A DNA stretch of 63,953 bases, the filler included, from Stramenopiles sp. TOSAG23-6 (taxonomy: Eukaryota): NCBI GenBank assembly GCA_900128565.1. It is 4 parts of 4 records of this genome, joined end to end, with 100 filler letters (N's around TTAATTAATTAA, not from the genome) between each part and the next. Parts side by side here need not be neighbours in the genome. Positions count along the whole stretch, not along the records: positions 16,858 to 33,527 come from LT636090.1; positions 33,628 to 50,248 come from LT636091.1; positions 50,349 to 63,953 come from LT636162.1; 1 more part is not named here. The stretch is one strand, 5' to 3'. Shown here in pieces: positions 1 to 63,953 of this stretch. Position numbers and translations under genes: made by a program. Every line of letters starts with the position of its first letter. Position 1 is the first letter of the stretch. The notes under the pieces were generated by a model. It was not told the origin of the DNA, searched no databases, and saw only the letters and a list, made by a program, of their open reading frames with translations.

Positions 1-63
1 AAAAAAACAAAAAAAACAAAAAAAACAAAAAAAACAAAAAAAACAAAAAAAACAATAAAAAAT

Positions 64-543
64 ATGAAAAATAATGATTCTGTCACTCAATTACGAGTCT
101 CACTTGCTTTATATCAAGGGTTGTTTGAAATGATTCGAACTTGTGATGAAAATTCTTTATATATTGTCAAGTCTAGTGACGTCATAGCTAATGAATCATC
201 AAATTATTCAAGACAAGATAAAAATATTTGCCTTCAATGGACAAAACAATACATCGGGGAAAAACCATGGGCTGAACATTTACGCAATGCAGGAACGATA
301 GCTGGTTATCTTAGTTTGTATGATGAAACAAATATATGTGAACAGTTAATGCTTCTATATTGGACAAAATATATAGATTATATAGAAAAAATGAAATATA
401 AAGATTCTCAAGGAATTCAAATTTTTGTACGAAAGAGACAAAATCCATATACATTCAAAATTGTACCTGTTTGGACACAATTAGAAATGAAGGCTGTTTA
501 TAGTTATATACCCTATGATACTACCCTATATGATACCCTATGA
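64..543 (+). CDS. hypothetical protein (159 aa)
   Basis: ATG-initiated ORF; no recognisable motif. Confidence 0.4.
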   Translation: MKNNDSVTQLRVSLALYQGLFEMIRTCDENSLYIVKSSDVIANESSNYSRQDKNICLQWTKQYIGEKPWAEHLRNAGTIAGYLSLYDETNICEQLMLLYWTKYIDYIEKMKYKDSQGIQIFVRKRQNPYTFKIVPVWTQLEMKAVYSYIPYDTTLYDTL

Positions 544-889
544 TATTAAACATTAAATATTTGCCCCCCCCCCCCTGAGGCAGGTTTGTGTCATCACTTA
601 AAAAAATTGTCGGAGGTCATGTGCAACATATAAAACGATATAAAACACTGAAAAATGTAAAAAGAATCATACAAATTCATAATAATTTATTTTTAAACCT
701 AACCCTAATTAAATTTTTCATTTTTCATCCAGCCAACTTAAAAAGTTATTTTCATAAAGTTATAATCCAATCCCAACAACAAGGCCGATCTACACGAAAA
801 AAAAAATTATGAAAATCGATGCCACGTAAGCAAAAATCCAGCCGTTACTTTGACCGTTGTTCTCGTTTCATTGTTCTCGTTTCATTGTT

Positions 890-1115
890 CCACTCAATGA
901 AAAATAGAAAGTATCTAACCAGTCACATAATATTTTTTAAGATGTTAATAATTAGCACAGAAACAAAAAAAAGATGAATACACTTGGACATGGTAACGTT
1001 GATCCACTCAATGAAAAATAGAAAGTATCCAACCAGTCTTTCTCACATAATATTTTTTTAAGATGTTAGTATTTAGCACAGAAAAAGGGGTGAATACACT
1101 TGGACATGGCAACTT
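890..1115. repeat. imperfect ~110-bp direct duplication
   Basis: CCACTCAATGAAAAATAGAAAGTATC...TGAATACACTTGGACATGG at ~890-997 and ~1004-1113, overlapping the start of the next ORF. Confidence 0.8.
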
Positions 1116-2778
1116 TGCACAAGCTACGACAAGAAAAATAACAAGAAATCCAATCAGTTCAATGACTTCCAATTTGCCTGTGCTAAAGAATTTTGATACC
1201 AAAGAAGTTAGACTTCATTCAAAAATGCCTCACATTTCTCTATCTACAACTAAAGCACTCAAAGAAGGGAGAATAATGATTCAGAAAACTCAGGTCGTTA
1301 CTACTTGCATATTGTTCATTATTATATTATTAATGTTATCCAAGATGATAGTAGTATTTTTTATGTTATATTTATTCGATTTTTTCCTTGAAACATATAC
1401 TGAGTCATTCATAACAGATTTTCGTGGTGTTGTTAGTGTAGAAAGTTGTAGCAGATTCATATTGATGTACACAATTGTGTATGCATTCACATATATATTA
1501 CCCTTATATTTACTTCAAAGAATTGGAAATAACTTTGTATATTCTATGCTAAAATCGGCTGATAAGGGTACTAAAATAACTCAACACAAAGAACTTAGAC
1601 AACACCTAAAACAAATGGCAAATGCTTTTTTTGTACTCCTTCCACAGTTTGTTTGTACAATATTAATGATAATAACTCTTTTAGGATACCTAACATGGGC
1701 TAATTGGGAAGTAGCCATTGTAGGTTTAGGTTTTCTGGGTATTCTTTCCGTTCTGGGTGGTATATATTCACACACAGTAGGAAAACATGAAATACTTCTA
1801 AAGAAAGCTGAGAATTCACATAAATTATTAAAATCTAATCCAAACCTGTTTTTTGAGCAGCATAGTGTTACGCAAAAAGCTACGTTGTGGTATTATATTT
1901 ATGAAGCACTTATTATTCTCTTACTGGGGTGTACTCTTTCTTCATGTTTTCTAGTTGTACTTAATTTGGTTGCACATGGCAGTTTTTTCTTTCGAGGTGG
2001 CAAAGCTTTACCTGGACATGAAATCACTTTATGTTTGATCGATTTTGTAATGACAGTTTATTATATTCTTTCAGCAGTTTATTTGATCGGAGAAATTCAT
2101 GATAGAGTTCCATATATTTTGTCAATCAAAAAGTTCTTTGAAAATATTGATATTGGTATTCATACAACACCCATAAAATCCAAAATAAGAATTAGTCCAC
2201 GTAAGCACACATATTTTATTTGTTTTATCTTTTTGGGTGTTTTAAGCTATGCAACTTTCTGTTTTTACAATTATGTGAGTGGTCGTGATTATGTGTGTTT
2301 TTCTACTGTTCCTGTCGTATGTAAAGTACATAGTGTGCATAGTAATGATGAAGAGTGTACAATTTTAAAAGTCAAACAAAAATTTGATTTTGGAAAAGGA
2401 CAATGTAAAATGGAATTTGATAAAGAAACACTATTAGCTAAATGTCTTGATGAACAAAAATGTTATAATTTTATATATTCCAATGAAACAACTACAAATT
2501 CAACAATAGAAAAAACAGATGAAACAACTACAAATTCATTTTCATATCTCTCTATTGAACTAGTGAGTAATAATCGATGCGGTGTACCAAGTAATAAAAA
2601 ATGGACACAGAAATTCAGTCATATCACCAAATCAGGAACTAGGCGAACACAGGCCGCCGTGTCCGTCTCTGTGACCGTTGAGGAGAATGCTGGAGAGAAA
2701 ACGAAGTACCAGGAATTGCTAATATGTTTAAATGCTGGTAATACAGCAAAACAGTGTGCATCAGGTGGTAGTCATTAA
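1063..2778 (+). CDS. multi-pass membrane protein, weakly ABC-transporter TMD-like, Cys-rich C-terminus, no NBD
   Basis: 571-aa ORF with ~7 hydrophobic segments; no Walker A/B. Confidence 0.5.
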   Translation: MLVFSTEKGVNTLGHGNFAQATTRKITRNPISSMTSNLPVLKNFDTKEVRLHSKMPHISLSTTKALKEGRIMIQKTQVVTTCILFIIILLMLSKMIVVFFMLYLFDFFLETYTESFITDFRGVVSVESCSRFILMYTIVYAFTYILPLYLLQRIGNNFVYSMLKSADKGTKITQHKELRQHLKQMANAFFVLLPQFVCTILMIITLLGYLTWANWEVAIVGLGFLGILSVLGGIYSHTVGKHEILLKKAENSHKLLKSNPNLFFEQHSVTQKATLWYYIYEALIILLLGCTLSSCFLVVLNLVAHGSFFFRGGKALPGHEITLCLIDFVMTVYYILSAVYLIGEIHDRVPYILSIKKFFENIDIGIHTTPIKSKIRISPRKHTYFICFIFLGVLSYATFCFYNYVSGRDYVCFSTVPVVCKVHSVHSNDEECTILKVKQKFDFGKGQCKMEFDKETLLAKCLDEQKCYNFIYSNETTTNSTIEKTDETTTNSFSYLSIELVSNNRCGVPSNKKWTQKFSHITKSGTRRTQAAVSVSVTVEENAGEKTKYQELLICLNAGNTAKQCASGGSH

Positions 2779-2855
2779 AAAATTCATGAGTCATGGATAG
2801 GTATAAAAAATATTGTTTATAAATTATACCTATGAATCATGTTTATACTTTATCT

Positions 2856-2948
2856 ACCCTATGATACTACCCAAGTATATGATACCCTATGATACTACCC
2901 TAGTATATGATACCCTATGATACTACCCTAGTATATGATACCCTATGA
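2856..2948. repeat. 28-bp tandem repeat (~3 copies)
   Basis: ACCCTATGATACTACCCTAGTATATGAT repeated; related motif at ~510-545. Confidence 0.85.
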
Positions 2949-3111
2949 AGTTAAACATTTCTAATACAATATTGAATTATTTTTTTTTGAAAAATGTTGA
3001 AAATAAATCATTATATAACATATACTCACTCGCCATTTATTCATATTTGTGTAGAAAATAGACGCACAATACATTCTCAGTAACAGTAACAGTATTATTT
3101 TTAAACACTTT

Positions 3112-3864
3112 TTAGTAATATCCAGAAGACACAGAAAGCTTCCTCTCGCCTGACTTTATTAAATTTCGACATTCTTCATAAAAATTTGGAGAGCATTTAG
3201 TAATAGTACCAAATTTATTCAAAGCAACGTCTACAGTCTTAAAAGGTCCCTGTTGATTTTTAGGATCCCCATCAACAGAAACCCAACGACGTGGCTGACA
3301 AGCGTCGTGATACACCCAAGCCACCTCACTCGCATCTTCAAAGCTGTGTTGGCAAATTCCTTTTGGCTCAAAACCAAAAAGAACGTCACCTTTTGATACA
3401 TTTGTTGTTGTATTCTCATCACCTAACTTAATAACAGTTGGGGTCAGAAAAAGAGCTTCTCCACCAGAGTTTCTCCCATGTACAGCTTTCACTGAGATGC
3501 CACCCGACTTCAAAAATTGGTCATACACTGCTTCACAGGTACGTGGGGCAACATCCCATAGCAACTCAACTATAGCATAACAACCTTTTCCAAAATCAAA
3601 TCGCATGGATTTATGTGTTTGTTTTGTTCCTACTTTTATTTTTTTGCTTTTCGGTACCTCTGTAGCGTGTCCCATACCCGACGGCCTCGCATCTGCTTTC
3701 GCAAAACTGAATGTCTGTTCACTCCCAAATGGAAGGTTAGAACCTCTCCTTGGTGAAACTTCTTCACCAAGGTTATCAAAAGTTACCTTATCAAGATCAA
3801 AACCATTTACCCTAGGACTGGATGTCCCAATATTTGTCACACACAAATCCCGCTTTTTTGACAT
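3112..3864 (-). CDS. DUF3830 / cyclophilin-like fold protein
   Basis: APRTCEA...HGRNSGGEA...ENTT...GDVL motif pattern. Confidence 0.6.
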   Translation of the reverse strand: MSKKRDLCVTNIGTSSPRVNGFDLDKVTFDNLGEEVSPRRGSNLPFGSEQTFSFAKADARPSGMGHATEVPKSKKIKVGTKQTHKSMRFDFGKGCYAIVELLWDVAPRTCEAVYDQFLKSGGISVKAVHGRNSGGEALFLTPTVIKLGDENTTTNVSKGDVLFGFEPKGICQHSFEDASEVAWVYHDACQPRRWVSVDGDPKNQQGPFKTVDVALNKFGTITKCSPNFYEECRNLIKSGERKLSVSSGYY

Positions 3865-4085
3865 TTTACAATTTGGTCACGGTTTTAATGATGAAAGAGA
3901 GAGAGAGTTAGAGGAGTTAGAGAGATAAAAAAACAATCAGTCAACCATGATCGAGATAGATCGGAGGTTTTTTGAATGTGCGGAGGTTTTTTTGGGAAGA
4001 AGCTTTCGCTTTCTTCTTTCAAATCGATTTTTTGAAATCTCAAACTCAAATAAAAGATAGAATACNTTTTCAAAACTTTAAGATA

Positions 4086-5373
4086 ATGAAGTGTTTAGTT
4101 ATATTCCTTCAACTGCTTTTTGCTCATGCAAATAGAATTCAGTCACGTATTTATGTAAATGAGCATAAATGGTTACATAATCATCATTATGATATAAACG
4201 GCAAACGCGTTTATCCTGATGAACCAGAGGTTCAAGTTGAAAATGTTACAAGCAAAACTTCAAAAGATTTTTCATCTGTATCTAACAAAGAAGATTCAGA
4301 AAAAAATAATAACTTTTTTATGCGTCTTCGTCTTCCATATGGTGCCCCGCTAACAACTCCAAGTGAATACCCAAATCCAGAAAAAATGTTGTTCAGTGGG
4401 TTTTCTTCTACTGATAATGCTGATCCGATAGCTGAAGTTGTTAGTGGTGTTTATCAACAAAAACCTATGAGTGAGCCAGTTGATATGAATGATTCAAAGA
4501 TTACTGAGGCAACATCAAAACTGTTTTCAAAACACTTTGGAAGTTCACGCAAATTACTTTATCTTGATGTACCCACTAATTTAGATGATTCATTAATGAA
4601 TACGAATAATCAATATCAGGGAAGGGGGCGTTCAATGGGAAGAGGTAAAATGTCTGCAGATCCGACTAGTTATGATCCAGCTTGGTGGAGAAAACCTGAG
4701 GATTCCCTTCCTTCTTCGTCTGGTGGTGGTGGTGACACATTTCTTACACATAAAAGATTTTCAATGCGTCCATATCCTCATCTATCATATGGGTTAGGTG
4801 GATCTCCAGGGAATAGTATGGACATGTTTCCTATGGGAGGTTATAATCCAAACTTTAAATTTTGGGGAGCGCGTATGTTTTTTTCTGTTTGTTTTCTGTT
4901 TGTTTTCTGTTTGTTTTCTGTTTGTATTTTTTTTTTTTTTAGCTACTAGTATACATTTTGTGAGCGCATATGTTTTCTGTTTTTCTGTTTTTTTTTTATT
5001 TTTTCTGTTTGTACATCTTTCAGTGACTTCAAAAGGTTTTTGTAGATGTTTTTTTTAAATTTCAAATATTTTTGTACCTAATGAATTTTAATATTTTTGA
5101 AATATTGTTTACCTTGTACACATGTATTATCCTTTTGGAAAACAAGATACACCAACGACAAGAACATTTAATTTTTCTGATCGAATACGTAAAGTAAATG
5201 CAAAGAATGAAAAAGTAATGAATAGATATTTATCACCAAAGGATGTTTATGGAAATGTACAAGAAAACCTTAAAGAAATATTATGGCAGAATAATGTAGT
5301 TCAATTGGCTGAACCATCAAGCGAAAACTCTGGACAAGATGTCGACTTTCCAATGATACCACCCATAGTGTAA
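4086..5373 (+). CDS. secreted hypothetical protein, 2 exons (4086-4872, 5120-5373)
   Basis: signal peptide MKCLVIFLQLLFAHA; removal of family intron joins the 5122 ORF in frame. Confidence 0.6.
4873..5119 (+). mobile_element. family intron, GT-AC, expanded by TTTTCTG repeats
   Basis: GTATGTTT start, TTTGTACCTAAT branch motif, frame restoration. Confidence 0.55.
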
Positions 5374-5464
5374 AAGAACTAATAAACCTAATAAAACAAC
5401 ACTTTTTGCTTTTCATTTTTAGACTCATACCACTTTATTAGTATGATATATTTATAATTTATAT

Positions 5465-6977
5465 TTATAATTTAACAAGTATTTGTGATTTTTTCATAGA
5501 TATAGGACATTTAGGATGAATAAAAAGAGGCTTACTCGTCATCTTTTTGTTTTCATTCTTATTATTTTCTCTTGCATTGCTATTCACCCAACTGAAATCT
5601 TTTAAATATGAAACACCGTCATTGCTATTATTAAAGTCTTTTGACATGTTAATACATTTTCTAGGACAATTACAATTTGGTAATTTTTGACGTTGATGAA
5701 GAAAGAGAGGATTTTTTTTTGGATTCATTCCTGGGATGTATTGTGAAAAAAAAAATGTAGTTAAAAATAATTGTTAGGTACGAAATTTGAATTTCGTATG
5801 AAAAAAACATTAAATTAGAAATTCATATAAAACGTCATAAAACGTACACCTGATAAACACTTGCTTCTTCATCACTCGTTGGAATTGTTATATTATTTGG
5901 AAGGGAGTGATTAATTGAATTAACTAATTCAGTTATATTCTTTGGTAAAATATACCCAATATCTTTACCAAATCCACTAAATAAACCAACAGCAGAAGAA
6001 GGAGAATAAGTATCTTCTTTACTACCAACAAATATATGACTGAAATACTCTATGAATTTTTTTTTCATATTTATAAAATTTGAATACCAGAAAGTCTTTT
6101 TGTTTTCACTTGGAATTGTATTAAGTACATGACTACTAGAAAACTCATTCAAGTAATTTCGACATTTTCCACTGGTTTGAAGAAAAATATTTTTCATATT
6201 TTGAAGTTTTTGATTTCGTGTATCATCATACTCCTGATCTTCAACACTACAACGTGAATTGCTTAATATATTTCTATCATCAAAAGAGTTCCATTCAATA
6301 CTGCTTTCTTTATCAAGTAAAAATTTGTCAAGACGACGAAGGAAATCTGGACAACTTTCAAGTAATTCTTCATAATAAACTGTATGAAGCCTCCTTTCTA
6401 TACCAACGAGAGGTTGCCAAAAATTAACTTCATGCCAGGAGTCATTTGTGTGTTTCCAAAAGGATAAAAGTAAAGCAATAAAAACTGGATCATTATTTAA
6501 GCATTCTTGTAATGTAGCATTGAGTGGACATGACTTATGTCCTCCATTAGGAAATAATTTGAGATAACACAACAACGACACAATAACATCCTCGACTCGT
6601 CTCTCAGTATATATAATTTTACCCACGCACTTCATATAACAAAGACAGTCACACCCCAACTCATTGTCTGCAGGAACATGATTAGTCTTTACCAAACGCA
6701 GAGGACCTTCATACCGCTTATATATTGTATCCATTAATAAATGAGTACCACTTCTTCTATGACTTGCAATGAAAATAGTCGGTATGTCACTAGTTATTAG
6801 TGACTTCCAATTTGAAGATGCACGAATACAAGGCCATTTTTTATCACAGTATTTAGAAAACCAGGGTACGGTAGAGGGGATACTAAATGATTCTTGAAAT
6901 ATGTGTTTCTGAATTAACAGAGCAAAAACAATTCCAAGAATTGTTATCATTGTAATTGTCTTCATTGATAAAATCAT
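5465..6977 (-). CDS. type II membrane sulfotransferase-like protein, 2 exons
   Basis: N-terminal TM; SHRRSGTHLL PAPS loop, KTNH, R..EDVIVS, YEEL; intron 5736-5847 joins the 5465 ORF. Confidence 0.75.
5736..5847 (-). mobile_element. family intron, GT-AT
   Basis: GTACGTTTT...GTACCTAAC...CACAATACAT; frame restored (YQV|PGMNP). Confidence 0.8.
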
Positions 6978-7238
6978 TTTTTTTTTAAAGGGAATACGAA
7001 TACTTAATTTATTGAATTTGTTCGAAACCAAAATTAATAAATCATGAATGTTTTCGTTGATGTTTTTGACAGTTTCAAACTTTCAGTCCTGATGCCTTTT
7101 CCTTTTTTTAGTTCTAAGATAACCAATTGTTTTAGTTATCCCGCAATTGTTTTTTTGCTAATCTTGATATAATTATCAGTACCTTAGGATGTACGTATAC
7201 GTATATGATGTACAAATTAATTATAAACAAGTAAATAA

Positions 7239-7739
7239 ATGAGTTCACAAGCTCCAACACCACCACTGAAAACTTCTACAAGCCCAGCTCGTAGAGATTT
7301 CGTACCGAATGAGTTTAAAATTACAACTTCCAATAGTAAAAGTTCAAAGATAACTCCTCCATATTTATCGCGCAGTAATCATTGCCTTTGGACTGAAGCT
7401 GAGAGCAAAACGTCATTGAATTATTGTCATAATGCAAGGGAAATAGCCGCCAACGCCATGGCAACTATAAAAAATTCTGAAATTATTTCTCGAAAGAAAT
7501 CTTTTGTTGAAGTACCTAGTCAAACGAATATGGTAGTTGAAACCAGTGATACTATCGATATTCGAGACACTAGAAATTGTAAAGACAAAACATTAAAGCT
7601 TAGTCGCCGTATGAAAGCTGCTATGGATTTTGAAGAAGATTTGATTAGTATGAACGAAATGGAATATTTAGCTATAAAAAAAGAAAAGATTCGAAAACTT
7701 TTGAGAAATTTACAAAAAAGTATGAAAAGTGATAAATGA
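7239..7739 (+). CDS. hypothetical protein (166 aa)
   Basis: ATG ORF flanked by AT-rich intergenic DNA. Confidence 0.55.
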   Translation: MSSQAPTPPLKTSTSPARRDFVPNEFKITTSNSKSSKITPPYLSRSNHCLWTEAESKTSLNYCHNAREIAANAMATIKNSEIISRKKSFVEVPSQTNMVVETSDTIDIRDTRNCKDKTLKLSRRMKAAMDFEEDLISMNEMEYLAIKKEKIRKLLRNLQKSMKSDK

Positions 7740-7917
7740 CAGAAACAATCGATTCATTATAGAGCAATATAATAGTAAAATGTATTAAAAAAAGAAAATA
7801 AAAAACAGTTTTTTTCATTAAATAATTTTATATATATATCATTTTTGTGTTACTTTGTACATCATATTATTTCTAATAGATTCAAATAGATTGAATCAAT
7901 TATCCATAAAAATATAT

Positions 7918-10608
7918 TTACATACCGATTGTTGATGCCCTTGAAGGAGGTCTAGATGGTAACTTTAAATTTTCCTTTTTGAGTGCTAGCATCAATGCAC
8001 TTTGCATTTCAGGAAATTCATTTGCTAATTCGCGCAACGTAAATAAAACATTTTCATTATTTTCAGAGATTGCTTTTGCTTGCAATTGCTTCTCTTGATT
8101 TGTAAGTGTATTTGGTGATTGACACATTTCTTCACGGTGAATTTTACTTTGTTTTCGTACTTTCTTTTCAATATCAATTTTAGTTGCTGTTTCAGTATCA
8201 AGTTCTTTTTCTACCATATCAAGTGCGCTAGACAAATGCTCGCGATGTCTCTGCAAATGTTTTAATTGATCATTTACTTGTTGTAATCGATTTTGGTCAT
8301 CTTCTAAATCATTCACAACTCTTTGTAATTCCTTCCGTTTTTTAAAGAGTCCATCACTTGACGTTTTTACAGCTTCTTCCAATGCGGCTAGTTTTTGTGC
8401 ATCTTTACCATTCATATTTGCTTTCTTAAAACCAGACCGAAATGTCGAATTTCTTCGTATTAAATGATTTAATGTTGCCTCAAGTCCTCGAATTTCCCTT
8501 TCTGCAGTTCGTATTTTAGCGTCAAGTTCATCACCTTCCCGTTGTAATTCTTCACGTTGTTGTGCAGCTTTTATCACATAGTATGCCTGTGACTTCGCCT
8601 CATCTCCTCCAGGTTTACATGCAGCTAATGTTTCGTATTTATTTTTTTGTGATACAACCTTTAGTTGTCTCTCTTTCAATTCAAGTGCTAATTTATGACG
8701 CTCTTCTTCAGCAACTTTAATTTGTGCACGTTGAACATCCATGTGTACTTCAATCTCTTTCTTTCGTTCTTCCATAGACATGCTTAACTGAAATTTTCTG
8801 TTTTCAAGACTAAACACCTCATCTGCTTTTGTGCTCAATATCTTTTTCAAACGCTTCACTTCTAGTTTAAGTACATCACAGTCAACCAATGTTGCATCAC
8901 GAGTTTTATTGATTTTCTCTTCTTCAGCTAAAGCAGCAGCACTACTCAAGTTACATTCACCAATGTCTTCAGTTAAAGTATGATAATTTTTAACCAATAT
9001 TTTTTCTCTTGCTTTTGTTTCTTTCAATTCATTTTTTAATTTAGTCAATTGACCACTCAACATTTTTTCTTGTTCTTTTTCTTCATCCAACTGTTTACGC
9101 AACTTCTCAATCTTTGCATTCAAAACCTTTTTCTCATCATCTGTACGAACTCCAGAAACTCTTGAAACACGACGCTCTAATTGCTGAATCTGAAATTCGG
9201 CATTATATATATGTTCCTGTTGGCGTAAAGCTGCCGCATCAAGCTTTCGTAATTTTTGTGTCAAATTTTTGATAGCTGCTTGAGATCCTTCAATATCTGC
9301 AATCAAGTTAGACTCTTCTCGACGATGTTCACTTAATGTCTCGTTAAACTTGAACATTTTTTTCTTCATTGTTGCCACATCCTTTTCAGAAACTTTTAAA
9401 TCAACTTCAGTTTGTTTTAACCCATCTTCGGCAGCCTTGGCGCGAGACTCGACATTATCACTGAACAAAACATTTGAATCCAATAAACGTTTAGATTTTT
9501 GATACCGCTTTCGAGCAGCATCCAATTGTTGCGTTTTTTTATCCAATTGTTCACGATAGTTTACAACTGCCGCACGACTGGTCACCAAGTCAGATGCAGC
9601 TTGAGCAAGTTCATTTCTCACAACATCAACTTGATCTTCAAACCCTGCAAATGAAGCTTTCACATTTTGAAATTCAATCCTCTGTGCAGATAAAAGACGT
9701 TCTTGAACTGTCTTTTTTGATAGCGTTTCTTTATTATCTTTTATATGCATTTCCAACATATCGAGATGCTCTTGTAGTTCTTGTTCTTTTTCTTGTAAAG
9801 CAGCAGTTGCATCTGCGTATGATTCACCTGCTTTACCAATCTCTTGATCTCTTTTCTTCATAACTTCAAGACTTTCCTGCCACTGAGAAACGAGATGCTG
9901 TCGCTCTTGATGCAGTTGTCGAAACTCATCAGCTGTTTTATCAAGTTCGATTTGTTTTGCTTGTGTATCAGTTACTTCATCCTCCAATTCCTTTTTCGCA
10001 GCAATCATTTCCACAGTTAATTTCTCCAATTGTAAAGTTAATTCCTTAATTTTAGATTCATCTGCGCGTGTGTATTTCTCCATTGCCAAATTGTCTTCCT
10101 CTTTTTGTTTTGTGGCTAATGACCATTGTTCAAGTTCTTCTTGATTCCAATTCATTTGTAACTTAAATTTATCCAATCGTTCATTCGCTTTAAACACGTC
10201 GTTCTGAATAACATTAAGTCGGTCTTGGATGTCTTCTTTCTTCAATATTTCCTTCTCAACTTGCTGTTTTGAACGACCCACTTGACGCTTTGCAAGCTGT
10301 TTTAAATGTTCTTCTGTCCTAATCTCACGCATTTTCGTATCTACCAACTTCTGAGTGTGTTGCAACTCTTGATTAACATTCTTCAAATGATCCTTCATGA
10401 TCTTTACACGTGTGGTATTGTCCTCAAGGTCTCTCCCGCATACTTCCAGTTTTCGTGTTTTAACTTTGACCTGTTGATCTAATTTTCGACTTTCAACAGC
10501 AGCGAAAATTGGTAACGCCCCAAGTTCTCCGTAATCAGGATCGAATTCTTCAGTGGGGCGATCCTCAGGTTCAACTGAAGAACCCCATCGTGGAGCTTCA
10601 TCGCCCAT
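7918..10608 (-). CDS. CCDC39: coiled-coil domain-containing protein 39 (axonemal ruler, FAP59)
   Basis: 896-aa coiled coil with MNWNQEELEQW, KEEDNLAMEKYTRADE, SQAYYVIKAAQQREELQREGDELDAKI; intronless. Confidence 0.93.
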   Translation of the reverse strand: MGDEAPRWGSSVEPEDRPTEEFDPDYGELGALPIFAAVESRKLDQQVKVKTRKLEVCGRDLEDNTTRVKIMKDHLKNVNQELQHTQKLVDTKMREIRTEEHLKQLAKRQVGRSKQQVEKEILKKEDIQDRLNVIQNDVFKANERLDKFKLQMNWNQEELEQWSLATKQKEEDNLAMEKYTRADESKIKELTLQLEKLTVEMIAAKKELEDEVTDTQAKQIELDKTADEFRQLHQERQHLVSQWQESLEVMKKRDQEIGKAGESYADATAALQEKEQELQEHLDMLEMHIKDNKETLSKKTVQERLLSAQRIEFQNVKASFAGFEDQVDVVRNELAQAASDLVTSRAAVVNYREQLDKKTQQLDAARKRYQKSKRLLDSNVLFSDNVESRAKAAEDGLKQTEVDLKVSEKDVATMKKKMFKFNETLSEHRREESNLIADIEGSQAAIKNLTQKLRKLDAAALRQQEHIYNAEFQIQQLERRVSRVSGVRTDDEKKVLNAKIEKLRKQLDEEKEQEKMLSGQLTKLKNELKETKAREKILVKNYHTLTEDIGECNLSSAAALAEEEKINKTRDATLVDCDVLKLEVKRLKKILSTKADEVFSLENRKFQLSMSMEERKKEIEVHMDVQRAQIKVAEEERHKLALELKERQLKVVSQKNKYETLAACKPGGDEAKSQAYYVIKAAQQREELQREGDELDAKIRTAEREIRGLEATLNHLIRRNSTFRSGFKKANMNGKDAQKLAALEEAVKTSSDGLFKKRKELQRVVNDLEDDQNRLQQVNDQLKHLQRHREHLSSALDMVEKELDTETATKIDIEKKVRKQSKIHREEMCQSPNTLTNQEKQLQAKAISENNENVLFTLRELANEFPEMQSALMLALKKENLKLPSRPPSRASTIGM

Positions 10609-10878
10609 TTTGAGTATATGTAAAAGACCTTTACGAAAGAAAGTTTTTAGTATAAGTGCTTTTACACTTGGTCTTTTTAGGGAATCGATCGAGTGTGAGT
10701 GTCTTGGAGTAAGTGTAACGGGCTATGAAACTGTCATTTCAAAAAGTGGGTACCCGGTACCTCAATTTTGACATGAAACGGTTGACATTCACAACTCGAA
10801 AGATTTTTTTACAAGATATTATCAGTCAATCAGGTAGAGACTATACTCTCTCATAATACACATAATTATAAAAAGGAA

Positions 10879-12099
10879 ATGGGGGGAGGTGCATCAACAT
10901 CGGCATCCTATAAACTATGTGAAGCCATCAAACAAAATAAAGATGATGAAGTTCTTCTTCTTCTTGACAGGGCATCAGTTAAGCTGTTTACAAGACAAAG
11001 TCACGATAAACGAATACCAATGAATGTTGCTGCGAGTTTAGGTAAAAAGGCGATTTTATTCAAAATGCTAGATCGTGATGGAGGCAAAAAAAATGGTAGA
11101 AAATGGGATGAAAACTGGAAACCTAAAAAGGTTAAGCAGGAGAGAATGGCAAACCGAAAAAAAAATAAGAAGCGGAGTCTTCAAGAGAAACATTTAACAT
11201 CAGCTCTTCTCGCAAATTGTGGAGGTACCACCGATTATGATATAGTAAAACGATTGTGGTTTGAAGGTGCTGATGTAGATGGCGTTGATGATGTTGAAAA
11301 CTCTCCACTTATTAATGTTGCAAGAAAACCTCTCAATGATTCTGAAGGACGATTGCCAAAAGCGGTTTGGCGGGCTAGAAATAAATCTATACGTTTTTTA
11401 TTACTGAAAGGAGCTGATCCTAAACATAAAGAGGTCGGTGGTAATAACGCTTTACTTACTGCATGTGNAACATTTAATGAAAATGCTGCCCTTGTCATAG
11501 CCAAGCAGAGTATGTCTACTACAGAAATTGTAAAGGAAGTGAGTAAGTGGATGGAATCTCACAAGGTTCGGAAAAATAATTGGGTTGCTGGTGGTTTAAT
11601 GAAAGCTCACGCATTTAATGAACCAAAATTTGTGGAAAAAATGAAATCAACATTTATGAAAATGTTTGATAAAGATGGAAATGGAGAACTCGATCGAACA
11701 GAATTACTTCGATTCATTGCAATGCATGTAAAGATTCAATTTCAAGCTGGTTTAATGCCTACAGCAGCTTTTATTGATGATGGCAGCCTTGAAATTGAAC
11801 AAATTGAGAAATTACTAAAAGAACGTTGTAAAAATGAACTTCGAGTGTATTTAGAAATGGATAAAGATGGAGATGGCACTTTTAGCTGGGATGAACTTCT
11901 TCCTGTGATAAAAGATTTTTACTTTAATACTTGGACTAAAACTAGACCGGCTGTTGTCGAGGATGATCAAGACCGTCCAGGTGATAATGGACCTGTTTTA
12001 CCACCGAATTGGGTAGCTGTAAAAGATCCAGCTAGTGGTCGTACGTACTACGCTAATTCAGAGACAAGAGAAACTACATGGGAAATTCCTACATCTTGA
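10879..12099 (+). CDS. ankyrin + EF-hand + WW domain protein, probably N-myristoylated
   Basis: MGGGAS start; ankyrin-like GADV/GADP; DKDGNGELD and DKDGDGTFS EF loops; LPPNW...YY...TTWEIP WW domain. Confidence 0.85.
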   Translation: MGGGASTSASYKLCEAIKQNKDDEVLLLLDRASVKLFTRQSHDKRIPMNVAASLGKKAILFKMLDRDGGKKNGRKWDENWKPKKVKQERMANRKKNKKRSLQEKHLTSALLANCGGTTDYDIVKRLWFEGADVDGVDDVENSPLINVARKPLNDSEGRLPKAVWRARNKSIRFLLLKGADPKHKEVGGNNALLTACXTFNENAALVIAKQSMSTTEIVKEVSKWMESHKVRKNNWVAGGLMKAHAFNEPKFVEKMKSTFMKMFDKDGNGELDRTELLRFIAMHVKIQFQAGLMPTAAFIDDGSLEIEQIEKLLKERCKNELRVYLEMDKDGDGTFSWDELLPVIKDFYFNTWTKTRPAVVEDDQDRPGDNGPVLPPNWVAVKDPASGRTYYANSETRETTWEIPTS

Positions 12100-12175
12100 T
12101 GATGTGTATTTTAATATGAGTTTCTACTGTCTATTGATATAAAAAAAAATGAAAAAGATGAAGATTTTAAGAATT

Positions 12176-14818
12176 TTATAATTTTAAATTTGCATTTTGT
12201 TCTTTTTCCATTTGGATACCTCGACGTTGTCTCATTATACCATGAACACCTTCCCAATTATCTTCTAGAACATGATTTCTTTCTAAATCAAGTAAAAAAA
12301 TGTCTAGGAGAGCTTTTTCACTTAAAGTATTTCTCTTCATATTTTGTTTTAAAGTAACTGTATATATAAAACCATATTCAATATTACACTCAATCTCAAT
12401 GTATGGACAATCACTTCCATTCCATAAACGTGGATCAGTTTCTAACCAACTAAATTTCTGTATTTTCACTTCATTACTGAGTACAACATTTGATATATCC
12501 ACACTTTTTCGGTGTAAAAACTCCATGAGTGTTGGTAGTTTAATCTTTTTATCAATACGAGCTTTGAATAATAAAACACCATTTTGTTCTGCCGTATTTC
12601 GTATATAATTCCAAAATAAAATCATAAAAAATAACAACAAAGCTATATTTACACCGAACCACAAAAAAGGTACGTCACAAATACCATCTTGAAAAACCGT
12701 TACAACCCATGAAGGTGGAATAATATTTAATGATCCACCTGATATTCTATCAATTATGTCAAATAGGAATGATCCTCCTAAAAATACTTGTGTAACTTCC
12801 AATAAAGTAGCTGAATGTTCATTTGCATTTTCTGCATTCAAAAGATTCTTTGTGTGTGCCTCAGCAGTGCTATACAACTTATATAGGGATGATGAATCTA
12901 CAACACTTGTCATTTGCTGAATATTCAAAAGTTCAGATTGTAGACCATCGACAATTTTTTTCATGTCATGAATTCTTGAAGACACGTCAACTTTTAACTT
13001 TGTAATGTTTAGAATGATTTCTAATTGTGAACCTTTATCTTCAGGCAGACGCATCTGGTCTAAAGATTCTTTCAAGTATAATAACAATTCACCCAACACA
13101 ACACATACTTTACCAGAATTACTTATATTTGCCCTTATAGAATGTTCTGCATTGGGACTACTTTCAAACTCTAATATTTTATTTCGTGTATTTTGTAGTT
13201 CATCTCCTAGAACAAAAGCACGACTGAATAATGATCTAATGAATACTTCCCGAGTAAATAAGGAACAGTAACACAATAGGGTTGGTTCATATTCTTCAAA
13301 ATCATGCCCAGCAAGTAATAAACCATCACGACCCAATATAACAACCCCATGTTCGCCTAAATCATGAGAAGAAAATAAAACACCCAATACTTGTTTAATT
13401 TCATTCTCATGTGCATCTCTGTCTAAATATAAATCTGCTCGTAAAAAAGGGTCAATACCTTCAGCTAAAATCATATTAAATTTACCACGATTATGACTGT
13501 CTCCCATATAAATTACATCCAATAGCATTCTCTGATAATCACTTAATAAATCTCTCATTATTGTTGATGAATCTATGTGTATGTCAACCAATAAACGACT
13601 CATATGATCTAAACTTATGTGCTCTTCATCACATGTTAATATAGATTCTATTTTCATTCCATAAAATATTCCCCCATCAAGATTAATATGCATACCAAAA
13701 TTTTCAATTTGAACAATTCCTTCCATTTCTGGAATATTTATCTCAGCTTCGAAATTAATAAATCGACTAAAATCAAAATCAAGAATAGATACATTAGTAA
13801 GTCCAGTATTACAACTAAAACTAGTATCTGTTGGTTGTTTATCAACAGTGGATGTAAACAAACCACCTTGACAACGATCTAATGCACCAAGACGTTCATT
13901 CAGTGCACATATATTATTAGCTCCAAATGGAATCCATTCACCAACAATACAATGAACACGACTTAATTCAATGACAATATTAAGATCATCTGCAATATTT
14001 GTTATTCCTGTTTTACACTCTTTCCATCTATGCGCATTTGATGAAAATTGTTTCGCATTGCGTGGATTTCGAATACACCATGGTAAATAGGGTGATGATA
14101 CATACGAAACATCTTCCGTTTCAGTAACATTTGAAAGCCTTCTGTATTTACTTTTCGAACCAAATAATGTAAACTTACCTGCAGAAATATTTTTTCTGTC
14201 CTTTTGTTTATTTGATTTGCTTATTTTTGTTGAATCAAAAGAAATTTTTAATAGTTCAGTTTCTTTACTTCCTTTTGAAATAGGAACTCGAAATACACTA
14301 TCAATTTGGCGTTTGTATTTATCTGGTATTTGAAGAAGAAAATCCATACCTTTTTTCGATACTTGATACGCAACCACTGGCTGGAAATCTTTGGTTGCCA
14401 TTTTAAGACCATTAATAAGTTTCTTTTCCAATAAGTCCTCTACGGCAGCCCTACCTTCCTGACTAATATTAAGCCAAACACGACGTGTTTTACCATTTTG
14501 AGATATTACAGTGGAACCTGGGGCATAATCAAAATTAAATATCTGCTTTTTAGCTCCTTCATATATCAACACTGTGAGTGGTATTTCTCGTATCCAAGTT
14601 TCTGTTTCAGATTGCGACTGTACTGGCTTTCCATAACATGAAATCAGATAGACAAGTTTAGCATGGTCTACGCTCCAACCTTCTTCAATTAGTTCAATAG
14701 CTACCTCACGTTTATTATTTTTTATCTTTGATGAAATATGTACTTCACGTTCATAACGGAAGATGACAATTTCTGTTTGGTCTTCCTCATCGGCTTGTTT
14801 AGACATGACTATATACAA
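12176..14818 (-). CDS. large hypothetical protein with long helical region and C-terminal TM segments
   Basis: 880-aa intronless ORF; function not recognised. Confidence 0.75.
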   Translation of the reverse strand: MYIVMSKQADEEDQTEIVIFRYEREVHISSKIKNNKREVAIELIEEGWSVDHAKLVYLISCYGKPVQSQSETETWIREIPLTVLIYEGAKKQIFNFDYAPGSTVISQNGKTRRVWLNISQEGRAAVEDLLEKKLINGLKMATKDFQPVVAYQVSKKGMDFLLQIPDKYKRQIDSVFRVPISKGSKETELLKISFDSTKISKSNKQKDRKNISAGKFTLFGSKSKYRRLSNVTETEDVSYVSSPYLPWCIRNPRNAKQFSSNAHRWKECKTGITNIADDLNIVIELSRVHCIVGEWIPFGANNICALNERLGALDRCQGGLFTSTVDKQPTDTSFSCNTGLTNVSILDFDFSRFINFEAEINIPEMEGIVQIENFGMHINLDGGIFYGMKIESILTCDEEHISLDHMSRLLVDIHIDSSTIMRDLLSDYQRMLLDVIYMGDSHNRGKFNMILAEGIDPFLRADLYLDRDAHENEIKQVLGVLFSSHDLGEHGVVILGRDGLLLAGHDFEEYEPTLLCYCSLFTREVFIRSLFSRAFVLGDELQNTRNKILEFESSPNAEHSIRANISNSGKVCVVLGELLLYLKESLDQMRLPEDKGSQLEIILNITKLKVDVSSRIHDMKKIVDGLQSELLNIQQMTSVVDSSSLYKLYSTAEAHTKNLLNAENANEHSATLLEVTQVFLGGSFLFDIIDRISGGSLNIIPPSWVVTVFQDGICDVPFLWFGVNIALLLFFMILFWNYIRNTAEQNGVLLFKARIDKKIKLPTLMEFLHRKSVDISNVVLSNEVKIQKFSWLETDPRLWNGSDCPYIEIECNIEYGFIYTVTLKQNMKRNTLSEKALLDIFLLDLERNHVLEDNWEGVHGIMRQRRGIQMEKEQNANLKL

Positions 14819-15227
14819 TGGAATTTATTTTTATTCAACTAAATTACAACTATTAGTGTCCTAGTATAGTAGAAAGTTTATTTTGAGTTCTATAGCTCGT
14901 CACTTTTAGAATGAGGAGATCATGTAGTAGTACCCACTATAAATAATAATGCTACTTCTTTTGACCCTGACTTTTGCAAAGTTGTAGTAAAGTTTGTAAC
15001 GCTCAAAATTATTTTGCAAGTCAAGAATTTGGAAATTTTTTCGTGTTTTTTTTTTGATGTTTTTTTTTGGTTTTTGATTGATGTTTCACGATTGATCGAA
15101 AACAAATTCGATTTAAATTGAAATAGTGACACGATATAATATTAAATATCATATAATATTATCATACGTAGACTCTTAAAGTGTTTTCTTTTCAATAAAC
15201 TATACTTTTCCAGTATCATCATAAATA

Positions 15228-15952
15228 ATGTCGAATGGTCGCGACATTACAGCTGCAAATATGCAGAATGTATTTATCGGAATATCTGGAATCATTGGCG
15301 CTGGTAAGAGCACCTTGGCAACTGCCCTTGGATCTGTATTAAATTTACCTGTTTACTATGAACCTGTACGTGATAATGAGTATTTACAAGACTTTTACGG
15401 AGATATGGCAAAGTATTCTTTCCCAATGCAAGTGTATCTACTTAACAAGAGATTCGAACAACAGCAGCAGATTATATGGGCTGGTAAGGGTGGAATTCAA
15501 GACAGGACAATCTACGAAGACTCTGTTTTTGCAAAGATGCTCTATAGTTCTGGTCATATGGAGGAAAGGGACTATAGCACATATTTAAGTCTTTTCAATC
15601 ACATGTCAAACTTTATGAAAAAACCAAATATTATCGTTCATCTTGATGTTAGTCCTAAAGAGGCACTCCGTCGCATCAACTTACGGTCAAGAGGTTGGAA
15701 TACTTGGAGAGTCTTCACACAGCATATGATGATTTCATAAGTGATATTGCACGAGTTGTGCCAGTGATTCATGTGGATTATAGCCAATTTCACTCAGTTG
15801 AAGAAATGGCAAAAGCTGTTCAAACGGAGTACCAAAAAATTGGTAACATTCGTCGAGTTCATTTCAAAAAAGAAAATTTCACTGGGAATGTAAGACTTGC
15901 TCAAAGTCCAGCACATAAACGAAACACTAATACATTGACTAACCAGTTATAG
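15228..15952 (+). CDS. deoxynucleoside kinase, frame broken near 15695
   Basis: GIIGAGKST P-loop, YEPV, MQVYLL, DRTIYED; C-terminal LEYLESLHTAY lies in another frame. Confidence 0.85.
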
Positions 15953-16004
15953 ATATAATATATAAATTATAATATAACATTCAAAGGATAAAATTAATAA
16001 TGAT

Positions 16005-16092
16005 GGACATTGGTTTTTTTTTTTTTGGTACAATTTGTTAGGTACGAAATTTCGTACGAATTTGTCTTTGAAAAAACAAATTTTTAATGTAT
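16005..16092 (-). mobile_element. family copy in 3' non-coding region of the MYND gene
   Basis: TTCGTACGAAATTTCGTACCTAAC core on minus strand; ends uncertain. Confidence 0.6.
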
Positions 16093-16176
16093 AAGCCATT
16101 TGATTTGATTTGTTCTAATTCAAACAAAATAACAAATTATCGATATGGCCAATCATATAAATTATATAATTGTACA

Positions 16177-16620
16177 CTATGAATAATTTTTATTTGTCTC
16201 TACATTTTCTTTTTCATCGCCTTTCTTCTCTTTGTTTTTATCTTTTTTTTTCTTTTTCTTTGCTTTCAAGTACAAACATGACTTTTTATGTTCTTTCCAA
16301 TGAGTTGCTTGACATTCCTTACTACAATAATGAGGTGCACTAAGTGAAGTTTCAGGATGATAACGTACACATGGACACATAAGCTTAAGTACAGGTCCAT
16401 CTGTAAAACCAGTTTTCGGGTCAAAAGTACCATTTGGAATCGTCATACATGAATAACATGTCCGCATAATTCGGCGACGAGCCATATTTCTACTTAAATG
16501 ACCTAGGTGAAATTCACTTATAATATCGTCAGTCCCAGGTGGGTTAAACACCCAATCAATTCCGCCCACTTGATCAATTGTAGGTCTTGACTCACACCCA
16601 GGTTTTTTCTTTTTTTTCAT
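16177..16620 (-). CDS. MYND-type zinc finger protein
   Basis: CYSC...CPC...YCSKECQATHWKEHKKSC. Confidence 0.7.
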   Translation of the reverse strand: MKKKKKPGCESRPTIDQVGGIDWVFNPPGTDDIISEFHLGHLSRNMARRRIMRTCYSCMTIPNGTFDPKTGFTDGPVLKLMCPCVRYHPETSLSAPHYCSKECQATHWKEHKKSCLYLKAKKKKKKDKNKEKKGDEKENVETNKNYS

Positions 16621-16757
16621 TTTTATAAATCGTTTACATTTTGTTATAAGAAATCTACAATTGTCTATTTCAGTACCTCTTTTAGTTAATGGATTCTTTT
16701 GAAGCTGAGTGGGAAATGATTTTTGTATTTTTTTACTTTTCTTCGCGTCGTTCAATG

Positions 16758-16857
16758 NNNNNNNNNNNNNNNNNNNNNNNNNNNNNNNNNNNNNNNNNNN
16801 NTTAATTAATTAANNNNNNNNNNNNNNNNNNNNNNNNNNNNNNNNNNNNNNNNNNNN
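16758..16857. other. artificial contig linker
   Basis: 100-nt N run containing TTAATTAATTAA. Confidence 0.97.
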
Positions 16858-16916
16858 TGTTAGGTACAAAATTTCGTACAAAAAAAAAATCATACAAAAA
16901 AAAAAAAAAAACATAC
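16858..16916 (-). mobile_element. family intron truncated by contig end
   Basis: AT|GTATGTTT...GTACCTAACA then N linker; near-identical to 17264-17354 copy. Confidence 0.8.
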
Positions 16917-19900
16917 ATCATTTCACGATTTGATTTGACTTCAATAAACAAATTATACCAATGTCTCCATAGTTGTACTAAAAAATGATGTCGTTTCCGA
17001 ACTTTTTTTTCTGCTAATTTTCTCCGCCACTTTTTTATCATTCCTATTGCACGTTTTTTGTTGATTGAAAGTATAAATTGTCTCACACGACCACTTTTAT
17101 TAGACTTTTCATTCCATATATCAAAAACATTTGTCAATAAATTATTGACATAAAAAGCAACTGCAGCTGCATTTTTGCGTGACTGTAAAACACTCTTGAT
17201 TTTTCGTACTCTCCATTGCACGAAATATTTCGATATGGTACGACGAAGTTGTCCCAATAATACATGTATTTTGGAAAAATATTTCAAAAAAAATTTTGTT
17301 AGGTACAAAATTTCGTACGAAAAAAAATCATACAAAAAAAAAAAAAAAACATACATTCCTCGCGATATTCTTGGTGGATTTTCTGTGATTCAGGTAATTT
17401 ATCCACTTTTGAAAGTGTAATTTTCTATTTTGATGAAGCTGTCGCCATTCAAATTGAGATATTCGAATGTATTATGAAGAAATATTTATTTTTTACGAAA
17501 AAAAAAAAATTGTTAGGTACAAAATTTCATACCAAAAAAAAACAAAATTGAAATTAAATTTTAAAAAACGTACATGCCTACACGAAAAAATTTAAATGTT
17601 TTTGACAAACTTTTCAAATCCCACATGTAATAAATGGCTTCATCCCTTTCTCGTTTACATATGAGCATTTTAGCTTGTTTCCTCCATCCATTAAATATTG
17701 AAAGGACAGCGGCACGTACACTTTTTTCATTTACCTTTTCATACAAACCACCGATAATATTTCTTGTATTTACGAGCTTTTTTGCACGTCTGAAAAAACT
17801 GCGTTGTCTTATTTCAACTTGTGCACGTTTACTTATAGAATTCCGTATGTTTTCTGCATCTAATAGAGGAACTAAAAATGAATTCCAAACTTTCTTTAAC
17901 AATTTTATTCGATAATGTTCAATAGCTATATGTTTTCGACTCACGTCCTGTGTATATGTTTTGCTCTTATTAGGTGAAGGGAATTTGTCTTCATTCATTA
18001 AAGGCATCGAGTTATTGTTACTATTCATTGAATTTTTATTTCCTGAATGATCAATTGTCTTCGTTTCGACTTGTTTAGGAATATCAATATCTTTTGATAT
18101 GTATTTAAAAAAAATAGTTCAAATTTTATATTCGTTAGATATGGAATTTCGTATAAAAAAAAATGGAATTCATGATGAAAACGTATCGAATAAAAACTCA
18201 AAAAAAAAAACTTTTTTTTTGTTAGGTACGAAATTTCGTACTAAAAAAAATCATAATGAAAACGTACATAATTGTATCGAGTGGAAATTTACGTGCTCTT
18301 GGTGTTTCAGCTTCACTAGACTCGTTTTCGCCACTGGCAATTATCCAACCTTTTTCACAACCTTGATTGAATTCTTTCAAAATTCTAACCTTTGTTTTCA
18401 CAATACTTGCCGCATTAGCAATATGTTGCTTATACGTACTTGAAGTTTTTTTAACGGAAATTTTATGTAATATTGGAGTTTTTTGAGGACTACTAGTAAA
18501 CGTTTCTTTGTATTTTTGTGTGTCATTTGAAGCATTTTGAAGTGATTTTTTCTTTTTAGTAATGGATTGTTTTTTTATTGTTGGCGTTTGTAATGAATGT
18601 GAAGATTCGAAACTTTCTTTTTTTATTGTTGGCGTTTGTAATGAATGTGAAGATTCGAAACTTTCTTTTTCTCCAATATGAAAACTCTCCTTCAGTGATG
18701 CTGCGCTTGCTAAGGCATCTACTCGAAAACCAGATCTCAATGCTAGGCTTCGAGCTTTTCTTTGCGATTCTCTTTTTGGTGTACACACCGAAATGAACTC
18801 ATTTTCTAAAGATACGCTTAATACTTTTCTGCCCTCACTTATAGCCTTTGTCATTCGATATTGTTTTTCAGGGGTTTGTGTTATTGATAACGTTACATTT
18901 GGGGTAATCTTTTGTTTCTTTTTTGAAGTTGATAATGTGTTCCGTATAGGTGATGTAATCTTTTGTTTCTTTTTTGAAGTTGACAATGTGTTCCGTTTAG
19001 GTGATGTAGCATTTTGTTTCTTTTTTGAAGTTGACAATGTGTTCCGTTTAGGTAATCTAGTATTTTGTGACGTTTTTATTTCTGGCGAAGTTGTGAAAGT
19101 CGGTTTCACTTCGATCATTTCGTTTATAGAATTTACATTTCCTTCGATCATCTCGTTTATAGAATTTACATTTCCTTCGATCATCTCATTTATAGAATTT
19201 ACATTTCCTTCAATAACAGAGACACATACAGGTGATGATACTTTTTTACGTCTCAACATTCGTGAAGATTGCATCCTCTTTCGAATATCACTTTGCTTCT
19301 TTACAACTTGTGGTGATACTTTAGACTTTTGTAATTGATTTGATTTTCTAGAATCTTTGATTTTCTTCTTTTTGATAGATTTGGCAGAGTTTATTTTCTT
19401 TACTAATTTAGAGAATATTTCATCTTTAGAATCATCTAATTTTTCGTGTGTTTTATCATGTATAGACATTTCTAAATTATTTATTTCGTGTGTTTTATCA
19501 TGTATAGGCATTTCTAAATTATTTCTTGGTTTACGTCTTGCATTAAGTTCTGACTTTATCGTTGCTTCTATTTCTAATTTAAGTCCCGATGAAATATCTT
19601 CTGGTAAAATATCTGAATTTTGTTCATGTGTCAATTCTTGTGGTAGATTTCGTATCGAGTGTAAAATATCTGAATTTTGTTCATGTGTCAATTCTTGTGG
19701 TAGATTTCGTGTCGAGTGTAAAAGTGTGTGAGATTTCATTTGATTTGAGATTTCGATACGTCGATTATGAATTTCCGAATAGCTATTTTCTGCTTTTTGT
19801 TTTTTTTTACGTGTACTTTTATCATGTATCTTTGATGACACGTGTCTTTTCCGTCGAATGTGATTACACGATTGATTTTTTTTTTCGCTCCATTTTAAAT

Positions 19901-21446
19901 GAGTGAAAAAATTATATGGTAATATTTTTCTACCAATTTGATCTGGAGCAGATTTGTATCCAAATTTTCTTTTTCGTCTACGTTTCTTTGGTGTAGTATA
20001 CTTTTTATTATTTCTATTATTTTTATTATTTCTATTATTTTTATTATTTTTATTGTTTTTACTGTTTTTATTGGTTTTTTTCTTTGCTTTTCGTTTCACT
20101 ACATTTTTTTTTAATGTATACGAATGACTATCATCATCATTTCTATCATTTCTTATCGTTTCAATATCAGTTTCTGGCATGTATTGTGAAAAAAAAAATT
20201 GTATAAAATTCGTTAGGTACAAAATTTGGTACAAAAAAATAAATAAATTTGAAATTGATAAAACGTACATTTTCACTAGTAATTGAAAGTCTGGTACAGC
20301 CTTTGGTACACCGAGTGGCTTGTTATATACAAATACAGTGGCATTATTATTCTCTATAGTACTATGATCTGTTTTTGAATTATTGTCTTCTTTTTCTTCA
20401 CCAGCATGAAAAATTCTGTCCGTTACCCGGCGCCATTTCGCTTTCAAATTAGAGATATATTTTTTTTTGTTACGTTTTCTTTCGCCATCTTCATCGAAAG
20501 TTTTATTTGGTTTATTTCCTTCACGATATTCACGGGAAATATTCTTTGGACTATTTTTGGTTGTTGAGGTATCATTTTGATTTTTATCCACATCACCAGA
20601 AATATTATTATTATTATCATCATCATCCTTTTTTCTTGATTTTCCTTTCCAAGAATTGAAAATATTTTGACGCAACTGACGCTCTTTTAATGCTGACCTC
20701 CAAGTTTTCAAATATTTATAAGGGAAATTCATACATCGTTTTCGCCATAAATATATTCCAATATTTCTACATCTTGACCTTTTCTTGGCCCAAATGTTCC
20801 ATAGTTTCAATATACGAGGTGCAGTTATGTCTTTCATCGTATATGAACGCCATGCTGAAAAATGACGAAGCAACTGGATCCGTCTATTACGTGATGCATA
20901 TGGAAGAGTCCAGAACTCAACTGGCATTTCTGAAAGGCATGTAACATGTGACAAAGATAGATGATGAGTTGCGCATAAATTTGGTTCCGAAGACAAAGGT
21001 ACTGAAGTAATGAAAGGCTTACTATTTGAAGTATTCTCGTCAAAACTACTATCATAAGTGGTATTAGTAGCATTTACAGTCCATCGATCTATATTTTTTT
21101 GAAGAATGGGTTTAAAACTATCTTGACTCTGAGTTTTTTTTTGAATACGTAGTGGACTTTTAAAGCCCTGCGGCGTTTCTTGTGATTTCGTTTCAGAAGC
21201 AACATTTAAAACTATCGAAGATATAGCTCTCAACTGATTTGATATTGCAGACTCTGTCACAGCAAAATTGAGGTTATAATCTGGTACTGAGTACTCCACT
21301 TTTCTGTGGAAAGGTTTACTCCGAGTTTTGCGAATACGCGAAGGCAGAGTTGATCGAGGAGGAGTCGGCGGTCCATTAAATGGACTTTTACGAACTCGAC
21401 TAATATTTCGATACGGGCTTCTCGACGAATTACTCTGAATAGGCAT
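16858..21446 (-). CDS. Sfi1-like centrin-binding repeat protein, multi-exon, 3' truncated at contig end
   Basis: repeated F/L..W helical motifs (HFSAWR, FNSWK, FNGWR, FVQWR); five family introns join the 21476, 18028 and 17356 ORFs in frame. Confidence 0.6.
17264..17354 (-). mobile_element. family intron, GT-AT
   Basis: AT|GTATG...CAAAATACAT|; frame restored. Confidence 0.85.
17467..17573 (-). mobile_element. family intron, GT-AT
   Basis: AT|GTACG...ATAATACAT|; frame restored. Confidence 0.85.
18099..18267 (-). mobile_element. family intron, GT-AT, with two tandem element units
   Basis: two RTACGTTTTCAT..TACGAAAT..CTAAC units; removal joins the 18028 ORF. Confidence 0.8.
20179..20268 (-). 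mobile_element. family intron, GT-AT (90 nt, stopless in frame)
   Basis: AT|GTACG...CACAATACAT|. Confidence 0.85.
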
Positions 21447-21804
21447 CACACTATGATTTTGTGATTTTAAAGGCAATTGCCAATCTTAACTGCTAAATGA
21501 AATGGGGTAAATCAACATTAGAGTATTAATATCAGTGTTTTTGAAATAAGTAAACAAGTTTAAACACTTTAGGCGAAGGAGGTACTCCAAAGCAAGGTTT
21601 AAAAATCGAAAACACGAAATCGAAACGAAAGTGCCATTAAATTTTTAAATAATATTGAATTCATTCCAAATTGGTTCTATTTGCTATTGTAGACAATGTA
21701 GAGCAACAGGTAAATAAACATAATACTTTTATATACAAAAAAACTAAATGTGTAAATATTGAATGATAAAGTATACAACTCTGCTTTTGGGATTCGTGAA
21801 GTGT

Positions 21805-21862
21805 AGCGTCAGGTAAACTTGATTGCTTTCCAGCCATTTTATCAATCTTTCCTTCAATCGCT
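21805..21862 (-). promoter_or_regulatory. SECIS element (type II) in 3' UTR of PDI-like selenoprotein
   Basis: minus strand AGCG-AT-TGAA-GGAAAGATTGAT-AAA-TG-GCT-GGAA-AGC-A-ATCAAGTTTACC-TGA-CGCT: GA/GA core, ~12-bp stem, apical AAA, mini-stem. Confidence 0.8.
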
Positions 21863-21915
21863 CTCTATTACAATATTGAAACACATATAAAATCATTTTG
21901 TACTTACATTTGTAC

Positions 21916-22782
21916 TTAAAGTTCATTCTCAGTCCGATTATGTTTTTTTGTTTGTTGTTTGTTTTTTTCATTTTTTTGCTTTTTATCTTTCTTTTTGTTT
22001 CTTTTCTTTTTACCAGAATTAGGGTTAGTAATTGCCTTTTTTAGTGCATATGAGTATAGAAAATTATTTACCTTATTATAAGTAAATTTCTTTGAAAAAG
22101 TAAATATTTCTCCATCACCACCTGTTCCCTTTAAAACAATGAGAGATGGCAATGCAACTTTACCAGATTTTGATTCAAGATACTTTTTTGCAATCTCTTG
22201 AGTATTTGAGCCACTTTTGACTTCGGCAATGAGCAACTTCCGTCTATAGTTCACACTCATTGCTTTAATTAGAGGAGGCAAACTTCTCTTACCAAAATAT
22301 ATTGCTTTTGGCAAAGCATATCGATCTGCTTTGGCAAAGAAATTTGATAAATCTGAAGGTTTTCTTACTCTTTCCACAAAGTAAGGCATATGTGATGCAG
22401 CGAAATCGAACATTGCTTTTGCCTTTCTTTCCTGTTGGTATTCAATGACCAACTTTTCTTTACTTTTCTTCTTTTTTGGTTTAAGTATTTTAATTGTTGG
22501 AGTACCACTAATCGATCCTAAAAGTGGAGGCATCTGCCCTCTTTGCTCAGTGTCCCAATAAGCCACTTTTATCATATTTTTCCCCATAGACGCGAGTTGT
22601 TCATACTCTGAAGTGAGTAATTGACAGTGACCTCAGGAGTTTCTGCAAATGTTTACAATCCAAACGTGGGGAGACTTTTTTAGTTCATGAAAATTCCGAG
22701 GAGTTAAAGGTATAACTGACGATGTATATGGATTTTCAGCTGCAACTAATACAGTTGTCAACAATGCAAATTGAAGAAACAT
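21916..22782 (-). CDS. protein disulfide isomerase-like selenoprotein (UGHC active site)
   Basis: signal peptide; in-frame TGA at 22633-22635 in RNS-U-GHC-QLL fuses two ORFs into a thioredoxin-fold protein; C-terminal ENEL ER-retention-like signal; SECIS downstream. Confidence 0.9.
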
Positions 22783-22970
22783 ATTGCGATTATTAGAAGA
22801 ACAACGAATGAATTTGACTTTTGAGCGACTTTTGATTTGATTTCCTTTTGATTCAATTTTCAAGCAAGTCAAAAATGCCACGTGTCGCGATTTAGAAACC
22901 TGCGTTTATATGCGAAGTCCGCGAATTAGAATAGAAAGTAACTAAAAATGTACACTTTAAATCTTCAATA

Positions 22971-24436
22971 ATGGACAAAGAGTGCACCAGACTTTCAAAC
23001 AGTCAATGGAAATGCACTCTTTGTACATTACTGAATTGTACAGAGTCGCTAAAGTGTATTGCATGTGGCAATCTTCGCTATGAAGGTAAAGTCACCACTA
23101 GATCAAGATTACCACAAAAAAACATTGGTAAATGTTTTTTGATTAAATGTCCAGAGTATGACGATAAAGATCATGCTCTCAAAGTAATAAGTAGTGATCG
23201 GTTAGATATAGATACAACAAGTTTGAAGTGCCTTTACTTAGTAAAAAATAAAAACTGGGTAGAATGGATAGAATTAGAGGATTTTTCAAATAGGATGGTT
23301 AAGGAGGCTTTCCTCTGTCCATTTTGTAATGGAAAATGTTGTCTTAAGTGTAACAACCTAGGATATTTTCTGGACAAAAAAACAGAAGAAATTACTCCAT
23401 TCAATGATAGTGATAGTGATAGCGTTGACAATTCAATACCAAAGAATAAGAAAAAAGGGAAACGGGGAAGGAAACGAAAAGTAAATCAAATATCTAGGAT
23501 TTCGTCATTCAACAATAATAGTCCTAGTACAATTTTTAACAAAAAAAGTGCACGTTTTCATCATTCATTTCAATTTTTTTTTTCATAGAAAATTTTGTAC
23601 CTAACAAATTTCAAAAATTTTGAAATATTTTTTTACAATTCATCATGGTTGCTCAAATATACCACGATCAACATCATCTAACCTACAACTTTCTACACTT
23701 GATGGAAAGTATATTTATGCAAAATATCCTCATGCCACTTGTAAAAAAGATACATATGCAAAAGTTTCAATTTGGAAAAAAACGAATGATATAAGATATT
23801 TTTTATTTTTTTTCAATTTCGAATTTATTTTTTTTTTCAAAACATTTTTTAATTAACAAATTGTACAAAAAAAAATATTTTTTCACAATCTATGTATATA
23901 TTAGAATGGAAACATACAAATATTGAAACTGCACTAACTACAAATCAATTCGAAAATTATTTTATAGCAAAATGTTTTCGTTGTGAGTACTGTGGATTTC
24001 ATTCGGATAAGATGCATCTACTTGAGGAGCATAAAAAAACATGTAAATTTTATTTTTTTTCAATTTCAAATTTATTTATTTTCGTACGTAATTTTGTACC
24101 TAATGATTTTTTAATGATTTCTTGTTTTTTCACAATACATGTACACCAACTCCAAGAAATGAGAGATTATTTACACAATCCAATGATGCAAAAGCTCATT
24201 GTTTTCGTTGTGGTGAAAAGATAAGCTGTGTAAATGATAAATGTAAATGGACAAAAATTGAAGGTGAAAACATAGATGTTAAAATAACACTATGTCATCA
24301 TTCAACTGGAAAAGACTGTAATATTTTTCGTAAAAACCGCGAATTTATGCAAGTTATTTGTGGCGATTGCAATAAGAAATGTTGGGTGTGTCAAGACATT
24401 GTACTTTGGAAAAATTCCAAGGGGGAATCTGTCTAT
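22971..24436 (+). CDS. zinc-finger protein (RanBP2-type + C2H2 + Cys-rich), multi-exon
   Basis: WKCTLCTLLN...CIACG; CEYC...LEEHKKTC; three family introns give in-frame joins. Confidence 0.7.
23550..23643 (+). mobile_element. family intron, GC-AT
   Basis: GCACGTTTTCATCA...GTACCTAAC...CAATTCAT|. Confidence 0.75.
23796..23893 (+). mobile_element. degenerate family intron, apparently AT-AT
   Basis: ATATTTTTTA...CAATTTCGAA...TTAAC...CACAATCTAT|; frame restored. Confidence 0.55.
24043..24140 (+). mobile_element. family intron, GT-AT
   Basis: AT|GTAAATT...CACAATACAT|; frame restored. Confidence 0.85.
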
Positions 24437-24540
24437 GTACATTTTATTTTTTTTCAATTTTGAATTTATTTTTTCATACGAAATTTCGTACCTAACAAAT
24501 TTAAGGTTTTTTTTTTTTGAAATATTTTTTCAAAATACAT
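24437..24540 (+). mobile_element. family intron, GT-AT, possible chimeric junction
   Basis: joins Zn-finger exon to GPCR TM7-like exon. Confidence 0.8.
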
Positions 24541-26348
24541 TCACTTTACGTGTGGATGGCAATATCTGTGCCTTCAATTGGATGGTTAAACGCTCTGGTG
24601 TATGGGCTTACAAATAAGCGTATTAGCCGAATGTACAATGATATGTTAAGACAATCATCGATGTATTCTGGTGCGTCTTCTAGATCGAGGGAAAGTGTAT
24701 GTTTTATTTTTTTTTTAACAAAAAAAACGATTTTTTTTTCGTACGAAATTTTGTACCTAACGATTTTAATGTTTGAAATATTTTTTCATAATCCATAGTC
24801 TTACTGAAGGTTTGTTGCAAAGACTTCCTCCAGGTTTAGAAGCAGCGCTTGCGTTAACTCCTAGTACTTCACATGAGCCTTATATTGAAAAAGAATTTGA
24901 CAGACGTCCTCTTACAACTAGTCGCCTGGCGAGTCATGGTACGTCAGATGATACTGTAGAGCTTGGACTTGGTCTATGTGAAGGAGTTGCAGCAGCTGTT
25001 GAAACTGGTAAATTAGTTTTAGGTAATGTTAGTCAAGAAAGTCAAAATGATGAACATTTAAATGAACATTTAAATGAACATTTAAATGAACATTTTATGA
25101 AAGATGGCGATAATAGTAGTGTTTATCGTGGCCATTCAATAACTAGATTTGCTAGTAATGAAGATGACCCAAACATAGGTCTTAATATAGACAATATGGT
25201 AGGCTTGAATAATAGAACAAGATTTCCAAGTATTTGTCGAACAACAACAAATACAAGTAATACATCAAATGAATTTCCAAGTATATGTCAAACAATGACA
25301 AATACAAATAATACAAATGTTTGTACTAGAAATGAAAACACAAATTGTTGTCCAAAACCAGATGTTGATAGTACTAATCTTCATAATGTACGTAGTAAAG
25401 ATAAATTTGTTGATAGTACTAATCTTCATAATGTACGTAGTAAAGATAAATTAGTCGAGGTTGGTGATACGAATTCAATTTCGAATGTACAAAGTGTTAC
25501 TGCTCTGGATAAAATGGATAAAATGTCGCCAGTGATACGATTTAGCCTTTGTAAAAAAGAAGAAACGAATAATGATAATGCATTGCCCTCGATTGCTACT
25601 GGTGTCCCAAAAAATGATTCTTTTAACTATGGTAATCCTTCAGATATTCTTGCTCTAGGTGGAATGAGCCGAGGAAATTCTATTCAGCAGATTGATTCTA
25701 ATTCGGATCTTACTAGTGTAAAATGTAATCAATACAAAAGCTTCAAAAGCAGTCGTCGTAAAAGTGGACCGTCAGGTGCTATGGCAAAATCTGGAGATAC
25801 TCTTATTCGTGTCACAAGTGAAAATAGCATTTCCACTCTTCCAAACAATCGACGTGTTAGTTTTAATCCAAAGTCATTGACTGAAAAACGAATTGATAAT
25901 GATAGAAATAGAAGAACATCAACACTATCGACGATTAGTGGATACTCAGGTGCAGCAATTAACACTCTTGGAAGAATTCGTGTTCGAAGTCGTGGGACGC
26001 ATTCAGGTTCAATGTATGTTTTATTTTTTTTTTTTTTACAAAAAATCGATTTTTTTTCGTACGTAATTTTGTACCTAACGAATATTTTTGGGAAATATTT
26101 TTCCAAAATACATGTATTCTAGTGATACACCGAAATCGAATAAATCGAAAAAAAGTAAGCGATATTCCGTCAGTCGACAAAAATATCGGTCACAATCACG
26201 ATATAGTTCTCGATTAGGCTCTGATGAATTTGAAGCCAATTTAAGAAATGAATTGAATCCTCTTGATTTAGTGGCTGGGTTAAATTTAGAGATTTCACCC
26301 AAGAAAAATAATCTGAAAAGAAAGGATATACATATTGCTAGTGAATGA
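24541..26348 (+). CDS. C-terminal part of a cAMP-receptor/GCR1-like GPCR (TM7 + long tail)
   Basis: VPSIGWLNALVYGLTNKRI resembles TM7/helix 8; two family introns restore frame; TM1-6 absent. Confidence 0.55.
24697..24796 (+). mobile_element. family intron, GT-AT
   Basis: GTATG...CATAATCCAT|AG; the adjacent AG is out of frame. Confidence 0.8.
26014..26113 (+). mobile_element. family intron, GT-AT
   Basis: AT|GTATG...CAAAATACAT|; frame restored. Confidence 0.85.
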
Positions 26349-26669
26349 AAAATTAGGGTTTAGGGTTCATGTTCGTGTTTCTGTTGTGACACGTGTATAT
26401 AAAACAGAAAAAAAACAGTCTTACCTACTTGTTTTTTTGAATATAAAATAGTAAAATTTATTCATTTTATTATTGAGAATGACAACTGTAAAATCTCTCA
26501 ATCAAAATATCTCGCGGTCGATTTTATTATTTCGTGAACATTTATTTCGATTTCGATTTTTTTTAATTTTGATTTTCGGATGGCAAATTTGCTACTTCGT
26601 TAACTACTAGCTAGTTGTAGTAGGTCTACAATTAGTAAAATAAAATAAATAACCTAATTTTATTTAGCC

Positions 26670-28385
26670 ATGGGTTCTGGCAGAGAACGCATTTTCCTAG
26701 ATAGTACAGTATCCAAGTTTTTGTCGCATTTAGTAAGTCACAGTCGGTGCAGTCAAGTTGGTTTTCTGATTGGTCAAAAAGTAGATAGCAACGTGTTTGT
26801 TGTTCATGTTGTTCTTCTAAAGAAATCACATTTCAAAACCAAGGATACTCTACTACATATAGTATCGGATGTTAATGTATCTTTGCCGGGTGGATTATCT
26901 ATTGTTGGTATTTTTATTCTTGATACTGTAGGAAGTACTGTTCCAGTGAGTGTTGTGGGTGATTTTGTTCAAAAGTGTTCAGAACCATCTGATCCATCCT
27001 TATTTACTGAATCTTTAGTAGTGCTTCGAAAGATAACAAAGTCTCACAAATATACCTGCCGTATATATAGGGGAAATATAGATAGTTATCCTATTGATTT
27101 CAAAGTTCAAGATTGTCTTGATGATTTTCAAGCCTTTCGGTGTAAAATTAATTTTTGCGAAGTTGTTGTTTTGCCTCACAATGTCAACTTTACACCTAAA
27201 AATTCTTTAGAAAAGCAAAACTTACAAAGCACGATTCAAACGAGTGTGTATAATGCAATATCACCAACTTTGGATTCTTTGGTATTTAGAGTATCTGGAG
27301 AACTAAACACAAATATAGAAACAAAAGTTTCAGAGCTCAGTCCAGCTAAGCATAAATTGTTTGAAAATGATATTTTTGATTCTAAAGGACTCTGTCATAC
27401 ACTCTGTCATACTTTAGATGTATTTTCCCGTGGATTGTATGGTGTTATTAATAGTGTTTCAATACATTCAAATAAGGGAATTATTGTCCAAATATGGCTG
27501 GCTCATCCTGTCATTTTTTGGTTGCATAAAAGTCAAAAAATATCAAAAGCTTCAGCTCTTGCTCTACGCCAGGATATGTGTACGTTGTTTTGTTTTCATT
27601 TCCAATATTGATTTTTTTTCATAAAAAAATTGTACCAAACGATTTTTTTTAAACTTTAAAAAAAAATATTTGTTCACAATGTATATCGATCCGTGAGTGA
27701 ACGCTTGCGTATTCTATTTATATCAAACACGTGGGCAAAATGCTCTTACAAAGGCTTGAAGATATCATTACCGTGTAGAAGTTATTTTGAATTACCTTAT
27801 CTAGATTCTTCACAAATAAAACAACGAATGTTTGGCATATTTTATAATGATTCAAGCGCTAACCCTAGTGACAGTGTTTCTATTGTAATGGGTTCTACTA
27901 TGTTAGGATATACAGATTCATGTGTTTCATATAGTATGGAAATACCATTAGCTGGTGAAAATTTTAATACTGTTGCATCATCTGTGTGTGCAGTGCTACT
28001 TAGTCAATATTGGCAGTCTAATCTTTGTGTTGATGATGAAAAAAAAAAAAAAAAAATGATACATTTTAAAAAGAAAATGACAATGAACAACGTAAAAAAT
28101 ATAAAGAATTATGATGATAATGATGATTGGAATTTTGAAAATGTTGATTTTGATCGGTGTGATAATGAGGAAGAGCAGAAGAAAGAACTAGAAGATATTA
28201 ATTTGGATGCTGAAGTGGAAAGATTATTGAGGGAAGAGGATGAAGCAAATGCGACGAAAGTAAAGGAAAACACGACACGAGGAGATCATTATAGCAGTTC
28301 TTCTAGTATATTTATTGTCGGTGCATTATTTGTTTGTACTCTTGCTATTATATTTGAAAGTTTGGGCGTGGTTAATTTCATCTGA
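26670..28385 (+). CDS. ODR4: ODR-4-like tail-anchored protein, 2 exons
   Basis: VGFLIGQ, LPGGLSIVGIF, ALRQDM|YRSVSERL, LPCR, C-terminal TM. Confidence 0.7.
27580..27684 (+). mobile_element. family intron, GT-AT
   Basis: GTACGTTG...CACAATGTAT|; frame restored. Confidence 0.8.
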
Positions 28386-28455
28386 TTTGATTCTTGGTGT
28401 GTTTGGTTTTCCTTTATAAATTATATTTTATAATAATATATATATGCAAAATGAT

Positions 28456-31400
28456 TTATTTTATACCAGCTACTTTCAGTGGTGGTAAATTATTGTTTGC
28501 TATTTCGTCTGTTTCTGGCTCTTGTGGGTCTTCTTCATTCAAATCACTGCAAGATTCAACTTCATCATCATCGTCGTTTGTGTAAAGACCCGCTTCTTTC
28601 TTCAATGCTCTTACAAACTCTTTCATGTCAATATCTCCACTGTTATCAGTGTCGTATGATTGAAAATCTTTTGCATTGCCGATTCCAGAGGCAATAAAAT
28701 CATCTAATGATAGAGTTCCACTTACGTTGACCATACTTAAAAACTTTTCTTTGGCCTCAAGTTTTACAATTCTATATTTTAAATCTCGGACTAATTGAAC
28801 AAACTTTGCTGCATCACCTCGGGACATCAGAGGACCATCCTCGCCATCCATATCAACTGGACTGAGTTCCAATGCTCTAGTCGTATCAATTCGCATATTA
28901 ATGATATCATCTTCATATTTAGATAACCCATTTCGCGTCATGAACTTTGCCAAATCAGTAGCATTCCAAAGCGCGGGATTTCGTGGTGTAACACGTTTCT
29001 TCTTCCTAACTACAACAACAACACTATCTTTCCCGTCATCTTTATCACCACCAACAGGTGTATTTTCAACAACATCCTCCATTTCTTCATCGCGAAGTAG
29101 ACCCAACCCTTTGCGCAAGAATGCTGATGGCTGCCATTTTTTCTTTCCGCTACTTATATGTCCTCCTTTCCTACCCTGTGTTCGTGTTCGGTCTTTCTCA
29201 TTATACAACTGGCTATACATCAATCTCTGCCTATTCACTGATCCTATACTCCAATTAGATTTATCTTGGGAAGGTAACGTTGGCGCCGACGCTTGTTGGT
29301 GTAAAGAAGGTCCATAAGTTTCCTCACCTTCCAGTAGGTCTTGATACTCAATAAGTTTTCGAGTTTCAGGTGATGCTTTCGCTAGCATATTTATTTTTGC
29401 TTGTTTCTTTTCGTTGATGTATTTCTTTCGTGCCAATTCTTCGCGCTTTAATGTAGCTTCCCATTCAATATCAGCCGCATTCTTCTTAAATGTCTCACAA
29501 CCAAATATCTGTGCTACTACACGAGTCCGCTCTCGCGCATGTATTTTGTAAAAATATTTCAAATTGTTTTTTGTTAGGTACAAAATTTCGTACGAAAAAA
29601 AATCGAAATTGAAAAAAAAAAAACATACATGAGAAAGAGTTCTTGGAGTTGGTTCTTCAATCTTTCCACCACCCAATGATTTGTAGCTGTTTGATAATTC
29701 TGCTGCAGTGTGTAACCCATATGTTTCTTGAGGAGTTTCGACATCCTTCATTACACCTTTTACTTTATCGCCAAGATTTTCAACCAGCTCAAGCATTTTC
29801 TTAGCCCTGATTTCTTTTTCTTGTTTTCGAATTTCAGCATTCGCATCGAAATTCCAGTCTTTCGAGTCAGCTCCATGTAAATTTGGAGTATCAATTTTCC
29901 CTAATGCTGCGCCACACAATGAAGAAGATCTTCCTACTGTCCATAACTTTATCGTACAATCGCTTGATGTAGTTACAATTGTTGGTTTTGGTGAACAATA
30001 CACTCGTAGATCGCAAATTGATGATTCATGCCCTTGCCATTTTGCCATTACTTGACATGTCAGTTTCGCCGTTGTAGCTGGGTCTTGAGTTTTTGAATAG
30101 TCCCCTCTCCCGTTGTGTGACATATCTCGACGACACAAACTACGTGCAAAATAGTTGTGATCATTATGCCGCGGCCAAATCGATAATCCAAGATCACGAA
30201 TAACCATAGAAAGGTTCAAGCATCGAACCCATCCATTCGAATCTGCAACGCACAACACATGTATTCCTGCATGAACACCTGGTGAAATTTGTCTTCCACC
30301 TTCTGGTGAGTAAAATATATCCATTGCTGTGATTCCTACGCCACTTGCTTTATTACTTGATCTTCGTCTACTTGAATCGCCTTTCGGGCTTAAAATGCCA
30401 TAGCATTTACCTTTAGAAATACGACACGCCCATAACCAAATCCGCCCTTCAGAGTCAGCAGCGGCAACTAGTGGGTACGGATCAATGAATTTTACAGCTG
30501 TTATCTCTGCATCGGCTACCCGTCTGGGACATGGGTCTTCTACAATACAACTCTCAAAGTCCCACGTTTGCAAGCTTCCATCAGAACTTCCCGATGCAAT
30601 CAAAGATAAATTTCGCGAATGGTCAATACAAGTTATATCACCAGTATGAGCTTCTTTCACTTCACGAAGAAGTTCGGCTCGATCAACGGGTAGATCATTC
30701 CATACTCTAATTGAATGATCCCAAGATGCTGAAATAAAAACAGCGTCTCCACGACAATATACCAACGCACTAACTTCTGAATTATGTTTCATTTCTGCGC
30801 GCTTCATTCGTACTCCATTAACACAATTATTTATTGAAATTTCCCCTTCTACAGTACCAAATATATATTTTCTCTGTCTATCATCAAAGCACATTGCGGA
30901 TATAGAAGAAGAAACAACATTCTTATATTCCTCTAATAATGATCCATCCACTGAACTCCAAACTCTTAAATCGTGTCCTATCGGAGCGACAAAATTCATG
31001 AGAGTATCATTATAATGACCTGCTGAAGGAATAATACTCGTTGCATGTATAATCTTTGTCTTGAAGAAGTGCACCACATCTGATGCAATACACAACAAAG
31101 GGTCGCCAGCTCCCCAACGTCCTGGTATGATGCACATAGATCGAGGATGGAAACGCATACTTTTTGCTGCACATACATCTGAACCAAAAGCTTGAAGGCA
31201 CCTCTCAGAATCTAATATTGAGGAATCCAGTCGAACATCCCACCAGCGAACATGACCCTCTGTATCAACAGAATATGCAAAATGTGATTCTGCATCAGCA
31301 ACAACAGCGCATAGAGAATGATCGTGTTGATCTGGAGTATCTCGACCTAATACAAATAAAGGTTCAAAAGAAGCACCAGAGATATCCCATGCAAAAATGT

Positions 31401-32439
31401 CAAAGTCATAACCTGCGGATAAAACTACTCCATTTCCTGCATATGATATAGAGCGCACCCCCATTGCATGACCAAACCTAGCTCCTCGCCACTTATTGTC
31501 ATTAAGTCCCCAAATATGAACAGCTTTATCAAGTGCTGCACTGATAAGTATACGATACTCTTCTACTAAGATGAGATCAGTAATCATCTCATTATGTTTG
31601 TTCATTGTTTGGTACATTTTTGCAGAACAAGAACCAACACCAACCGTAATTTTCCACGCAAATATGCTAGAACCACTGCCAGATGTATATAATGTTTTTG
31701 TGGCTCCATGCCAACATAAGTGATACATTGTCTGTTTAAATCGGATTTGACCTAATTTTTTGACCACTTCTTCTTTAGTGTTGTCATTTAGATTGTGGTT
31801 TGGAGAAAAAATGCTCATATCCCAAAATGACAATGTCATATCATCCGATGTTATACATAAAACATTAAAATCGGGCAGATAAACACAGTCAATTGCAGTG
31901 GTATTTCCATTACTGCTGGAATTCTCAGGAGTATATAAGTCTAACTCATGAACTAAGTTCATACGGTAAAACTTTTGTCCAGTTTCCAGGGCGGAAGCGT
32001 AAATCGAATCAGGACCCATGTGATAGGGATCATATATTTTTATTGATTTGTGCCCTCCTTCACAACAAATAAGCTTCTGTAACTCTTTAATGTAACACAT
32101 TTTTGATATAAAACCACCGTGGTGGACTGGATCTAAAGCTGTAGAATCTTCAATAAACTTTTTGTTAAGGTCGTCACCTCGGCCTAAACGCAGACCGGTT
32201 TCTATACAGAAGCTCGAAAACTCTTCCCACTCCATTAGCTTATTATCATTCACGTCCACCTGATCAAATAACTCAATTAAACGAATGGTTAGTTCTTTTT
32301 TATTGAGCTCACTGGAGCCTTCAAGAATGTTGAGCATAGCTCCAACAAATTGTGCGCACTGAAGTCCTTTTTCAAATTTTTCAAAGCGAGTTCGAAGTGC
32401 TGTGAGTTCTGCCGTATTCAGCAACGTCATTATTTCCAT
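28456..32439 (-). CDS. EF-hand + WD40 repeat protein (WDR49/EFCAB8-like) with C-terminal SAM-like and EF-hand regions; one hidden intron
   Basis: LFDQVDVNDNKLMEWEEF; many GH/WD repeats; DTDNSGDIDMKEF. Confidence 0.8.
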   Translation of the reverse strand: MEIMTLLNTAELTALRTRFEKFEKGLQCAQFVGAMLNILEGSSELNKKELTIRLIELFDQVDVNDNKLMEWEEFSSFCIETGLRLGRGDDLNKKFIEDSTALDPVHHGGFISKMCYIKELQKLICCEGGHKSIKIYDPYHMGPDSIYASALETGQKFYRMNLVHELDLYTPENSSSNGNTTAIDCVYLPDFNVLCITSDDMTLSFWDMSIFSPNHNLNDNTKEEVVKKLGQIRFKQTMYHLCWHGATKTLYTSGSGSSIFAWKITVGVGSCSAKMYQTMNKHNEMITDLILVEEYRILISAALDKAVHIWGLNDNKWRGARFGHAMGVRSISYAGNGVVLSAGYDFDIFAWDISGASFEPLFVLGRDTPDQHDHSLCAVVADAESHFAYSVDTEGHVRWWDVRLDSSILDSERCLQAFGSDVCAAKSMRFHPRSMCIIPGRWGAGDPLLCIASDVVHFFKTKIIHATSIIPSAGHYNDTLMNFVAPIGHDLRVWSSVDGSLLEEYKNVVSSSISAMCFDDRQRKYIFGTVEGEISINNCVNGVRMKRAEMKHNSEVSALVYCRGDAVFISASWDHSIRVWNDLPVDRAELLREVKEAHTGDITCIDHSRNLSLIASGSSDGSLQTWDFESCIVEDPCPRRVADAEITAVKFIDPYPLVAAADSEGRIWLWACRISKGKCYGILSPKGDSSRRRSSNKASGVGITAMDIFYSPEGGRQISPGVHAGIHVLCVADSNGWVRCLNLSMVIRDLGLSIWPRHNDHNYFARSLCRRDMSHNGRGDYSKTQDPATTAKLTCQVMAKWQGHESSICDLRVYCSPKPTIVTTSSDCTIKLWTVGRSSSLCGAALGKIDTPNLHGADSKDWNFDANAEIRKQEKEIRAKKMLELVENLGDKVKGVMKDVETPQETYGLHTAAELSNSYKSLGGGKIEEPTPRTLSHVCFFFFNFDFFSYEILYLTKNNLKYFYKIHARERTRVVAQIFGCETFKKNAADIEWEATLKREELARKKYINEKKQAKINMLAKASPETRKLIEYQDLLEGEETYGPSLHQQASAPTLPSQDKSNWSIGSVNRQRLMYSQLYNEKDRTRTQGRKGGHISSGKKKWQPSAFLRKGLGLLRDEEMEDVVENTPVGGDKDDGKDSVVVVVRKKKRVTPRNPALWNATDLAKFMTRNGLSKYEDDIINMRIDTTRALELSPVDMDGEDGPLMSRGDAAKFVQLVRDLKYRIVKLEAKEKFLSMVNVSGTLSLDDFIASGIGNAKDFQSYDTDNSGDIDMKEFVRALKKEAGLYTNDDDDEVESCSDLNEEDPQEPETDEIANNNLPPLKVAGIK
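29539..29628 (-). mobile_element. family intron, GT-AT (90 nt, stopless in frame)
   Basis: AT|GTATG...CAAAATACAT|; reads as VCFFFF...YEILYLT...KIH in ORF track. Confidence 0.85.
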
Positions 32440-32732
32440 CGCTCACTTGAGGTATAAGTAGGAAATATGACCTAGATTTGGAAATTATTCACAATACTGC
32501 CTTGGCTTGCATGATATATTGCTTTAAAGATACTAACTATATCATACGCGTGTTGAGGTAACTGTCAGTTTCAAAGCCTCCAACTAGCTAGGGTTAGGGT
32601 TACGAGGTTCAGTCAAAAAAATCTCGATTCAAAGAAGCCATCAATATTATTTTGCCAATATTTTAGTTTATGATCTCGATCAAATTTTATATAAAGTGAA
32701 ACAAATAGTTCTTTGCGAAGGTCACAATAAAG

Positions 32733-33281
32733 ATGGTTAATGATAATATCCTTGTAAAAGCTACGGAAGCTTTTGTACGGAAAGAACTTGCAAATAATGA
32801 TGCTTCCCACGATTTCTCACATATTGCACGTGTACGTGCCACCGCTCTGTCTCTTGGGATCAAGGAGAAACTTAGCCCTGAAGACTTACAGGAAGTAGAA
32901 ATTAGTTCTTTATTGCACGATATTGATGATTGGAAATATTCTGGTTCTGAGTTTGCAGGATCTAAAAAAGCTTCTGATTTTCTAAAGAAGCAAGGTTGTT
33001 CTGATGAAAAATGCAAAAGAATTGCATACATAATTCAGCGTATACGTTTTCAAAATTGAATTTTTACCTAATTTTTTTTTTCTACCAAATTTTGTACCTA
33101 ACTATTTTTTTAAAACCAAAAAAAAATATTTTTCGTTATACGTGTAAGTTTTCACGATGAACTTGGTCGCACTATTGAAGAAAAAGAATTATTAGAAAAA
33201 GATAAGGTATTGTGTATTGTTCAAGATGCCGACAGGCTTGATGCAATAGGCGCAATTGGAATTGCCCGATGCTTCACTTAT
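32733..33281 (+). CDS. HD-domain phosphohydrolase (YedJ-like), 3' part missing
   Basis: SHDFSHIARV, LLHDIDDWKY, then after intron VSFHDEL...VQDADRLDAIGAIGIARCFTY. Confidence 0.9.
33042..33143 (+). mobile_element. family intron, AT-GT (equivalently GT-AC at 33040-33141)
   Basis: GT|ATACGTTTT...TTATACGT|; restores IIQR|VSF. Confidence 0.8.
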
Positions 33282-33372
33282 GTATGTTTTATTTTTTTTC
33301 AATTTCAAATTTATTTTTCATACGAAATTTTGTACCTAACGATTTTTTTTTAAATATTTTTCCAAAATACAT
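33282..33372 (+). mobile_element. family intron, GT-AT, possible chimeric junction
   Basis: consensus-like copy; downstream does not continue the HD family sequence. Confidence 0.8.
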
Positions 33373-33527
33373 CTCCTACAGCTAATGAATGTTTGCAATT
33401 CGGCACAGTTGCAACATATGGGAAAATTCCTAAATAAAAATTCAACATCATAAAATTCTAAAATATAAAATGTAAATGTTAGTATTTTATTTGTACTCGT
33501 TATTTTTTTTATTTTTTTAGTTATGAA

Positions 33528-33627
33528 NNNNNNNNNNNNNNNNNNNNNNNNNNNNNNNNNNNNNNNNNNNNTTAATTAATTAANNNNNNNNNNNNNNNNN
33601 NNNNNNNNNNNNNNNNNNNNNNNNNNN
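33528..33627. other. artificial contig linker
   Basis: 100-nt N run with TTAATTAATTAA. Confidence 0.97.
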
Positions 33628-33882
33628 GTGTTTAGTGTGTATTTAACCATTTAAGTATGAGCCGGTAATATTATAATATATATTGTGTGAGTACTTGCCA
33701 TGTTTGTTCCATTTGTAGTAGAAGTGTTTTCAAAACACTTCTTTCATAAATATTTTTTTTCGTTACAAAATTTCGTACTTATTTTTTCAAAAATGACGTC
33801 ATTTTTTCAATCGGAAAGCTATTTTTTTGATACCGTATACTTTCAGAAGTGTTTTTAAAACACTTCTTAACACAACAACAGT

Positions 33883-34548
33883 ATGAAGTACTTTATGATT
33901 CTTATGTTATTGTTTTGTGTGTGTTGGTTTAATGCTTCCGCACAACCAATTCATAATGGCTCAAATTGCAGTTCCGATGATGACACATCATCAGATTATT
34001 TCCCAGATTCAGTTTCAGAAAATGAAACAGAAAGTAATTCAGAAATGACTATGGACATGGACGAAGATGTGGTTATTGAAGATGAAACAAGTCGTTTTGA
34101 AGAGTATGCCGCAATATGTGAAAGAACACCATATCTTTATTATTATTATAATCCGTTAACAAGAAGAAAGCCAGTTATTGAATTCAAAGTAAACAGAAAT
34201 GGTGAAACTATTTCCTTCCGCTTCAATCCAAATAGAAGAGGAATGGAAAATGCACTTCGGACAAGAAATATATTCCAATTGAACGGACGAGATGCTGCAG
34301 AGCAGCATTATATGAGAGTGTATCCTCAGGGAAGAAGATTTGAACACCAAACTATGAATCCATTGCCGCAATCTTGTGTCTTGAGAAGACGAAATACGAT
34401 TATCGCAATTGTCGATGACGCAAGTCCACAATACTATATAATAAAAACACAAACACGTACAATAGCAACATATCAACGTAATCTCAAATCATATACCAAT
34501 AACTTCAAACGAACAAAAACACAAAAACGTATTTACAACAAAAAATAA
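33883..34548 (+). CDS. hypothetical protein with signal-peptide-like N-terminus and acidic tract
   Basis: 221-aa ATG ORF. Confidence 0.5.
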   Translation: MKYFMILMLLFCVCWFNASAQPIHNGSNCSSDDDTSSDYFPDSVSENETESNSEMTMDMDEDVVIEDETSRFEEYAAICERTPYLYYYYNPLTRRKPVIEFKVNRNGETISFRFNPNRRGMENALRTRNIFQLNGRDAAEQHYMRVYPQGRRFEHQTMNPLPQSCVLRRRNTIIAIVDDASPQYYIIKTQTRTIATYQRNLKSYTNNFKRTKTQKRIYNKK

Positions 34549-35114
34549 AACACATTTACAAACCAAATTTACATTAAACTACTACGTATTTTCAACATCA
34601 CAAACGTACTTGTTGTAATATTTTCTTCATATATATATATATATATCATTGTATACGTCCAAAATAAACTATATATACATACCTATTCTTATCTATACTT
34701 CAATGTATAACATTCTACACAACCTTTTAATACAACAACACCAACGTACAAACGAATTCAGCAGCTACTACAAACAAAAAAAGTAAAAGACAATTTCACG
34801 TATACTCATAATACAATAATACTTTATATTTATCAATGTATCATATAATCAAGGATATATATCATTTATCAATAATAACACACTTCATTCTTGTCACAAA
34901 AACCATGTATACATTCTTTACTTGTAAAAAGTAAAAAATCTTTTATTATATACAGAATTTTAAGCCAACCCCACAGATTCCCCCCCCGCAGCGCGTCTAC
35001 ACGCGGTGCAAAAAAGAGATTTTGACTCCTGAAGTCAAAAGTCAATTTGCCATTTGTGAACAAGTGTTCCATTTTTTTGGATAAACCAACTTCGGATTAT
35101 TTCTTCGACAAGCA

Positions 35115-36272
35115 ATGGTTACCACATCTCGTTTAATGATTCGCAGTGATGCGAATTTATCTGGAAATATACATGGTGGTACAATCCTGAAAATGATTGA
35201 AGAGGCTGCATATGTTGCGTGTGTCAAATTTTTGTCAAAGTCCACAACTGCAAAGCAAGATGAAATAAGAGGAGTTTTGCTTGCTGGAATATGGCACGTT
35301 GACTTCGACGCCCCAATGTTTGTTGGTGAGTTATCTCATGTAGAAGCTAGTGTTGTATATACATCTTTGGGCAGTACTATAGATATTGTTGTGAACGTCA
35401 CTGCAGAGAACCTTCGGACTAAAAGTTTACGTAAAACAAATACTGCACGGCTTTCGTATGTTCATGTAGATTGTTGTTCACTGAAACCGGTAAAAGTTCC
35501 TTCCCTAAATATGACTACGGAATCAAAGGAAGCAGGAGAGACTCATCATACGAAGAAAAAAGCTCTTCGTTTATCTTTGGAGTATGATTTGCAGAAAATG
35601 ATGTTCTCAGAAGAAGTTAGCAAATCCAAAACAACTCTTTGTGAGATAGTAAGTTCACAAGATTGTATCAATGTAGATGTCACAACTCAAGGCCCTTCGA
35701 CTGTTTTTCTAAACGTGAAAAATCAACATGAAGAATCAAATGATAAAAATCAACATGAAGAATCAAATGATAAAAATCAACATGAAGAATCAAAGGGTCT
35801 CGGTATTCTTAGAGGTGGTTTTATTATGAAATTGATGGATAATGCAGCTGGTATTGCAGCTTACAAACATTGCAAAACGAATATTGTAACTGCGTGTATT
35901 GATCATCTCAACTTTCATGTCCCCATATATGCAGGAAACGTCTTACACGTAACATCTGTTCCAATTTTTGCATCCTCTCGTTCTCTTCAAATTTTAGTTG
36001 TTGTTATGGCTGAAGACTTGATTACAAGACGTAAATTCAAGGCAGTCACTGGCATTTTTACATTTGTAAGTTTAGGAGAAAATCGAAATCCTTTGACTAT
36101 CACACAACTTACTCCTGAAACATTGGATGAGAAGACTTTGTATCAATTTGGTAAAGTGCAGTATGAAGTGCAAAAAGAAAAAAGAAGGAAATCAAATGGA
36201 GGGAATAATAATAAAAAAAGAAAATCAGATGAAAAAGAAATGGAAATAGGAAGGAAAGCAAGAAGAGTATAA
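35115..36272 (+). CDS. double hot-dog acyl-CoA thioesterase (ACOT7-like)
   Basis: DANLSGNIHGGTILKMIEEA; GGFIMKLMDNAAGIAAYKHCKTNIVTACID; 27-bp tandem insert. Confidence 0.9.
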   Translation: MVTTSRLMIRSDANLSGNIHGGTILKMIEEAAYVACVKFLSKSTTAKQDEIRGVLLAGIWHVDFDAPMFVGELSHVEASVVYTSLGSTIDIVVNVTAENLRTKSLRKTNTARLSYVHVDCCSLKPVKVPSLNMTTESKEAGETHHTKKKALRLSLEYDLQKMMFSEEVSKSKTTLCEIVSSQDCINVDVTTQGPSTVFLNVKNQHEESNDKNQHEESNDKNQHEESKGLGILRGGFIMKLMDNAAGIAAYKHCKTNIVTACIDHLNFHVPIYAGNVLHVTSVPIFASSRSLQILVVVMAEDLITRRKFKAVTGIFTFVSLGENRNPLTITQLTPETLDEKTLYQFGKVQYEVQKEKRRKSNGGNNNKKRKSDEKEMEIGRKARRV

Positions 36273-36294
36273 TATAAAAAAGAATAACAGACTG

Positions 36295-36375
36295 AAAAGG
36301 AAGGATTTTTTTGTAAAATTTGTTAGGTACGGAATTTCGTACGAAAAAAAAGAAATTCGAAATAGAAAAGCAAAA
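36295..36375 (-). mobile_element. family copy in 3' non-coding region of FAM227-like gene
   Basis: TTCGTACGAAATTCCGTACCTAAC core on minus strand; ends uncertain. Confidence 0.6.
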
Positions 36376-36438
36376 TCAACCCCCATTAATAAAAATGGTT
36401 ATAACTATTAAATAAACTATCAATACTATATATTTTAT

Positions 36439-38006
36439 TCATTTTCTCCGACGTGTCACTAAAAAGTTACTATATGCAGAAACGTCTCGACGGCTTCCTC
36501 TCAAAATGACTTTTCTGGATTCTTTTAATGCAATTTTCTCCAATTCAGAATTCGCTACATCAGCGGAAATCTCCTTCTCATGCATTTTTTTTTGAATATT
36601 ATATTCATTTTGCAGTTTTGAATTTTTCTTCATAAACTTTTCGGTCAAACTTTGATAACTTTCACATCTCCAAGCGGCAATCACACGTAGTTTATTATTT
36701 TGTTCGTGTGGTGAATTCTTTTTAGGGTTAGGAATTGGGTTAGAATCGATTAGATCTTCAGTAAGTTTCACTTGGAGATCATGTATCTTGGAAAAATATT
36801 TCAAAAAAAAAATCGTTAGGTACAAAATTTCGTACGAAAAAAAAATTAGAAATTGAAAAAAAAATAAAATCGTACATATAGACGTGGCACTCTTGTATAT
36901 GTAGTATCATTTTCATTCATTTCATTTGTTTGAATTCCATCTTCTGTTCCTAAATATCGTTGAATAAATTCAGAATTTGATACAAAGATAAGTCGGCGAA
37001 TTCGCTTGCCTTTTTCCAGTTTTGTATTTTTTGTATTTTTGGTAGTTGACTGCAAACTATTTTTTTCTGAATCCAAATTTGTACTATTTATATCATCTTG
37101 AATATTTGATTTTCCTGTTGTCATTACCTCTCCAGATTTTGGGGATTTAGGGCTATTTGGTGTAATATTGGTACTCTGGTTGCTAATATCAACATCATTC
37201 GGCATTCTATCAGCTGGACCTGAACTATATTTTTTAGATCTATGTGTCAAAGACCCCGTTCTATTTGTTCTACCAGCTTTATTTAATGATTTGGTACTAT
37301 TTGTTCTACCAGCTTTATTTAATGATTTGACCCTCCGACTATTTGCACGAGAACTTTTTTCTCTTCTCTTACGTAGCGCTAATGCTTTTTCCTTCTTTTT
37401 TTGTTGAATGCTGTTTTGGAGACGTTTTTTGATTTGAGCACGTACAACAGGCGGGTATCGATCTAAAGAAGTGAGGGACCCCAACATATCTTCAATATTC
37501 CAATATTTCCATAGTTGTTTTGAGGAAGGAAATCCAAGGATCCAGCTACGTACTTTTGTTGCTATTCGATGCTTAAATGCATCGTCGAATTTCTGTGTCG
37601 CGTTAGGAAATCCGATGAAGAAACTAATATAAAGTGTCTGTGACATGGAGTCCGAGTACCACGTCAACAACTGATCAATTACTTGGTTATCTGCACCTTG
37701 GTCACTAAGTTTTTGTATAGCTACAACAAAATTACGTGACATCCGTAATAACATACGGTCATTCATAATGCGGGTTTTTCTATTTGGAATCTCAATATCT
37801 TCAAAGTAAATGAACCAAAACGCATCTTTTTGAATTTTTTCACTTTCTTTTCCACAGAAGAAATCCTTCCATAATTTCCCCCTGGGTTTCGCTGAAACAA
37901 GAAAGTACATCAATTTTGGCAAATCAACCGCATCTGGTAGTGGAGTGGGATCGTCATTCGAGAATGTAAATTCTCCGTTACTCTCAACTGCAGTGAGTGA
38001 AAACAT
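36439..38006 (-). CDS. FAM227-like (FWWh domain) protein, 2 exons
   Basis: DAFWFIYF...RMSRNFV...YSDSMSQTLY..F..GFP...FDDAFK...W. Confidence 0.7.
36781..36875 (-). mobile_element. family intron, GT-AT
   Basis: AT|GTACG...CAAGATACAT|; frame restored. Confidence 0.85.
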
Positions 38007-38245
38007 TTCTATATAAAGTTCTTTGGATTAACTGTACCAAGTACTTTATATAAGAAGATACTGTAGACTAGGTGACAAACAGTTACTTTTGACGACTTTG
38101 ACCGGCAGAATCTCGATGGATTTCGTGTCAATTTTTTGAGCTTCAAAATTTGATAGCGATAGGCCGGCCAATGATTCAAAGGTTACTATAGGTAGTAGGT
38201 ATCGTTCAATTTCGCTCTCTTTGCGTACTTTTGCGTTACTTCGGG

Positions 38246-49072
<10,827 letters not shown>

Positions 49073-49199
49073 CAAATTAAAAGTTTTATATATATATATA
49101 TTGGATANGCATTGAAAAATAAAGAGATATTTATTCATAGAATTATTCATTGAAGAAATTAAGAATAAATTGTCAAGTTTTAAGACAATCATCAAGGTT

Positions 49200-50024
49200 T
49201 TATGACAATTGATTATAACATAATATTGCCTTTTGACGAAGGTTCATATTATTTGTGACAATTCGTAACTCTCGACACGCATAATTGATCACATCAGATG
49301 TATTACCAACAATTCCAAATTCAAACTTTATCTTTTCAACACATTGACTTAGAGTTGGTTCATTGTTTTCTTCATCTGAAGAAATTACAATAGCATCATC
49401 CCCAATAGCATCAACAGGATCATCTTCCACTTCCGATTGATTAAATTTTTGAACTTTTGCATGAATTGATCCTGCTGTATAATTCCTTGAATTAGGAAAT
49501 TCTTTTGACATCATATCTGCCATTGCCTTATATGTTGGTCTTGGTTTCATTTCACTCAGTTCCTTGAGCTTTGCCAATTCAGCATCACTCCAACAAGTTG
49601 CTTTTTTCCTTTTCCTTTTAACACTAGTTTTATTGTATATATGATATTGAATCGCCCCCTTCAACACATCACATGTATAATTCCTTGAACTAGGAAATTC
49701 GTTTGACATCACATCTGCCATAGCCTGATATGTTGGTCTGGGGTTCATTTTACACAGTTCCTTGAGCTTTGCCAATTCAGCATTGCTCCAACGATTTCGT
49801 AGTTTAATTTTATCAGTTGTTTCATTGTAAACATGCTTTTGAATTGCTTTCCTAATCCCAACATGTGTATAATTCCTTGAATTAGGAAATTCTTTTGTCA
49901 TCATATCTGCCATATCAGGATATGTTGGTCTGGGGTTTATTTCCCACAGTTCCTTGAGCTTTGCTATTTCAGCTTTGCTCAAATTCTTACCCCGCTTCCT
50001 CTTCTTACCCCCACCTCTACCCAT
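49200..50024 (-). CDS. protein with three Myb/SANT-like HTH repeats
   Basis: three WSxAELAKLKEL...PRPTY..MAD.M..EFP.SRNYT repeats. Confidence 0.7.
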   Translation of the reverse strand: MGRGGGKKRKRGKNLSKAEIAKLKELWEINPRPTYPDMADMMTKEFPNSRNYTHVGIRKAIQKHVYNETTDKIKLRNRWSNAELAKLKELCKMNPRPTYQAMADVMSNEFPSSRNYTCDVLKGAIQYHIYNKTSVKRKRKKATCWSDAELAKLKELSEMKPRPTYKAMADMMSKEFPNSRNYTAGSIHAKVQKFNQSEVEDDPVDAIGDDAIVISSDEENNEPTLSQCVEKIKFEFGIVGNTSDVINYACRELRIVTNNMNLRQKAILCYNQLS

Positions 50025-50248
50025 AGTAGTAAGATGAAGTGGGTGAGGTTTAGGCAATATCTTCTAGCTGGTCTGAACGTCTTAAATTGTGTTTCTGTTC
50101 ACGCAGTGAGTAACAATGTCATGCGCACGAGATGACACGGACGTGTCTCTCGAAAATCATCTCAAAAAATCAATGAACAAAAATCTCCGATCTGATCACA
50201 CGAAATCCTCGATTCAAAATCGAAATGGAAATGGGTCGCGGTCACATT

Positions 50249-50348
50249 NNNNNNNNNNNNNNNNNNNNNNNNNNNNNNNNNNNNNNNNNNNNTTAATTAA
50301 TTAANNNNNNNNNNNNNNNNNNNNNNNNNNNNNNNNNNNNNNNNNNNN
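50249..50348. other. artificial contig linker
   Basis: 100-nt N run with TTAATTAATTAA. Confidence 0.97.
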
Positions 50349-50745
50349 AATAAAAATATTACTTGAAGACTAAGATTTTTTGAGATATAGTCAGCGTGCC
50401 GGTATATATATATAGGACCTATATATGGTATCCTACCTCGTAGTGTTGCCGTGTCCTTTTCGAGCGAGGCTTACCCACGTATGACACAATAATGCCATCG
50501 ATTATTATAAGAGTGTGCATCTTACTCTTATTCCTAACATGGCAACGTCAAGTCATTGCTGCAACTATACCAATAGTTACAGCTTCTCCTGAGCCTGAGG
50601 AAGACATTCACGTAGCAACAACTGATGCTTCCACTGAGCCTGAGCCTGACGGAAAAAAAATCGACGTCAACCCTAAGCAAACTATTGCTAGCGAGTTTAA
50701 GGGTGCGCAGCAGATTATATTAAGAGTGATGCAGCGCTGAATTTA

Positions 50746-53700
50746 TTGACGCCTACAGTGTGGGAAGACGAACATGATCTCGATCATGTAATTCGCGGTC
50801 AGATATCAGAACATTCAGGTTTTCCAGAAGAAGTGATAGACGCTTTGAATCTACCTTCAAAAGATTCAGTGCACAACACGATATGGAGGGGGAGTAGCGA
50901 ACATCACGACATGCCTGATCATTATGAAATGCCCGAACATCTATCACCCGCGCAGCGTGACTCGATGCAACGCCCACAGGACGTGAGTGACGACCAGTGG
51001 CACGCTCTGGCAATGCCGGTCGATGCCTCGATCAAGAGGAATGAGCTACTGCTCATCGAGGATGCAAGGCATGGCAAAGTGGAAACAGATATTTCAAAAC
51101 CGATATTTTCTCCTTCTAAAACGTATACTTTTCTATATTTATTTGCACTATTTGGTCAACCGGAAGCATTTGAAAAGCAACTAGATCGTATTATAGGTGG
51201 CGGTATGGATATGATAGAGGAGTATACCAAAGAAATTGCAGAGTTATTTCTGTTAGTAAATAAATCTTCAAGGGTCGACGGATTTCCATTTGTACATGGC
51301 AAAGGGACCGCATACCGAAATAGTATTCGAGAAAAACTTCAAATGATACTTATACGAAGCATTCCACCATTTCTTGCGGCAGCCGTCAAGTTAGGTGATG
51401 TTGCATCTGTTTTAATATTTCAAGAGTTTATAGACAAAAGTTTACGAGGAAAGGTTTTAGTGAATGCTCTGAGTATTCTATATGATTCCCTTTTTTATAA
51501 ACATACTGTGTCTCCTGTGGAAAGGACACATAAGTTAAACTTCATGCAATTTTTGGATGATAGCAAACTAACAGAAGGAAAAGAGTATACGGTATCAGAG
51601 AACGGTAGTACCGCTGTAAATAATGCTTTCTTGGATCAAAATGGATTTTATATCCCTATATTCGACAAAAAACGATCGGACACAGTTTGGGTAAAACAAA
51701 ATTTACCAACCATCAAATCTGATCCTTCTATTGGTACTAACTTTGTGTGGCGATGGACTGAAAAGACACTTGACACTGATGTTTTGACGTATTGGGATAT
51801 GAAGCAAAAACATCAAAAAAATGTCCCCATCATTGAGGTCAGTAATCATATGATGATAGTGTTGATCTTAATGAATCGAGAAACGTTTGACGAAGATTTA
51901 GGTAAGGATATGGAAGAACTTAGATTAATGATAAAAGCACAGAATGAAGCCATACCGACTATGGATATAAACAAATTAGATAGATTTAGAAATCATTTTA
52001 GGGAGTATATCAATTTTGAATATCTTGACGCTGCCATACAAGGTATACCTGAAATTCCTGAATATTCCTATCTATACATGATAGTATATCAATCTATAAT
52101 TTTGCACATAAAACAATTAAGTATGGATGAAATCGAGACTTTGCTTTGTGAAAACGTTTCACCAAAAGTACCACATCATCCAGAACTGCTTACCTTTATA
52201 TTCAAATTATTATCTAAAGAACAGGTTGTGGAGTTATTTGGTAAAAATCAAGAGTTGGAAAAAAATATTATGATGCTTGCTTTGCAGGAGGATGATTACT
52301 TTTTCCTTGAAGAAATTATTGACAAGCATAATGAGGGTTATATTGATGCTGTAGGCCGACGATTATCCTTATCTGATGAAGAAGAATATTCTTTCCCAAT
52401 AGGTCTTCATCCAGAGTCGATAAAGTACATGATTTCAAGGAGAAGCGTTTTTTTCAAAAATCATAGAGGTGATGACTTTTTAACAGTGCTTGAATATGCA
52501 GTTGCAAACTTGGATATGGATCTAGTAGAATTTCTTTTGGAAGAGGGATCAAACCCATATAAGAATCTAAATCGCCGGAAGGTGTTTGAATTCCTTTTAG
52601 GTTTGGGAAATCCTTTTGGGATTGACAATGTACGAGATACACTCGTCTTGGAAATAGCAACATTATTAATAAAACATGGAGCTGCAGATGTTTTTGTGGA
52701 TATTACTCCAGTAGAATTGTATGAAAAATACGAAGGATTACAGAGATTGCTCAACTCAAAAGATCAACTGGTACTGAGCTTTCCAGGATCTCAGGAATGC
52801 AGTATTTCAACATATTGGTTAAAGTTGGTTGTCGAATGCACTAAACAGCCAAGTCATGATATACATCCGTCTAATGTAGACCGCGTTGAGTATATTCGTC
52901 GTATTGGTGCTGATTTGAAGGGCAATGAGCCTATAAGTATACTTCATGAAGCTGTCATGGGAGGTGATTTTGAAGTGATTCGCAATTTACTTGAACATAG
53001 CTGGCAATCATCTATTGTCAATGAAGTCAATGAACACGGCAAAACACCTCTGGATATTGCGACTTCTTTGTATATAGAGCACGAAAACAAATATGGCCGT
53101 TTCGTTTCTTTTTTCACCAAGGAAGAAAAAAGAAGACGAGAGAATATAGAAATGATTCGAGACACAATAATTAAATATAAGGGAATATCATGTTTAAAGA
53201 GACAGAATTATGTTACAAGCGCGAAAGAAATGTTTCTGAAAATGGAAGCTTCACAAGAAACTCTTAAATCGGCTCTAATGGAGTTTCAAAAATTGGAAAA
53301 GAAAGAAAAGAAATCATCGGGTGGAAAGAAGAAGAAAAACAAAAACAAAAAGAAATCAAAGAAGAATGAACCACGTGATATAATGCTGAAAAAAATAAAG
53401 AATCTTGAGGCTGATGGGTTAATATTTAAAGACAAGTATTTAAAATTCTCATCAATGCTAGAGGAATTTGGAATTCCTAAAACAGATATTTTCAAGGAAA
53501 ATACTAAATTGTGTCACACTCAATTGGAGCCTGAACCTGAACATGAAGTACAATTGGGATCACCGCCCCATACTAAGATGTATGCCAATTCGGGAGAAAC
53601 CTGGCAAATTGAGCCTGAACCTGAACATAAAGTACAATTGAAAGAAATCTGGCAATTGGGTAAACCTGGGTCCGGGTCTATTGTTGAATGGATGCAGCTA

Positions 53701-56700
53701 CCGGTGGAACAAATCGGTCGTTTTGAGCAGTGGTATAAACACATAGGAAGTAAGATCGATACAATTGACATTTTACAAAAAGTTGGTTCGGGCAAAGGTA
53801 GCTTTGGTCAACAGGTGTGGAATATGTTCACCAAAGAACCCAAGAAGGTGAAAATATTTCTTGATGGAATATTCAATTCAAGCGGGCTGGTGGACGCGGA
53901 ACACCATGACAACTTATCATCTCCACGAACTTTAGGGAGTATATCAAAGAACGGCGCTCTCCTAGAGACATGGATAGCTTCGTGGGTAAAAATTTTGCAA
54001 TCCATGAGATCTGCTGAGACTAATGACAATGTCCTTTCTTATGCAGCAAGTCATACACAAAGAGAAACTGTAAGAAATTTACTTGAATATCCTTGTTTTC
54101 AAAGACTTATCGACGATGTGAATCATAATGGCTTTACTGCATTACACATTGCTGCTGGCGTCGGCGACATTGGTATGGTAAAATTACTTCTTTCGAATGG
54201 TGCTGATCCAAATATTAAGGCCAAAGTCAATTTCGATACAAGATCATGTGCTCTTACTCCATTAACCATTTCTGCTGTTGATGGTTCAACAGAAATTGCA
54301 CAATTACTTATTTCAAATGGCGCTGATGTAAACATTGTATCGGAAAATGGAGTTTCTGCGTTGACTTGTGCTATTAACTTCAAACATTATGATTTTGTAA
54401 AAATGTTGATGCAATCATCAGAGCTAAACTCGGAAATTGTAAATAAAGAATTTCTCAGTAAAAAGAAAATAAAAACTGTTCCCCTAATGCGTGCGATAGC
54501 TGTCGACCACCCCAAAGATATTGTAGAACTATTAATCAGGAAAGGTGCAAATGTTGATTATACAGATGATGCTTTGGAAACGCCACTTACGTATGCTTGT
54601 AGGAAAGGAAATAATAATTTGTCACGATTACTAATAGAATCTGGAGATAAGGTATATCTAAAAAAAATGAAAACAATTGACGACTTGACCCCATTAATGC
54701 TTGCCTCTCAGTATGGGATGATAGATGTTGTAAAGTTGCTTCTTTTGCATGGTGTAGATGTAAATTTTGAAAGAAAAAGTGATAAACGTAATGCTTTGAT
54801 TTATGCTATCATTGGTAAGCACACTGAGATTGCGCAACTTTTAATTGACAAGGGAGATAAAAAATTTGTGCAAACAGAACAAGGTTTCACCCCGCTTATG
54901 TTTGCTGCACAAAGAGGTCTTTTGGATATTGTAAGCTCATTACTAGATAATGGTGCTGATATTAATGTGATGATTACAGATTCAAGTACTGCATTAAGTT
55001 TTGCGTTAAAATGGAGTGGACAGGGTGGTGTTGCATCAGTTGAAGAATTATCAAGAAAACGAGATGTTGTAAGACTACTTATTGCTCGAGGTACAGTTAT
55101 TAGAATCAAGGATTGGTTTTTGGTAGTTGAGGAATGGTTACCAAGAAAACAAGATATTGCAGAACTAATTTTTGCTCAAGGTACAGTTATTGGAAGCAAT
55201 GAGTTGTTGGAAGTTGAAACGCTTCAAAATGAAATTGTGCACATGCTGCTTGAAGGGGACGCAGATCCCGACTGGACTTTAGCTAATTGCGGGAGTAACT
55301 TTACAGCACTTATTGTTGCTTCTGTAGTAGGATCTGCAGAAATAGTTGCAACATTACTTAAAGCAGGTGCTGATCCCAACAAGCTCGATAGACATCGTAA
55401 TTCCGCTCTTATGCTTGCTGTAAAAAATGGACATCTAGAAATAGTTGAAAACCTCATTGCTAGTGGTGCTAAAATTAGTCATTCTGGTGGTCGATGGGGA
55501 AAATCTAAGGTGGAATTGACTGTCTTAGCTCTTGCTCTACTCGCTAGGTTGACAGACTATGCAATTGTAGAAATATTAATTGCCAATGGTGCTAATGAAG
55601 ATGATCTAGTCTCTGTTGAAGGTTTTGATATGAGCGATGACATTTTATTCATACGAATGCTCAGAATTATCGATAATAGTAGTCCATCATCACCATTTGA
55701 TTGGTTACATCTAGTAGGTGATGCTTCAGATGATAGCAGCTATGAAAATAATGTCGCTGAAAGTAGTGGCGATGATGAAGCAATCAATGAGGAAGAACTA
55801 ATATTAATTAATCTTTACAAAGGTTACCATGGCGCATCTAATGTAGATTTGTTTAAAGACAAGAAAGAAGCCGAAGAAAGAATTAAAAAAGAAAAGAGGA
55901 GAAATGATACTACATCAGTAAGACCAACAAATGATACAGTAGCGGGTGACAGTGATATAGATGTATCACGAGCACTGCCCAAAACAAGTGATATTGAAAG
56001 GACGTTATTTATATACGATAAAGTTGAAAAATGGCGTAGGAATCCAAAAAATGCACATCTTATGAAAAGTTTTGCAAAGCATTTACAATACATTTCAAAT
56101 GGTGAAATACGGAGTGGGTATAAACCATTAGAAACTGTTACTGGTGTAATGGGTAATAAATTATGGGAAGCCCCTATTACTGGAAAGCAAAGAATTTTGT
56201 TTGAATTTCCTGAAAGGCTAGAAAATGGTACAATATCTCCTGGACATGTATGGGACGTAACTCCGCAGCACGATGGTCATGGTGGTATTGCAGATCGTGC
56301 CGAAAAACTAACATCAACAGCGACACGTGCCAATTTGAGAAAGCAAGCATTGATTAGAAAGGATGAGTTATCAAAATATGGAAGTAGGTCACTGGAAGAT
56401 GCTCATGATATTGGTTACGACAAAAAATTGTATGGTAAGGGTCAATCGAAAAAATACGTATTGAAATCGAATCATTCAGGCTCATTGGACTGGGAATCTC
56501 AATTAAGTGAAAAGGATTGGAAAATTCATCAAAGGTTGTCGGACGAAGAGCGAAAATGTGTAGATATTGCAGGATTTTGTGAATTGGACGGTCGAGCCGG
56601 AACGGGGAAGACAGAGATCACAATGTTTAGAATGATACTTAATGCAAATAAAGCTGCTGGAGAGGATCATTTTATCGCATTGAATGAAGGAAGAAGAATG

Positions 56701-58925
56701 TCATCTCATGTTGATACATTTGCTGCAGTGGAACCAGAACCAGAAATACAAGAACCAGTACCAGAGTATCATCAATGTCGTCAAGTATTTATAGCAAAAT
56801 CTCTACATTTGAGTGAAAGTGCTGAAGATCAAATGCCTGATGCATATTTACATGACCCTTTGACATCAATGGAGTTTTTACCAGTAACCATTAATCCTTT
56901 TGAACAAGAATGGCTTAAATCTCGCGACAAAAAAAAGATTTCTTTTGTGGAAAGAATTGAAAGAGAAGCAAACGGTGATATGTCTAAAGCACTACGCCAT
57001 GCTATTGACTTTGAGGAATCTGCGGCTAAACATGGTGGCCATATTGACTATAAAATGTTTAAAGAGCAATATGAAAACTTTACTGTTGGAAAATCAAAAC
57101 ATACGTCTAGTGTACTACAAGGTACCTGTGAATTATCTGCAGAAGTTGTGTGGACGCAAATAAATACAAATATCAAAGGTTCATTTCAGTCGTTTATGGA
57201 GGGCCGAGAATTAACTCTTGACGAATATCTAGCCCAGGGCACACGAAAGGGATTGTTACAGTTTAATGCTAAGCAAAAGAAAGCAATTTATGCCGTATTT
57301 TTGAGGTACGAATCTTTAAAAACAAGTTCTTCATTTGATGGTGTAGATTCTGGGAGGAAAAAAATATGGTATGATGATATGGATCGAATTTTAGATGTTG
57401 TTCGACGTTTGAAAAAATTCGAAAAACATTTTCCTTTTGTCATAGAATTTGGTAAGAATACAATGTGGAAGAGCGGTCGACACCCATTTGATTATATATT
57501 CATAGATGAAGTTCAAGACTTACCTCCAATTATTACTGCTCTTGCTCGTTGTGTTGTCGGAGGTAGTCCAGATAACATTACTGTAGCTGGAGACCTTGCA
57601 CAGCAAATAATACCCGGAGTAGCATTTACTTTTGACAATATTCATAATATTATCGCTCGTTCTGAAGATGGTTCCCGTATTGTAGGTTTTACAGCATCGT
57701 CGAAGGAAGGTGCGAATAGAAAGCTGCAAATAAATTATCGTACACATGCTCAAATGATTGAAAGTTCCTCTACGATCATGTAGGTTTTATTTTTTATCAA
57801 TTTCGAATATATTTTTCGTACGAAATTTTGTACCTAACGATTTTCTTTTGAAATATTTTTCCAAAATACATTCGCCTTTTAGAAAACTATTTTCAACTAC
57901 CAAGGACTCATGCTGATACCAGTGCTATTACAGAGAGATCTGGGCCTACACCTAAAATATGGCGTACAAATAATAAAGAACTGATAGATGAATTAGCGCC
58001 TGGAAATGTTCTACTTTTCAAAGATGAGCAATCAATTCAAAGATTTGAGAGAGAGTTTGAGGAAAGATTAGAAATGATACAGAGAGAAAAGGAAAGGTTA
58101 CAATCAATAAAAGCAGATCCAAAAAGGGTTGGCAAGACGGTCCATCTTGATTCTCAATTAAAAGAATTGCAAATAAGAGAAGAAGCAAGCATAAGGCGAC
58201 AGGAGAAGGCGAAGACGTACACAAAACTTACTGTACGTGAATCGAAGGGTTTAGAGTATGGCAGAGTTGTTCTTGTAAATTTTTTTTCATATGCTGATGA
58301 GAAGTATTGTAAATACTTTCGTGCATTATTTACTGGGACAGTAACTGATAGGCATAAAAAAAGTTTTGAGGATGATCCTGATTTGTATGATGGACTTCGT
58401 AATGAATTGAGATTGTTCTATGTAGGAATGACTCGAAGCATTACAGAATTATATATAGTTGAAACAAGTGAAAATAGTTGTCAGAAATCAGCGTTTGACT
58501 TCTTTTTAAAAGCAAGAAACGAGGACGATGGCGAAGTGCGTAAATTATTCGAAAGGTATGCTCCAACAAAAAAAGGCATACANGGTAGTCTATTTACTGT
58601 ANGTATTAGTAAATCAAGTTTAATCAAACAAGGGTCACAATTGATGATTTTATCAAATCAATCAAAGGAACATAGTCTCAAATATTCAACTGAAGCAAAA
58701 AAGTTATTTGCATTAGCCGGACGATTGGACCTAGTTGATAAAATAGATGCTTTTGCNTCNTGTACTTCCTTGCCAGAAGGTACTAATNATGATGTTTTTA
58801 TTGAGTATATTGATACATGTATGAAATTGGGTTTATTTGGCAAAGTCATTGAAGTAATTAAAGCAAGAAAAAATCCAAAGTTTTTATATATTATACAGAA
58901 GATACAACGTTTGTCTGCACCCTGA
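50746..58925 (+). CDS. TRANK1-like ankyrin-repeat / UvrD-like SF1 helicase, 2 exons; true start uncertain
   Basis: many ankyrin repeats; GRAGTGKT, DEVQD, AGDLAQQI, INYRTH, then after intron ESKGLEY and ELRLFYVGMTRS. Confidence 0.85.
57780..57871 (+). mobile_element. family intron, GT-AT
   Basis: AT|GTAGG...CAAAATACAT|; joins helicase motifs IV to V/VI in frame. Confidence 0.92.
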
Positions 58926-59296
58926 CTGGCCAAATAGTAAGGTGATATATACGACTTTATGCGTGATTACAGCTATTAGGGCACCAATAAATAATTTNAT
59001 TACATATGGAANCCATTAATTGTTTCATTGTAAAAAATAAAATAACAAATAAATAATTTCATTGTAAAAAATAAAATAACAAATAAATAATAACAATGCT
59101 TACAAAAAAATCATAAATTAGGGTTAGGGTCTCGATCCACACGAATAAATCCAAAAGTTTTGTCGCTCGATTTTTCGTTTTGAAACTTTTGATTGGCCGT
59201 TGGTTTGGTGTTGTGTCAAAACCTCATGTTGTAGTATTATACGTGTGTGTATCGTGAGCAGTGTTGAATATTCCTCTCAGGTTGATACATCAAATA

Positions 59297-60046
59297 ATGA
59301 GTGTTCGTAGCATTGATGCTACATTAGAATCCTTACTGAGTCATGTCCCCACTGGGAATACGACAACATTATCCAATGCATCTTACGATTTATTCAAGCA
59401 AGCGGAATCTTTCATTCAATATATTTTTAATGAGTTAAATGAGTCAGGTGGTGCTCAGAAGCTTTTTGACACCATGGAACAAAATGTTTCGAATGAATTT
59501 AANANCCTTTCAGGTATAGAATTANAGCGTTCTACATGTAAAGTTATTTTGATTACATGTATAGCGCTGATTTTATCAATTTTTGTTCGTCTTTTTCGCT
59601 ATTGCTGTAGTTGTTGTAGACAAATGGAAACACCAAAGAAGAAGAGACGATTGAGAAAGAAGAAAAGAGCAACGATGGAGATAGTCAGTGATGAGAGTAG
59701 TGATTATGATGCTGANACTGGTGAATGCATAAAAGGTCCGGGTCTTCGCACTCAAGAAGTAAAACAAAAACGACTTAGACGACGTGGTGGAAAACGTGTA
59801 AAGCAGAGAGAGAGGAAACGTCGCGAAGCTAAAGAAGAAGATCGCAAAGCTACAGAAGAAGCTAAACGTAGAGAAGAAGCCGAAGTGTCATTATTGAATG
59901 CGGAAGGATGGACTACAATAAAAAAGCAGCATCACGCGAAAACACAAATTGAAACAAAAAATGAGTCACGGCCTTTGGAAGATGNTGTTTGTGGAGACGA
60001 CAGTATTGCATGGGACGGAGACTACGATGGTTTAAAAAAAATGTAG
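59297..60046 (+). CDS. hypothetical single-pass membrane protein with basic tail
   Basis: hydrophobic segment followed by Cys cluster and K/R-rich region. Confidence 0.55.
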   Translation: MSVRSIDATLESLLSHVPTGNTTTLSNASYDLFKQAESFIQYIFNELNESGGAQKLFDTMEQNVSNEFXXLSGIELXRSTCKVILITCIALILSIFVRLFRYCCSCCRQMETPKKKRRLRKKKRATMEIVSDESSDYDAXTGECIKGPGLRTQEVKQKRLRRRGGKRVKQRERKRREAKEEDRKATEEAKRREEAEVSLLNAEGWTTIKKQHHAKTQIETKNESRPLEDXVCGDDSIAWDGDYDGLKKM

Positions 60047-60107
60047 TACAATATAGCAAAGATTCAATAAAGATTCAATTATTTATTCATTTCTCTTTAT
60101 GATTCAA

Positions 60108-61601
60108 TTATTTATTCATTTCTCTTGATAATGTTGCAGCAATCAAGAGACTTTTTGCAATCCTTGTAATCGTTCCAGCTTTACCATCACCTGAAATAAT
60201 ATCCAAAGAAGGATCAAATATTTTCTGTTCTAATAAATCATCTAAAGNAATCCGAAGTTGTTTAAATACTACAGCAGTCCTAGGAGGCACTTGNATATGT
60301 ATTACGAAAAAATATTTCNTNAAAAANAATNTTTAGGTATTTTGTTTTTTACGAAATTTGAATATAGTAAAAAAAAAATATCGTCCTAAAAAAAAAAAAC
60401 ATACATTAATCCATCCATCAATAACAATACGCCTTTGACTGTGTAACACATCAACAGCATCGTGTCCAGCTGCAAATAACAATAATGCTTCGGGTGGTAC
60501 CATGGTAAGCTCTCGAAGGTACACTTTTGTAGTTCGAATTTTGTCAAGATAGATAGACCATAAACTATCACTAGCAACACCAATGCATTGTGAAAAAATA
60601 TNTTTTTTTGTAAAATTTGTTAGNTACGAAATTTCGTACGAAAAAAAAATACTTCGAAATTGAANACGTACACTCCTCGATGATCACTANTTTTACATGC
60701 ATGNGCAACAGCTGATGATGGATGAAGATGAACAATCTCACCACTTTGTTCTGTGACGATTCTCCGAGATTTTGTAATGGACGGTTTTTGAACATTGACA
60801 ATACAAGGGTATATATTGNGAAAAAATATTTAAAAAAAAAAGAAATCGTTAGGTACAAAATTTTCTAACNAAAAAAAAAAAATAAAATTCATCATTAAAA
60901 AGTACATAAACCTGCGACAATAACAGCTTTCACAACAACAGCAATATTAGCGTTTTCATTNAATTCAAGTGAAGTGTCCAAATCTCTTGAAAAAGACATT
61001 TTACTCTTTTTTTTTGTATGTTTCAAATTAGTTTTTTGTTTAGATGGTAGGAAACCTATANTGCGTAAATGTCCCATCAAATCTTGTTTTTGATTTCTCA
61101 TACTACACAGTGTATACATTGTGAAACAATATATATTTTTTTTGGTTNAAAAAAAAACGTTAGGTACATAATTTCGTATGAAAAAAAAATACGTAAAGAA
61201 TTCAATTTTGAAAANGTACATGATAATTTAAGAAATTTTTCCGACAAAATTGTTGAGAATACTTATTCCCATGTATATCGACCACATTTCGCCATGTCCA
61301 GTATGCGTTTACTATTATTAACAAATCCGATAGCATTTCATTTTTTTCTTGCCAGAAAGAAGTATTGTGAAAAAATATTTCAACACAAATCTAAAAAAAA
61401 TTGTTAGGTACGAAATTTCGTACGAAAAAAAAACTAAATTAGAAATTCATATAAAACGTACAACTTTTTGCAAATGAAATACGAGCTCGATCGGCCTCTG
61501 CACGTCTGCCCATAGGTACTACAAANGGTGATTTGGCATTCATTGCAACGGCAATAGTGGAAATTGGATCTAGACATCTAAAAATTGTTCCATAAATCAA
61601 C
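60108..61601 (-). CDS. DEAH/RHA RNA helicase C-terminal part (HA2 + OB fold; DHX36/57-like), 6 exons
   Basis: MLIYGTIFRCLDPISTIA, SDLLIIVNAY, AGLYP, IHPSS, YLRELTMVPP, IDGWI after removing family introns; helicase core absent. Confidence 0.88.
60297..60404 (-). mobile_element. family intron, GT-AT
   Basis: restores DGWIN|IQVPPRTAV. Confidence 0.85.
60583..60671 (-). mobile_element. family intron, GT-AT
   Basis: GTACG...CACAATGCAT|; frame restored. Confidence 0.8.
60811..60905 (-). mobile_element. family intron, GT-AT
   Basis: restores conserved AGLY|P. Confidence 0.9.
61114..61219 (-). mobile_element. family intron, GT-AT
   Basis: restores NFLNYH|TLCSM. Confidence 0.88.
61360..61461 (-). 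mobile_element. family intron, GT-TT
   Basis: TT|GTACG...CACAATACTT|; frame restored. Confidence 0.85.
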
Positions 61602-61703
61602 ATATATTTTGGAAAAATATTTAAAAAAAAAAAAACTAAAATTTGTTAGGTACAAAATTTCGTACGAATAAATATTTCGAATTTGAAAAAAAATAAAACA
61701 TAC
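61602..61703 (-). mobile_element. family intron at pyruvate kinase / DEAH helicase junction
   Basis: 5' flank is PK (NETDG), 3' flank is DEAH (MLIYG). Confidence 0.85.
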
Positions 61704-62735
61704 CATCAGTTTCATTTAGAATATCTTGAAAATTAGATAGCCCTTCTTGATTTTCAATTTTTGCAATAATCTTGATTCGAGATGATTGATCGCCAAGTAG
61801 TTTTCGAATCTCCAAAATATCACTTCCTTTGCGAATGAAAGATGCAGCAATCATATCTATTCTGTTNTTGCATCCCCAGTTGATAATATCGTGTTTATAT
61901 CATTTTCAAAAATATTTCAAACATTCAAAATTTGTTAGGTCAAAANTTTTTTTTTTTTTTTTNTTTTTTNTTTTTTTGTTTTTTGTTTTTTTGTTTTTTG
62001 TTTGTGTACAACAAGAAATTGAATCTAGGGTTAGGATTTGAAAACGTACATCTTTTTCTGTTAAGGTAGGAAGATCTACAATCACTCCGGGTAAATTCAT
62101 ATTCTTTCTTTCACCTATGGTTGCATCATTCATGACAGTAACCCTGATACAAGTATTATAAAAAATATTTCAATTTGTTTTTCTGTTAGGTACAAAATTT
62201 CGTATGAAAAAAAAACAAATTTGAAATTCAAAGTAGACAACGTACAACCATTTTCTGGATGACAACTATCGACTGTCAGTACAAGAGCACCATCTGCAAC
62301 TAAGATTTTCTGTCCCACTGCTACTGACGTTGGAAGACTCTTATATGATACAGCTAAACGAGAACTGTTACCCTTGAATGAATAATCCGTGGTCAACTCT
62401 AACTTTTGAAGAGCTTTAAATGTCACTTTGCCAGANTCACTTTCTAGAAATCCCGTTCGGATTTCAGGACCCTTTGTATCCAACATGATTGCAACATTTG
62501 CATTAGGTCGTTGTTTTATCGCTAGCTNTAAACGCTGAAGGCACCCGAGGTGTCCTGCATGATCTCCGTGGGAAAAGTTAAAACGAGCAACNGTCATGCC
62601 TTTATCAATGAGTTTCAATAGCATTTCGACTGACCAACAAGATGGTCCAAGTGTGCAGACGATGCGCGTCTTCCTTTTCGTGATATCCGTTTCATGTGAT
62701 ATAGTATCCATATTAATTTTAACATTGTCCCCCAT
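61704..62735 (-). CDS. PYK: pyruvate kinase, N-terminal ~half
   Basis: [53 protein letters not shown]; ends at NETDG. Confidence 0.96.
61897..62049 (-). mobile_element. family intron, GT-AT
   Basis: restores LTEKD|KHDI. Confidence 0.88.
62151..62245 (-). mobile_element. family intron, GT-TT
   Basis: TT|GTACG...ATAATACTT|; restores [11 protein letters not shown]. Confidence 0.88.
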
Positions 62736-63135
62736 ATTTCTTTTCTTTTCCAGCACACTGTAAGACAATAAAGTGATCTACTTACTACACAAGCAAAATT
62801 TGGCTACACACACACAGTTTTACGACAGAACAGACAGAGAGCACCAGTCAGTCAAACACGCGCTCATCAACNAAAANTTNGANTCNAAAAAAAAANAAAA
62901 AATAGCNAAAAAATACTGAAAAGATAACTTCCGAAGTTCGGGACTAATATTATTTCATACGAATTTTTCCTACCTAAATAGTCCAATCTCAAAACGGATC
63001 TTTTCTCCAAATGGATTTTTATTTTTTACAATAAGTACAGTTACAACACACTACAAACAAAAGAAGAAAGATATATTTAGGACTGTCGACACAAACATCA
63101 AACGCATCATCAAAACNCATCAAAAGTTCAAAACC

Positions 63136-63900
63136 ATGTCAAAAAACGCAAAAAACGAGACAGAAAAGACAAAAAACTCATCGAGCTCCTCTGAATTNAC
63201 AATTGAGCATAGTATTGGAGTGTTAGATGTCGAAGATATTTTGACGGAGACTGAAGCAAGGGAATTTTCCAGTATACATTTGGATGATAATTTACTTGCT
63301 GCAGGACGTGAAGATAATGGAACTTATTTCACAGATACATTCTTTGCTTTAGCTGCAATACAAGAAACTAAGGAGAATGTACTATTTGCATCAAATTGTC
63401 AGTTGAGTCTTTGTCTGGAAAGACAGCGAGAACTACTCACTCGCAAAGGTGCTCGTTTACTAATGACTAGAAAAGCAATATATGTGAATGATATTGTTTT
63501 GGAGTTTCCAGAACAATCAGAAAAATCCGGAAAATCTTCAAAATCTTCAAAAAATTCATCAAATGAAGATGATCATGTATCATTTTTTTGTCATCAACTT
63601 ACACTGGAAAACTATTTATATCCGTCTGAGGGTGGTACGTTTTCATCATGAAATACTTTTAATTGTTTTTTTTCGTACGAAATTTCGTACCTAACAAAAC
63701 AACAATTTTTTCGAAATATTTTATCATAGTATATGAGCTGTTTTTGATATTCATTTACTAGAGTGTGGGAAAGAGGAAAAATTAGAATTCTGGAAAACAC
63801 TCGCCAGTTTTGTACCTGTGAAAACAAACAAAGAATACAAAGCATTAAAAATGGCAAAAACGATCCACAAGAAAGCTGAGACTGTTGTTGGAGAGGTGAT
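63136..63900 (+). CDS. hypothetical protein, multi-exon, runs off window
   Basis: exon 1 63136-63634 joins open exon 63735-63900. Confidence 0.6.
63635..63734 (+). mobile_element. family intron, GT-AT
   Basis: GTACG...CATAGTATAT|; nearby AG would give a premature stop. Confidence 0.8.
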
Positions 63901-63953
63901 GTATGTTTTCAGGATCAATTTTAAATTCATTTTTTTTTCGTACGAAATTTTGT
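63901..63953 (+). mobile_element. family intron truncated by window end
   Basis: AT|GTATGTTTT...TTCGTACGAAATTTTGT. Confidence 0.8.

Follow-up and report, generated by a model that had tools for sequence, protein, structure and literature searches.

AG is the near-universal 3′ end of introns, and GT is their normal start. The stretch of DNA analyzed here (the window, 63,953 nucleotides) comes from a flagellated, stramenopile-like marine eukaryote and consists of four AT-rich contigs separated by N/TTAATTAATTAA spacers (16758-16857, 33528-33627, and 50249-50348), and its genes are interrupted by short elements, most of which appear to start with GT and end in AT. What are these interruptions, and how might they be removed from the mRNA? 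Taken as a whole, the explanation that we favor, at slightly better than even chances, is that mobile-element introns, removed by a spliceosome that accepts CAU at the 3′ site, have spread through the genes of an uncultured marine stramenopile-like flagellate.

We searched the window using nhmmer with a profile built from 30 hand-bounded copies. The search returned 58 rows at E<=10, 41 of them at E<=0.01, one of the latter being an antisense match that merely echoes the family's palindromic core. About 40 sense-oriented copies of a single repeat family (86 to 169 nt, 20% GC) lie inside genes. The motif TTTTYCAMAATACAT has 16 matches in the window with at most one mismatch, versus 0.36 expected, and TTTYGTACCTAAC has 32 versus 0.18 expected. 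A MAFFT alignment of the 30 copies showed conserved blocks over the full element length, and 26 short copies, compared in pairs, are 70% identical at the median and 93% at most. Sense orientation, splice-site motifs, and branch motif were found in 36/36 tested in-gene copies, and the terminal inverted repeats extend to 4 nt at best (GTAT...ATAC). Judged by sequence, the copies are one introner-like (MITE-like) family, a relationship missed in the preliminary description. The 38 interruptions counted there are close to our figure, made up of the 36 tested copies and a degenerate one at approximately 23790-23893, with a nested double copy counted as one. The copies, putative introns unless otherwise indicated, are as follows; the last two bases are set off by a plus sign, paired dinucleotides are those before GT and at the intron end, and the basis of each assignment is in brackets.

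5736-5847, minus: GTACGT...CAATAC+AT, GT before GT (joins 411 and 90 open codons)
16032-16083, minus: partial copy, core only without ends (apparently outside coding sequence)
16855-16914, minus: copy truncated by the start of contig 2 (profile match)
17264-17354, minus: GTATGT...AAATAC+AT, AT/AT repeat (profile, frame test)
17467-17573, minus: GTACGT...TAATAC+AT, AT/AT (profile, frame test)
18099-18267, minus: double (nested or tandem) copy forming one 169-nt intron, AT end (profile, frame test)
20179-20268, minus: AT end, AT/AT; 90 nt, in frame without stop (frame test)
23550-23643, plus: GC donor GCACGT, AT end (frame test)
23790-23893, plus: degenerate copy starting GATATT, not GT, boundaries approximate (nhmmer E=0.073)
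24043-24140, plus: GTAAAT...CAATAC+AT, AT/AT (alignment, frame test)
24437-24540, plus: GTACAT...AAATAC+AT, AT/AT (frame test)
24697-24796, plus: GTATGT...TAATCC+AT, GT before GT (frame test)
26014-26113, plus: AT end, AT/AT; AG at +9 (frame test)
27580-27684, plus: ODR4-like gene, GTACGT...CAATGT+AT (frame test)
29539-29628, minus: WD40/EF-hand gene, AT end, AT/AT; in frame without stop; AG at +9 (frame test)
33040-33143, plus: HD-motif gene, variant copy, 5′ ATACGT, 3′ ...ATAC+GT, GT upstream; GT-AC or AT-GT by register (gene named from motifs by eye; a family search on it gave no match)
33282-33372, plus: AT end, AT/AT; AG at +9 (frame test)
36305-36369, minus: partial copy 3′ of the FWWh-domain gene, possibly in its 3′ UTR (profile match)
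36781-36875, minus: FWWh-domain gene, GTACGA...AGATAC+AT; in-frame AG 6 nt before the end (frame test)
38936-39037, plus: TOR intron 1, AT end, GA before GT (TOR frame)
39113-39198, plus: TOR intron 2, GTACAT...AT, AT/AT (TOR frame)
39878-39980, plus: TOR intron 3, AT end, CT before GT (TOR frame)
42121-42267, plus: TOR intron 4, GTACGT...CAATAC+AG, canonical ends (TOR frame)
44895-45007, plus: TOR intron 5, GT-AG, AG/AG repeat (TOR frame)
45590-45751, plus: TOR intron 6, GTATTT...CAATAA+AA (TOR frame)
46117-46281, plus: TOR intron 7, GT-AG (TOR frame, homologues)
46748-46840, plus: TOR intron 8, AT end, splits LNQA/WTVYY; a CATG repeat gives five possible registers; no AG within 45 nt downstream
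47194-47295, plus: TOR intron 9, AT end, AT/AT (TOR frame, homologues)
47509-47662, plus: TOR intron 10, AT end, junction NY/DKLSL (TOR frame, homologues)
48770-48922, plus: TOR intron 11, AT end (TOR frame)
57780-57871, plus: ankyrin-UvrD helicase gene, GTAGGT...AT, AT/AT (frame test)
60297-60404, minus: DEAH helicase, AT end, DHX29 1318/1319 flanks (homology)
60583-60671, minus: DEAH helicase, ...CAATGC+AT, GT before GT (joined DEAH frame)
60811-60905, minus: DEAH helicase, GTACTT...CAATAT+AT, junction AGLY/P (joined DEAH frame)
61114-61219, minus: DEAH helicase, ...CAATGT+AT (frame test, joined DEAH frame)
61360-61461, minus: DEAH helicase, TT end, TT before GT (joined DEAH frame)
61602-61703, minus: copy at the contig switch from pyruvate kinase to DEAH helicase (assembly chimera), phases differ
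61897-62049, minus: pyruvate kinase, AT end, LTEKD/KHD (homology, frame test)
62151-62245, minus: pyruvate kinase, TT end, TT before GT (homology, frame test)
63635-63734, plus: ...TAGTAT+AT; AG at +3 (frame test)
63900-63953, plus: copy cut by the window end (profile match)

End statistics were compiled for the 34 copies with cleanly fixed boundaries. The first two bases are GT in 33 copies, mostly as GTAYGT, and GC in one; the last two are AT in 28, AG in 3 (42121-42267, 44895-45007, and 46117-46281), TT in 2, and AA in 1. Base -3 is C in 27/34, so that the family site is CAT where the canonical members have CAG. A CTAAC-type branch motif lies approximately 32 to 48 nt from the 3′ end, and seven of the 34 copies carry an unused AG between this motif and the intron end. 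At the DNA and homology level, the sense-oriented GTAYGT start and CTAAC branch motif reported earlier were thus borne out. So was the AT majority, in the register set by the three AG members, which are those named earlier. The idea that structure selects the 3′ end found no support, as RNAalifold predicted 0 pairs and no conserved RNA fold for 22 family copies.

In 34/36 copies tested, excision left long open frames that run on in a single phase from one flank to the other, the exceptions being the 33040-33143 variant with its register-dependent ends and the chimeric 61602-61703 copy. If retained, 30/34 copies would cause a frameshift or a stop. Removal of the 11 TOR copies yields a single 3,148-aa frame ending at a stop codon, and the six DEAH helicase exons join into one frame; the genes carrying copies are otherwise intact and conserved. 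The restoration of conserved motifs claimed in the preliminary description was confirmed as gapless in TOR, pyruvate kinase, and the DEAH helicase. In TOR, the LNQA/WTVYY junction is gapless against 16 homologues and NY/DKLSL against 15; in pyruvate kinase, alignment to the closest homologues shows no gap at LTEKD/KHD or at the TT-type junction; and the DEAH exons flanking the 60297 intron map to DHX29 residues 1318/1319. The TOR 47194 and DEAH 61360 junctions adjoin lineage-specific insertions of 4 aa and approximately 9 aa, respectively, and are not pinned by homology. A single conserved residue is informative, weakly, on the register: the H at TOR 46117 is shared by 6/16 homologues, and 1/16 has Q.

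The two nucleotides before GT equal the last two of the intron in 23/34 copies (shuffle mean, 18.3; P=0.0013); as a sign of duplication, this leans on a few non-AT matches (TT/TT twice, AG/AG once). The matching flanks are AT/AT in 22 copies, 11/34 do not match, and the 33040 variant has a GT/GT repeat. This repeat, not noticed previously, looks like a target-site duplication. With AT/AT flanks, GT-AT and AT-AC labels yield the same mRNA. The GT-AG members, said earlier to fix the register, do place an AT end on most copies in that register, but the 22 AT/AT copies stay ambiguous.

Those features suggest how the family may have arisen. A single short, AT-rich mobile element of the introner (MITE-like) type would have been copied through genes, each copy bringing the GTAYGT 5′ splice site, the TACCTAAC branch motif, and a U-rich stretch that closes with ...AATAC. 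Insertion would have duplicated a 2-nt target site, whose second copy now forms the final two bases of the intron (AT in most cases); if so, cuts before GT and 2 nt after ...ATAC restore the coding sequence whatever the pair. We infer that a spliceosome, most likely of the U2 type, cuts the elements out of pre-mRNA and that it would accept CAU, occasionally CUU or AAA, instead of CAG; the 3′ site is probably set by the distance from the branch and by the preceding U-rich/AAUAC context. On balance, then, these are probably mobile-element introns with duplication-derived, mostly AT ends, spliced by a spliceosome tolerating CAU. Relaxed AG recognition is a plausible candidate reading, by analogy with yeast prp18 mutants, which use CAU.

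Data from two DNA and two RNA metagenome or metatranscriptome runs were also considered. Summed contig depth over the family cores (36403-36957 and 38623-39177) reached thousands, versus single digits in the flanks, a difference put at four orders of magnitude, and the core-to-exon excess was as high in the RNA runs as in the DNA runs. A contig from another metagenome (L001) carries the same copy, AT followed by GTATGT...CACAATACAT; with the copy excised, its open frame grows from 170 aa to 214 aa. Seawater metagenome contigs approximately 99% identical to the window span TOR introns 1, 7, 9, and 10, and 0 of the 40 base differences listed (of 99) fall at intron ends. Coverage of TOR in the two metatranscriptome runs was limited to contigs of depth 2 to 6, at least three of which contain intron sequence (46076-46244, 47534-47750, and 42225-42376), one of them covering a canonical GT-AG member. 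Among the 15 joints listed (of 110), there was no RNA joint across an intron and no DNA contig precisely lacking a copy. The intron-containing RNA contigs appear to reflect carried-over DNA or pre-mRNA and not an absence of splicing.

Other explanations were weighed against the same data. The same mobile introns might be cut two bases further 5′, giving NN+GTAYGT...AATAC introns, mostly AT-AC, with an element-borne AC at the 3′ site and a 5′ site from the duplicated pair. The 23 copies with matching flanks give the same mRNA in both registers, and AT-AC is a terminal pair already accepted by known spliceosomes (U12-type and, rarely, U2-type). AC ends occur in 24/34 copies in the shifted register, where both AT/AG TOR copies would also read AT-AC and the implied H-to-Q change at 46117 is compatible with the 16 homologues. 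However, AT-AC pairs are found in only 19/34 copies versus GY-A[T/G] in 31/34 in the GT register, in which three copies are plain GT-AG. The invariant GTAYGT would moreover fall at +3 to +8, which to our knowledge matches no 5′ splice-site consensus, whereas in the GT register YGT at +4 to +6 is, as a mechanistic argument, like yeast-type 5′ sites. We regard the shifted register as unlikely. A little less likely again is removal by a spliceosome of the minor (U12-like) type or by another derived one; the minor type accepts non-AG ends and sets the 3′ site by branch distance. The start GTATGTTTT is one position off the Physarum variant GTATCTTTT, and CCTAAC is intermediate between TACTAAC and TCCTTAAC. 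Yet neither ATCC nor ATCT at +3 to +6 occurs in the donors listed for the 34 copies, in line with the earlier statement that U12 motifs are absent, and there were zero Rfam matches in the window. The branch motif is also approximately 32 to 48 nt from the 3′ end, compared with 9 to 12 nt in Physarum and about 10 to 15 nt typically in U12 introns.

Alternatively, these may be ordinary GT-AG introns whose true acceptors are cryptic sites, AG or otherwise, close to the modelled ends, giving slightly different mRNAs. At least one in-frame AG is present from -30 to +45 of the modelled end in 16/34 copies, e.g., at -6 in 36781, +3 in 63635, and +9 in 26014, 29539, and 33282, but the other 18 have none, nor is there one at the junctions fixed by homology (TOR 46748 and 47509, pyruvate kinase 61897, and DEAH 60297), which are gapless at the modelled cut. 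On this sequence evidence, nearby AG sites cannot substitute for the modelled ends or explain the frames, and we find such cryptic sites very improbable. We give slightly less credence still to a lack of any RNA removal, through DNA excision in expressed nuclei as in ciliates, dead genes, or assembly artefacts. The elements are short and AT-rich, with a 2-nt flanking repeat that persists once after excision, a layout that recalls ciliate internal eliminated sequences; contigs from the RNA runs include elements, and contig 4 is chimeric at one copy. Nevertheless, all 36 tested copies are in sense orientation with splice and branch motifs needless for DNA excision, no precisely empty DNA contig is among the joints listed, the genes are otherwise intact and conserved, and copies recur in independent metagenomes.

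Mobile-element introns removed by a CAU-tolerant spliceosome, the reading that we prefer, can be set beside several known systems. Introners are known that bring their own 5′ site and take the 3′ site from the duplication (PMC11282704 and PMC9860276). Like them, this family has many near-identical short sense copies in unrelated genes, the element supplying GT or GC, with last intron bases that directly repeat the end of the exon upstream and indel-free restoration of coding sequence. Unlike them, with their AG 3′ ends and repeats of 3 to 4 nt, it has a 2-nt repeat and an AT end in 28/34 copies. Those introner surveys began with annotated GY-AG introns and would have missed such a family. In the tunicate Fritillaria borealis, MITE-derived introns are AG-AC and AG-AT, those of Amoebophrya spp. 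are likewise non-canonical, and Amoebophrya reportedly lacks U1 (PMC11282704, PMC7789003, and PMC13326754). There too, transposon-derived non-GT-AG introns are the majority class and an adapted spliceosome is thought to act, but those introns have non-canonical 5′ ends as well and highly varied boundaries, whereas here GTAYGT and the branch motif take their standard form and the sole departure is in the last base (CAT for CAG). Euglenid nonconventional introns share non-canonical ends, short junction repeats, and a suspected MITE origin (PMC11282704); they depend on a stem joining their ends and lack GT and branch signals, while our family has canonical signals and no conserved pairs by RNAalifold. 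GT-AT also occurs among the U12-type introns of Physarum polycephalum (bioRxiv 10.1101/2020.10.12.336362), tolerated where the 3′ site is set by branch distance, but as a fraction of a percent and with the branch at approximately 9 to 12 nt; here GT-AT is the majority, the distance is approximately 32 to 48 nt, and there is no ATCC-type 5′ motif. Saccharomyces cerevisiae lacking Prp18 uses CAU and UAU 3′ sites, aided by an upstream poly(U) and by pairing with the first intron base (PMC10711555), indicating that a U2-type spliceosome is able to ligate at a -1 U. The family shares with it the same CAU, a poly(U) tract before it, a GUAUGU 5′ site, and a UACUAAC-like branch; in yeast its use is a low-level error of a sick mutant, whereas in the present wild organism it would be the usual and dominant site. 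If RNA data confirm this reading, the host would possess a splicing machinery that does without the AG signal.

The 11 interruptions of the TOR gene (38246-49070) share three blocks recognizable by eye: GTAYGTTTTCATCAT on the 5' side, ...CATAGAAAATTTCATACCTAAC... in the middle and ATATTTTTTCACAATAC on the 3' side, after which two more bases follow. Outside TOR we found a second, very uniform subfamily that reads roughly GTATGTTTTATTTTTTTTCAATTTCGAATTTATTTTTCGTACGAAATTTTGTACCTAACGATTTTTTTTTGAAATATTTTTCCAAAATAC plus AT. A profile search built from 30 copies returned 58 rows at E<=10. Forty-one of them had E<=0.01, including one antisense match that echoes the palindromic TTTCGTACGAAA core. Two diagnostic motifs had 16 and 32 matches, where shuffles predict 0.36 and 0.18; the second is the branch-type motif TTTYGTACCTAAC. 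Pairwise identity among 26 short copies had a median of 70% and a maximum of 93%. About 40 copies are spread over unrelated genes (TOR, pyruvate kinase, DEAH helicase, WD40, ankyrin-UvrD, ODR4-like, FWWh and others), and many similar copies in unrelated genes are what defines introners. The interruptions are thus one repeat family, more than merely similar introns, a point not made in the preliminary description of this DNA.

The 34 copies with clean ends are 86 to 169 nt long (median, 102 nt), with a GC content of 20%. Thirty-three start with GT and one with GC, and the donors read GTACGT in 13 copies, GTATGT in 10 and other sequences in 11. The family has the GT or GC start with a GTRNGT-type consensus and the yeast-type branch motif of U2-type introns. 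What it lacks is their 3'-terminal YAG, as 28 copies end in AT, two in TT, one in AA and only three in AG. Base -3 is C in 27 of the 34, which gives CAT at the site, compared with CAG in the three canonical members. The branch motif lies 32 to 48 nt from the 3' end in 31 of the 34 bounded copies and at 22 or 80 nt in two; the copies at 27580 and 47194 have a CAAAC variant of it and stand outside this distance count. It is followed by a U-rich stretch and then by the block (T/C)CA(C/A)AATAC.

For the frame test, cuts were placed before GT and two bases after ...ATAC, and open frames had to join on both sides in a single phase. This was the case for 34 of the 36 in-gene copies (for example, 2359/351, 938/360 and 405/652 open codons), and all 36 lie in the sense orientation. 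Retention would shift the frame or bring in a stop in 30 of 34 copies. Removal of the 11 TOR interruptions at the boundaries proposed beforehand yielded a single frame of 3148 aa ending at a stop codon; the start proposed for intron 4, 42121, keeps the frame, and a start at 42117 was rejected as it breaks it. The six DEAH exons likewise form a single frame closed by a stop codon. One of the two exceptions, 61602-61703 (minus strand) on contig 4, is a family copy within which the sequence changes from pyruvate kinase (an exon ending ...NETD+g) to the DEAH helicase (exon LIYGTIFRCLDP...), with mismatched phases; it probably marks an assembly chimera that arose at the repeat. The other, 33040-33143, is a variant copy that starts with ATACGT and ends with ...ATAC+GT, with GT also before it. 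It reads GT-AC or AT-GT depending on the register, and both restore ...IIQRVSFHDE...; its host is an HD-motif gene, so named from its motifs by eye, for which the family search gave no match.

Five junctions are backed by alignments with homologues, as follows.

Junctions placed by homology (the slash marks the junction)
46748-46840, TOR: LNQA/WTVYY, 16 homologues gapless through the junction
47509-47662, TOR: NY/DKLSL, 15 homologues gapless from the junction onward
61897-62049, pyruvate kinase: LPTLTEKD/KHDIINWG, gapless in the conserved motif
62151-62245, pyruvate kinase, TT type: ENG/CIRV, length as in the closest homologues
60297-60404, DEAH helicase: exon ends at DHX29 residue 1318 and the next starts at 1319

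The TOR junction at 47194 and the DEAH junction at 61360 fall at insertions of four and nine residues, respectively, relative to homologues and are not pinned by them. The DEAH exons 3 and 4 gave zero matches in the PDB, and protein P0241, the sole match to one DEAH exon in a profile-free search, was rejected as a spurious repeat protein. The preliminary description had reported ends that are mostly AT and rarely AG, restoration of frames and motifs upon removal, and sense elements with a GTAYGT donor and a CTAAC branch, and our counts agree with it on each of these points.

Canonical AG acceptors near the modelled ends were considered and rejected. No AG is present at any in-frame offset from -30 to +45 in 18 of the 34 copies, the 45 nt that follow the TOR copy at 46748 contain no AG in any frame, and seven copies skip an AG located between the branch motif and the end.

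The two nucleotides before GT are identical to the last two of the intron in 23 of 34 copies, compared with 18.3 in shuffles (P = 0.0013). The excess is driven by TT/TT twice and AG/AG once: both copies ending in TT are preceded by TT and one AG copy by AG, and the variant at 33040 has GT/GT. The flanks differ in the other 11 copies, those at 38936, 39878, 5736, 24697, 27580, 60583, 63635, 42121, 46117, 45590 and 23550. This flank match, absent from the preliminary description, is what a 2-nt target-site duplication would leave. In that case the element itself would run GTAYGT...ATAC, with the terminal AT as the target's second copy. As candidate terminal inverted repeats, only GTAT...ATAC (4 nt) was seen by eye on the alignments, and it is imperfect in the GTACGT copies. 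Because of the 2-nt repeat, the mRNA of the 22 AT/AT copies is the same whether GT...AT, ATGT...AC or TG...CA is removed. We favored the GT register over the AT-AC register, whose cuts lie two bases further 5', because 31 of 34 copies are then GY-A[T/G] and only 19 of 34 would be AT-AC, because the three AG copies become plainly canonical, and because the conserved YGT falls at +4 to +6, as it does in yeast-type 5' splice sites. TOR 46117 argues weakly in the same direction, as H, the residue that this register gives, is commoner than Q among 16 homologues (6 versus 1).

Several copies depart from the standard form or appear to lie apart from coding sequence.

Unusual copies
18099-18267 (minus strand): two copies fused head to tail into one 169-nt interruption, the first without its 3' end and the second without its first G, frame still kept
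23790-23893: degenerate copy, with the 5' end GATATT in place of GTATGT
16032-16083 and 36305-36369 (-): partial copies with core and branch motif, without ends, the latter downstream of the FWWh-domain gene

As the partial copies are apparently outside coding sequence, the family is not strictly confined to introns. An internal GTACGT at 24084 belongs to the palindromic core and was rejected as a donor in favor of GTAAAT at 24043. Telomere-like CCCTAA/TTAGGG motifs were seen inside two of the longer family introns, 42121-42267 and 61897-62049.

A search of metagenomes with a 22-nt core gave one locus, L001, a 3.2-kb contig of another metagenome. It carries a copy with identical ends, ...AACAT/GTATGT...CACAATACAT/GG, whose removal extends the frame from 170 to 214 aa; a telomere-like motif lies downstream of the gene, at about 900-960 of the minus strand. 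Seawater metagenome contigs about 1% divergent span TOR introns 1, 7, 9 and 10, and among the 40 of 99 base differences listed none touched the terminal dinucleotides of TOR introns. These two sources indicate that the AT ends are not sequencing errors of one assembly. In prokaryote genomes (596 billion bases), a 19-nt core motif had a single exact match, at 6187-6205 of L002, a Bacteroidales MAG contig, which is about the number that chance predicts for a 19-mer in a collection of this size.

We compared metatranscriptome runs X7 and X9 and metagenome runs X3 and X4 with contig 3. The RNA runs sharing words with TOR yielded short contigs only, at a depth of 2 to 6; intron sequence occurs in three of these, one of which extends over the 3' portion of intron 4, a canonical GT-AG member. 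Among the 15 joints listed of 110 for contig 3, none skipped an intron, the RNA contigs being of depth 2 to 6, and the ratio of repeat-core to exon depth was in the same range in RNA and DNA runs. Such a pattern resembles carried-over DNA or unprocessed RNA, with nothing specific to AT introns. The protein collection had no near-identical TOR or pyruvate kinase (best match 43% identity for TOR, 64% for pyruvate kinase) and hence no transcript-derived junction. Three features suggest that the elements would be removed at the RNA level: the strict sense orientation of all 36 tested copies, the presence of GTAYGT and CTAAC, and frames and motifs that are precisely restored.

In all four runs, two of DNA and two of RNA, the summed contig depth over repeat cores was thousands-fold higher than that of the single-digit flanks. 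At position 36803 it reached about 160,000 in one metagenome, a figure that is not a copy number. The excess is in keeping with a family of very high copy number, of the kind seen when introners invade. Contigs also end inside family copies at 16855-16914 and 63900-63953, which is expected if an assembler breaks at a highly repeated intron.

The window of 63,953 bases consists of four contigs with a GC content of about 28-40%, and its genes are eukaryotic and compact; the spacers at 16758-16857, 33528-33627 and 50249-50348 are artificial N runs around TTAATTAATTAA. The genes include those for CCDC39, which is a ciliary protein, WD40/EF-hand and WW/EF-hand/ankyrin proteins, an ODR4-like protein, a thioesterase, a FWWh-domain protein, a very long ankyrin-UvrD helicase, pyruvate kinase, TOR and the tail of a DEAH/RHA helicase. 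The best named relatives of the pyruvate kinase are from the stramenopiles Phaeothamnion, Phytophthora and Sphacelaria, at 56-67% identity, and oomycetes and a brown alga are among the matches of TOR, at about 43%. Near-identical DNA was found in small DNA runs of 2015 and in seawater metagenomes. We call the source organism an uncultured marine stramenopile-like flagellate. The ankyrin-UvrD gene (50701-58925) has frames of 2360 and 357 aa with many ankyrin repeats and a UvrD-type helicase, whose N- and C-terminal domains are separated by one family intron. A 287-aa open frame at 49200-50063 (minus strand) contains three tandem repeats of about 190 nt each, by eye. In contig 4 only, about 50 single N are scattered over 58583-63198 and could mark ambiguous bases or polymorphisms in a merged assembly.

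Excision from DNA, as for the internal eliminated sequences of ciliates, does not match the family. Such sequences are absent from somatic DNA and have no strand bias relative to the gene, whereas all tested in-gene copies are in the sense orientation and none of the DNA joints listed is a precise deletion. The main mechanistic rival is removal by the minor spliceosome. In U12-type introns the branch site is of the TCCTTAAC type and lies about 10-15 nt before the 3' end; this arrangement is absent here, where the motif is TACCTAAC, at about 32-48 nt. Their 5' sequence is [A/G]TATCCTT, and ATCC occurs in 0 of the 34 donors listed, in line with the earlier remark that a U12-type donor is missing. 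Both signals thus argue against a U12-type family, even though rare U12-type introns with a GT-AT boundary are known (preprint on Physarum, bioRxiv 10.1101/2020.10.12.336362).

Within a U2-type setting, the preliminary description had proposed a spliceosome with relaxed AG recognition that would choose the acceptor by sequence context or by structure. RNAalifold predicted no conserved pairs in 22 copies, so that neither this choice by structure nor a euglenid-like stem is supported, and an Rfam scan of the window had no match at gathering thresholds. The observation itself was confirmed, and its interpretation is supported in part. Among the precedents read, yeast lacking Prp18 is the closest in mechanism. 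This yeast uses non-YAG 3' sites, of which CAU and UAU work best among those without G; a poly(U) tract upstream and a possible pairing to the first base of the intron favor such sites (PMC10711555). Second-step proofreading tolerant of U at -1 would make every target of the element spliceable. We give roughly even chances to the following reading: in a free-living marine stramenopile-like flagellate, some four in five spliceosomal introns end in AU, owing to one introner that has its own 2-nt insertion duplication as 3' splice site and is present at perhaps ten thousand or more copies, and an otherwise canonical (GUAYGU/CUAAC) spliceosome does without the requirement for G(-1) in exon ligation, as a natural counterpart of CAU use in prp18-deficient yeast.

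Few signals of eukaryotic gene expression are as conserved as the terminal AG, which is read by U2AF35 and then through the G(+1):G(-1) contact in the catalytic center. The significance of the family is conditional on RNA evidence. If the reading is true, the family would be a natural experiment on 3' splice-site choice and proofreading (Prp18, Slu7, Prp22, Prp8 and U2AF), and it would show how a mobile element escapes the need for AG at its target. Gene finders bound to GY-AG would misannotate most genes of the organism, and introner surveys built on GY-AG annotations would miss the family. In the full texts searched, we found no report of a GT-AT/GU-AU-dominated lineage or of non-AG introners. 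The portions consulted of a single-cell genomics paper on uncultured stramenopiles mention nothing unusual about introns (PMC5778133).

Introners, in the sections of two studies that describe them, carry GT and co-opt their duplication for the 3' site, and non-canonical introns of transposon origin are described there as having invaded Fritillaria, Amoebophrya, Polarella and euglenids on a large scale (PMC11282704, PMC9860276). As far as these accounts go, the family follows the same insertion logic and differs in that its co-opted 3' end is AT, not AG, with a canonical 5' site and branch retained; copies that end in something other than AG form the large majority in this sample. In euglenid-type nonconventional introns a conserved stem pairs both intron ends, whereas none was predicted here in 22 copies. 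Fritillaria, Amoebophrya and euglenids abandon GT-AG at large scale and scramble the 5' end too, which makes the mechanism hard to dissect there. In the present family the last base alone is changed and the signals are otherwise yeast-like, which would make it a clean natural experiment on how a 3' splice site is chosen.

Follow-up and report, generated by a model that had tools for sequence, protein, structure and literature searches.

The window, a stretch of 63,953 nucleotides joined from four records of the Stramenopiles sp. TOSAG23-6 assembly, carries genes for mTOR and pyruvate kinase, a DEAH-helicase-like gene, an ankyrin/UvrD-like helicase gene and a WD40/EF-hand gene. Nearly all introns of the window are copies of one repeat of ~100 bases, with a normal donor and an end in AT, not AG. 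An nhmmer profile built on the family core gave 44 non-overlapping hits in the window at E<0.5, and frame checks yielded a curated set of 37 complete, frame-consistent introns, on which all counts out of 37 are based; a chimeric copy (61602-61703) and two cut copies (16858-16916, at a contig linker, and 63901-63953, at the window end) were left out. A preliminary description had placed the family at 16858-63734; it is present there but also beyond this range, at 5736-5847 and 4968-5123. In the following list, a pair X/Y gives the last two exon bases and the last two intron bases (NN).

4968-5123, plus strand: family intron, GC/AT; ATATGT start; 5' end uncertain, GTATGT at 4873
5736-5847, minus strand: family intron, GT/AT
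16020-16081, minus strand: family fragment with palindrome and branch motif, without family ends; outside long ORFs
16858-16916, minus strand: family intron truncated on its 3' side by the contig linker; exon end AT
17264-17354, minus strand: family intron, AT/AT; exon 2 start GTA
17467-17573, minus strand: family intron, AT/AT
18099-18267, minus strand: single intron of ~1.7 tandem family copies, AT/AT
20179-20268, minus strand: family intron, AT/AT
23550-23643, plus strand: family intron, GT/AT; GCACGT start
23709-23893, plus strand: 185-nt intron, AA/AT; its 3' half consists of a family copy that lacks a 5' site
24043-24140, plus strand: family intron, AT/AT; exon 2 start GTA
24437-24540, plus strand: family intron, AT/AT
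24697-24796, plus strand: family intron, GT/AT
26014-26113, plus strand: family intron, AT/AT; exon 2 start GTA
27580-27684, plus strand: family intron, GT/AT
29539-29628, minus strand: family intron in the WD40/EF-hand gene, AT/AT
33042-33143, plus strand: family intron, GT/GT; ATACGT start; a cut shifted by 2 makes the upstream GT usable as donor
33282-33372, plus strand: family intron, AT/AT
33722-33796, plus strand: degenerate family fragment with a weak match (E=0.021), located upstream of an ORF
36306-36375, minus strand: family fragment with a pyrimidine run, terminated by CAG, in place of the 3' part
36781-36875, minus strand: family intron, AT/AT
38936-39037, plus strand: mTOR intron 1, GA/AT; junction gap-free against P0002
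39113-39198, plus strand: mTOR intron 2, AT/AT; junction gap-free
39878-39980, plus strand: mTOR intron 3, CT/AT; gap-free, split Cys codon restored
42121-42267, plus strand: mTOR intron 4, AT/AG; canonical GT-AG yet with family motifs
44895-45007, plus strand: mTOR intron 5, AG/AG; gap-free
45590-45751, plus strand: mTOR intron 6, diverged copy, TG/AA; 3' end placed to within one codon
46117-46281, plus strand: mTOR intron 7, diverged copy, AT/AG; gap-free
46748-46840, plus strand: mTOR intron 8, AT/AT; split Trp codon restored; P0001 reads through
47194-47295, plus strand: mTOR intron 9, AT/AT; P0001 reads into the intron
47509-47662, plus strand: mTOR intron 10, AT/AT; no gap at the junction
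48770-48922, plus strand: mTOR intron 11, AT/AT
57780-57871, plus strand: family intron in the ankyrin/UvrD-like helicase gene, AT/AT; GTAGGT start
60297-60404, minus strand: family intron in a low-quality contig, AT/AT
60583-60671, minus strand: family intron in the low-quality contig, GT/AT
60811-60905, minus strand: family intron in the DEAH-helicase-like gene, AT/AT
61114-61219, minus strand: family intron, AT/AT
61360-61461, minus strand: family intron, TT/TT; putative end, junction in a variable loop that is 9 residues longer than in DHX29
61602-61703, minus strand: chimeric family copy, not counted; pyruvate-kinase exon joined out of frame to a DEAH-helicase exon
61897-62049, minus strand: pyruvate kinase intron, AT/AT; no gap at the junction in alignments to P0010, P0005 and P0022
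62151-62245, minus strand: pyruvate kinase intron, TT/TT, repeat to TTGTA; best, gap-free alignment at this end
63635-63734, plus strand: family intron, TG/AT; an AT-AC type reading, with the cut moved by 2, gives a stop codon
63901-63953, plus strand: family intron truncated at the window end; exon end AT

The 37 curated introns are 86-185 nt long with 80% A+T, and they share the consensus previously proposed for them, i.e. GTAYGTTTT, ...YGTACCTAAC and ...AAATATTTTTYCAMAATAC+NN. The 5' end is GT in 34 introns, AT in two and GC in one; the donor is exactly GTAYGT in 23, CTAAC is exact in 28, and TAC directly precedes NN in 23. NN is AT in 30 introns, AG in three and TT in two, and the last three bases are CAT (24), TAT (6), CAG (2), CTT (2), CGT (1), AAG (1) or AAA (1). 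The branch motif lies a median of 38 nt from the 3' end of the intron, and AG is absent between the two in 28 of 36 copies. An exact 16-nt palindrome, GTACGAAATTTYGTAC, is located just upstream of the branch motif in only 8 of the 37 introns.

Protein and RNA evidence for the splice boundaries

At the protein level, alignments to orthologues support the GT...YAT boundaries, and hence removal of the introns, in both mTOR and pyruvate kinase. Removal of the 11 curated introns from mTOR left a frame of 3148 codons without stops, and eight of the 11 junctions aligned to P0002 without a gap, including five of the GT...AT type. Similarly, both pyruvate kinase junctions were gap-free (the nearest relative of this protein is 64% identical), and the proposed end of the TT/TT intron scored best among three in-frame ends. 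The gene model P0001 reads through mTOR introns, and standard GT-AG annotation evidently failed on introns of this family. In the RNA runs X6 and X8, which yielded short contigs only, no spliced contig bridging an intron was detected, and two contigs from the RNA runs extend unspliced across intron ends.

Single-cell or metagenomic assembly through a high-copy repeat could produce collapsed or chimeric introns with borrowed flanks. The copy at 61602-61703 fuses two different genes out of frame, contigs from independent runs break within young copies, and single N abound in the last contig; with one or more chimeric joins among the copies, mis-assembly may affect some of the flank pairs. As an explanation of much of the pattern such an artefact is highly improbable: exon-intron stretches are reproduced by independent metagenome contigs, intron removal gives long stop-free frames that align to orthologues, and the loose ends of other copies have a consensus with identical junctions, ...CACAATACAT^G and AT^GTATGT (^, junction).

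A repeat family related by descent

The introns had been described as one repeat family, and pairwise identity, spacer correlation and the metagenome depth of the intron core all confirm that they are related by descent. The mean pairwise identity of the copies was 0.72 compared to 0.55 in shuffles, with 58% of pairs above the shuffled maximum. The most similar copies, 92% identical, sit in unrelated genes on separate contigs (33282-33372 and 57780-57871), and spacer identities of 85-92% occurred between unrelated genes. Moreover, 5'-spacer similarity correlated with 3'-spacer similarity (Mantel r=0.33, p=0.002, 27 copies); a first linkage test, of donor position 4 against the type of 3' motif, was not significant (p=0.18). 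In seawater metagenomes, the depth of the intron core was ~10^4 times that of exons, i.e. 160,254 (X3) and 56,281 (X4) at core position 36803 versus ~2-9 on the adjoining exons. Another AT/AT copy was found in an unrelated metagenome contig (L001); pattern scans returned 1, 0 and 0 loci. In total, we conclude that the introns are copies by descent of one repeat family.

These copies could be old, immobile spliceosomal introns that resemble each other because the spliceosome needs long signals (donor, branch region, 3' motif and YAT acceptor), the AT at exon ends being donor context and not a duplication. In support of this, donor, branch and 3' motifs persist in all introns found, among them the diverged copies of the mTOR 3' half, and are therefore under functional constraint. 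Mobility was not seen directly; among the four contig-bridged mTOR introns (1, 4, 7 and 10), there were no empty sites in X3 and all four introns were present. Nevertheless, constraint does not explain the high spacer identity between unrelated genes, and immobility leaves unexplained the correlated 5' and 3' spacer variants, the tandem 1.7-copy intron and the family fragments outside coding introns. Altogether, we consider immobile introns unlikely.

Direct repeats at the intron borders

In 24 of the 37 introns NN is identical to the exon end (20 AT/AT, two TT/TT, one AG/AG and one GT/GT), which reproduces the earlier match counts and compares to a mean of 18.2 in shuffles (p=4.5e-4). The rare ends co-vary with the exon flank, also as described before, with p=9e-5 for the four non-AT matches, and they do so in the direct and not the inverted sense. 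Because AT is self-complementary, AT flanks cannot separate a direct from an inverted repeat; the TT/TT pairs are direct, not inverted, repeats, and in the pyruvate kinase copy the direct repeat extends to TTGTA. Without the low-quality contig the match was 18/29 (p=0.04), and a 2x2 test of AT versus non-AT was not significant (p=0.095). The excess of the 2-nt direct repeat over chance is real, but the signal rests on four rare pairs, two of them in the low-quality contig.

Exon ends other than AT were found in 15 of the 37 introns, and NN differs from the exon end in 13, being AT in 10 of these. The preliminary description held that the duplicated target supplies the acceptor whatever its sequence. 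This part of it was not supported: introns end in YAT or YAG in 33 of 37 cases and in AT in 10 of the 13 mismatches, and the acceptor therefore looks selected rather than being free target sequence. The prevalence of AT among the mismatches would fit immobile introns, which leave the direct TT/TT, AG/AG and GT/GT pairs unexplained.

Alternatively, the family could be mobile at the RNA level, through reverse splicing into transcripts with subsequent reverse transcription and recombination, or could insert by a rolling-circle or other mechanism without duplication, at sites such as A^T or those similar to AT^GTA; repeats in the flanks would then mirror target choice and not a duplication. All 37 copies are in sense orientation in genes, which is partly by construction as the reading frame was used for selection, and neither a long terminal inverted repeat (TIR) nor a transposase was found in the window. 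In addition, the first base of exon 2 is G in 17 of 37 introns, and its first three bases are GTA in 8 of 37 compared to a background of 2.2% (p=1.2e-6), an excess that a plain 2-bp duplication does not predict; thus, the target resembles the element's own donor. However, fixed intron ends should not track the exon end, and the occurrence of TT/TT twice together with GT/GT favours duplication. Helitrons insert between A and T without duplication; they start with TC, end with CTRR and have a hairpin 10-12 nt before the 3' end. These hallmarks are absent here, where the ends are GTA...TAC(+NN) and the palindrome is far from the 3' end, upstream of a branch motif that is itself a median of 38 nt away. 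We regard spread at the RNA level or without duplication as rather unlikely.

Known elements and a proposed mechanism

In the 20 AT/AT copies, the cut can formally be drawn as AT...AC, as in U12-type or U2-type AT-AC introns. Against an AT-AC reading, the terminal AT is better conserved than the AC before it, 15 of 37 exon ends are not AT, and the shifted cut creates a stop codon at 63635. U12-type introns have the donor ATATCC or GTATCC and the branch site TCCTTAAC ~10-26 nt from the 3' end, and were rejected on the GTAYGT donor (23/37) and the more distant branch motif. Similarly, Tc1/mariner MITEs have a TA duplication and TIRs of tens of bases; here the flanks are AT, not TA, and there is no long TIR.

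The short terminal inverted repeat of the preliminary description shrank on inspection to a match of 3 nt, GTA/TAC, without a stable RNA fold: folds of six copies were no better than shuffles (z -1.28 to +0.52), and no hairpin joined the intron ends in minimum-energy folds. Its statement that the window holds no transposase was upheld, in that a Pfam scan of 26 ORFs (at least 180 aa) out of the 35 listed detected neither a transposase nor a cognate autonomous element. TIRs are not universal among the introners described in PMC11282704.

Introners, including non-AG transposon-derived introns, are known, and on the published descriptions the present family appears to differ in its 2-nt repeat, its 3-nt inverted ends and its YAT acceptor in 30/37 introns. 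In these three respects it would depart from the introners of Micromonas pusilla and Aureococcus anophagefferens (Huff, Zilberman and Roy 2016), which are described as having 3-bp duplications, clear TIRs and canonical GT/GC-AG ends (PMC11282704, PMC7789003). With these it would share short, similar, non-autonomous introns in unrelated genes (thousands there), one splice site borne by the element and the other completed by target-site duplication, and a frame restored on excision. The MITE-derived introns of Fritillaria borealis (Henriet et al. 2019), described as diverse and mostly starting with AG (AG-AC, AG-AT; PMC11282704), would share with the present family a transposon origin, non-AG ends including ...AT and ...AC, TAC adjoining a splice site and a tolerant spliceosome; unlike them, the introns here have a canonical GTAYGT donor, a CTAAC branch site and one dominant family. 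The introner elements of Amoebophrya, a marine protist from the same kind of sequencing project, are reported to have 8-20-nt inverted repeats forming hairpins, 3-5-nt direct repeats and very variable ends (PMC7789003). They resemble the present family as repeated non-canonical introns with short direct repeats at the borders and no linked transposase, whereas the introns here have no stable fold and have uniform donor, branch and 3' signals. An Amoebophrya-type element was rejected, as no 8-20-nt pairing of intron ends occurred in minimum-energy folds and z was near zero.

We infer DNA-level transposition, target-site duplication and spliceosomal removal, and the introns probably represent a MITE-like introner family with a non-AG acceptor in a MAST-3-like stramenopile. 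A short non-autonomous mobile element ('introner') would have spread through the genes of this marine organism, carrying the T-rich 3' motif, a donor of yeast-like sequence (GTAYGT) and the branch site CTAAC, upstream of which younger copies have the palindrome. Insertion would duplicate 2 bp of target, mostly AT, and the spliceosome would remove each copy as an intron consisting of the element and the downstream copy of the duplication; excision would therefore restore the reading frame exactly, and the acceptor would be YAT instead of YAG. The position of this acceptor, ~38 nt downstream of the branch motif, would be set by the element's 3' motif and not by the first AG. More tentatively, and at a chance that we put somewhat below even, a single introner family of ~10^4 copies may have replaced essentially the whole intron complement in this lineage of uncultured marine stramenopiles, with the spliceosome shifted to a YAT acceptor placed by an element-borne 3' motif and not by AG. 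If true, the host's 3' splice-site rule would have been rewritten by a transposon.

Intron boundaries and gene models

The window DNA is A+T-rich and eukaryotic (GC 0.28-0.40), and linkers of 44 N + TTAATTAATTAA + 44 N at 16758-16857, 33528-33627 and 50249-50348 identify it as a concatenation of four contigs, the last of which contains dozens of single N from 58583 on. It encodes ciliary CCDC39, a WD40/EF-hand protein, an ankyrin/UvrD-like helicase, mTOR, pyruvate kinase and a DEAH-helicase fragment. Repeats were observed in two coding regions:

50701-58925 (+): single exon of 2360 codons with many ankyrin repeats and a UvrD-like helicase that continues past intron 57780-57871
18500-20100 (-): several runs of tandem coding repeats within the 1087-codon ORF 18222-21485, with no Pfam match

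A profile of the family core gave 44 non-overlapping matches at E<0.5 in the window. The 5' end of each copy was set at the donor motif and the 3' end two bases (NN) past the ...TAC anchor, and a copy was retained only where its removal connects two open frames. The 37 complete introns retained are 86-185 nt long (median 102; A+T 80%), with 23 on the plus and 14 on the minus strand, and all are sense to the host gene by construction of the selection. Left out of the counts were 61602-61703, which is a chimeric join, 16858-16916 and 63901-63953, which are cut off, and three fragments outside coding introns. The donor dinucleotide is GT in 34 introns, AT in two and GC in one, and an exact CTAAC is present in 28/37. 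The final three bases are CAT (24), TAT (6), CAG (2), CTT (2), CGT, AAG and AAA (one each), so that NN is AT in 30, AG in three, TT in two, and GT and AA in one each; the exon ends are AT (22), GT (6), TT (2), TG (2) and five singletons.

Removal of 11 introns from mTOR gives 3148 codons with zero stops. Compared with P0002, an mTOR relative with 51% identity, 8 of the 11 junctions are without gaps, five of these at GT...AT introns, while the remaining three are accompanied by gaps of 1, 3 and 4 residues, at the junction or close to it. Moreover, intron removal restores a Cys codon split by 39878-39980 and a Trp codon split by 46748-46840, and both residues are conserved in P0002. Both pyruvate kinase junctions are gap-free against the relatives P0010 and P0005, and for the intron 62151-62245, in which exon end and NN are both TT (TT/TT), the proposed end scored highest among three in-frame ends tried. 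AG is absent between the branch motif and the intron end in 28/36 copies. As judged from these alignments, the protein evidence for the boundaries is good. In the RNA runs X6 and X8, which hold short contigs only, unspliced contigs span intron ends (X8 record 31, X6 record 24); no clean intron-sized skip was found among the joints listed, which are dominated by repeat cross-matches.

Alternatively, the cut could lie two bases upstream, giving AT...AC introns of the AT-AC/U12 type. This cut suits only copies with an AT exon end and introduces a stop into the copy at 63635; moreover, conservation is higher at the final AT than at the preceding AC, and the AT-AC reading was rejected. Because the AT...AC cut misfits non-AT exon ends, makes a stop and ignores the conservation of AT, the splice rule predicted from sequence is GT...YAT, with YAG also accepted in three copies, all of which carry the family motifs. 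An Rfam search of the window gave zero matches and hence no snRNA to inspect.

The database protein nearest to the mTOR exon is P0001, labelled at its source as a EukProt 'GSMAST32' CDS. Compared with window 38246-49069 (+), P0001 translates through intron 46748-46840, reads into 47194-47295 and omits real exon sequence. Because the window's own intron sequence is translated in it, P0001 is probably a gene model of this same mTOR locus, and its label alone suggests that the host is a MAST-3-like, heterotrophic stramenopile. Annotation limited to GT-AG introns fails on this genome. A search with the 898-aa mTOR exon for relatives of similar length returned none, and the best pyruvate kinase relative had 64% identity, which left no close relative for a presence/absence comparison.

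Descent of the family and unusual copies

The preliminary description had placed the family at 16858-63734, where it is indeed present; two copies (4968-5123 and 5736-5847) lie outside that range. The 29 copies no longer than 115 nt have a mean pairwise identity of 0.72, compared with 0.55 for shuffled sequences, and 58% of pairs exceed the shuffled maximum. The copies at 33282 and 57780, which are introns of unrelated genes on different contigs, are 92% identical. Moreover, copies alike in the 5' spacer tend to be alike in the 3' spacer as well (Mantel r=0.33, p=0.002, n=27 copies); a cruder linkage test, of donor position 4 against 3' motif type, did not reach significance (p=0.18). By eye, some copies have in common a T-run/CAATTTC 5' part, others a CATCATGAA part, and three copies both a TTACCTAA block and a ACCAAAAAAAA block. 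Constraint on splicing signals alone could make copies alike, and where copies have diverged, in the 3' half of mTOR, the donor, branch motif and 3' motif are functionally kept; however, constraint alone does not explain the high identity across genes or the linked spacer variants. In total, these observations demonstrate that the introns are one family by descent.

In the seawater metagenome runs X3 and X4, depth at core position 36803 is 160,254 and 56,281, respectively, compared with about 2-9 in neighbouring exon bins; because these depths add up all contigs and organisms, the core/exon ratio of ~10^4 gives the order of magnitude rather than a copy number. In both runs, contigs break inside young copies. 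A 21-nt core pattern was found at 1 locus in metagenome_contigs and at none in genome_contigs or viral_contigs, and an additional AT/AT copy lies in L001, an unrelated metagenome contig.

Several copies have an unusual structure or setting:

61602-61703 (-): family intron connecting a pyruvate kinase exon (...NETDG) out of frame to a DHX29/DHX36-like DEAH helicase exon
18099-18267 (-): single intron made of a 5' copy truncated in its 3' part and a second copy starting ATACGT
36306-36375 (-): family fragment with a pyrimidine run ending TTTTCAG in place of the 3' motif
42121-42267 (+) and 61897-62049 (-): introns containing telomere-like CCCTAA units

The first is a chimera that assembly produced through the repeat, and further joins of this assembly may also be wrong. 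The second looks like a tandem or nested insertion, and the third may be a copy with an acquired conventional acceptor or a UTR intron. Telomere-like units in both orientations (CCCTAA, TTAGGG) also lie beside the gene in L001, at about 2250-2330.

Direct repeats and inverted ends

The consensus of the preliminary description and its counts of matches between exon end and NN (20 AT/AT, 2 TT/TT, 1 GT/GT and 1 AG/AG) were reproduced. NN equals the exon end in 24/37 copies compared with 18.2 expected (p=4.5e-4; 300,000 shuffles), and the four non-AT matches have p=9e-5. With the low-quality contig removed, 18/29 copies match (p=0.04), two of them rare matches (p=0.03); a 2x2 test of AT against non-AT gave p=0.095. 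Because AT reads the same on both strands, a direct repeat can be told from an inverted one only by the rare pairs, of which TT/TT, found twice, is direct. In the pyruvate kinase TT/TT copy the repeat extends to TTGTA, while the second TT/TT junction lies in a loop 9 residues longer than in DHX29, so that its exact end cannot be checked. The excess over shuffles and the direct rare pairs would fit a putative 2-bp target-site duplication, tempered by p=0.04 without the low-quality contig and by mismatches in 13/37 copies. In 10 of these 13, NN is AT, which argues that the acceptor is selected and contradicts the claim that the duplication supplies it whatever its sequence.

A 4-bp CATG duplication was rejected, with C at -3 plus G at +1 in just 4/20 AT/AT copies. 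Across all copies, C is present at -3 in 11/37 (p=0.048) and G at +1 in 17/37 (p=5e-4). Exon 2 starts with GTA in 8/37 copies compared with 2.2% at same-phase control positions (p=1.2e-6):

GTA exon starts: after 17264, 24140, 26113, 33143, 39980, 62151, 5123 and 23893

Several of these copies have a direct repeat of up to 5 nt (ATGTA, TTGTA). Together, G at +1 and the GTA excess suggest that the element tends to insert where the sequence is similar to its own donor end; the GTA excess may come from a duplication that is variable or longer than 2 bp, from target preference or from an RNA-level mechanism.

The proposed terminal inverted repeat did not hold up: the inverted ends are limited to GTA/TAC, and six copies did not fold better than shuffled sequences (z from -1.28 to +0.52). 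With folds not above shuffles and TT/TT direct rather than complementary, an RNA helix between the intron ends was likewise rejected. An internal palindrome, GTACGAAATTTYGTAC, is exact in 8/37 copies, and its variants are not compensatory by eye. As the preliminary description had stated, no transposase was found in the window, here by Pfam search of 26 of the 35 ORFs with 180 aa or more. ORF 49200-50063 (-) encodes three ~55-residue Myb/homeodomain-like HTH repeats (W..AE.AKLKEL...NPRPTY); it was rejected as a transposase, having no DDE domain and an HTH_32 match just under the cut-off.

A model of insertion and its implications

Descent as one family and the repeat excess support the introner reading in part, without the terminal inverted repeat and the acceptor of any sequence. 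With moderate confidence, we favour a MITE-like element with GTA...TAC ends that inserts into genes with a 2-bp duplication, usually AT. We infer that insertion and duplication occur at the DNA level and that removal is spliceosomal. Donor, branch site and a T-rich CAMAATAC motif would all be brought by the element, and this motif would direct the second splicing step to the position two bases beyond it; the duplicate on the downstream side would thus exit with the intron, restoring the frame. Copies whose duplicated bases make a poor acceptor would drift to AT or AG, or be lost.

As far as the available text of PMC11282704 and PMC7789003 goes, the family works like the introners of Micromonas and Aureococcus, and its tolerance of non-AG ends resembles that of the MITE-derived introns of Fritillaria (AG-AC, AG-AT, TAC at the site; PMC11282704) and of the Amoebophrya elements (PMC7789003). 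A full-text literature search found no description of this family; in the available text of three MAST genome papers (PMC5778133, PMC12614181, PMC8163842) introns appear in the methods only or are unmentioned, and the main text seen of two introner surveys (PMC9860276, PMC12130899) includes neither MAST nor stramenopiles, although supplements might list the family. In contrast to all these systems, a canonical donor and branch site are here paired with a YAT acceptor, the repeat is 2 nt with nearly no terminal inverted repeat or fold, and a single family accounts for every intron seen.

For mass intron gain, introners are the source with the best support, and those with non-canonical sites, as in Fritillaria and Amoebophrya, mean that the spliceosome can be retuned by its own parasites. 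In the present family, a textbook donor and branch site nevertheless occur with an acceptor that is AT in four out of five copies, which makes the family a clean natural experiment on 3' splice site choice. Moreover, because GT-AG callers misread these genes, as in P0001, which is translated through introns, the proteomes of this group of abundant ocean grazers, and the functional inferences drawn from them, are likely distorted.

Follow-up and report, generated by a model that had tools for sequence, protein, structure and literature searches.

The core of most introns in the 64-kb window (the whole stretch of Stramenopiles sp. TOSAG23-6 DNA that was analysed, 63,953 nucleotides with filler) is the 16-nt palindrome GTACGAAATTTYGTAC followed directly by the branch point CTAAC, and the family built around this palindrome appears to be mobile and of the introner type. 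Most introns of the window are members of this family, and the palindrome recurs in them because they are copies of one spreading family. The copies form a repeat family whose removal restores reading frames, and a transposon origin is likely. The explanation preferred here, to which we give about an even chance, is that the right block of the palindrome belongs to an extended branch-site box, the left arm GTACG being a founder-derived and unmaintained remnant, so that the hairpin would not be required in resident introns.

Each unit comprises, in this order, GTAYGT, a T-run, GTACGAAATTTYGTAC, CTAAC, a second T-run, AAATATTTT and CAAAATACAT, the 3' part after AAATATTTT being CAMAATAC and the terminal AT. 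The length range is narrow (86-112 nt) and the DNA of the window is AT-rich. In the example intron of Table 1, positions 57813-57838 read TTTTCGTACGAAATTTTGTACCTAAC, with the 16-mer at 57818-57833 and CTAAC at 57834-57838. Whole-unit profile matches, among copies taken from this one 64-kb window, had E-values down to 1e-17. Two spacer motifs that are not splice signals were enriched (19 versus 4.4 +/- 1.9 and 13 versus 2.5 +/- 1.5, neither count being reached in 100 shuffles) and define two subfamilies, the younger A and the older B, the latter with 16 introns. The similarity thus extends past the splice signals, which makes an explanation by strict consensus very unlikely. One contig end lies within a copy and a chimeric join within another.

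Table 1. Positions of the example intron, its parts and other copies of the family in the window.
Feature	Position	Strand	Remarks
Example family intron, 92 nt	57780..57871	+	GTAGGT start, ACAT end; splits ankyrin and UvrD-like helicase gene
5' splice site GTAGGT (family consensus GTAYGT)	57780..57785	+	27-intron alignment
16-nt palindrome, T variant, G5-U12 wobble if folded	57818..57833	+	Hairpin alone -3.6 kcal/mol
Left arm GTACG	57818..57822	+	Not maintained in older copies
Conserved block AAATTTTGTAC and CTAAC, putative extended branch-site box	57823..57838	+	Mismatch rates, diverged introns
Conserved GAAATATTTTT block, downstream of branch point	57850..57860	+	Alignment, mismatch rates
3' end CCAAAATACAT; terminal non-AG AT repeats the exon's last two bases (AT)	57861..57871	+	
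Family intron, enlarged palindrome ATACGAAATTCAAATTTCGTAC	5736..5847	-	
Family intron, GTATGT..ACAT	17264..17354	-	Exact T-variant palindrome at 17303-17318
Double-unit intron, 169 nt	18099..18267	-	Perfect palindrome 18226-18241 and degenerate second unit, branch point 18138
Family intron, GTATGT..CCAT	24697..24796	+	Nearby ATAG/ out of frame
Family intron, palindrome with A6-to-T	26014..26113	+	
Family intron, exact T-variant palindrome	29539..29628	-	
Family intron, exact T-variant palindrome	36781..36875	-	
mTOR intron, GTACGT..ACAT	38936..39037	+	Broken palindrome ATAGAAAATTTTATAC, branch point CAAAC
mTOR intron, palindrome ATACGAAATTTTGTAC	39113..39198	+	
Longer mTOR intron, canonical ACAG end	42121..42267	+	Displaced perfect variant palindrome CATAGAAATTTCTATG
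mTOR intron, GTTTGT..ACAT	46748..46840	+	Compensated variant palindrome TATGAAAATTTCATA
mTOR intron, GTACGT..ACAT	47194..47295	+	Left arm lost
Family intron, perfect palindrome, ends ACTT	61360..61461	-	Upstream exon ends TT
Pyruvate kinase intron, GTACGT..ATAT	61897..62049	-	A-run in place of left arm
Pyruvate kinase intron, ends ACTT	62151..62245	-	Upstream exon ends TT
Family intron, perfect palindrome, ends ATAT	63635..63734	+	CATAG/ out of frame
A slash marks a splice or exon junction, here and in the text.

The host genes are unrelated and include mTOR, an ankyrin/UvrD helicase, pyruvate kinase, a DEAH helicase, a WD40/EF-hand protein and others. The frame was restored at 29 units, only if the cut ran from G[TC]A.. 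through the unit's own 3' end, and all 29 were in gene-sense orientation. Unit removal agrees with homologues at 4 junctions: the mTOR alignment to 3jbz_A has gaps exactly at two units, with the junction QA/W as in the human protein, and the exons of pyruvate kinase meet at positions 147/145 and 180/180 of Pfam PK. In a pyruvate kinase search limited to proteins 118-377 residues long, no match exceeded 67% identity, the top-scoring one having 64%. In the example intron only the ACAT/ acceptor joins the ORF at 50701-57783 to the ORF at 57852-58925; a TAG at 57880-57882 is out of frame and Pfam matches were identified on each side of the intron. The host organism has a standard genetic code and long ORFs.

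A scan of viral contigs for the palindrome with CTAAC gave no matches. The metagenome scan was made with a 3' motif picked to avoid bias toward the palindrome and identified 116 loci, all attributable to chance, with no match of the family profile at E <= 1e-3 and the palindrome in 0 of 116. In the literature search no account was found of the motif or of a GT..AT introner family, and the motif strings were present only in unrelated primer lists.

The most frequent intron end is AT and not AG, as identified in 25 of 29 frame-verified cases, with only about four AG-ending introns in the window. The last two bases of the exon equal the last two of the intron in 19 of 29 introns, including both of those with TT (chance about 0.003), and the flanking dinucleotides look like a target-site duplication. 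No empty site was observed. The inverted termini are limited to GTA..TAC and the flanking context tends toward C/AT/G. U12-type AT-AC introns open with ATATCC, and their branch site, TCCTTAAC, is placed 10-26 nt before the 3' end. This class was rejected for the family, in which introns begin with the consensus GTAYGTTTT, some 33-45 nt separate CTAAC from the 3' end and 10 of 29 units have no AT before GT.

The sequence-only reading had described a recurrent 16-letter palindrome directly 5' of CTAAC, and this was borne out: GTACGAAATTTYGTAC with up to 2 mismatches is present at 25 sites (47 strand matches) versus 0.11 +/- 0.40 in shuffles, none of 100 shuffles matching the observed count. Exact sites are 11 of the 25, comprising 4 perfect palindromes with C at position 12 and 7 of the T variant, and sense-strand CTAA[CT] follows directly 3' at 23 sites. 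A profile search together with a branch-point-anchored census raised the aligned cores to 37. The commonest variant does convert a G-C pair to G-U, as had been stated, and the most numerous subfamily has the asymmetric T12 variant; the second commonest variant, G1 to A, gives an A·C mismatch, and T11 to C is present in 3 copies. Two other statements held in part. The palindrome had been called better conserved than its surroundings; identities to consensus among 27 aligned introns are about 0.9 for AAATTT, 0.7-0.9 for the right arm and 0.8-0.9 for CTAAC. The left arm is uneven (G1 0.5, T2 0.9, A3 0.9, C4 0.7, G5 0.6), and the T-run before the palindrome, AAATATTTT and the 3' end reach about 0.8-0.9 too. 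Of the longer introns said to lack the palindrome, those at 46117 and 47509 do lack it and the one at 42121 has a displaced variant.

Selection on an RNA stem, as had been proposed, was not supported: covariation is not above the controls, the left arm decays and the hairpin is lost in many copies. Of the cells, 72.1% were paired versus 70.0 +/- 1.1 in shuffles (reached by 24 of 500), and sliding the structure by -2 left 70.2% paired. The covariation score was 0.125 versus 0.102 in controls and was reached by 51 of 500 shuffles, and two palindrome pairs had changes on both sides, a number reached by 120 of 500. In subfamily B the left arm was found to decay at the rate of the spacers (23/79 mismatches, 0.291, versus 137/490, 0.28, in spacers, whose alignments within T-runs are unreliable; p=0.89), while the right arm had 6/79 (0.076; p=0.0008 versus the left arm, p=4e-5 versus spacers). 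For the left arm this is the outcome that the sequence-only reading had itself named as refuting. In all 27 introns the left arm had 27/134 mismatches versus 9/134 in the right arm (p=0.002). Mismatch rates were 0.05-0.08 in the centre, 0.06-0.08 in the right arm, 0.04 in CTAAC and 0.16-0.29 in spacers. Somewhat better kept is the left arm of subfamily A (4/55 versus 63/374 in spacers, p=0.07). Pair-breaking transitions were at least as frequent as those giving G-U, and on the family tree, which has no strongly supported branch, the minimum changes are at least 7 for G1 to A and at least 5 for C12/T. As only the half on the branch-point side is kept over time, a required RNA hairpin is unlikely.

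The hairpin is weak across copies (-1 to -6 kcal/mol), with energies of -5.7 for the C variant, -3.6 for the T variant and -1.2 kcal/mol for A1 plus T12. It is lost (4 or fewer contiguous pairs) in 15 of 37 copies, 10 of these among frame-verified introns, and among the 13 diverged cores 8 have folds no stronger than -0.8 kcal/mol. Folded whole, 10 introns did not improve on shuffles (z +0.5 to -2.3); the minimum-energy fold includes the hairpin in 4 of them. In the cis/trans permutation the own arm pairs at -2.15 versus -1.63 +/- 0.16 kcal/mol, reached by none of 1000 permutations, an advantage explicable without selection because mixed copy ages can yield the same result. The 13 diverged cores sum to -15.1 versus -6.9 +/- 3.3 in shuffles (1.65% reach it), of which copy 5777 alone contributes -5.9. 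Re-symmetrised or differing hairpins were identified at the equivalent place in 46799 (TATGAAAATTTCATA), 42121 (CATAGAAATTTCTATG) and 5777 (enlarged stem, -5.9 kcal/mol), and copy 44962 has an unrelated hairpin of -3.6 kcal/mol in the place of the palindrome. Both subfamily consensus sequences retain the left arm though their spacers differ, which hints at a constraint on propagating copies. Rfam gave no matches in the whole window at gathering score.

Two further candidates were dropped. For a possible pairing between 5' splice site and left arm, a tabulation by eye gave 6 copies with C/G, 6 with U·G, 1 with U-A and 5 with a C·A mismatch, and showed no covariation. The dyad symmetry of the unit comprises only three short islands (termini, ATTTCRAA/TTTGAAAT and centre), and the unit is not a foldback element since both of its halves are T-rich on the sense strand.

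The working part of each resident intron would then be the right-hand AAATTTYGTAC with CTAAC. Its RTAC-CTAAC portion may be recognised as an extended branch-site box by the U2 snRNP and the branch-point binding protein during branch-site selection, AAATTTYGTACCTAAC being the candidate stretch for U2 snRNA complementarity. Diverged introns retain RTAC before C[TA]AA[CT] despite an unrecognisable left arm. The left arm, which creates the palindrome and a possible 6-bp hairpin, was probably inherited from founder copies and is unmaintained after insertion; the hairpin would thus not be a required splicing signal of resident introns, and if it has a function at all, this would serve the spreading element, perhaps in its spread alone. 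What stands of the earlier splicing-signal proposal is the fusion to a real branch-site box in a repeated, transposon-like family, and what falls is the selected RNA stem.

A more doubtful reading gives the palindrome a function in the spreading element instead of the resident intron, as a sense-strand hairpin of RNA or single-stranded DNA with one of two roles: it would make a fresh insertion spliceable despite its AT, not AG, 3' end, or it would be recognised by the machinery inserting ready-made introns at AT/TT dinucleotides. If so, the family would represent a new spliceosomal intron architecture, GT..AT, whose 3' end comes from the target duplication. Taken by itself the splicing role is rather unlikely. 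A stem formed in the pre-mRNA just before the branch point would expose the branch site between two U-tracts or shield it there, or else stack on the short U2-branch helix, leaving a fresh copy spliceable in any exon context and possibly offsetting the non-AG end, with a need that relaxes after fixation. The adjacency to CTAAC in 23 copies, the G-U pair retained by T12, the sense orientation of every copy, the own-arm energies, the compensated or replaced hairpins at 46799, 5777 and 44962 and the slightly better kept left arm of subfamily A all agree with it. It is opposed by the covariation result, by the spacer-like decay in subfamily B, by A·C-making changes at least as common as G-U-making ones and by a weak stem that is often absent; moreover, stem formation would tie up the UAC that is conserved in the branch box. 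Recognition of the DNA or single-stranded DNA by a mobilising enzyme, for example a transposase dimer or a single-strand nuclease, is unlikely. Here the site would be needed only by propagating copies and would decay in resident ones, the right arm surviving because it doubles as branch box; a left arm common to both consensuses yet lost in copies, the footprint-like flanks and the inverted termini fit this. Palindromes can be re-symmetrised by template-switch mutation, which could also have made such variants here. The palindrome is central and not subterminal, the most numerous subfamily is asymmetric, and there is no transposase gene within the window, whose only HTH-like match (HTH_32, below cut-off, 49200-50063) is a triple Myb-like repeat protein. 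Helitrons insert at AT/TT and their Rep enzymes recognise hairpins (PMC10288648, in excerpt), and here a palindrome is followed by CTAA, although the apparently duplicated dinucleotide and the absent 5' TC do not match Helitron insertion.

Very unlikely are ordinary old introns of an intron-poor genome, with very strict, extended splice signals and no mobile family: the 5' site, branch box and 3' region are indeed strongly conserved as in yeasts, but the similarity here spans the spacers with their two alternative motifs, lengths are narrowly confined, the flanks are footprint-like, and a contig end and a chimeric join fall inside copies. The least probable is removal at the DNA level, like that of ciliate internal eliminated sequences, instead of RNA splicing. 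Precise removal of the unit with one copy of the flanking dinucleotide does restore frames and the 3' end is non-AG; against this are the sense orientation of all 29 units, the yeast-like GTAYGT and CTAAC at usual spacing, a relative with a canonical ACAG end, and the standard code with long ORFs.

If RNA data confirm the family, it would be an introner, in the compact genome of a marine protist, with a non-AG (AT/TT) 3' splice site provided by its insertion footprint. It would serve as a natural test of how far 3' splice-site recognition may depart from AG and of how a mobile element packages the signals for becoming an intron. The fates of the two arms would separate what resident introns need (the branch box) from what possibly only the spreading element needs (the left arm). 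Standard gene finders requiring AG would mis-model most genes of this organism.

Among known systems, Helitrons start with 5' TC and make no target duplication; their subterminal 3' hairpin is followed after 10-12 nt by the terminal CTRR. They resemble the present units in the palindrome followed by CTAA and in the AT or TT at insertion flanks. Here the palindrome lies centrally and is followed by some 35-45 conserved bases, the flanking dinucleotide appears to be duplicated, the unit measures only about 100 nt and the window showed no Rep/helicase gene; Helitron identity was rejected, the unit starting with GTA and not TC.

Fungal introner-like elements were reportedly described by van der Burgt and co-workers in 2012. 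According to excerpts of PMC3609843 they are multi-copy introns with stable predicted secondary structure, degenerating into ordinary-looking introns. The likeness is in the multi-copy introns; the differences are that whole introns here fold no better than shuffled sequence, that the local hairpin is weak and of only 6 bp, and that the flanks point to DNA insertion. Yeast 5' site-branch-point helices and the stem-loop introns of Trichomonas and Giardia bring splice signals together. Euglenids and diplonemids have nonconventional introns with non-GT-AG ends, whose splice-site recognition is proposed to be helped by pairing (excerpts of PMC6221363 and PMC12621601). All of these share with the family a proposed role of intron-internal pairing in recognition, and the euglenozoan introns also their non-GT-AG ends; the stem here is local, upstream of the branch point and not bridging splice sites, the 5' GT and branch box are conventional and covariation support is lacking.

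Introners are reportedly the subject of work by Huff and co-workers in 2016. They are transposon-derived intron families of Micromonas, Aureococcus, dinoflagellates and others (Gozashti et al. 2022, 2025; PMC12130899, in excerpt), and the excerpted text of PMC12130899 makes no mention of a palindrome, hairpin or branch point. The likeness comprises many near-identical short sense-oriented introns in unrelated genes with their own splice signals, and a flanking duplication, apparent in the present family, that would contribute to one splice site. The differences are the 3' terminal AT (or TT) instead of AG, the 16-nt palindrome directly adjoining the branch point and the absence of an autonomous element within the window. 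The branch-site box of yeast, TACTAAC, pairs with GUAGUA of U2. Its counterpart here would be RTAC-CTAAC, which young introns conserve as much as old ones, at about 33-45 nt before the 3' end, with the difference of an extra C between TAC and TAAC and of a conserved block that runs 7 nt further upstream (AAATTTY).

The sequence at 57813-57838 is TTTTCGTACGAAATTTTGTACCTAAC. A 16-mer at 57818-57833, a T-variant form of the perfect palindrome GTACGAAATTTCGTAC, precedes CTAAC (57834-57838). When up to two mismatches are allowed, this 16-mer is identified at 25 sites of the window (47 strand matches); dinucleotide shuffles predict 0.11 ± 0.40 and none of 100 reached this number. Eleven sites are exact, four being perfect palindromes and seven carrying T at position 12. 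CTAA[CT] lies directly 3' of the palindrome on one strand at 23 of the 25 sites, and this strand was taken as the sense orientation of the copies. The recurrent fusion of palindrome and CTAAC described in the sequence-only reading is thus confirmed.

Aligned with their flanks, the copies form a unit of 86-112 nt comprising GTAYGTTTT, a variable T-rich spacer, a T-run plus C, the palindrome, CTAAC-RA, a T-run, (G)AAATATTTT, YCAMAATAC and a terminal AT. Diverged further copies were recovered by a profile built from the aligned ones, and a branch-point-anchored census gave 37 alignable cores (palindrome plus branch-box region), mutually related and from a single 64-kb window. Within the spacers two motifs other than splice signals, TTTTCAATTTCRAAT (19 inside units, 4.4 ± 1.9 expected) and GTTTTCATCATGAA (13, 2.5 ± 1.5 expected), are enriched and mark two subfamilies, the younger A and the older B, which are also split on a weakly supported tree without a starred branch.

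The flanking long frames of 29 units join only upon removal from G[TC]A to the unit's own 3' end, and all 29 lie in gene-sense orientation; unit 33282, beside an N run, and 61602-61703, with exons of two genes, are left out of this count. The reading frames constrain the length removed only modulo 3, and the register with 5' GT (once GC), the most uniform, is used here: the terminal dinucleotides are AT in 25 units, TT in two, AG in one (42121-42267) and AC in one (33040, of ambiguous register). The introns at 57780-57871, 24697-24796 and 63635-63734 exemplify the AT ending. AG sites close by do not preserve the frame at any checkable place (57880, 24795 and 63729). Homology supports four junctions, in mTOR and pyruvate kinase units. 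The alignment of an mTOR piece with 3jbz_A falls into three blocks, whose gaps coincide exactly with units 46748-46840 and 47194-47295; removal of the former gives ..LNQA/WTVYY, matching human ..TQA/WDLYY. The three ORFs of pyruvate kinase continue one another in Pfam PK coordinates (147/145 and 180/180), and excision of 61897-62049 yields a gap-free pyruvate kinase peptide. From frames and homology, splicing is predicted and the units would behave as introns. Several units have lengths divisible by three and contain no in-frame stop, so that stop-to-stop ORFs run through them and a retained intron would leave the protein untruncated.

In 19 of the 29 units, 17 of them AT/AT, the upstream exon and the intron end in the same dinucleotide; TT precedes both TT-ending introns (chance coincidence about 0.003, computed for n=28). 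A by-eye tally of 11 AT/AT units found C before the upstream AT in 6 and G after the intron in 6, which would suggest a target site C/AT/G. The unit proper starts with GTA and ends with TAC. This arrangement would fit, without being proof of, a short element duplicating a 2-bp target whose downstream copy becomes the intron 3' end, and the dinucleotide shared by exon and intron ends resembles a target-site duplication from which a non-AG 3' splice site would derive. Neither an empty site nor an autonomous element was seen in the window.

The host sequence is eukaryotic, with about 33% G+C and long ORFs in the standard code. Its genes comprise CCDC39, mTOR, an ankyrin and UvrD-like helicase protein, pyruvate kinase, whose best named relatives are stramenopiles (56-67% identity), and the C-terminus of a DEAH helicase; sequencing runs sharing words with the window hint at seawater. 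The remaining features are collected in the table. The intron-less ORF was considered as a transposase and rejected, its HTH_32 match being sub-threshold and its repeats Myb/HTH-like. The join at 61602-61703 does not fit the reading frame and neither gene is complete; it is probably a chimera that arose across the repeat during assembly or amplification. A contig break inside a family copy is expected if the repeat breaks assemblies. The degenerate copy lacking CTAAC may represent either an intron in a 5' UTR or a unit that has decayed.

Coordinates of introns, genes and assembly features in the window
Position	Strand	Feature	Remarks
57780-57871	+	Example intron	Sole interruption of the gene at 50701-58925
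50701-58925	+	Very large gene	>2,700 codons; many ankyrin repeats, UvrD-like helicase domain
49200-50063	-	Intron-less ORF	Three ~60-residue Myb/HTH-like repeats (WS.AELAKLKEL..NPRPTY..MAD.M..EFP.SRNYT)
61602-61703	-	Family copy	Between pyruvate kinase exons (to ..NETDG, Pfam PK 243/328) and DEAH-helicase C-terminus exons (HA2_C, OB_NTP_bind)
18099-18267	-	Single intron with two tandem units	169-nt removal in frame; 3' ATAC of unit 1 fused to GTTTT of unit 2, no dinucleotide between; palindrome perfect in the first, degenerate in the second
33746-33818	+	Degenerate palindrome copy TTACAAAATTTCGTAC, no CTAAC after	Non-coding; upstream of ORF 33871-34548, beside TGACGTCA palindrome
20179-20268, 29539-29628, 46748-46840, 47194-47295		Units read through	Multiples of three, no in-frame stop
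18222-21485, 28456-32442, 46237-47532		Stop-to-stop ORFs spanning units	Examples
16758-16857, 33528-33627, 50249-50348		100-base spacers	N44, TTAATTAATTAA, N44; separate at least 4 contigs
16858-16917		Family copy	Contig break at 16858
58.5-63.2 kb		Many single N	

The palindrome had been proposed to be an RNA stem under selection, to be checked by covariation on all copies. Over the 37 cores (stem 1-16 to 6-11, 500 shuffles) 72.1% of the cells were paired, a value reached by 24 shuffles (shuffled 70.0 ± 1.1); the covariation score was 0.125 against 0.102 (reached by 51), two pairs had changed on both sides (reached by 120), and sliding the structure by -2 left 70.2% of cells paired. It is the palindromic consensus, rather than co-variation among copies, that accounts for the pairing. 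Arm decay was counted as mismatches to the subfamily consensus. In the more diverged subfamily B (16 introns) the left arm (GTACG, 57818-57822 in the example) had 23/79 mismatches, like the spacers (137/490, p=0.89), and the right arm, adjoining CTAAC, only 6/79 (p=0.0008 against the left, p=4e-5 against spacers); the centre AAATTT had 5/96 and CTAAC 3/80. Subfamily A (11 introns) had 4/55 in the left arm, 3/55 in the right and 63/374 in spacers (left against spacers p=0.07), and all 27 introns 27/134 and 9/134 (p=0.002). Alignments of T-run spacers are unreliable, an error that tends to overstate the conservation of the arms and so does not favour left-arm decay. Selection on the stem is thus not supported; in subfamily B, decay at the spacer rate holds for the left arm and not for the right.

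The commonest variant, C12 to T, does retain a wobble pair, as had been pointed out, but the next, G1 to A, creates A·C. The tree requires at least seven changes for G1/A and at least five for C12/T; T12 is common to most of subfamily A and therefore largely one inherited event. Rarer changes among the 37 cores are T11 to C (A·C, three copies), A6 to T (two) and G5 to C (two). Of the cores, 22 retain at least five contiguous pairs that reach the branch box or stop next to it, and 15 have four or fewer, 10 of these being frame-verified introns, including the homology-supported 47194-47295 and 61897-62049. The isolated hairpin folds with about -5.7 (C variant), -3.6 (T variant) or -1.2 (A1 plus T12) kcal/mol. 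Ten introns folded at full length did not surpass their shuffles (z +0.52 to -2.29); four of the minimum-energy folds contain the palindrome stem and one more contains part of it.

The conserved block begins at palindrome position A6 and includes CTAAC (AAATTTYGTAC-CTAAC), and RTAC directly 5' of C[TA]AA[CT] persists in diverged introns without any left arm (e.g. 44962, 45712, 47252, 27636, 38982, 60336, 5078 and 48839). We read this block as a putative extended branch-site box, comparable to TACTAAC, the branch-site box of yeast. CUAAC can form its usual pairing with the GUAGUA of universal U2; the UAC upstream of CUAAC is one C out of register. No snRNA was found in the window with Rfam.

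The most likely reading, to which we give an even chance, is that the right part of the palindrome with CTAAC would act as a splicing signal in each intron and the left arm would be a passenger inherited from founder copies, in which case the hairpin would not be required in resident introns. Pointing the other way, the left arm is kept in both subfamily consensus sequences despite differing spacers, the pattern expected if only propagating copies need the sequence. An RNA hairpin aiding the splicing of fresh insertions is rather unlikely. It would agree with a cis/trans permutation favouring own arms (-2.15 against -1.63 ± 0.16 kcal/mol, 0/1000 reaching it), marginal on contiguous pairs (57/1000), although a set that combines young, intact with old, decayed copies also produces the energy signal without selection. 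A few diverged copies point in the same direction as the permutation: symmetric variants were identified at 46799 (TATGAAAATTTCATA, C4-G13 replaced by T-A) and in 42121 (CATAGAAATTTCTATG); at the palindrome position 5777 has an enlarged stem and 44962 a hairpin of unrelated sequence (-3.6 kcal/mol). Thirteen diverged cores jointly fold at -15.1 against -6.9 ± 3.3 (1.65% of shuffles reach it), of which 5777 alone gives -5.9. Near-palindromes are known to be re-symmetrised by template switching, which could produce the symmetric variants by mutation, without selection. Ordinary introns with strict signals are very improbable, since the two enriched non-splice motifs indicate homology of copies beyond a strict splice consensus alone, and elimination of the units at the DNA level, with all 29 in sense orientation, is hardly credible.

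A DNA or single-strand recognition site of a mobilising enzyme is slightly less probable than the hairpin for fresh insertions. The AT/TT flanks, and CTAA placed after a palindrome, are reminiscent of Helitron ends (PMC10288648). Unlike in Helitrons, the palindrome is central, the dinucleotide occurs in duplicate and the window carries no Rep gene. A search of the available literature found no description of the palindrome motif or of a GT..AT introner family. Introners are reportedly the subject of Huff et al. 2016. The introner passage of PMC12130899 leaves palindrome, hairpin and branch point unmentioned. Among known systems, introners are the kind closest to this family.
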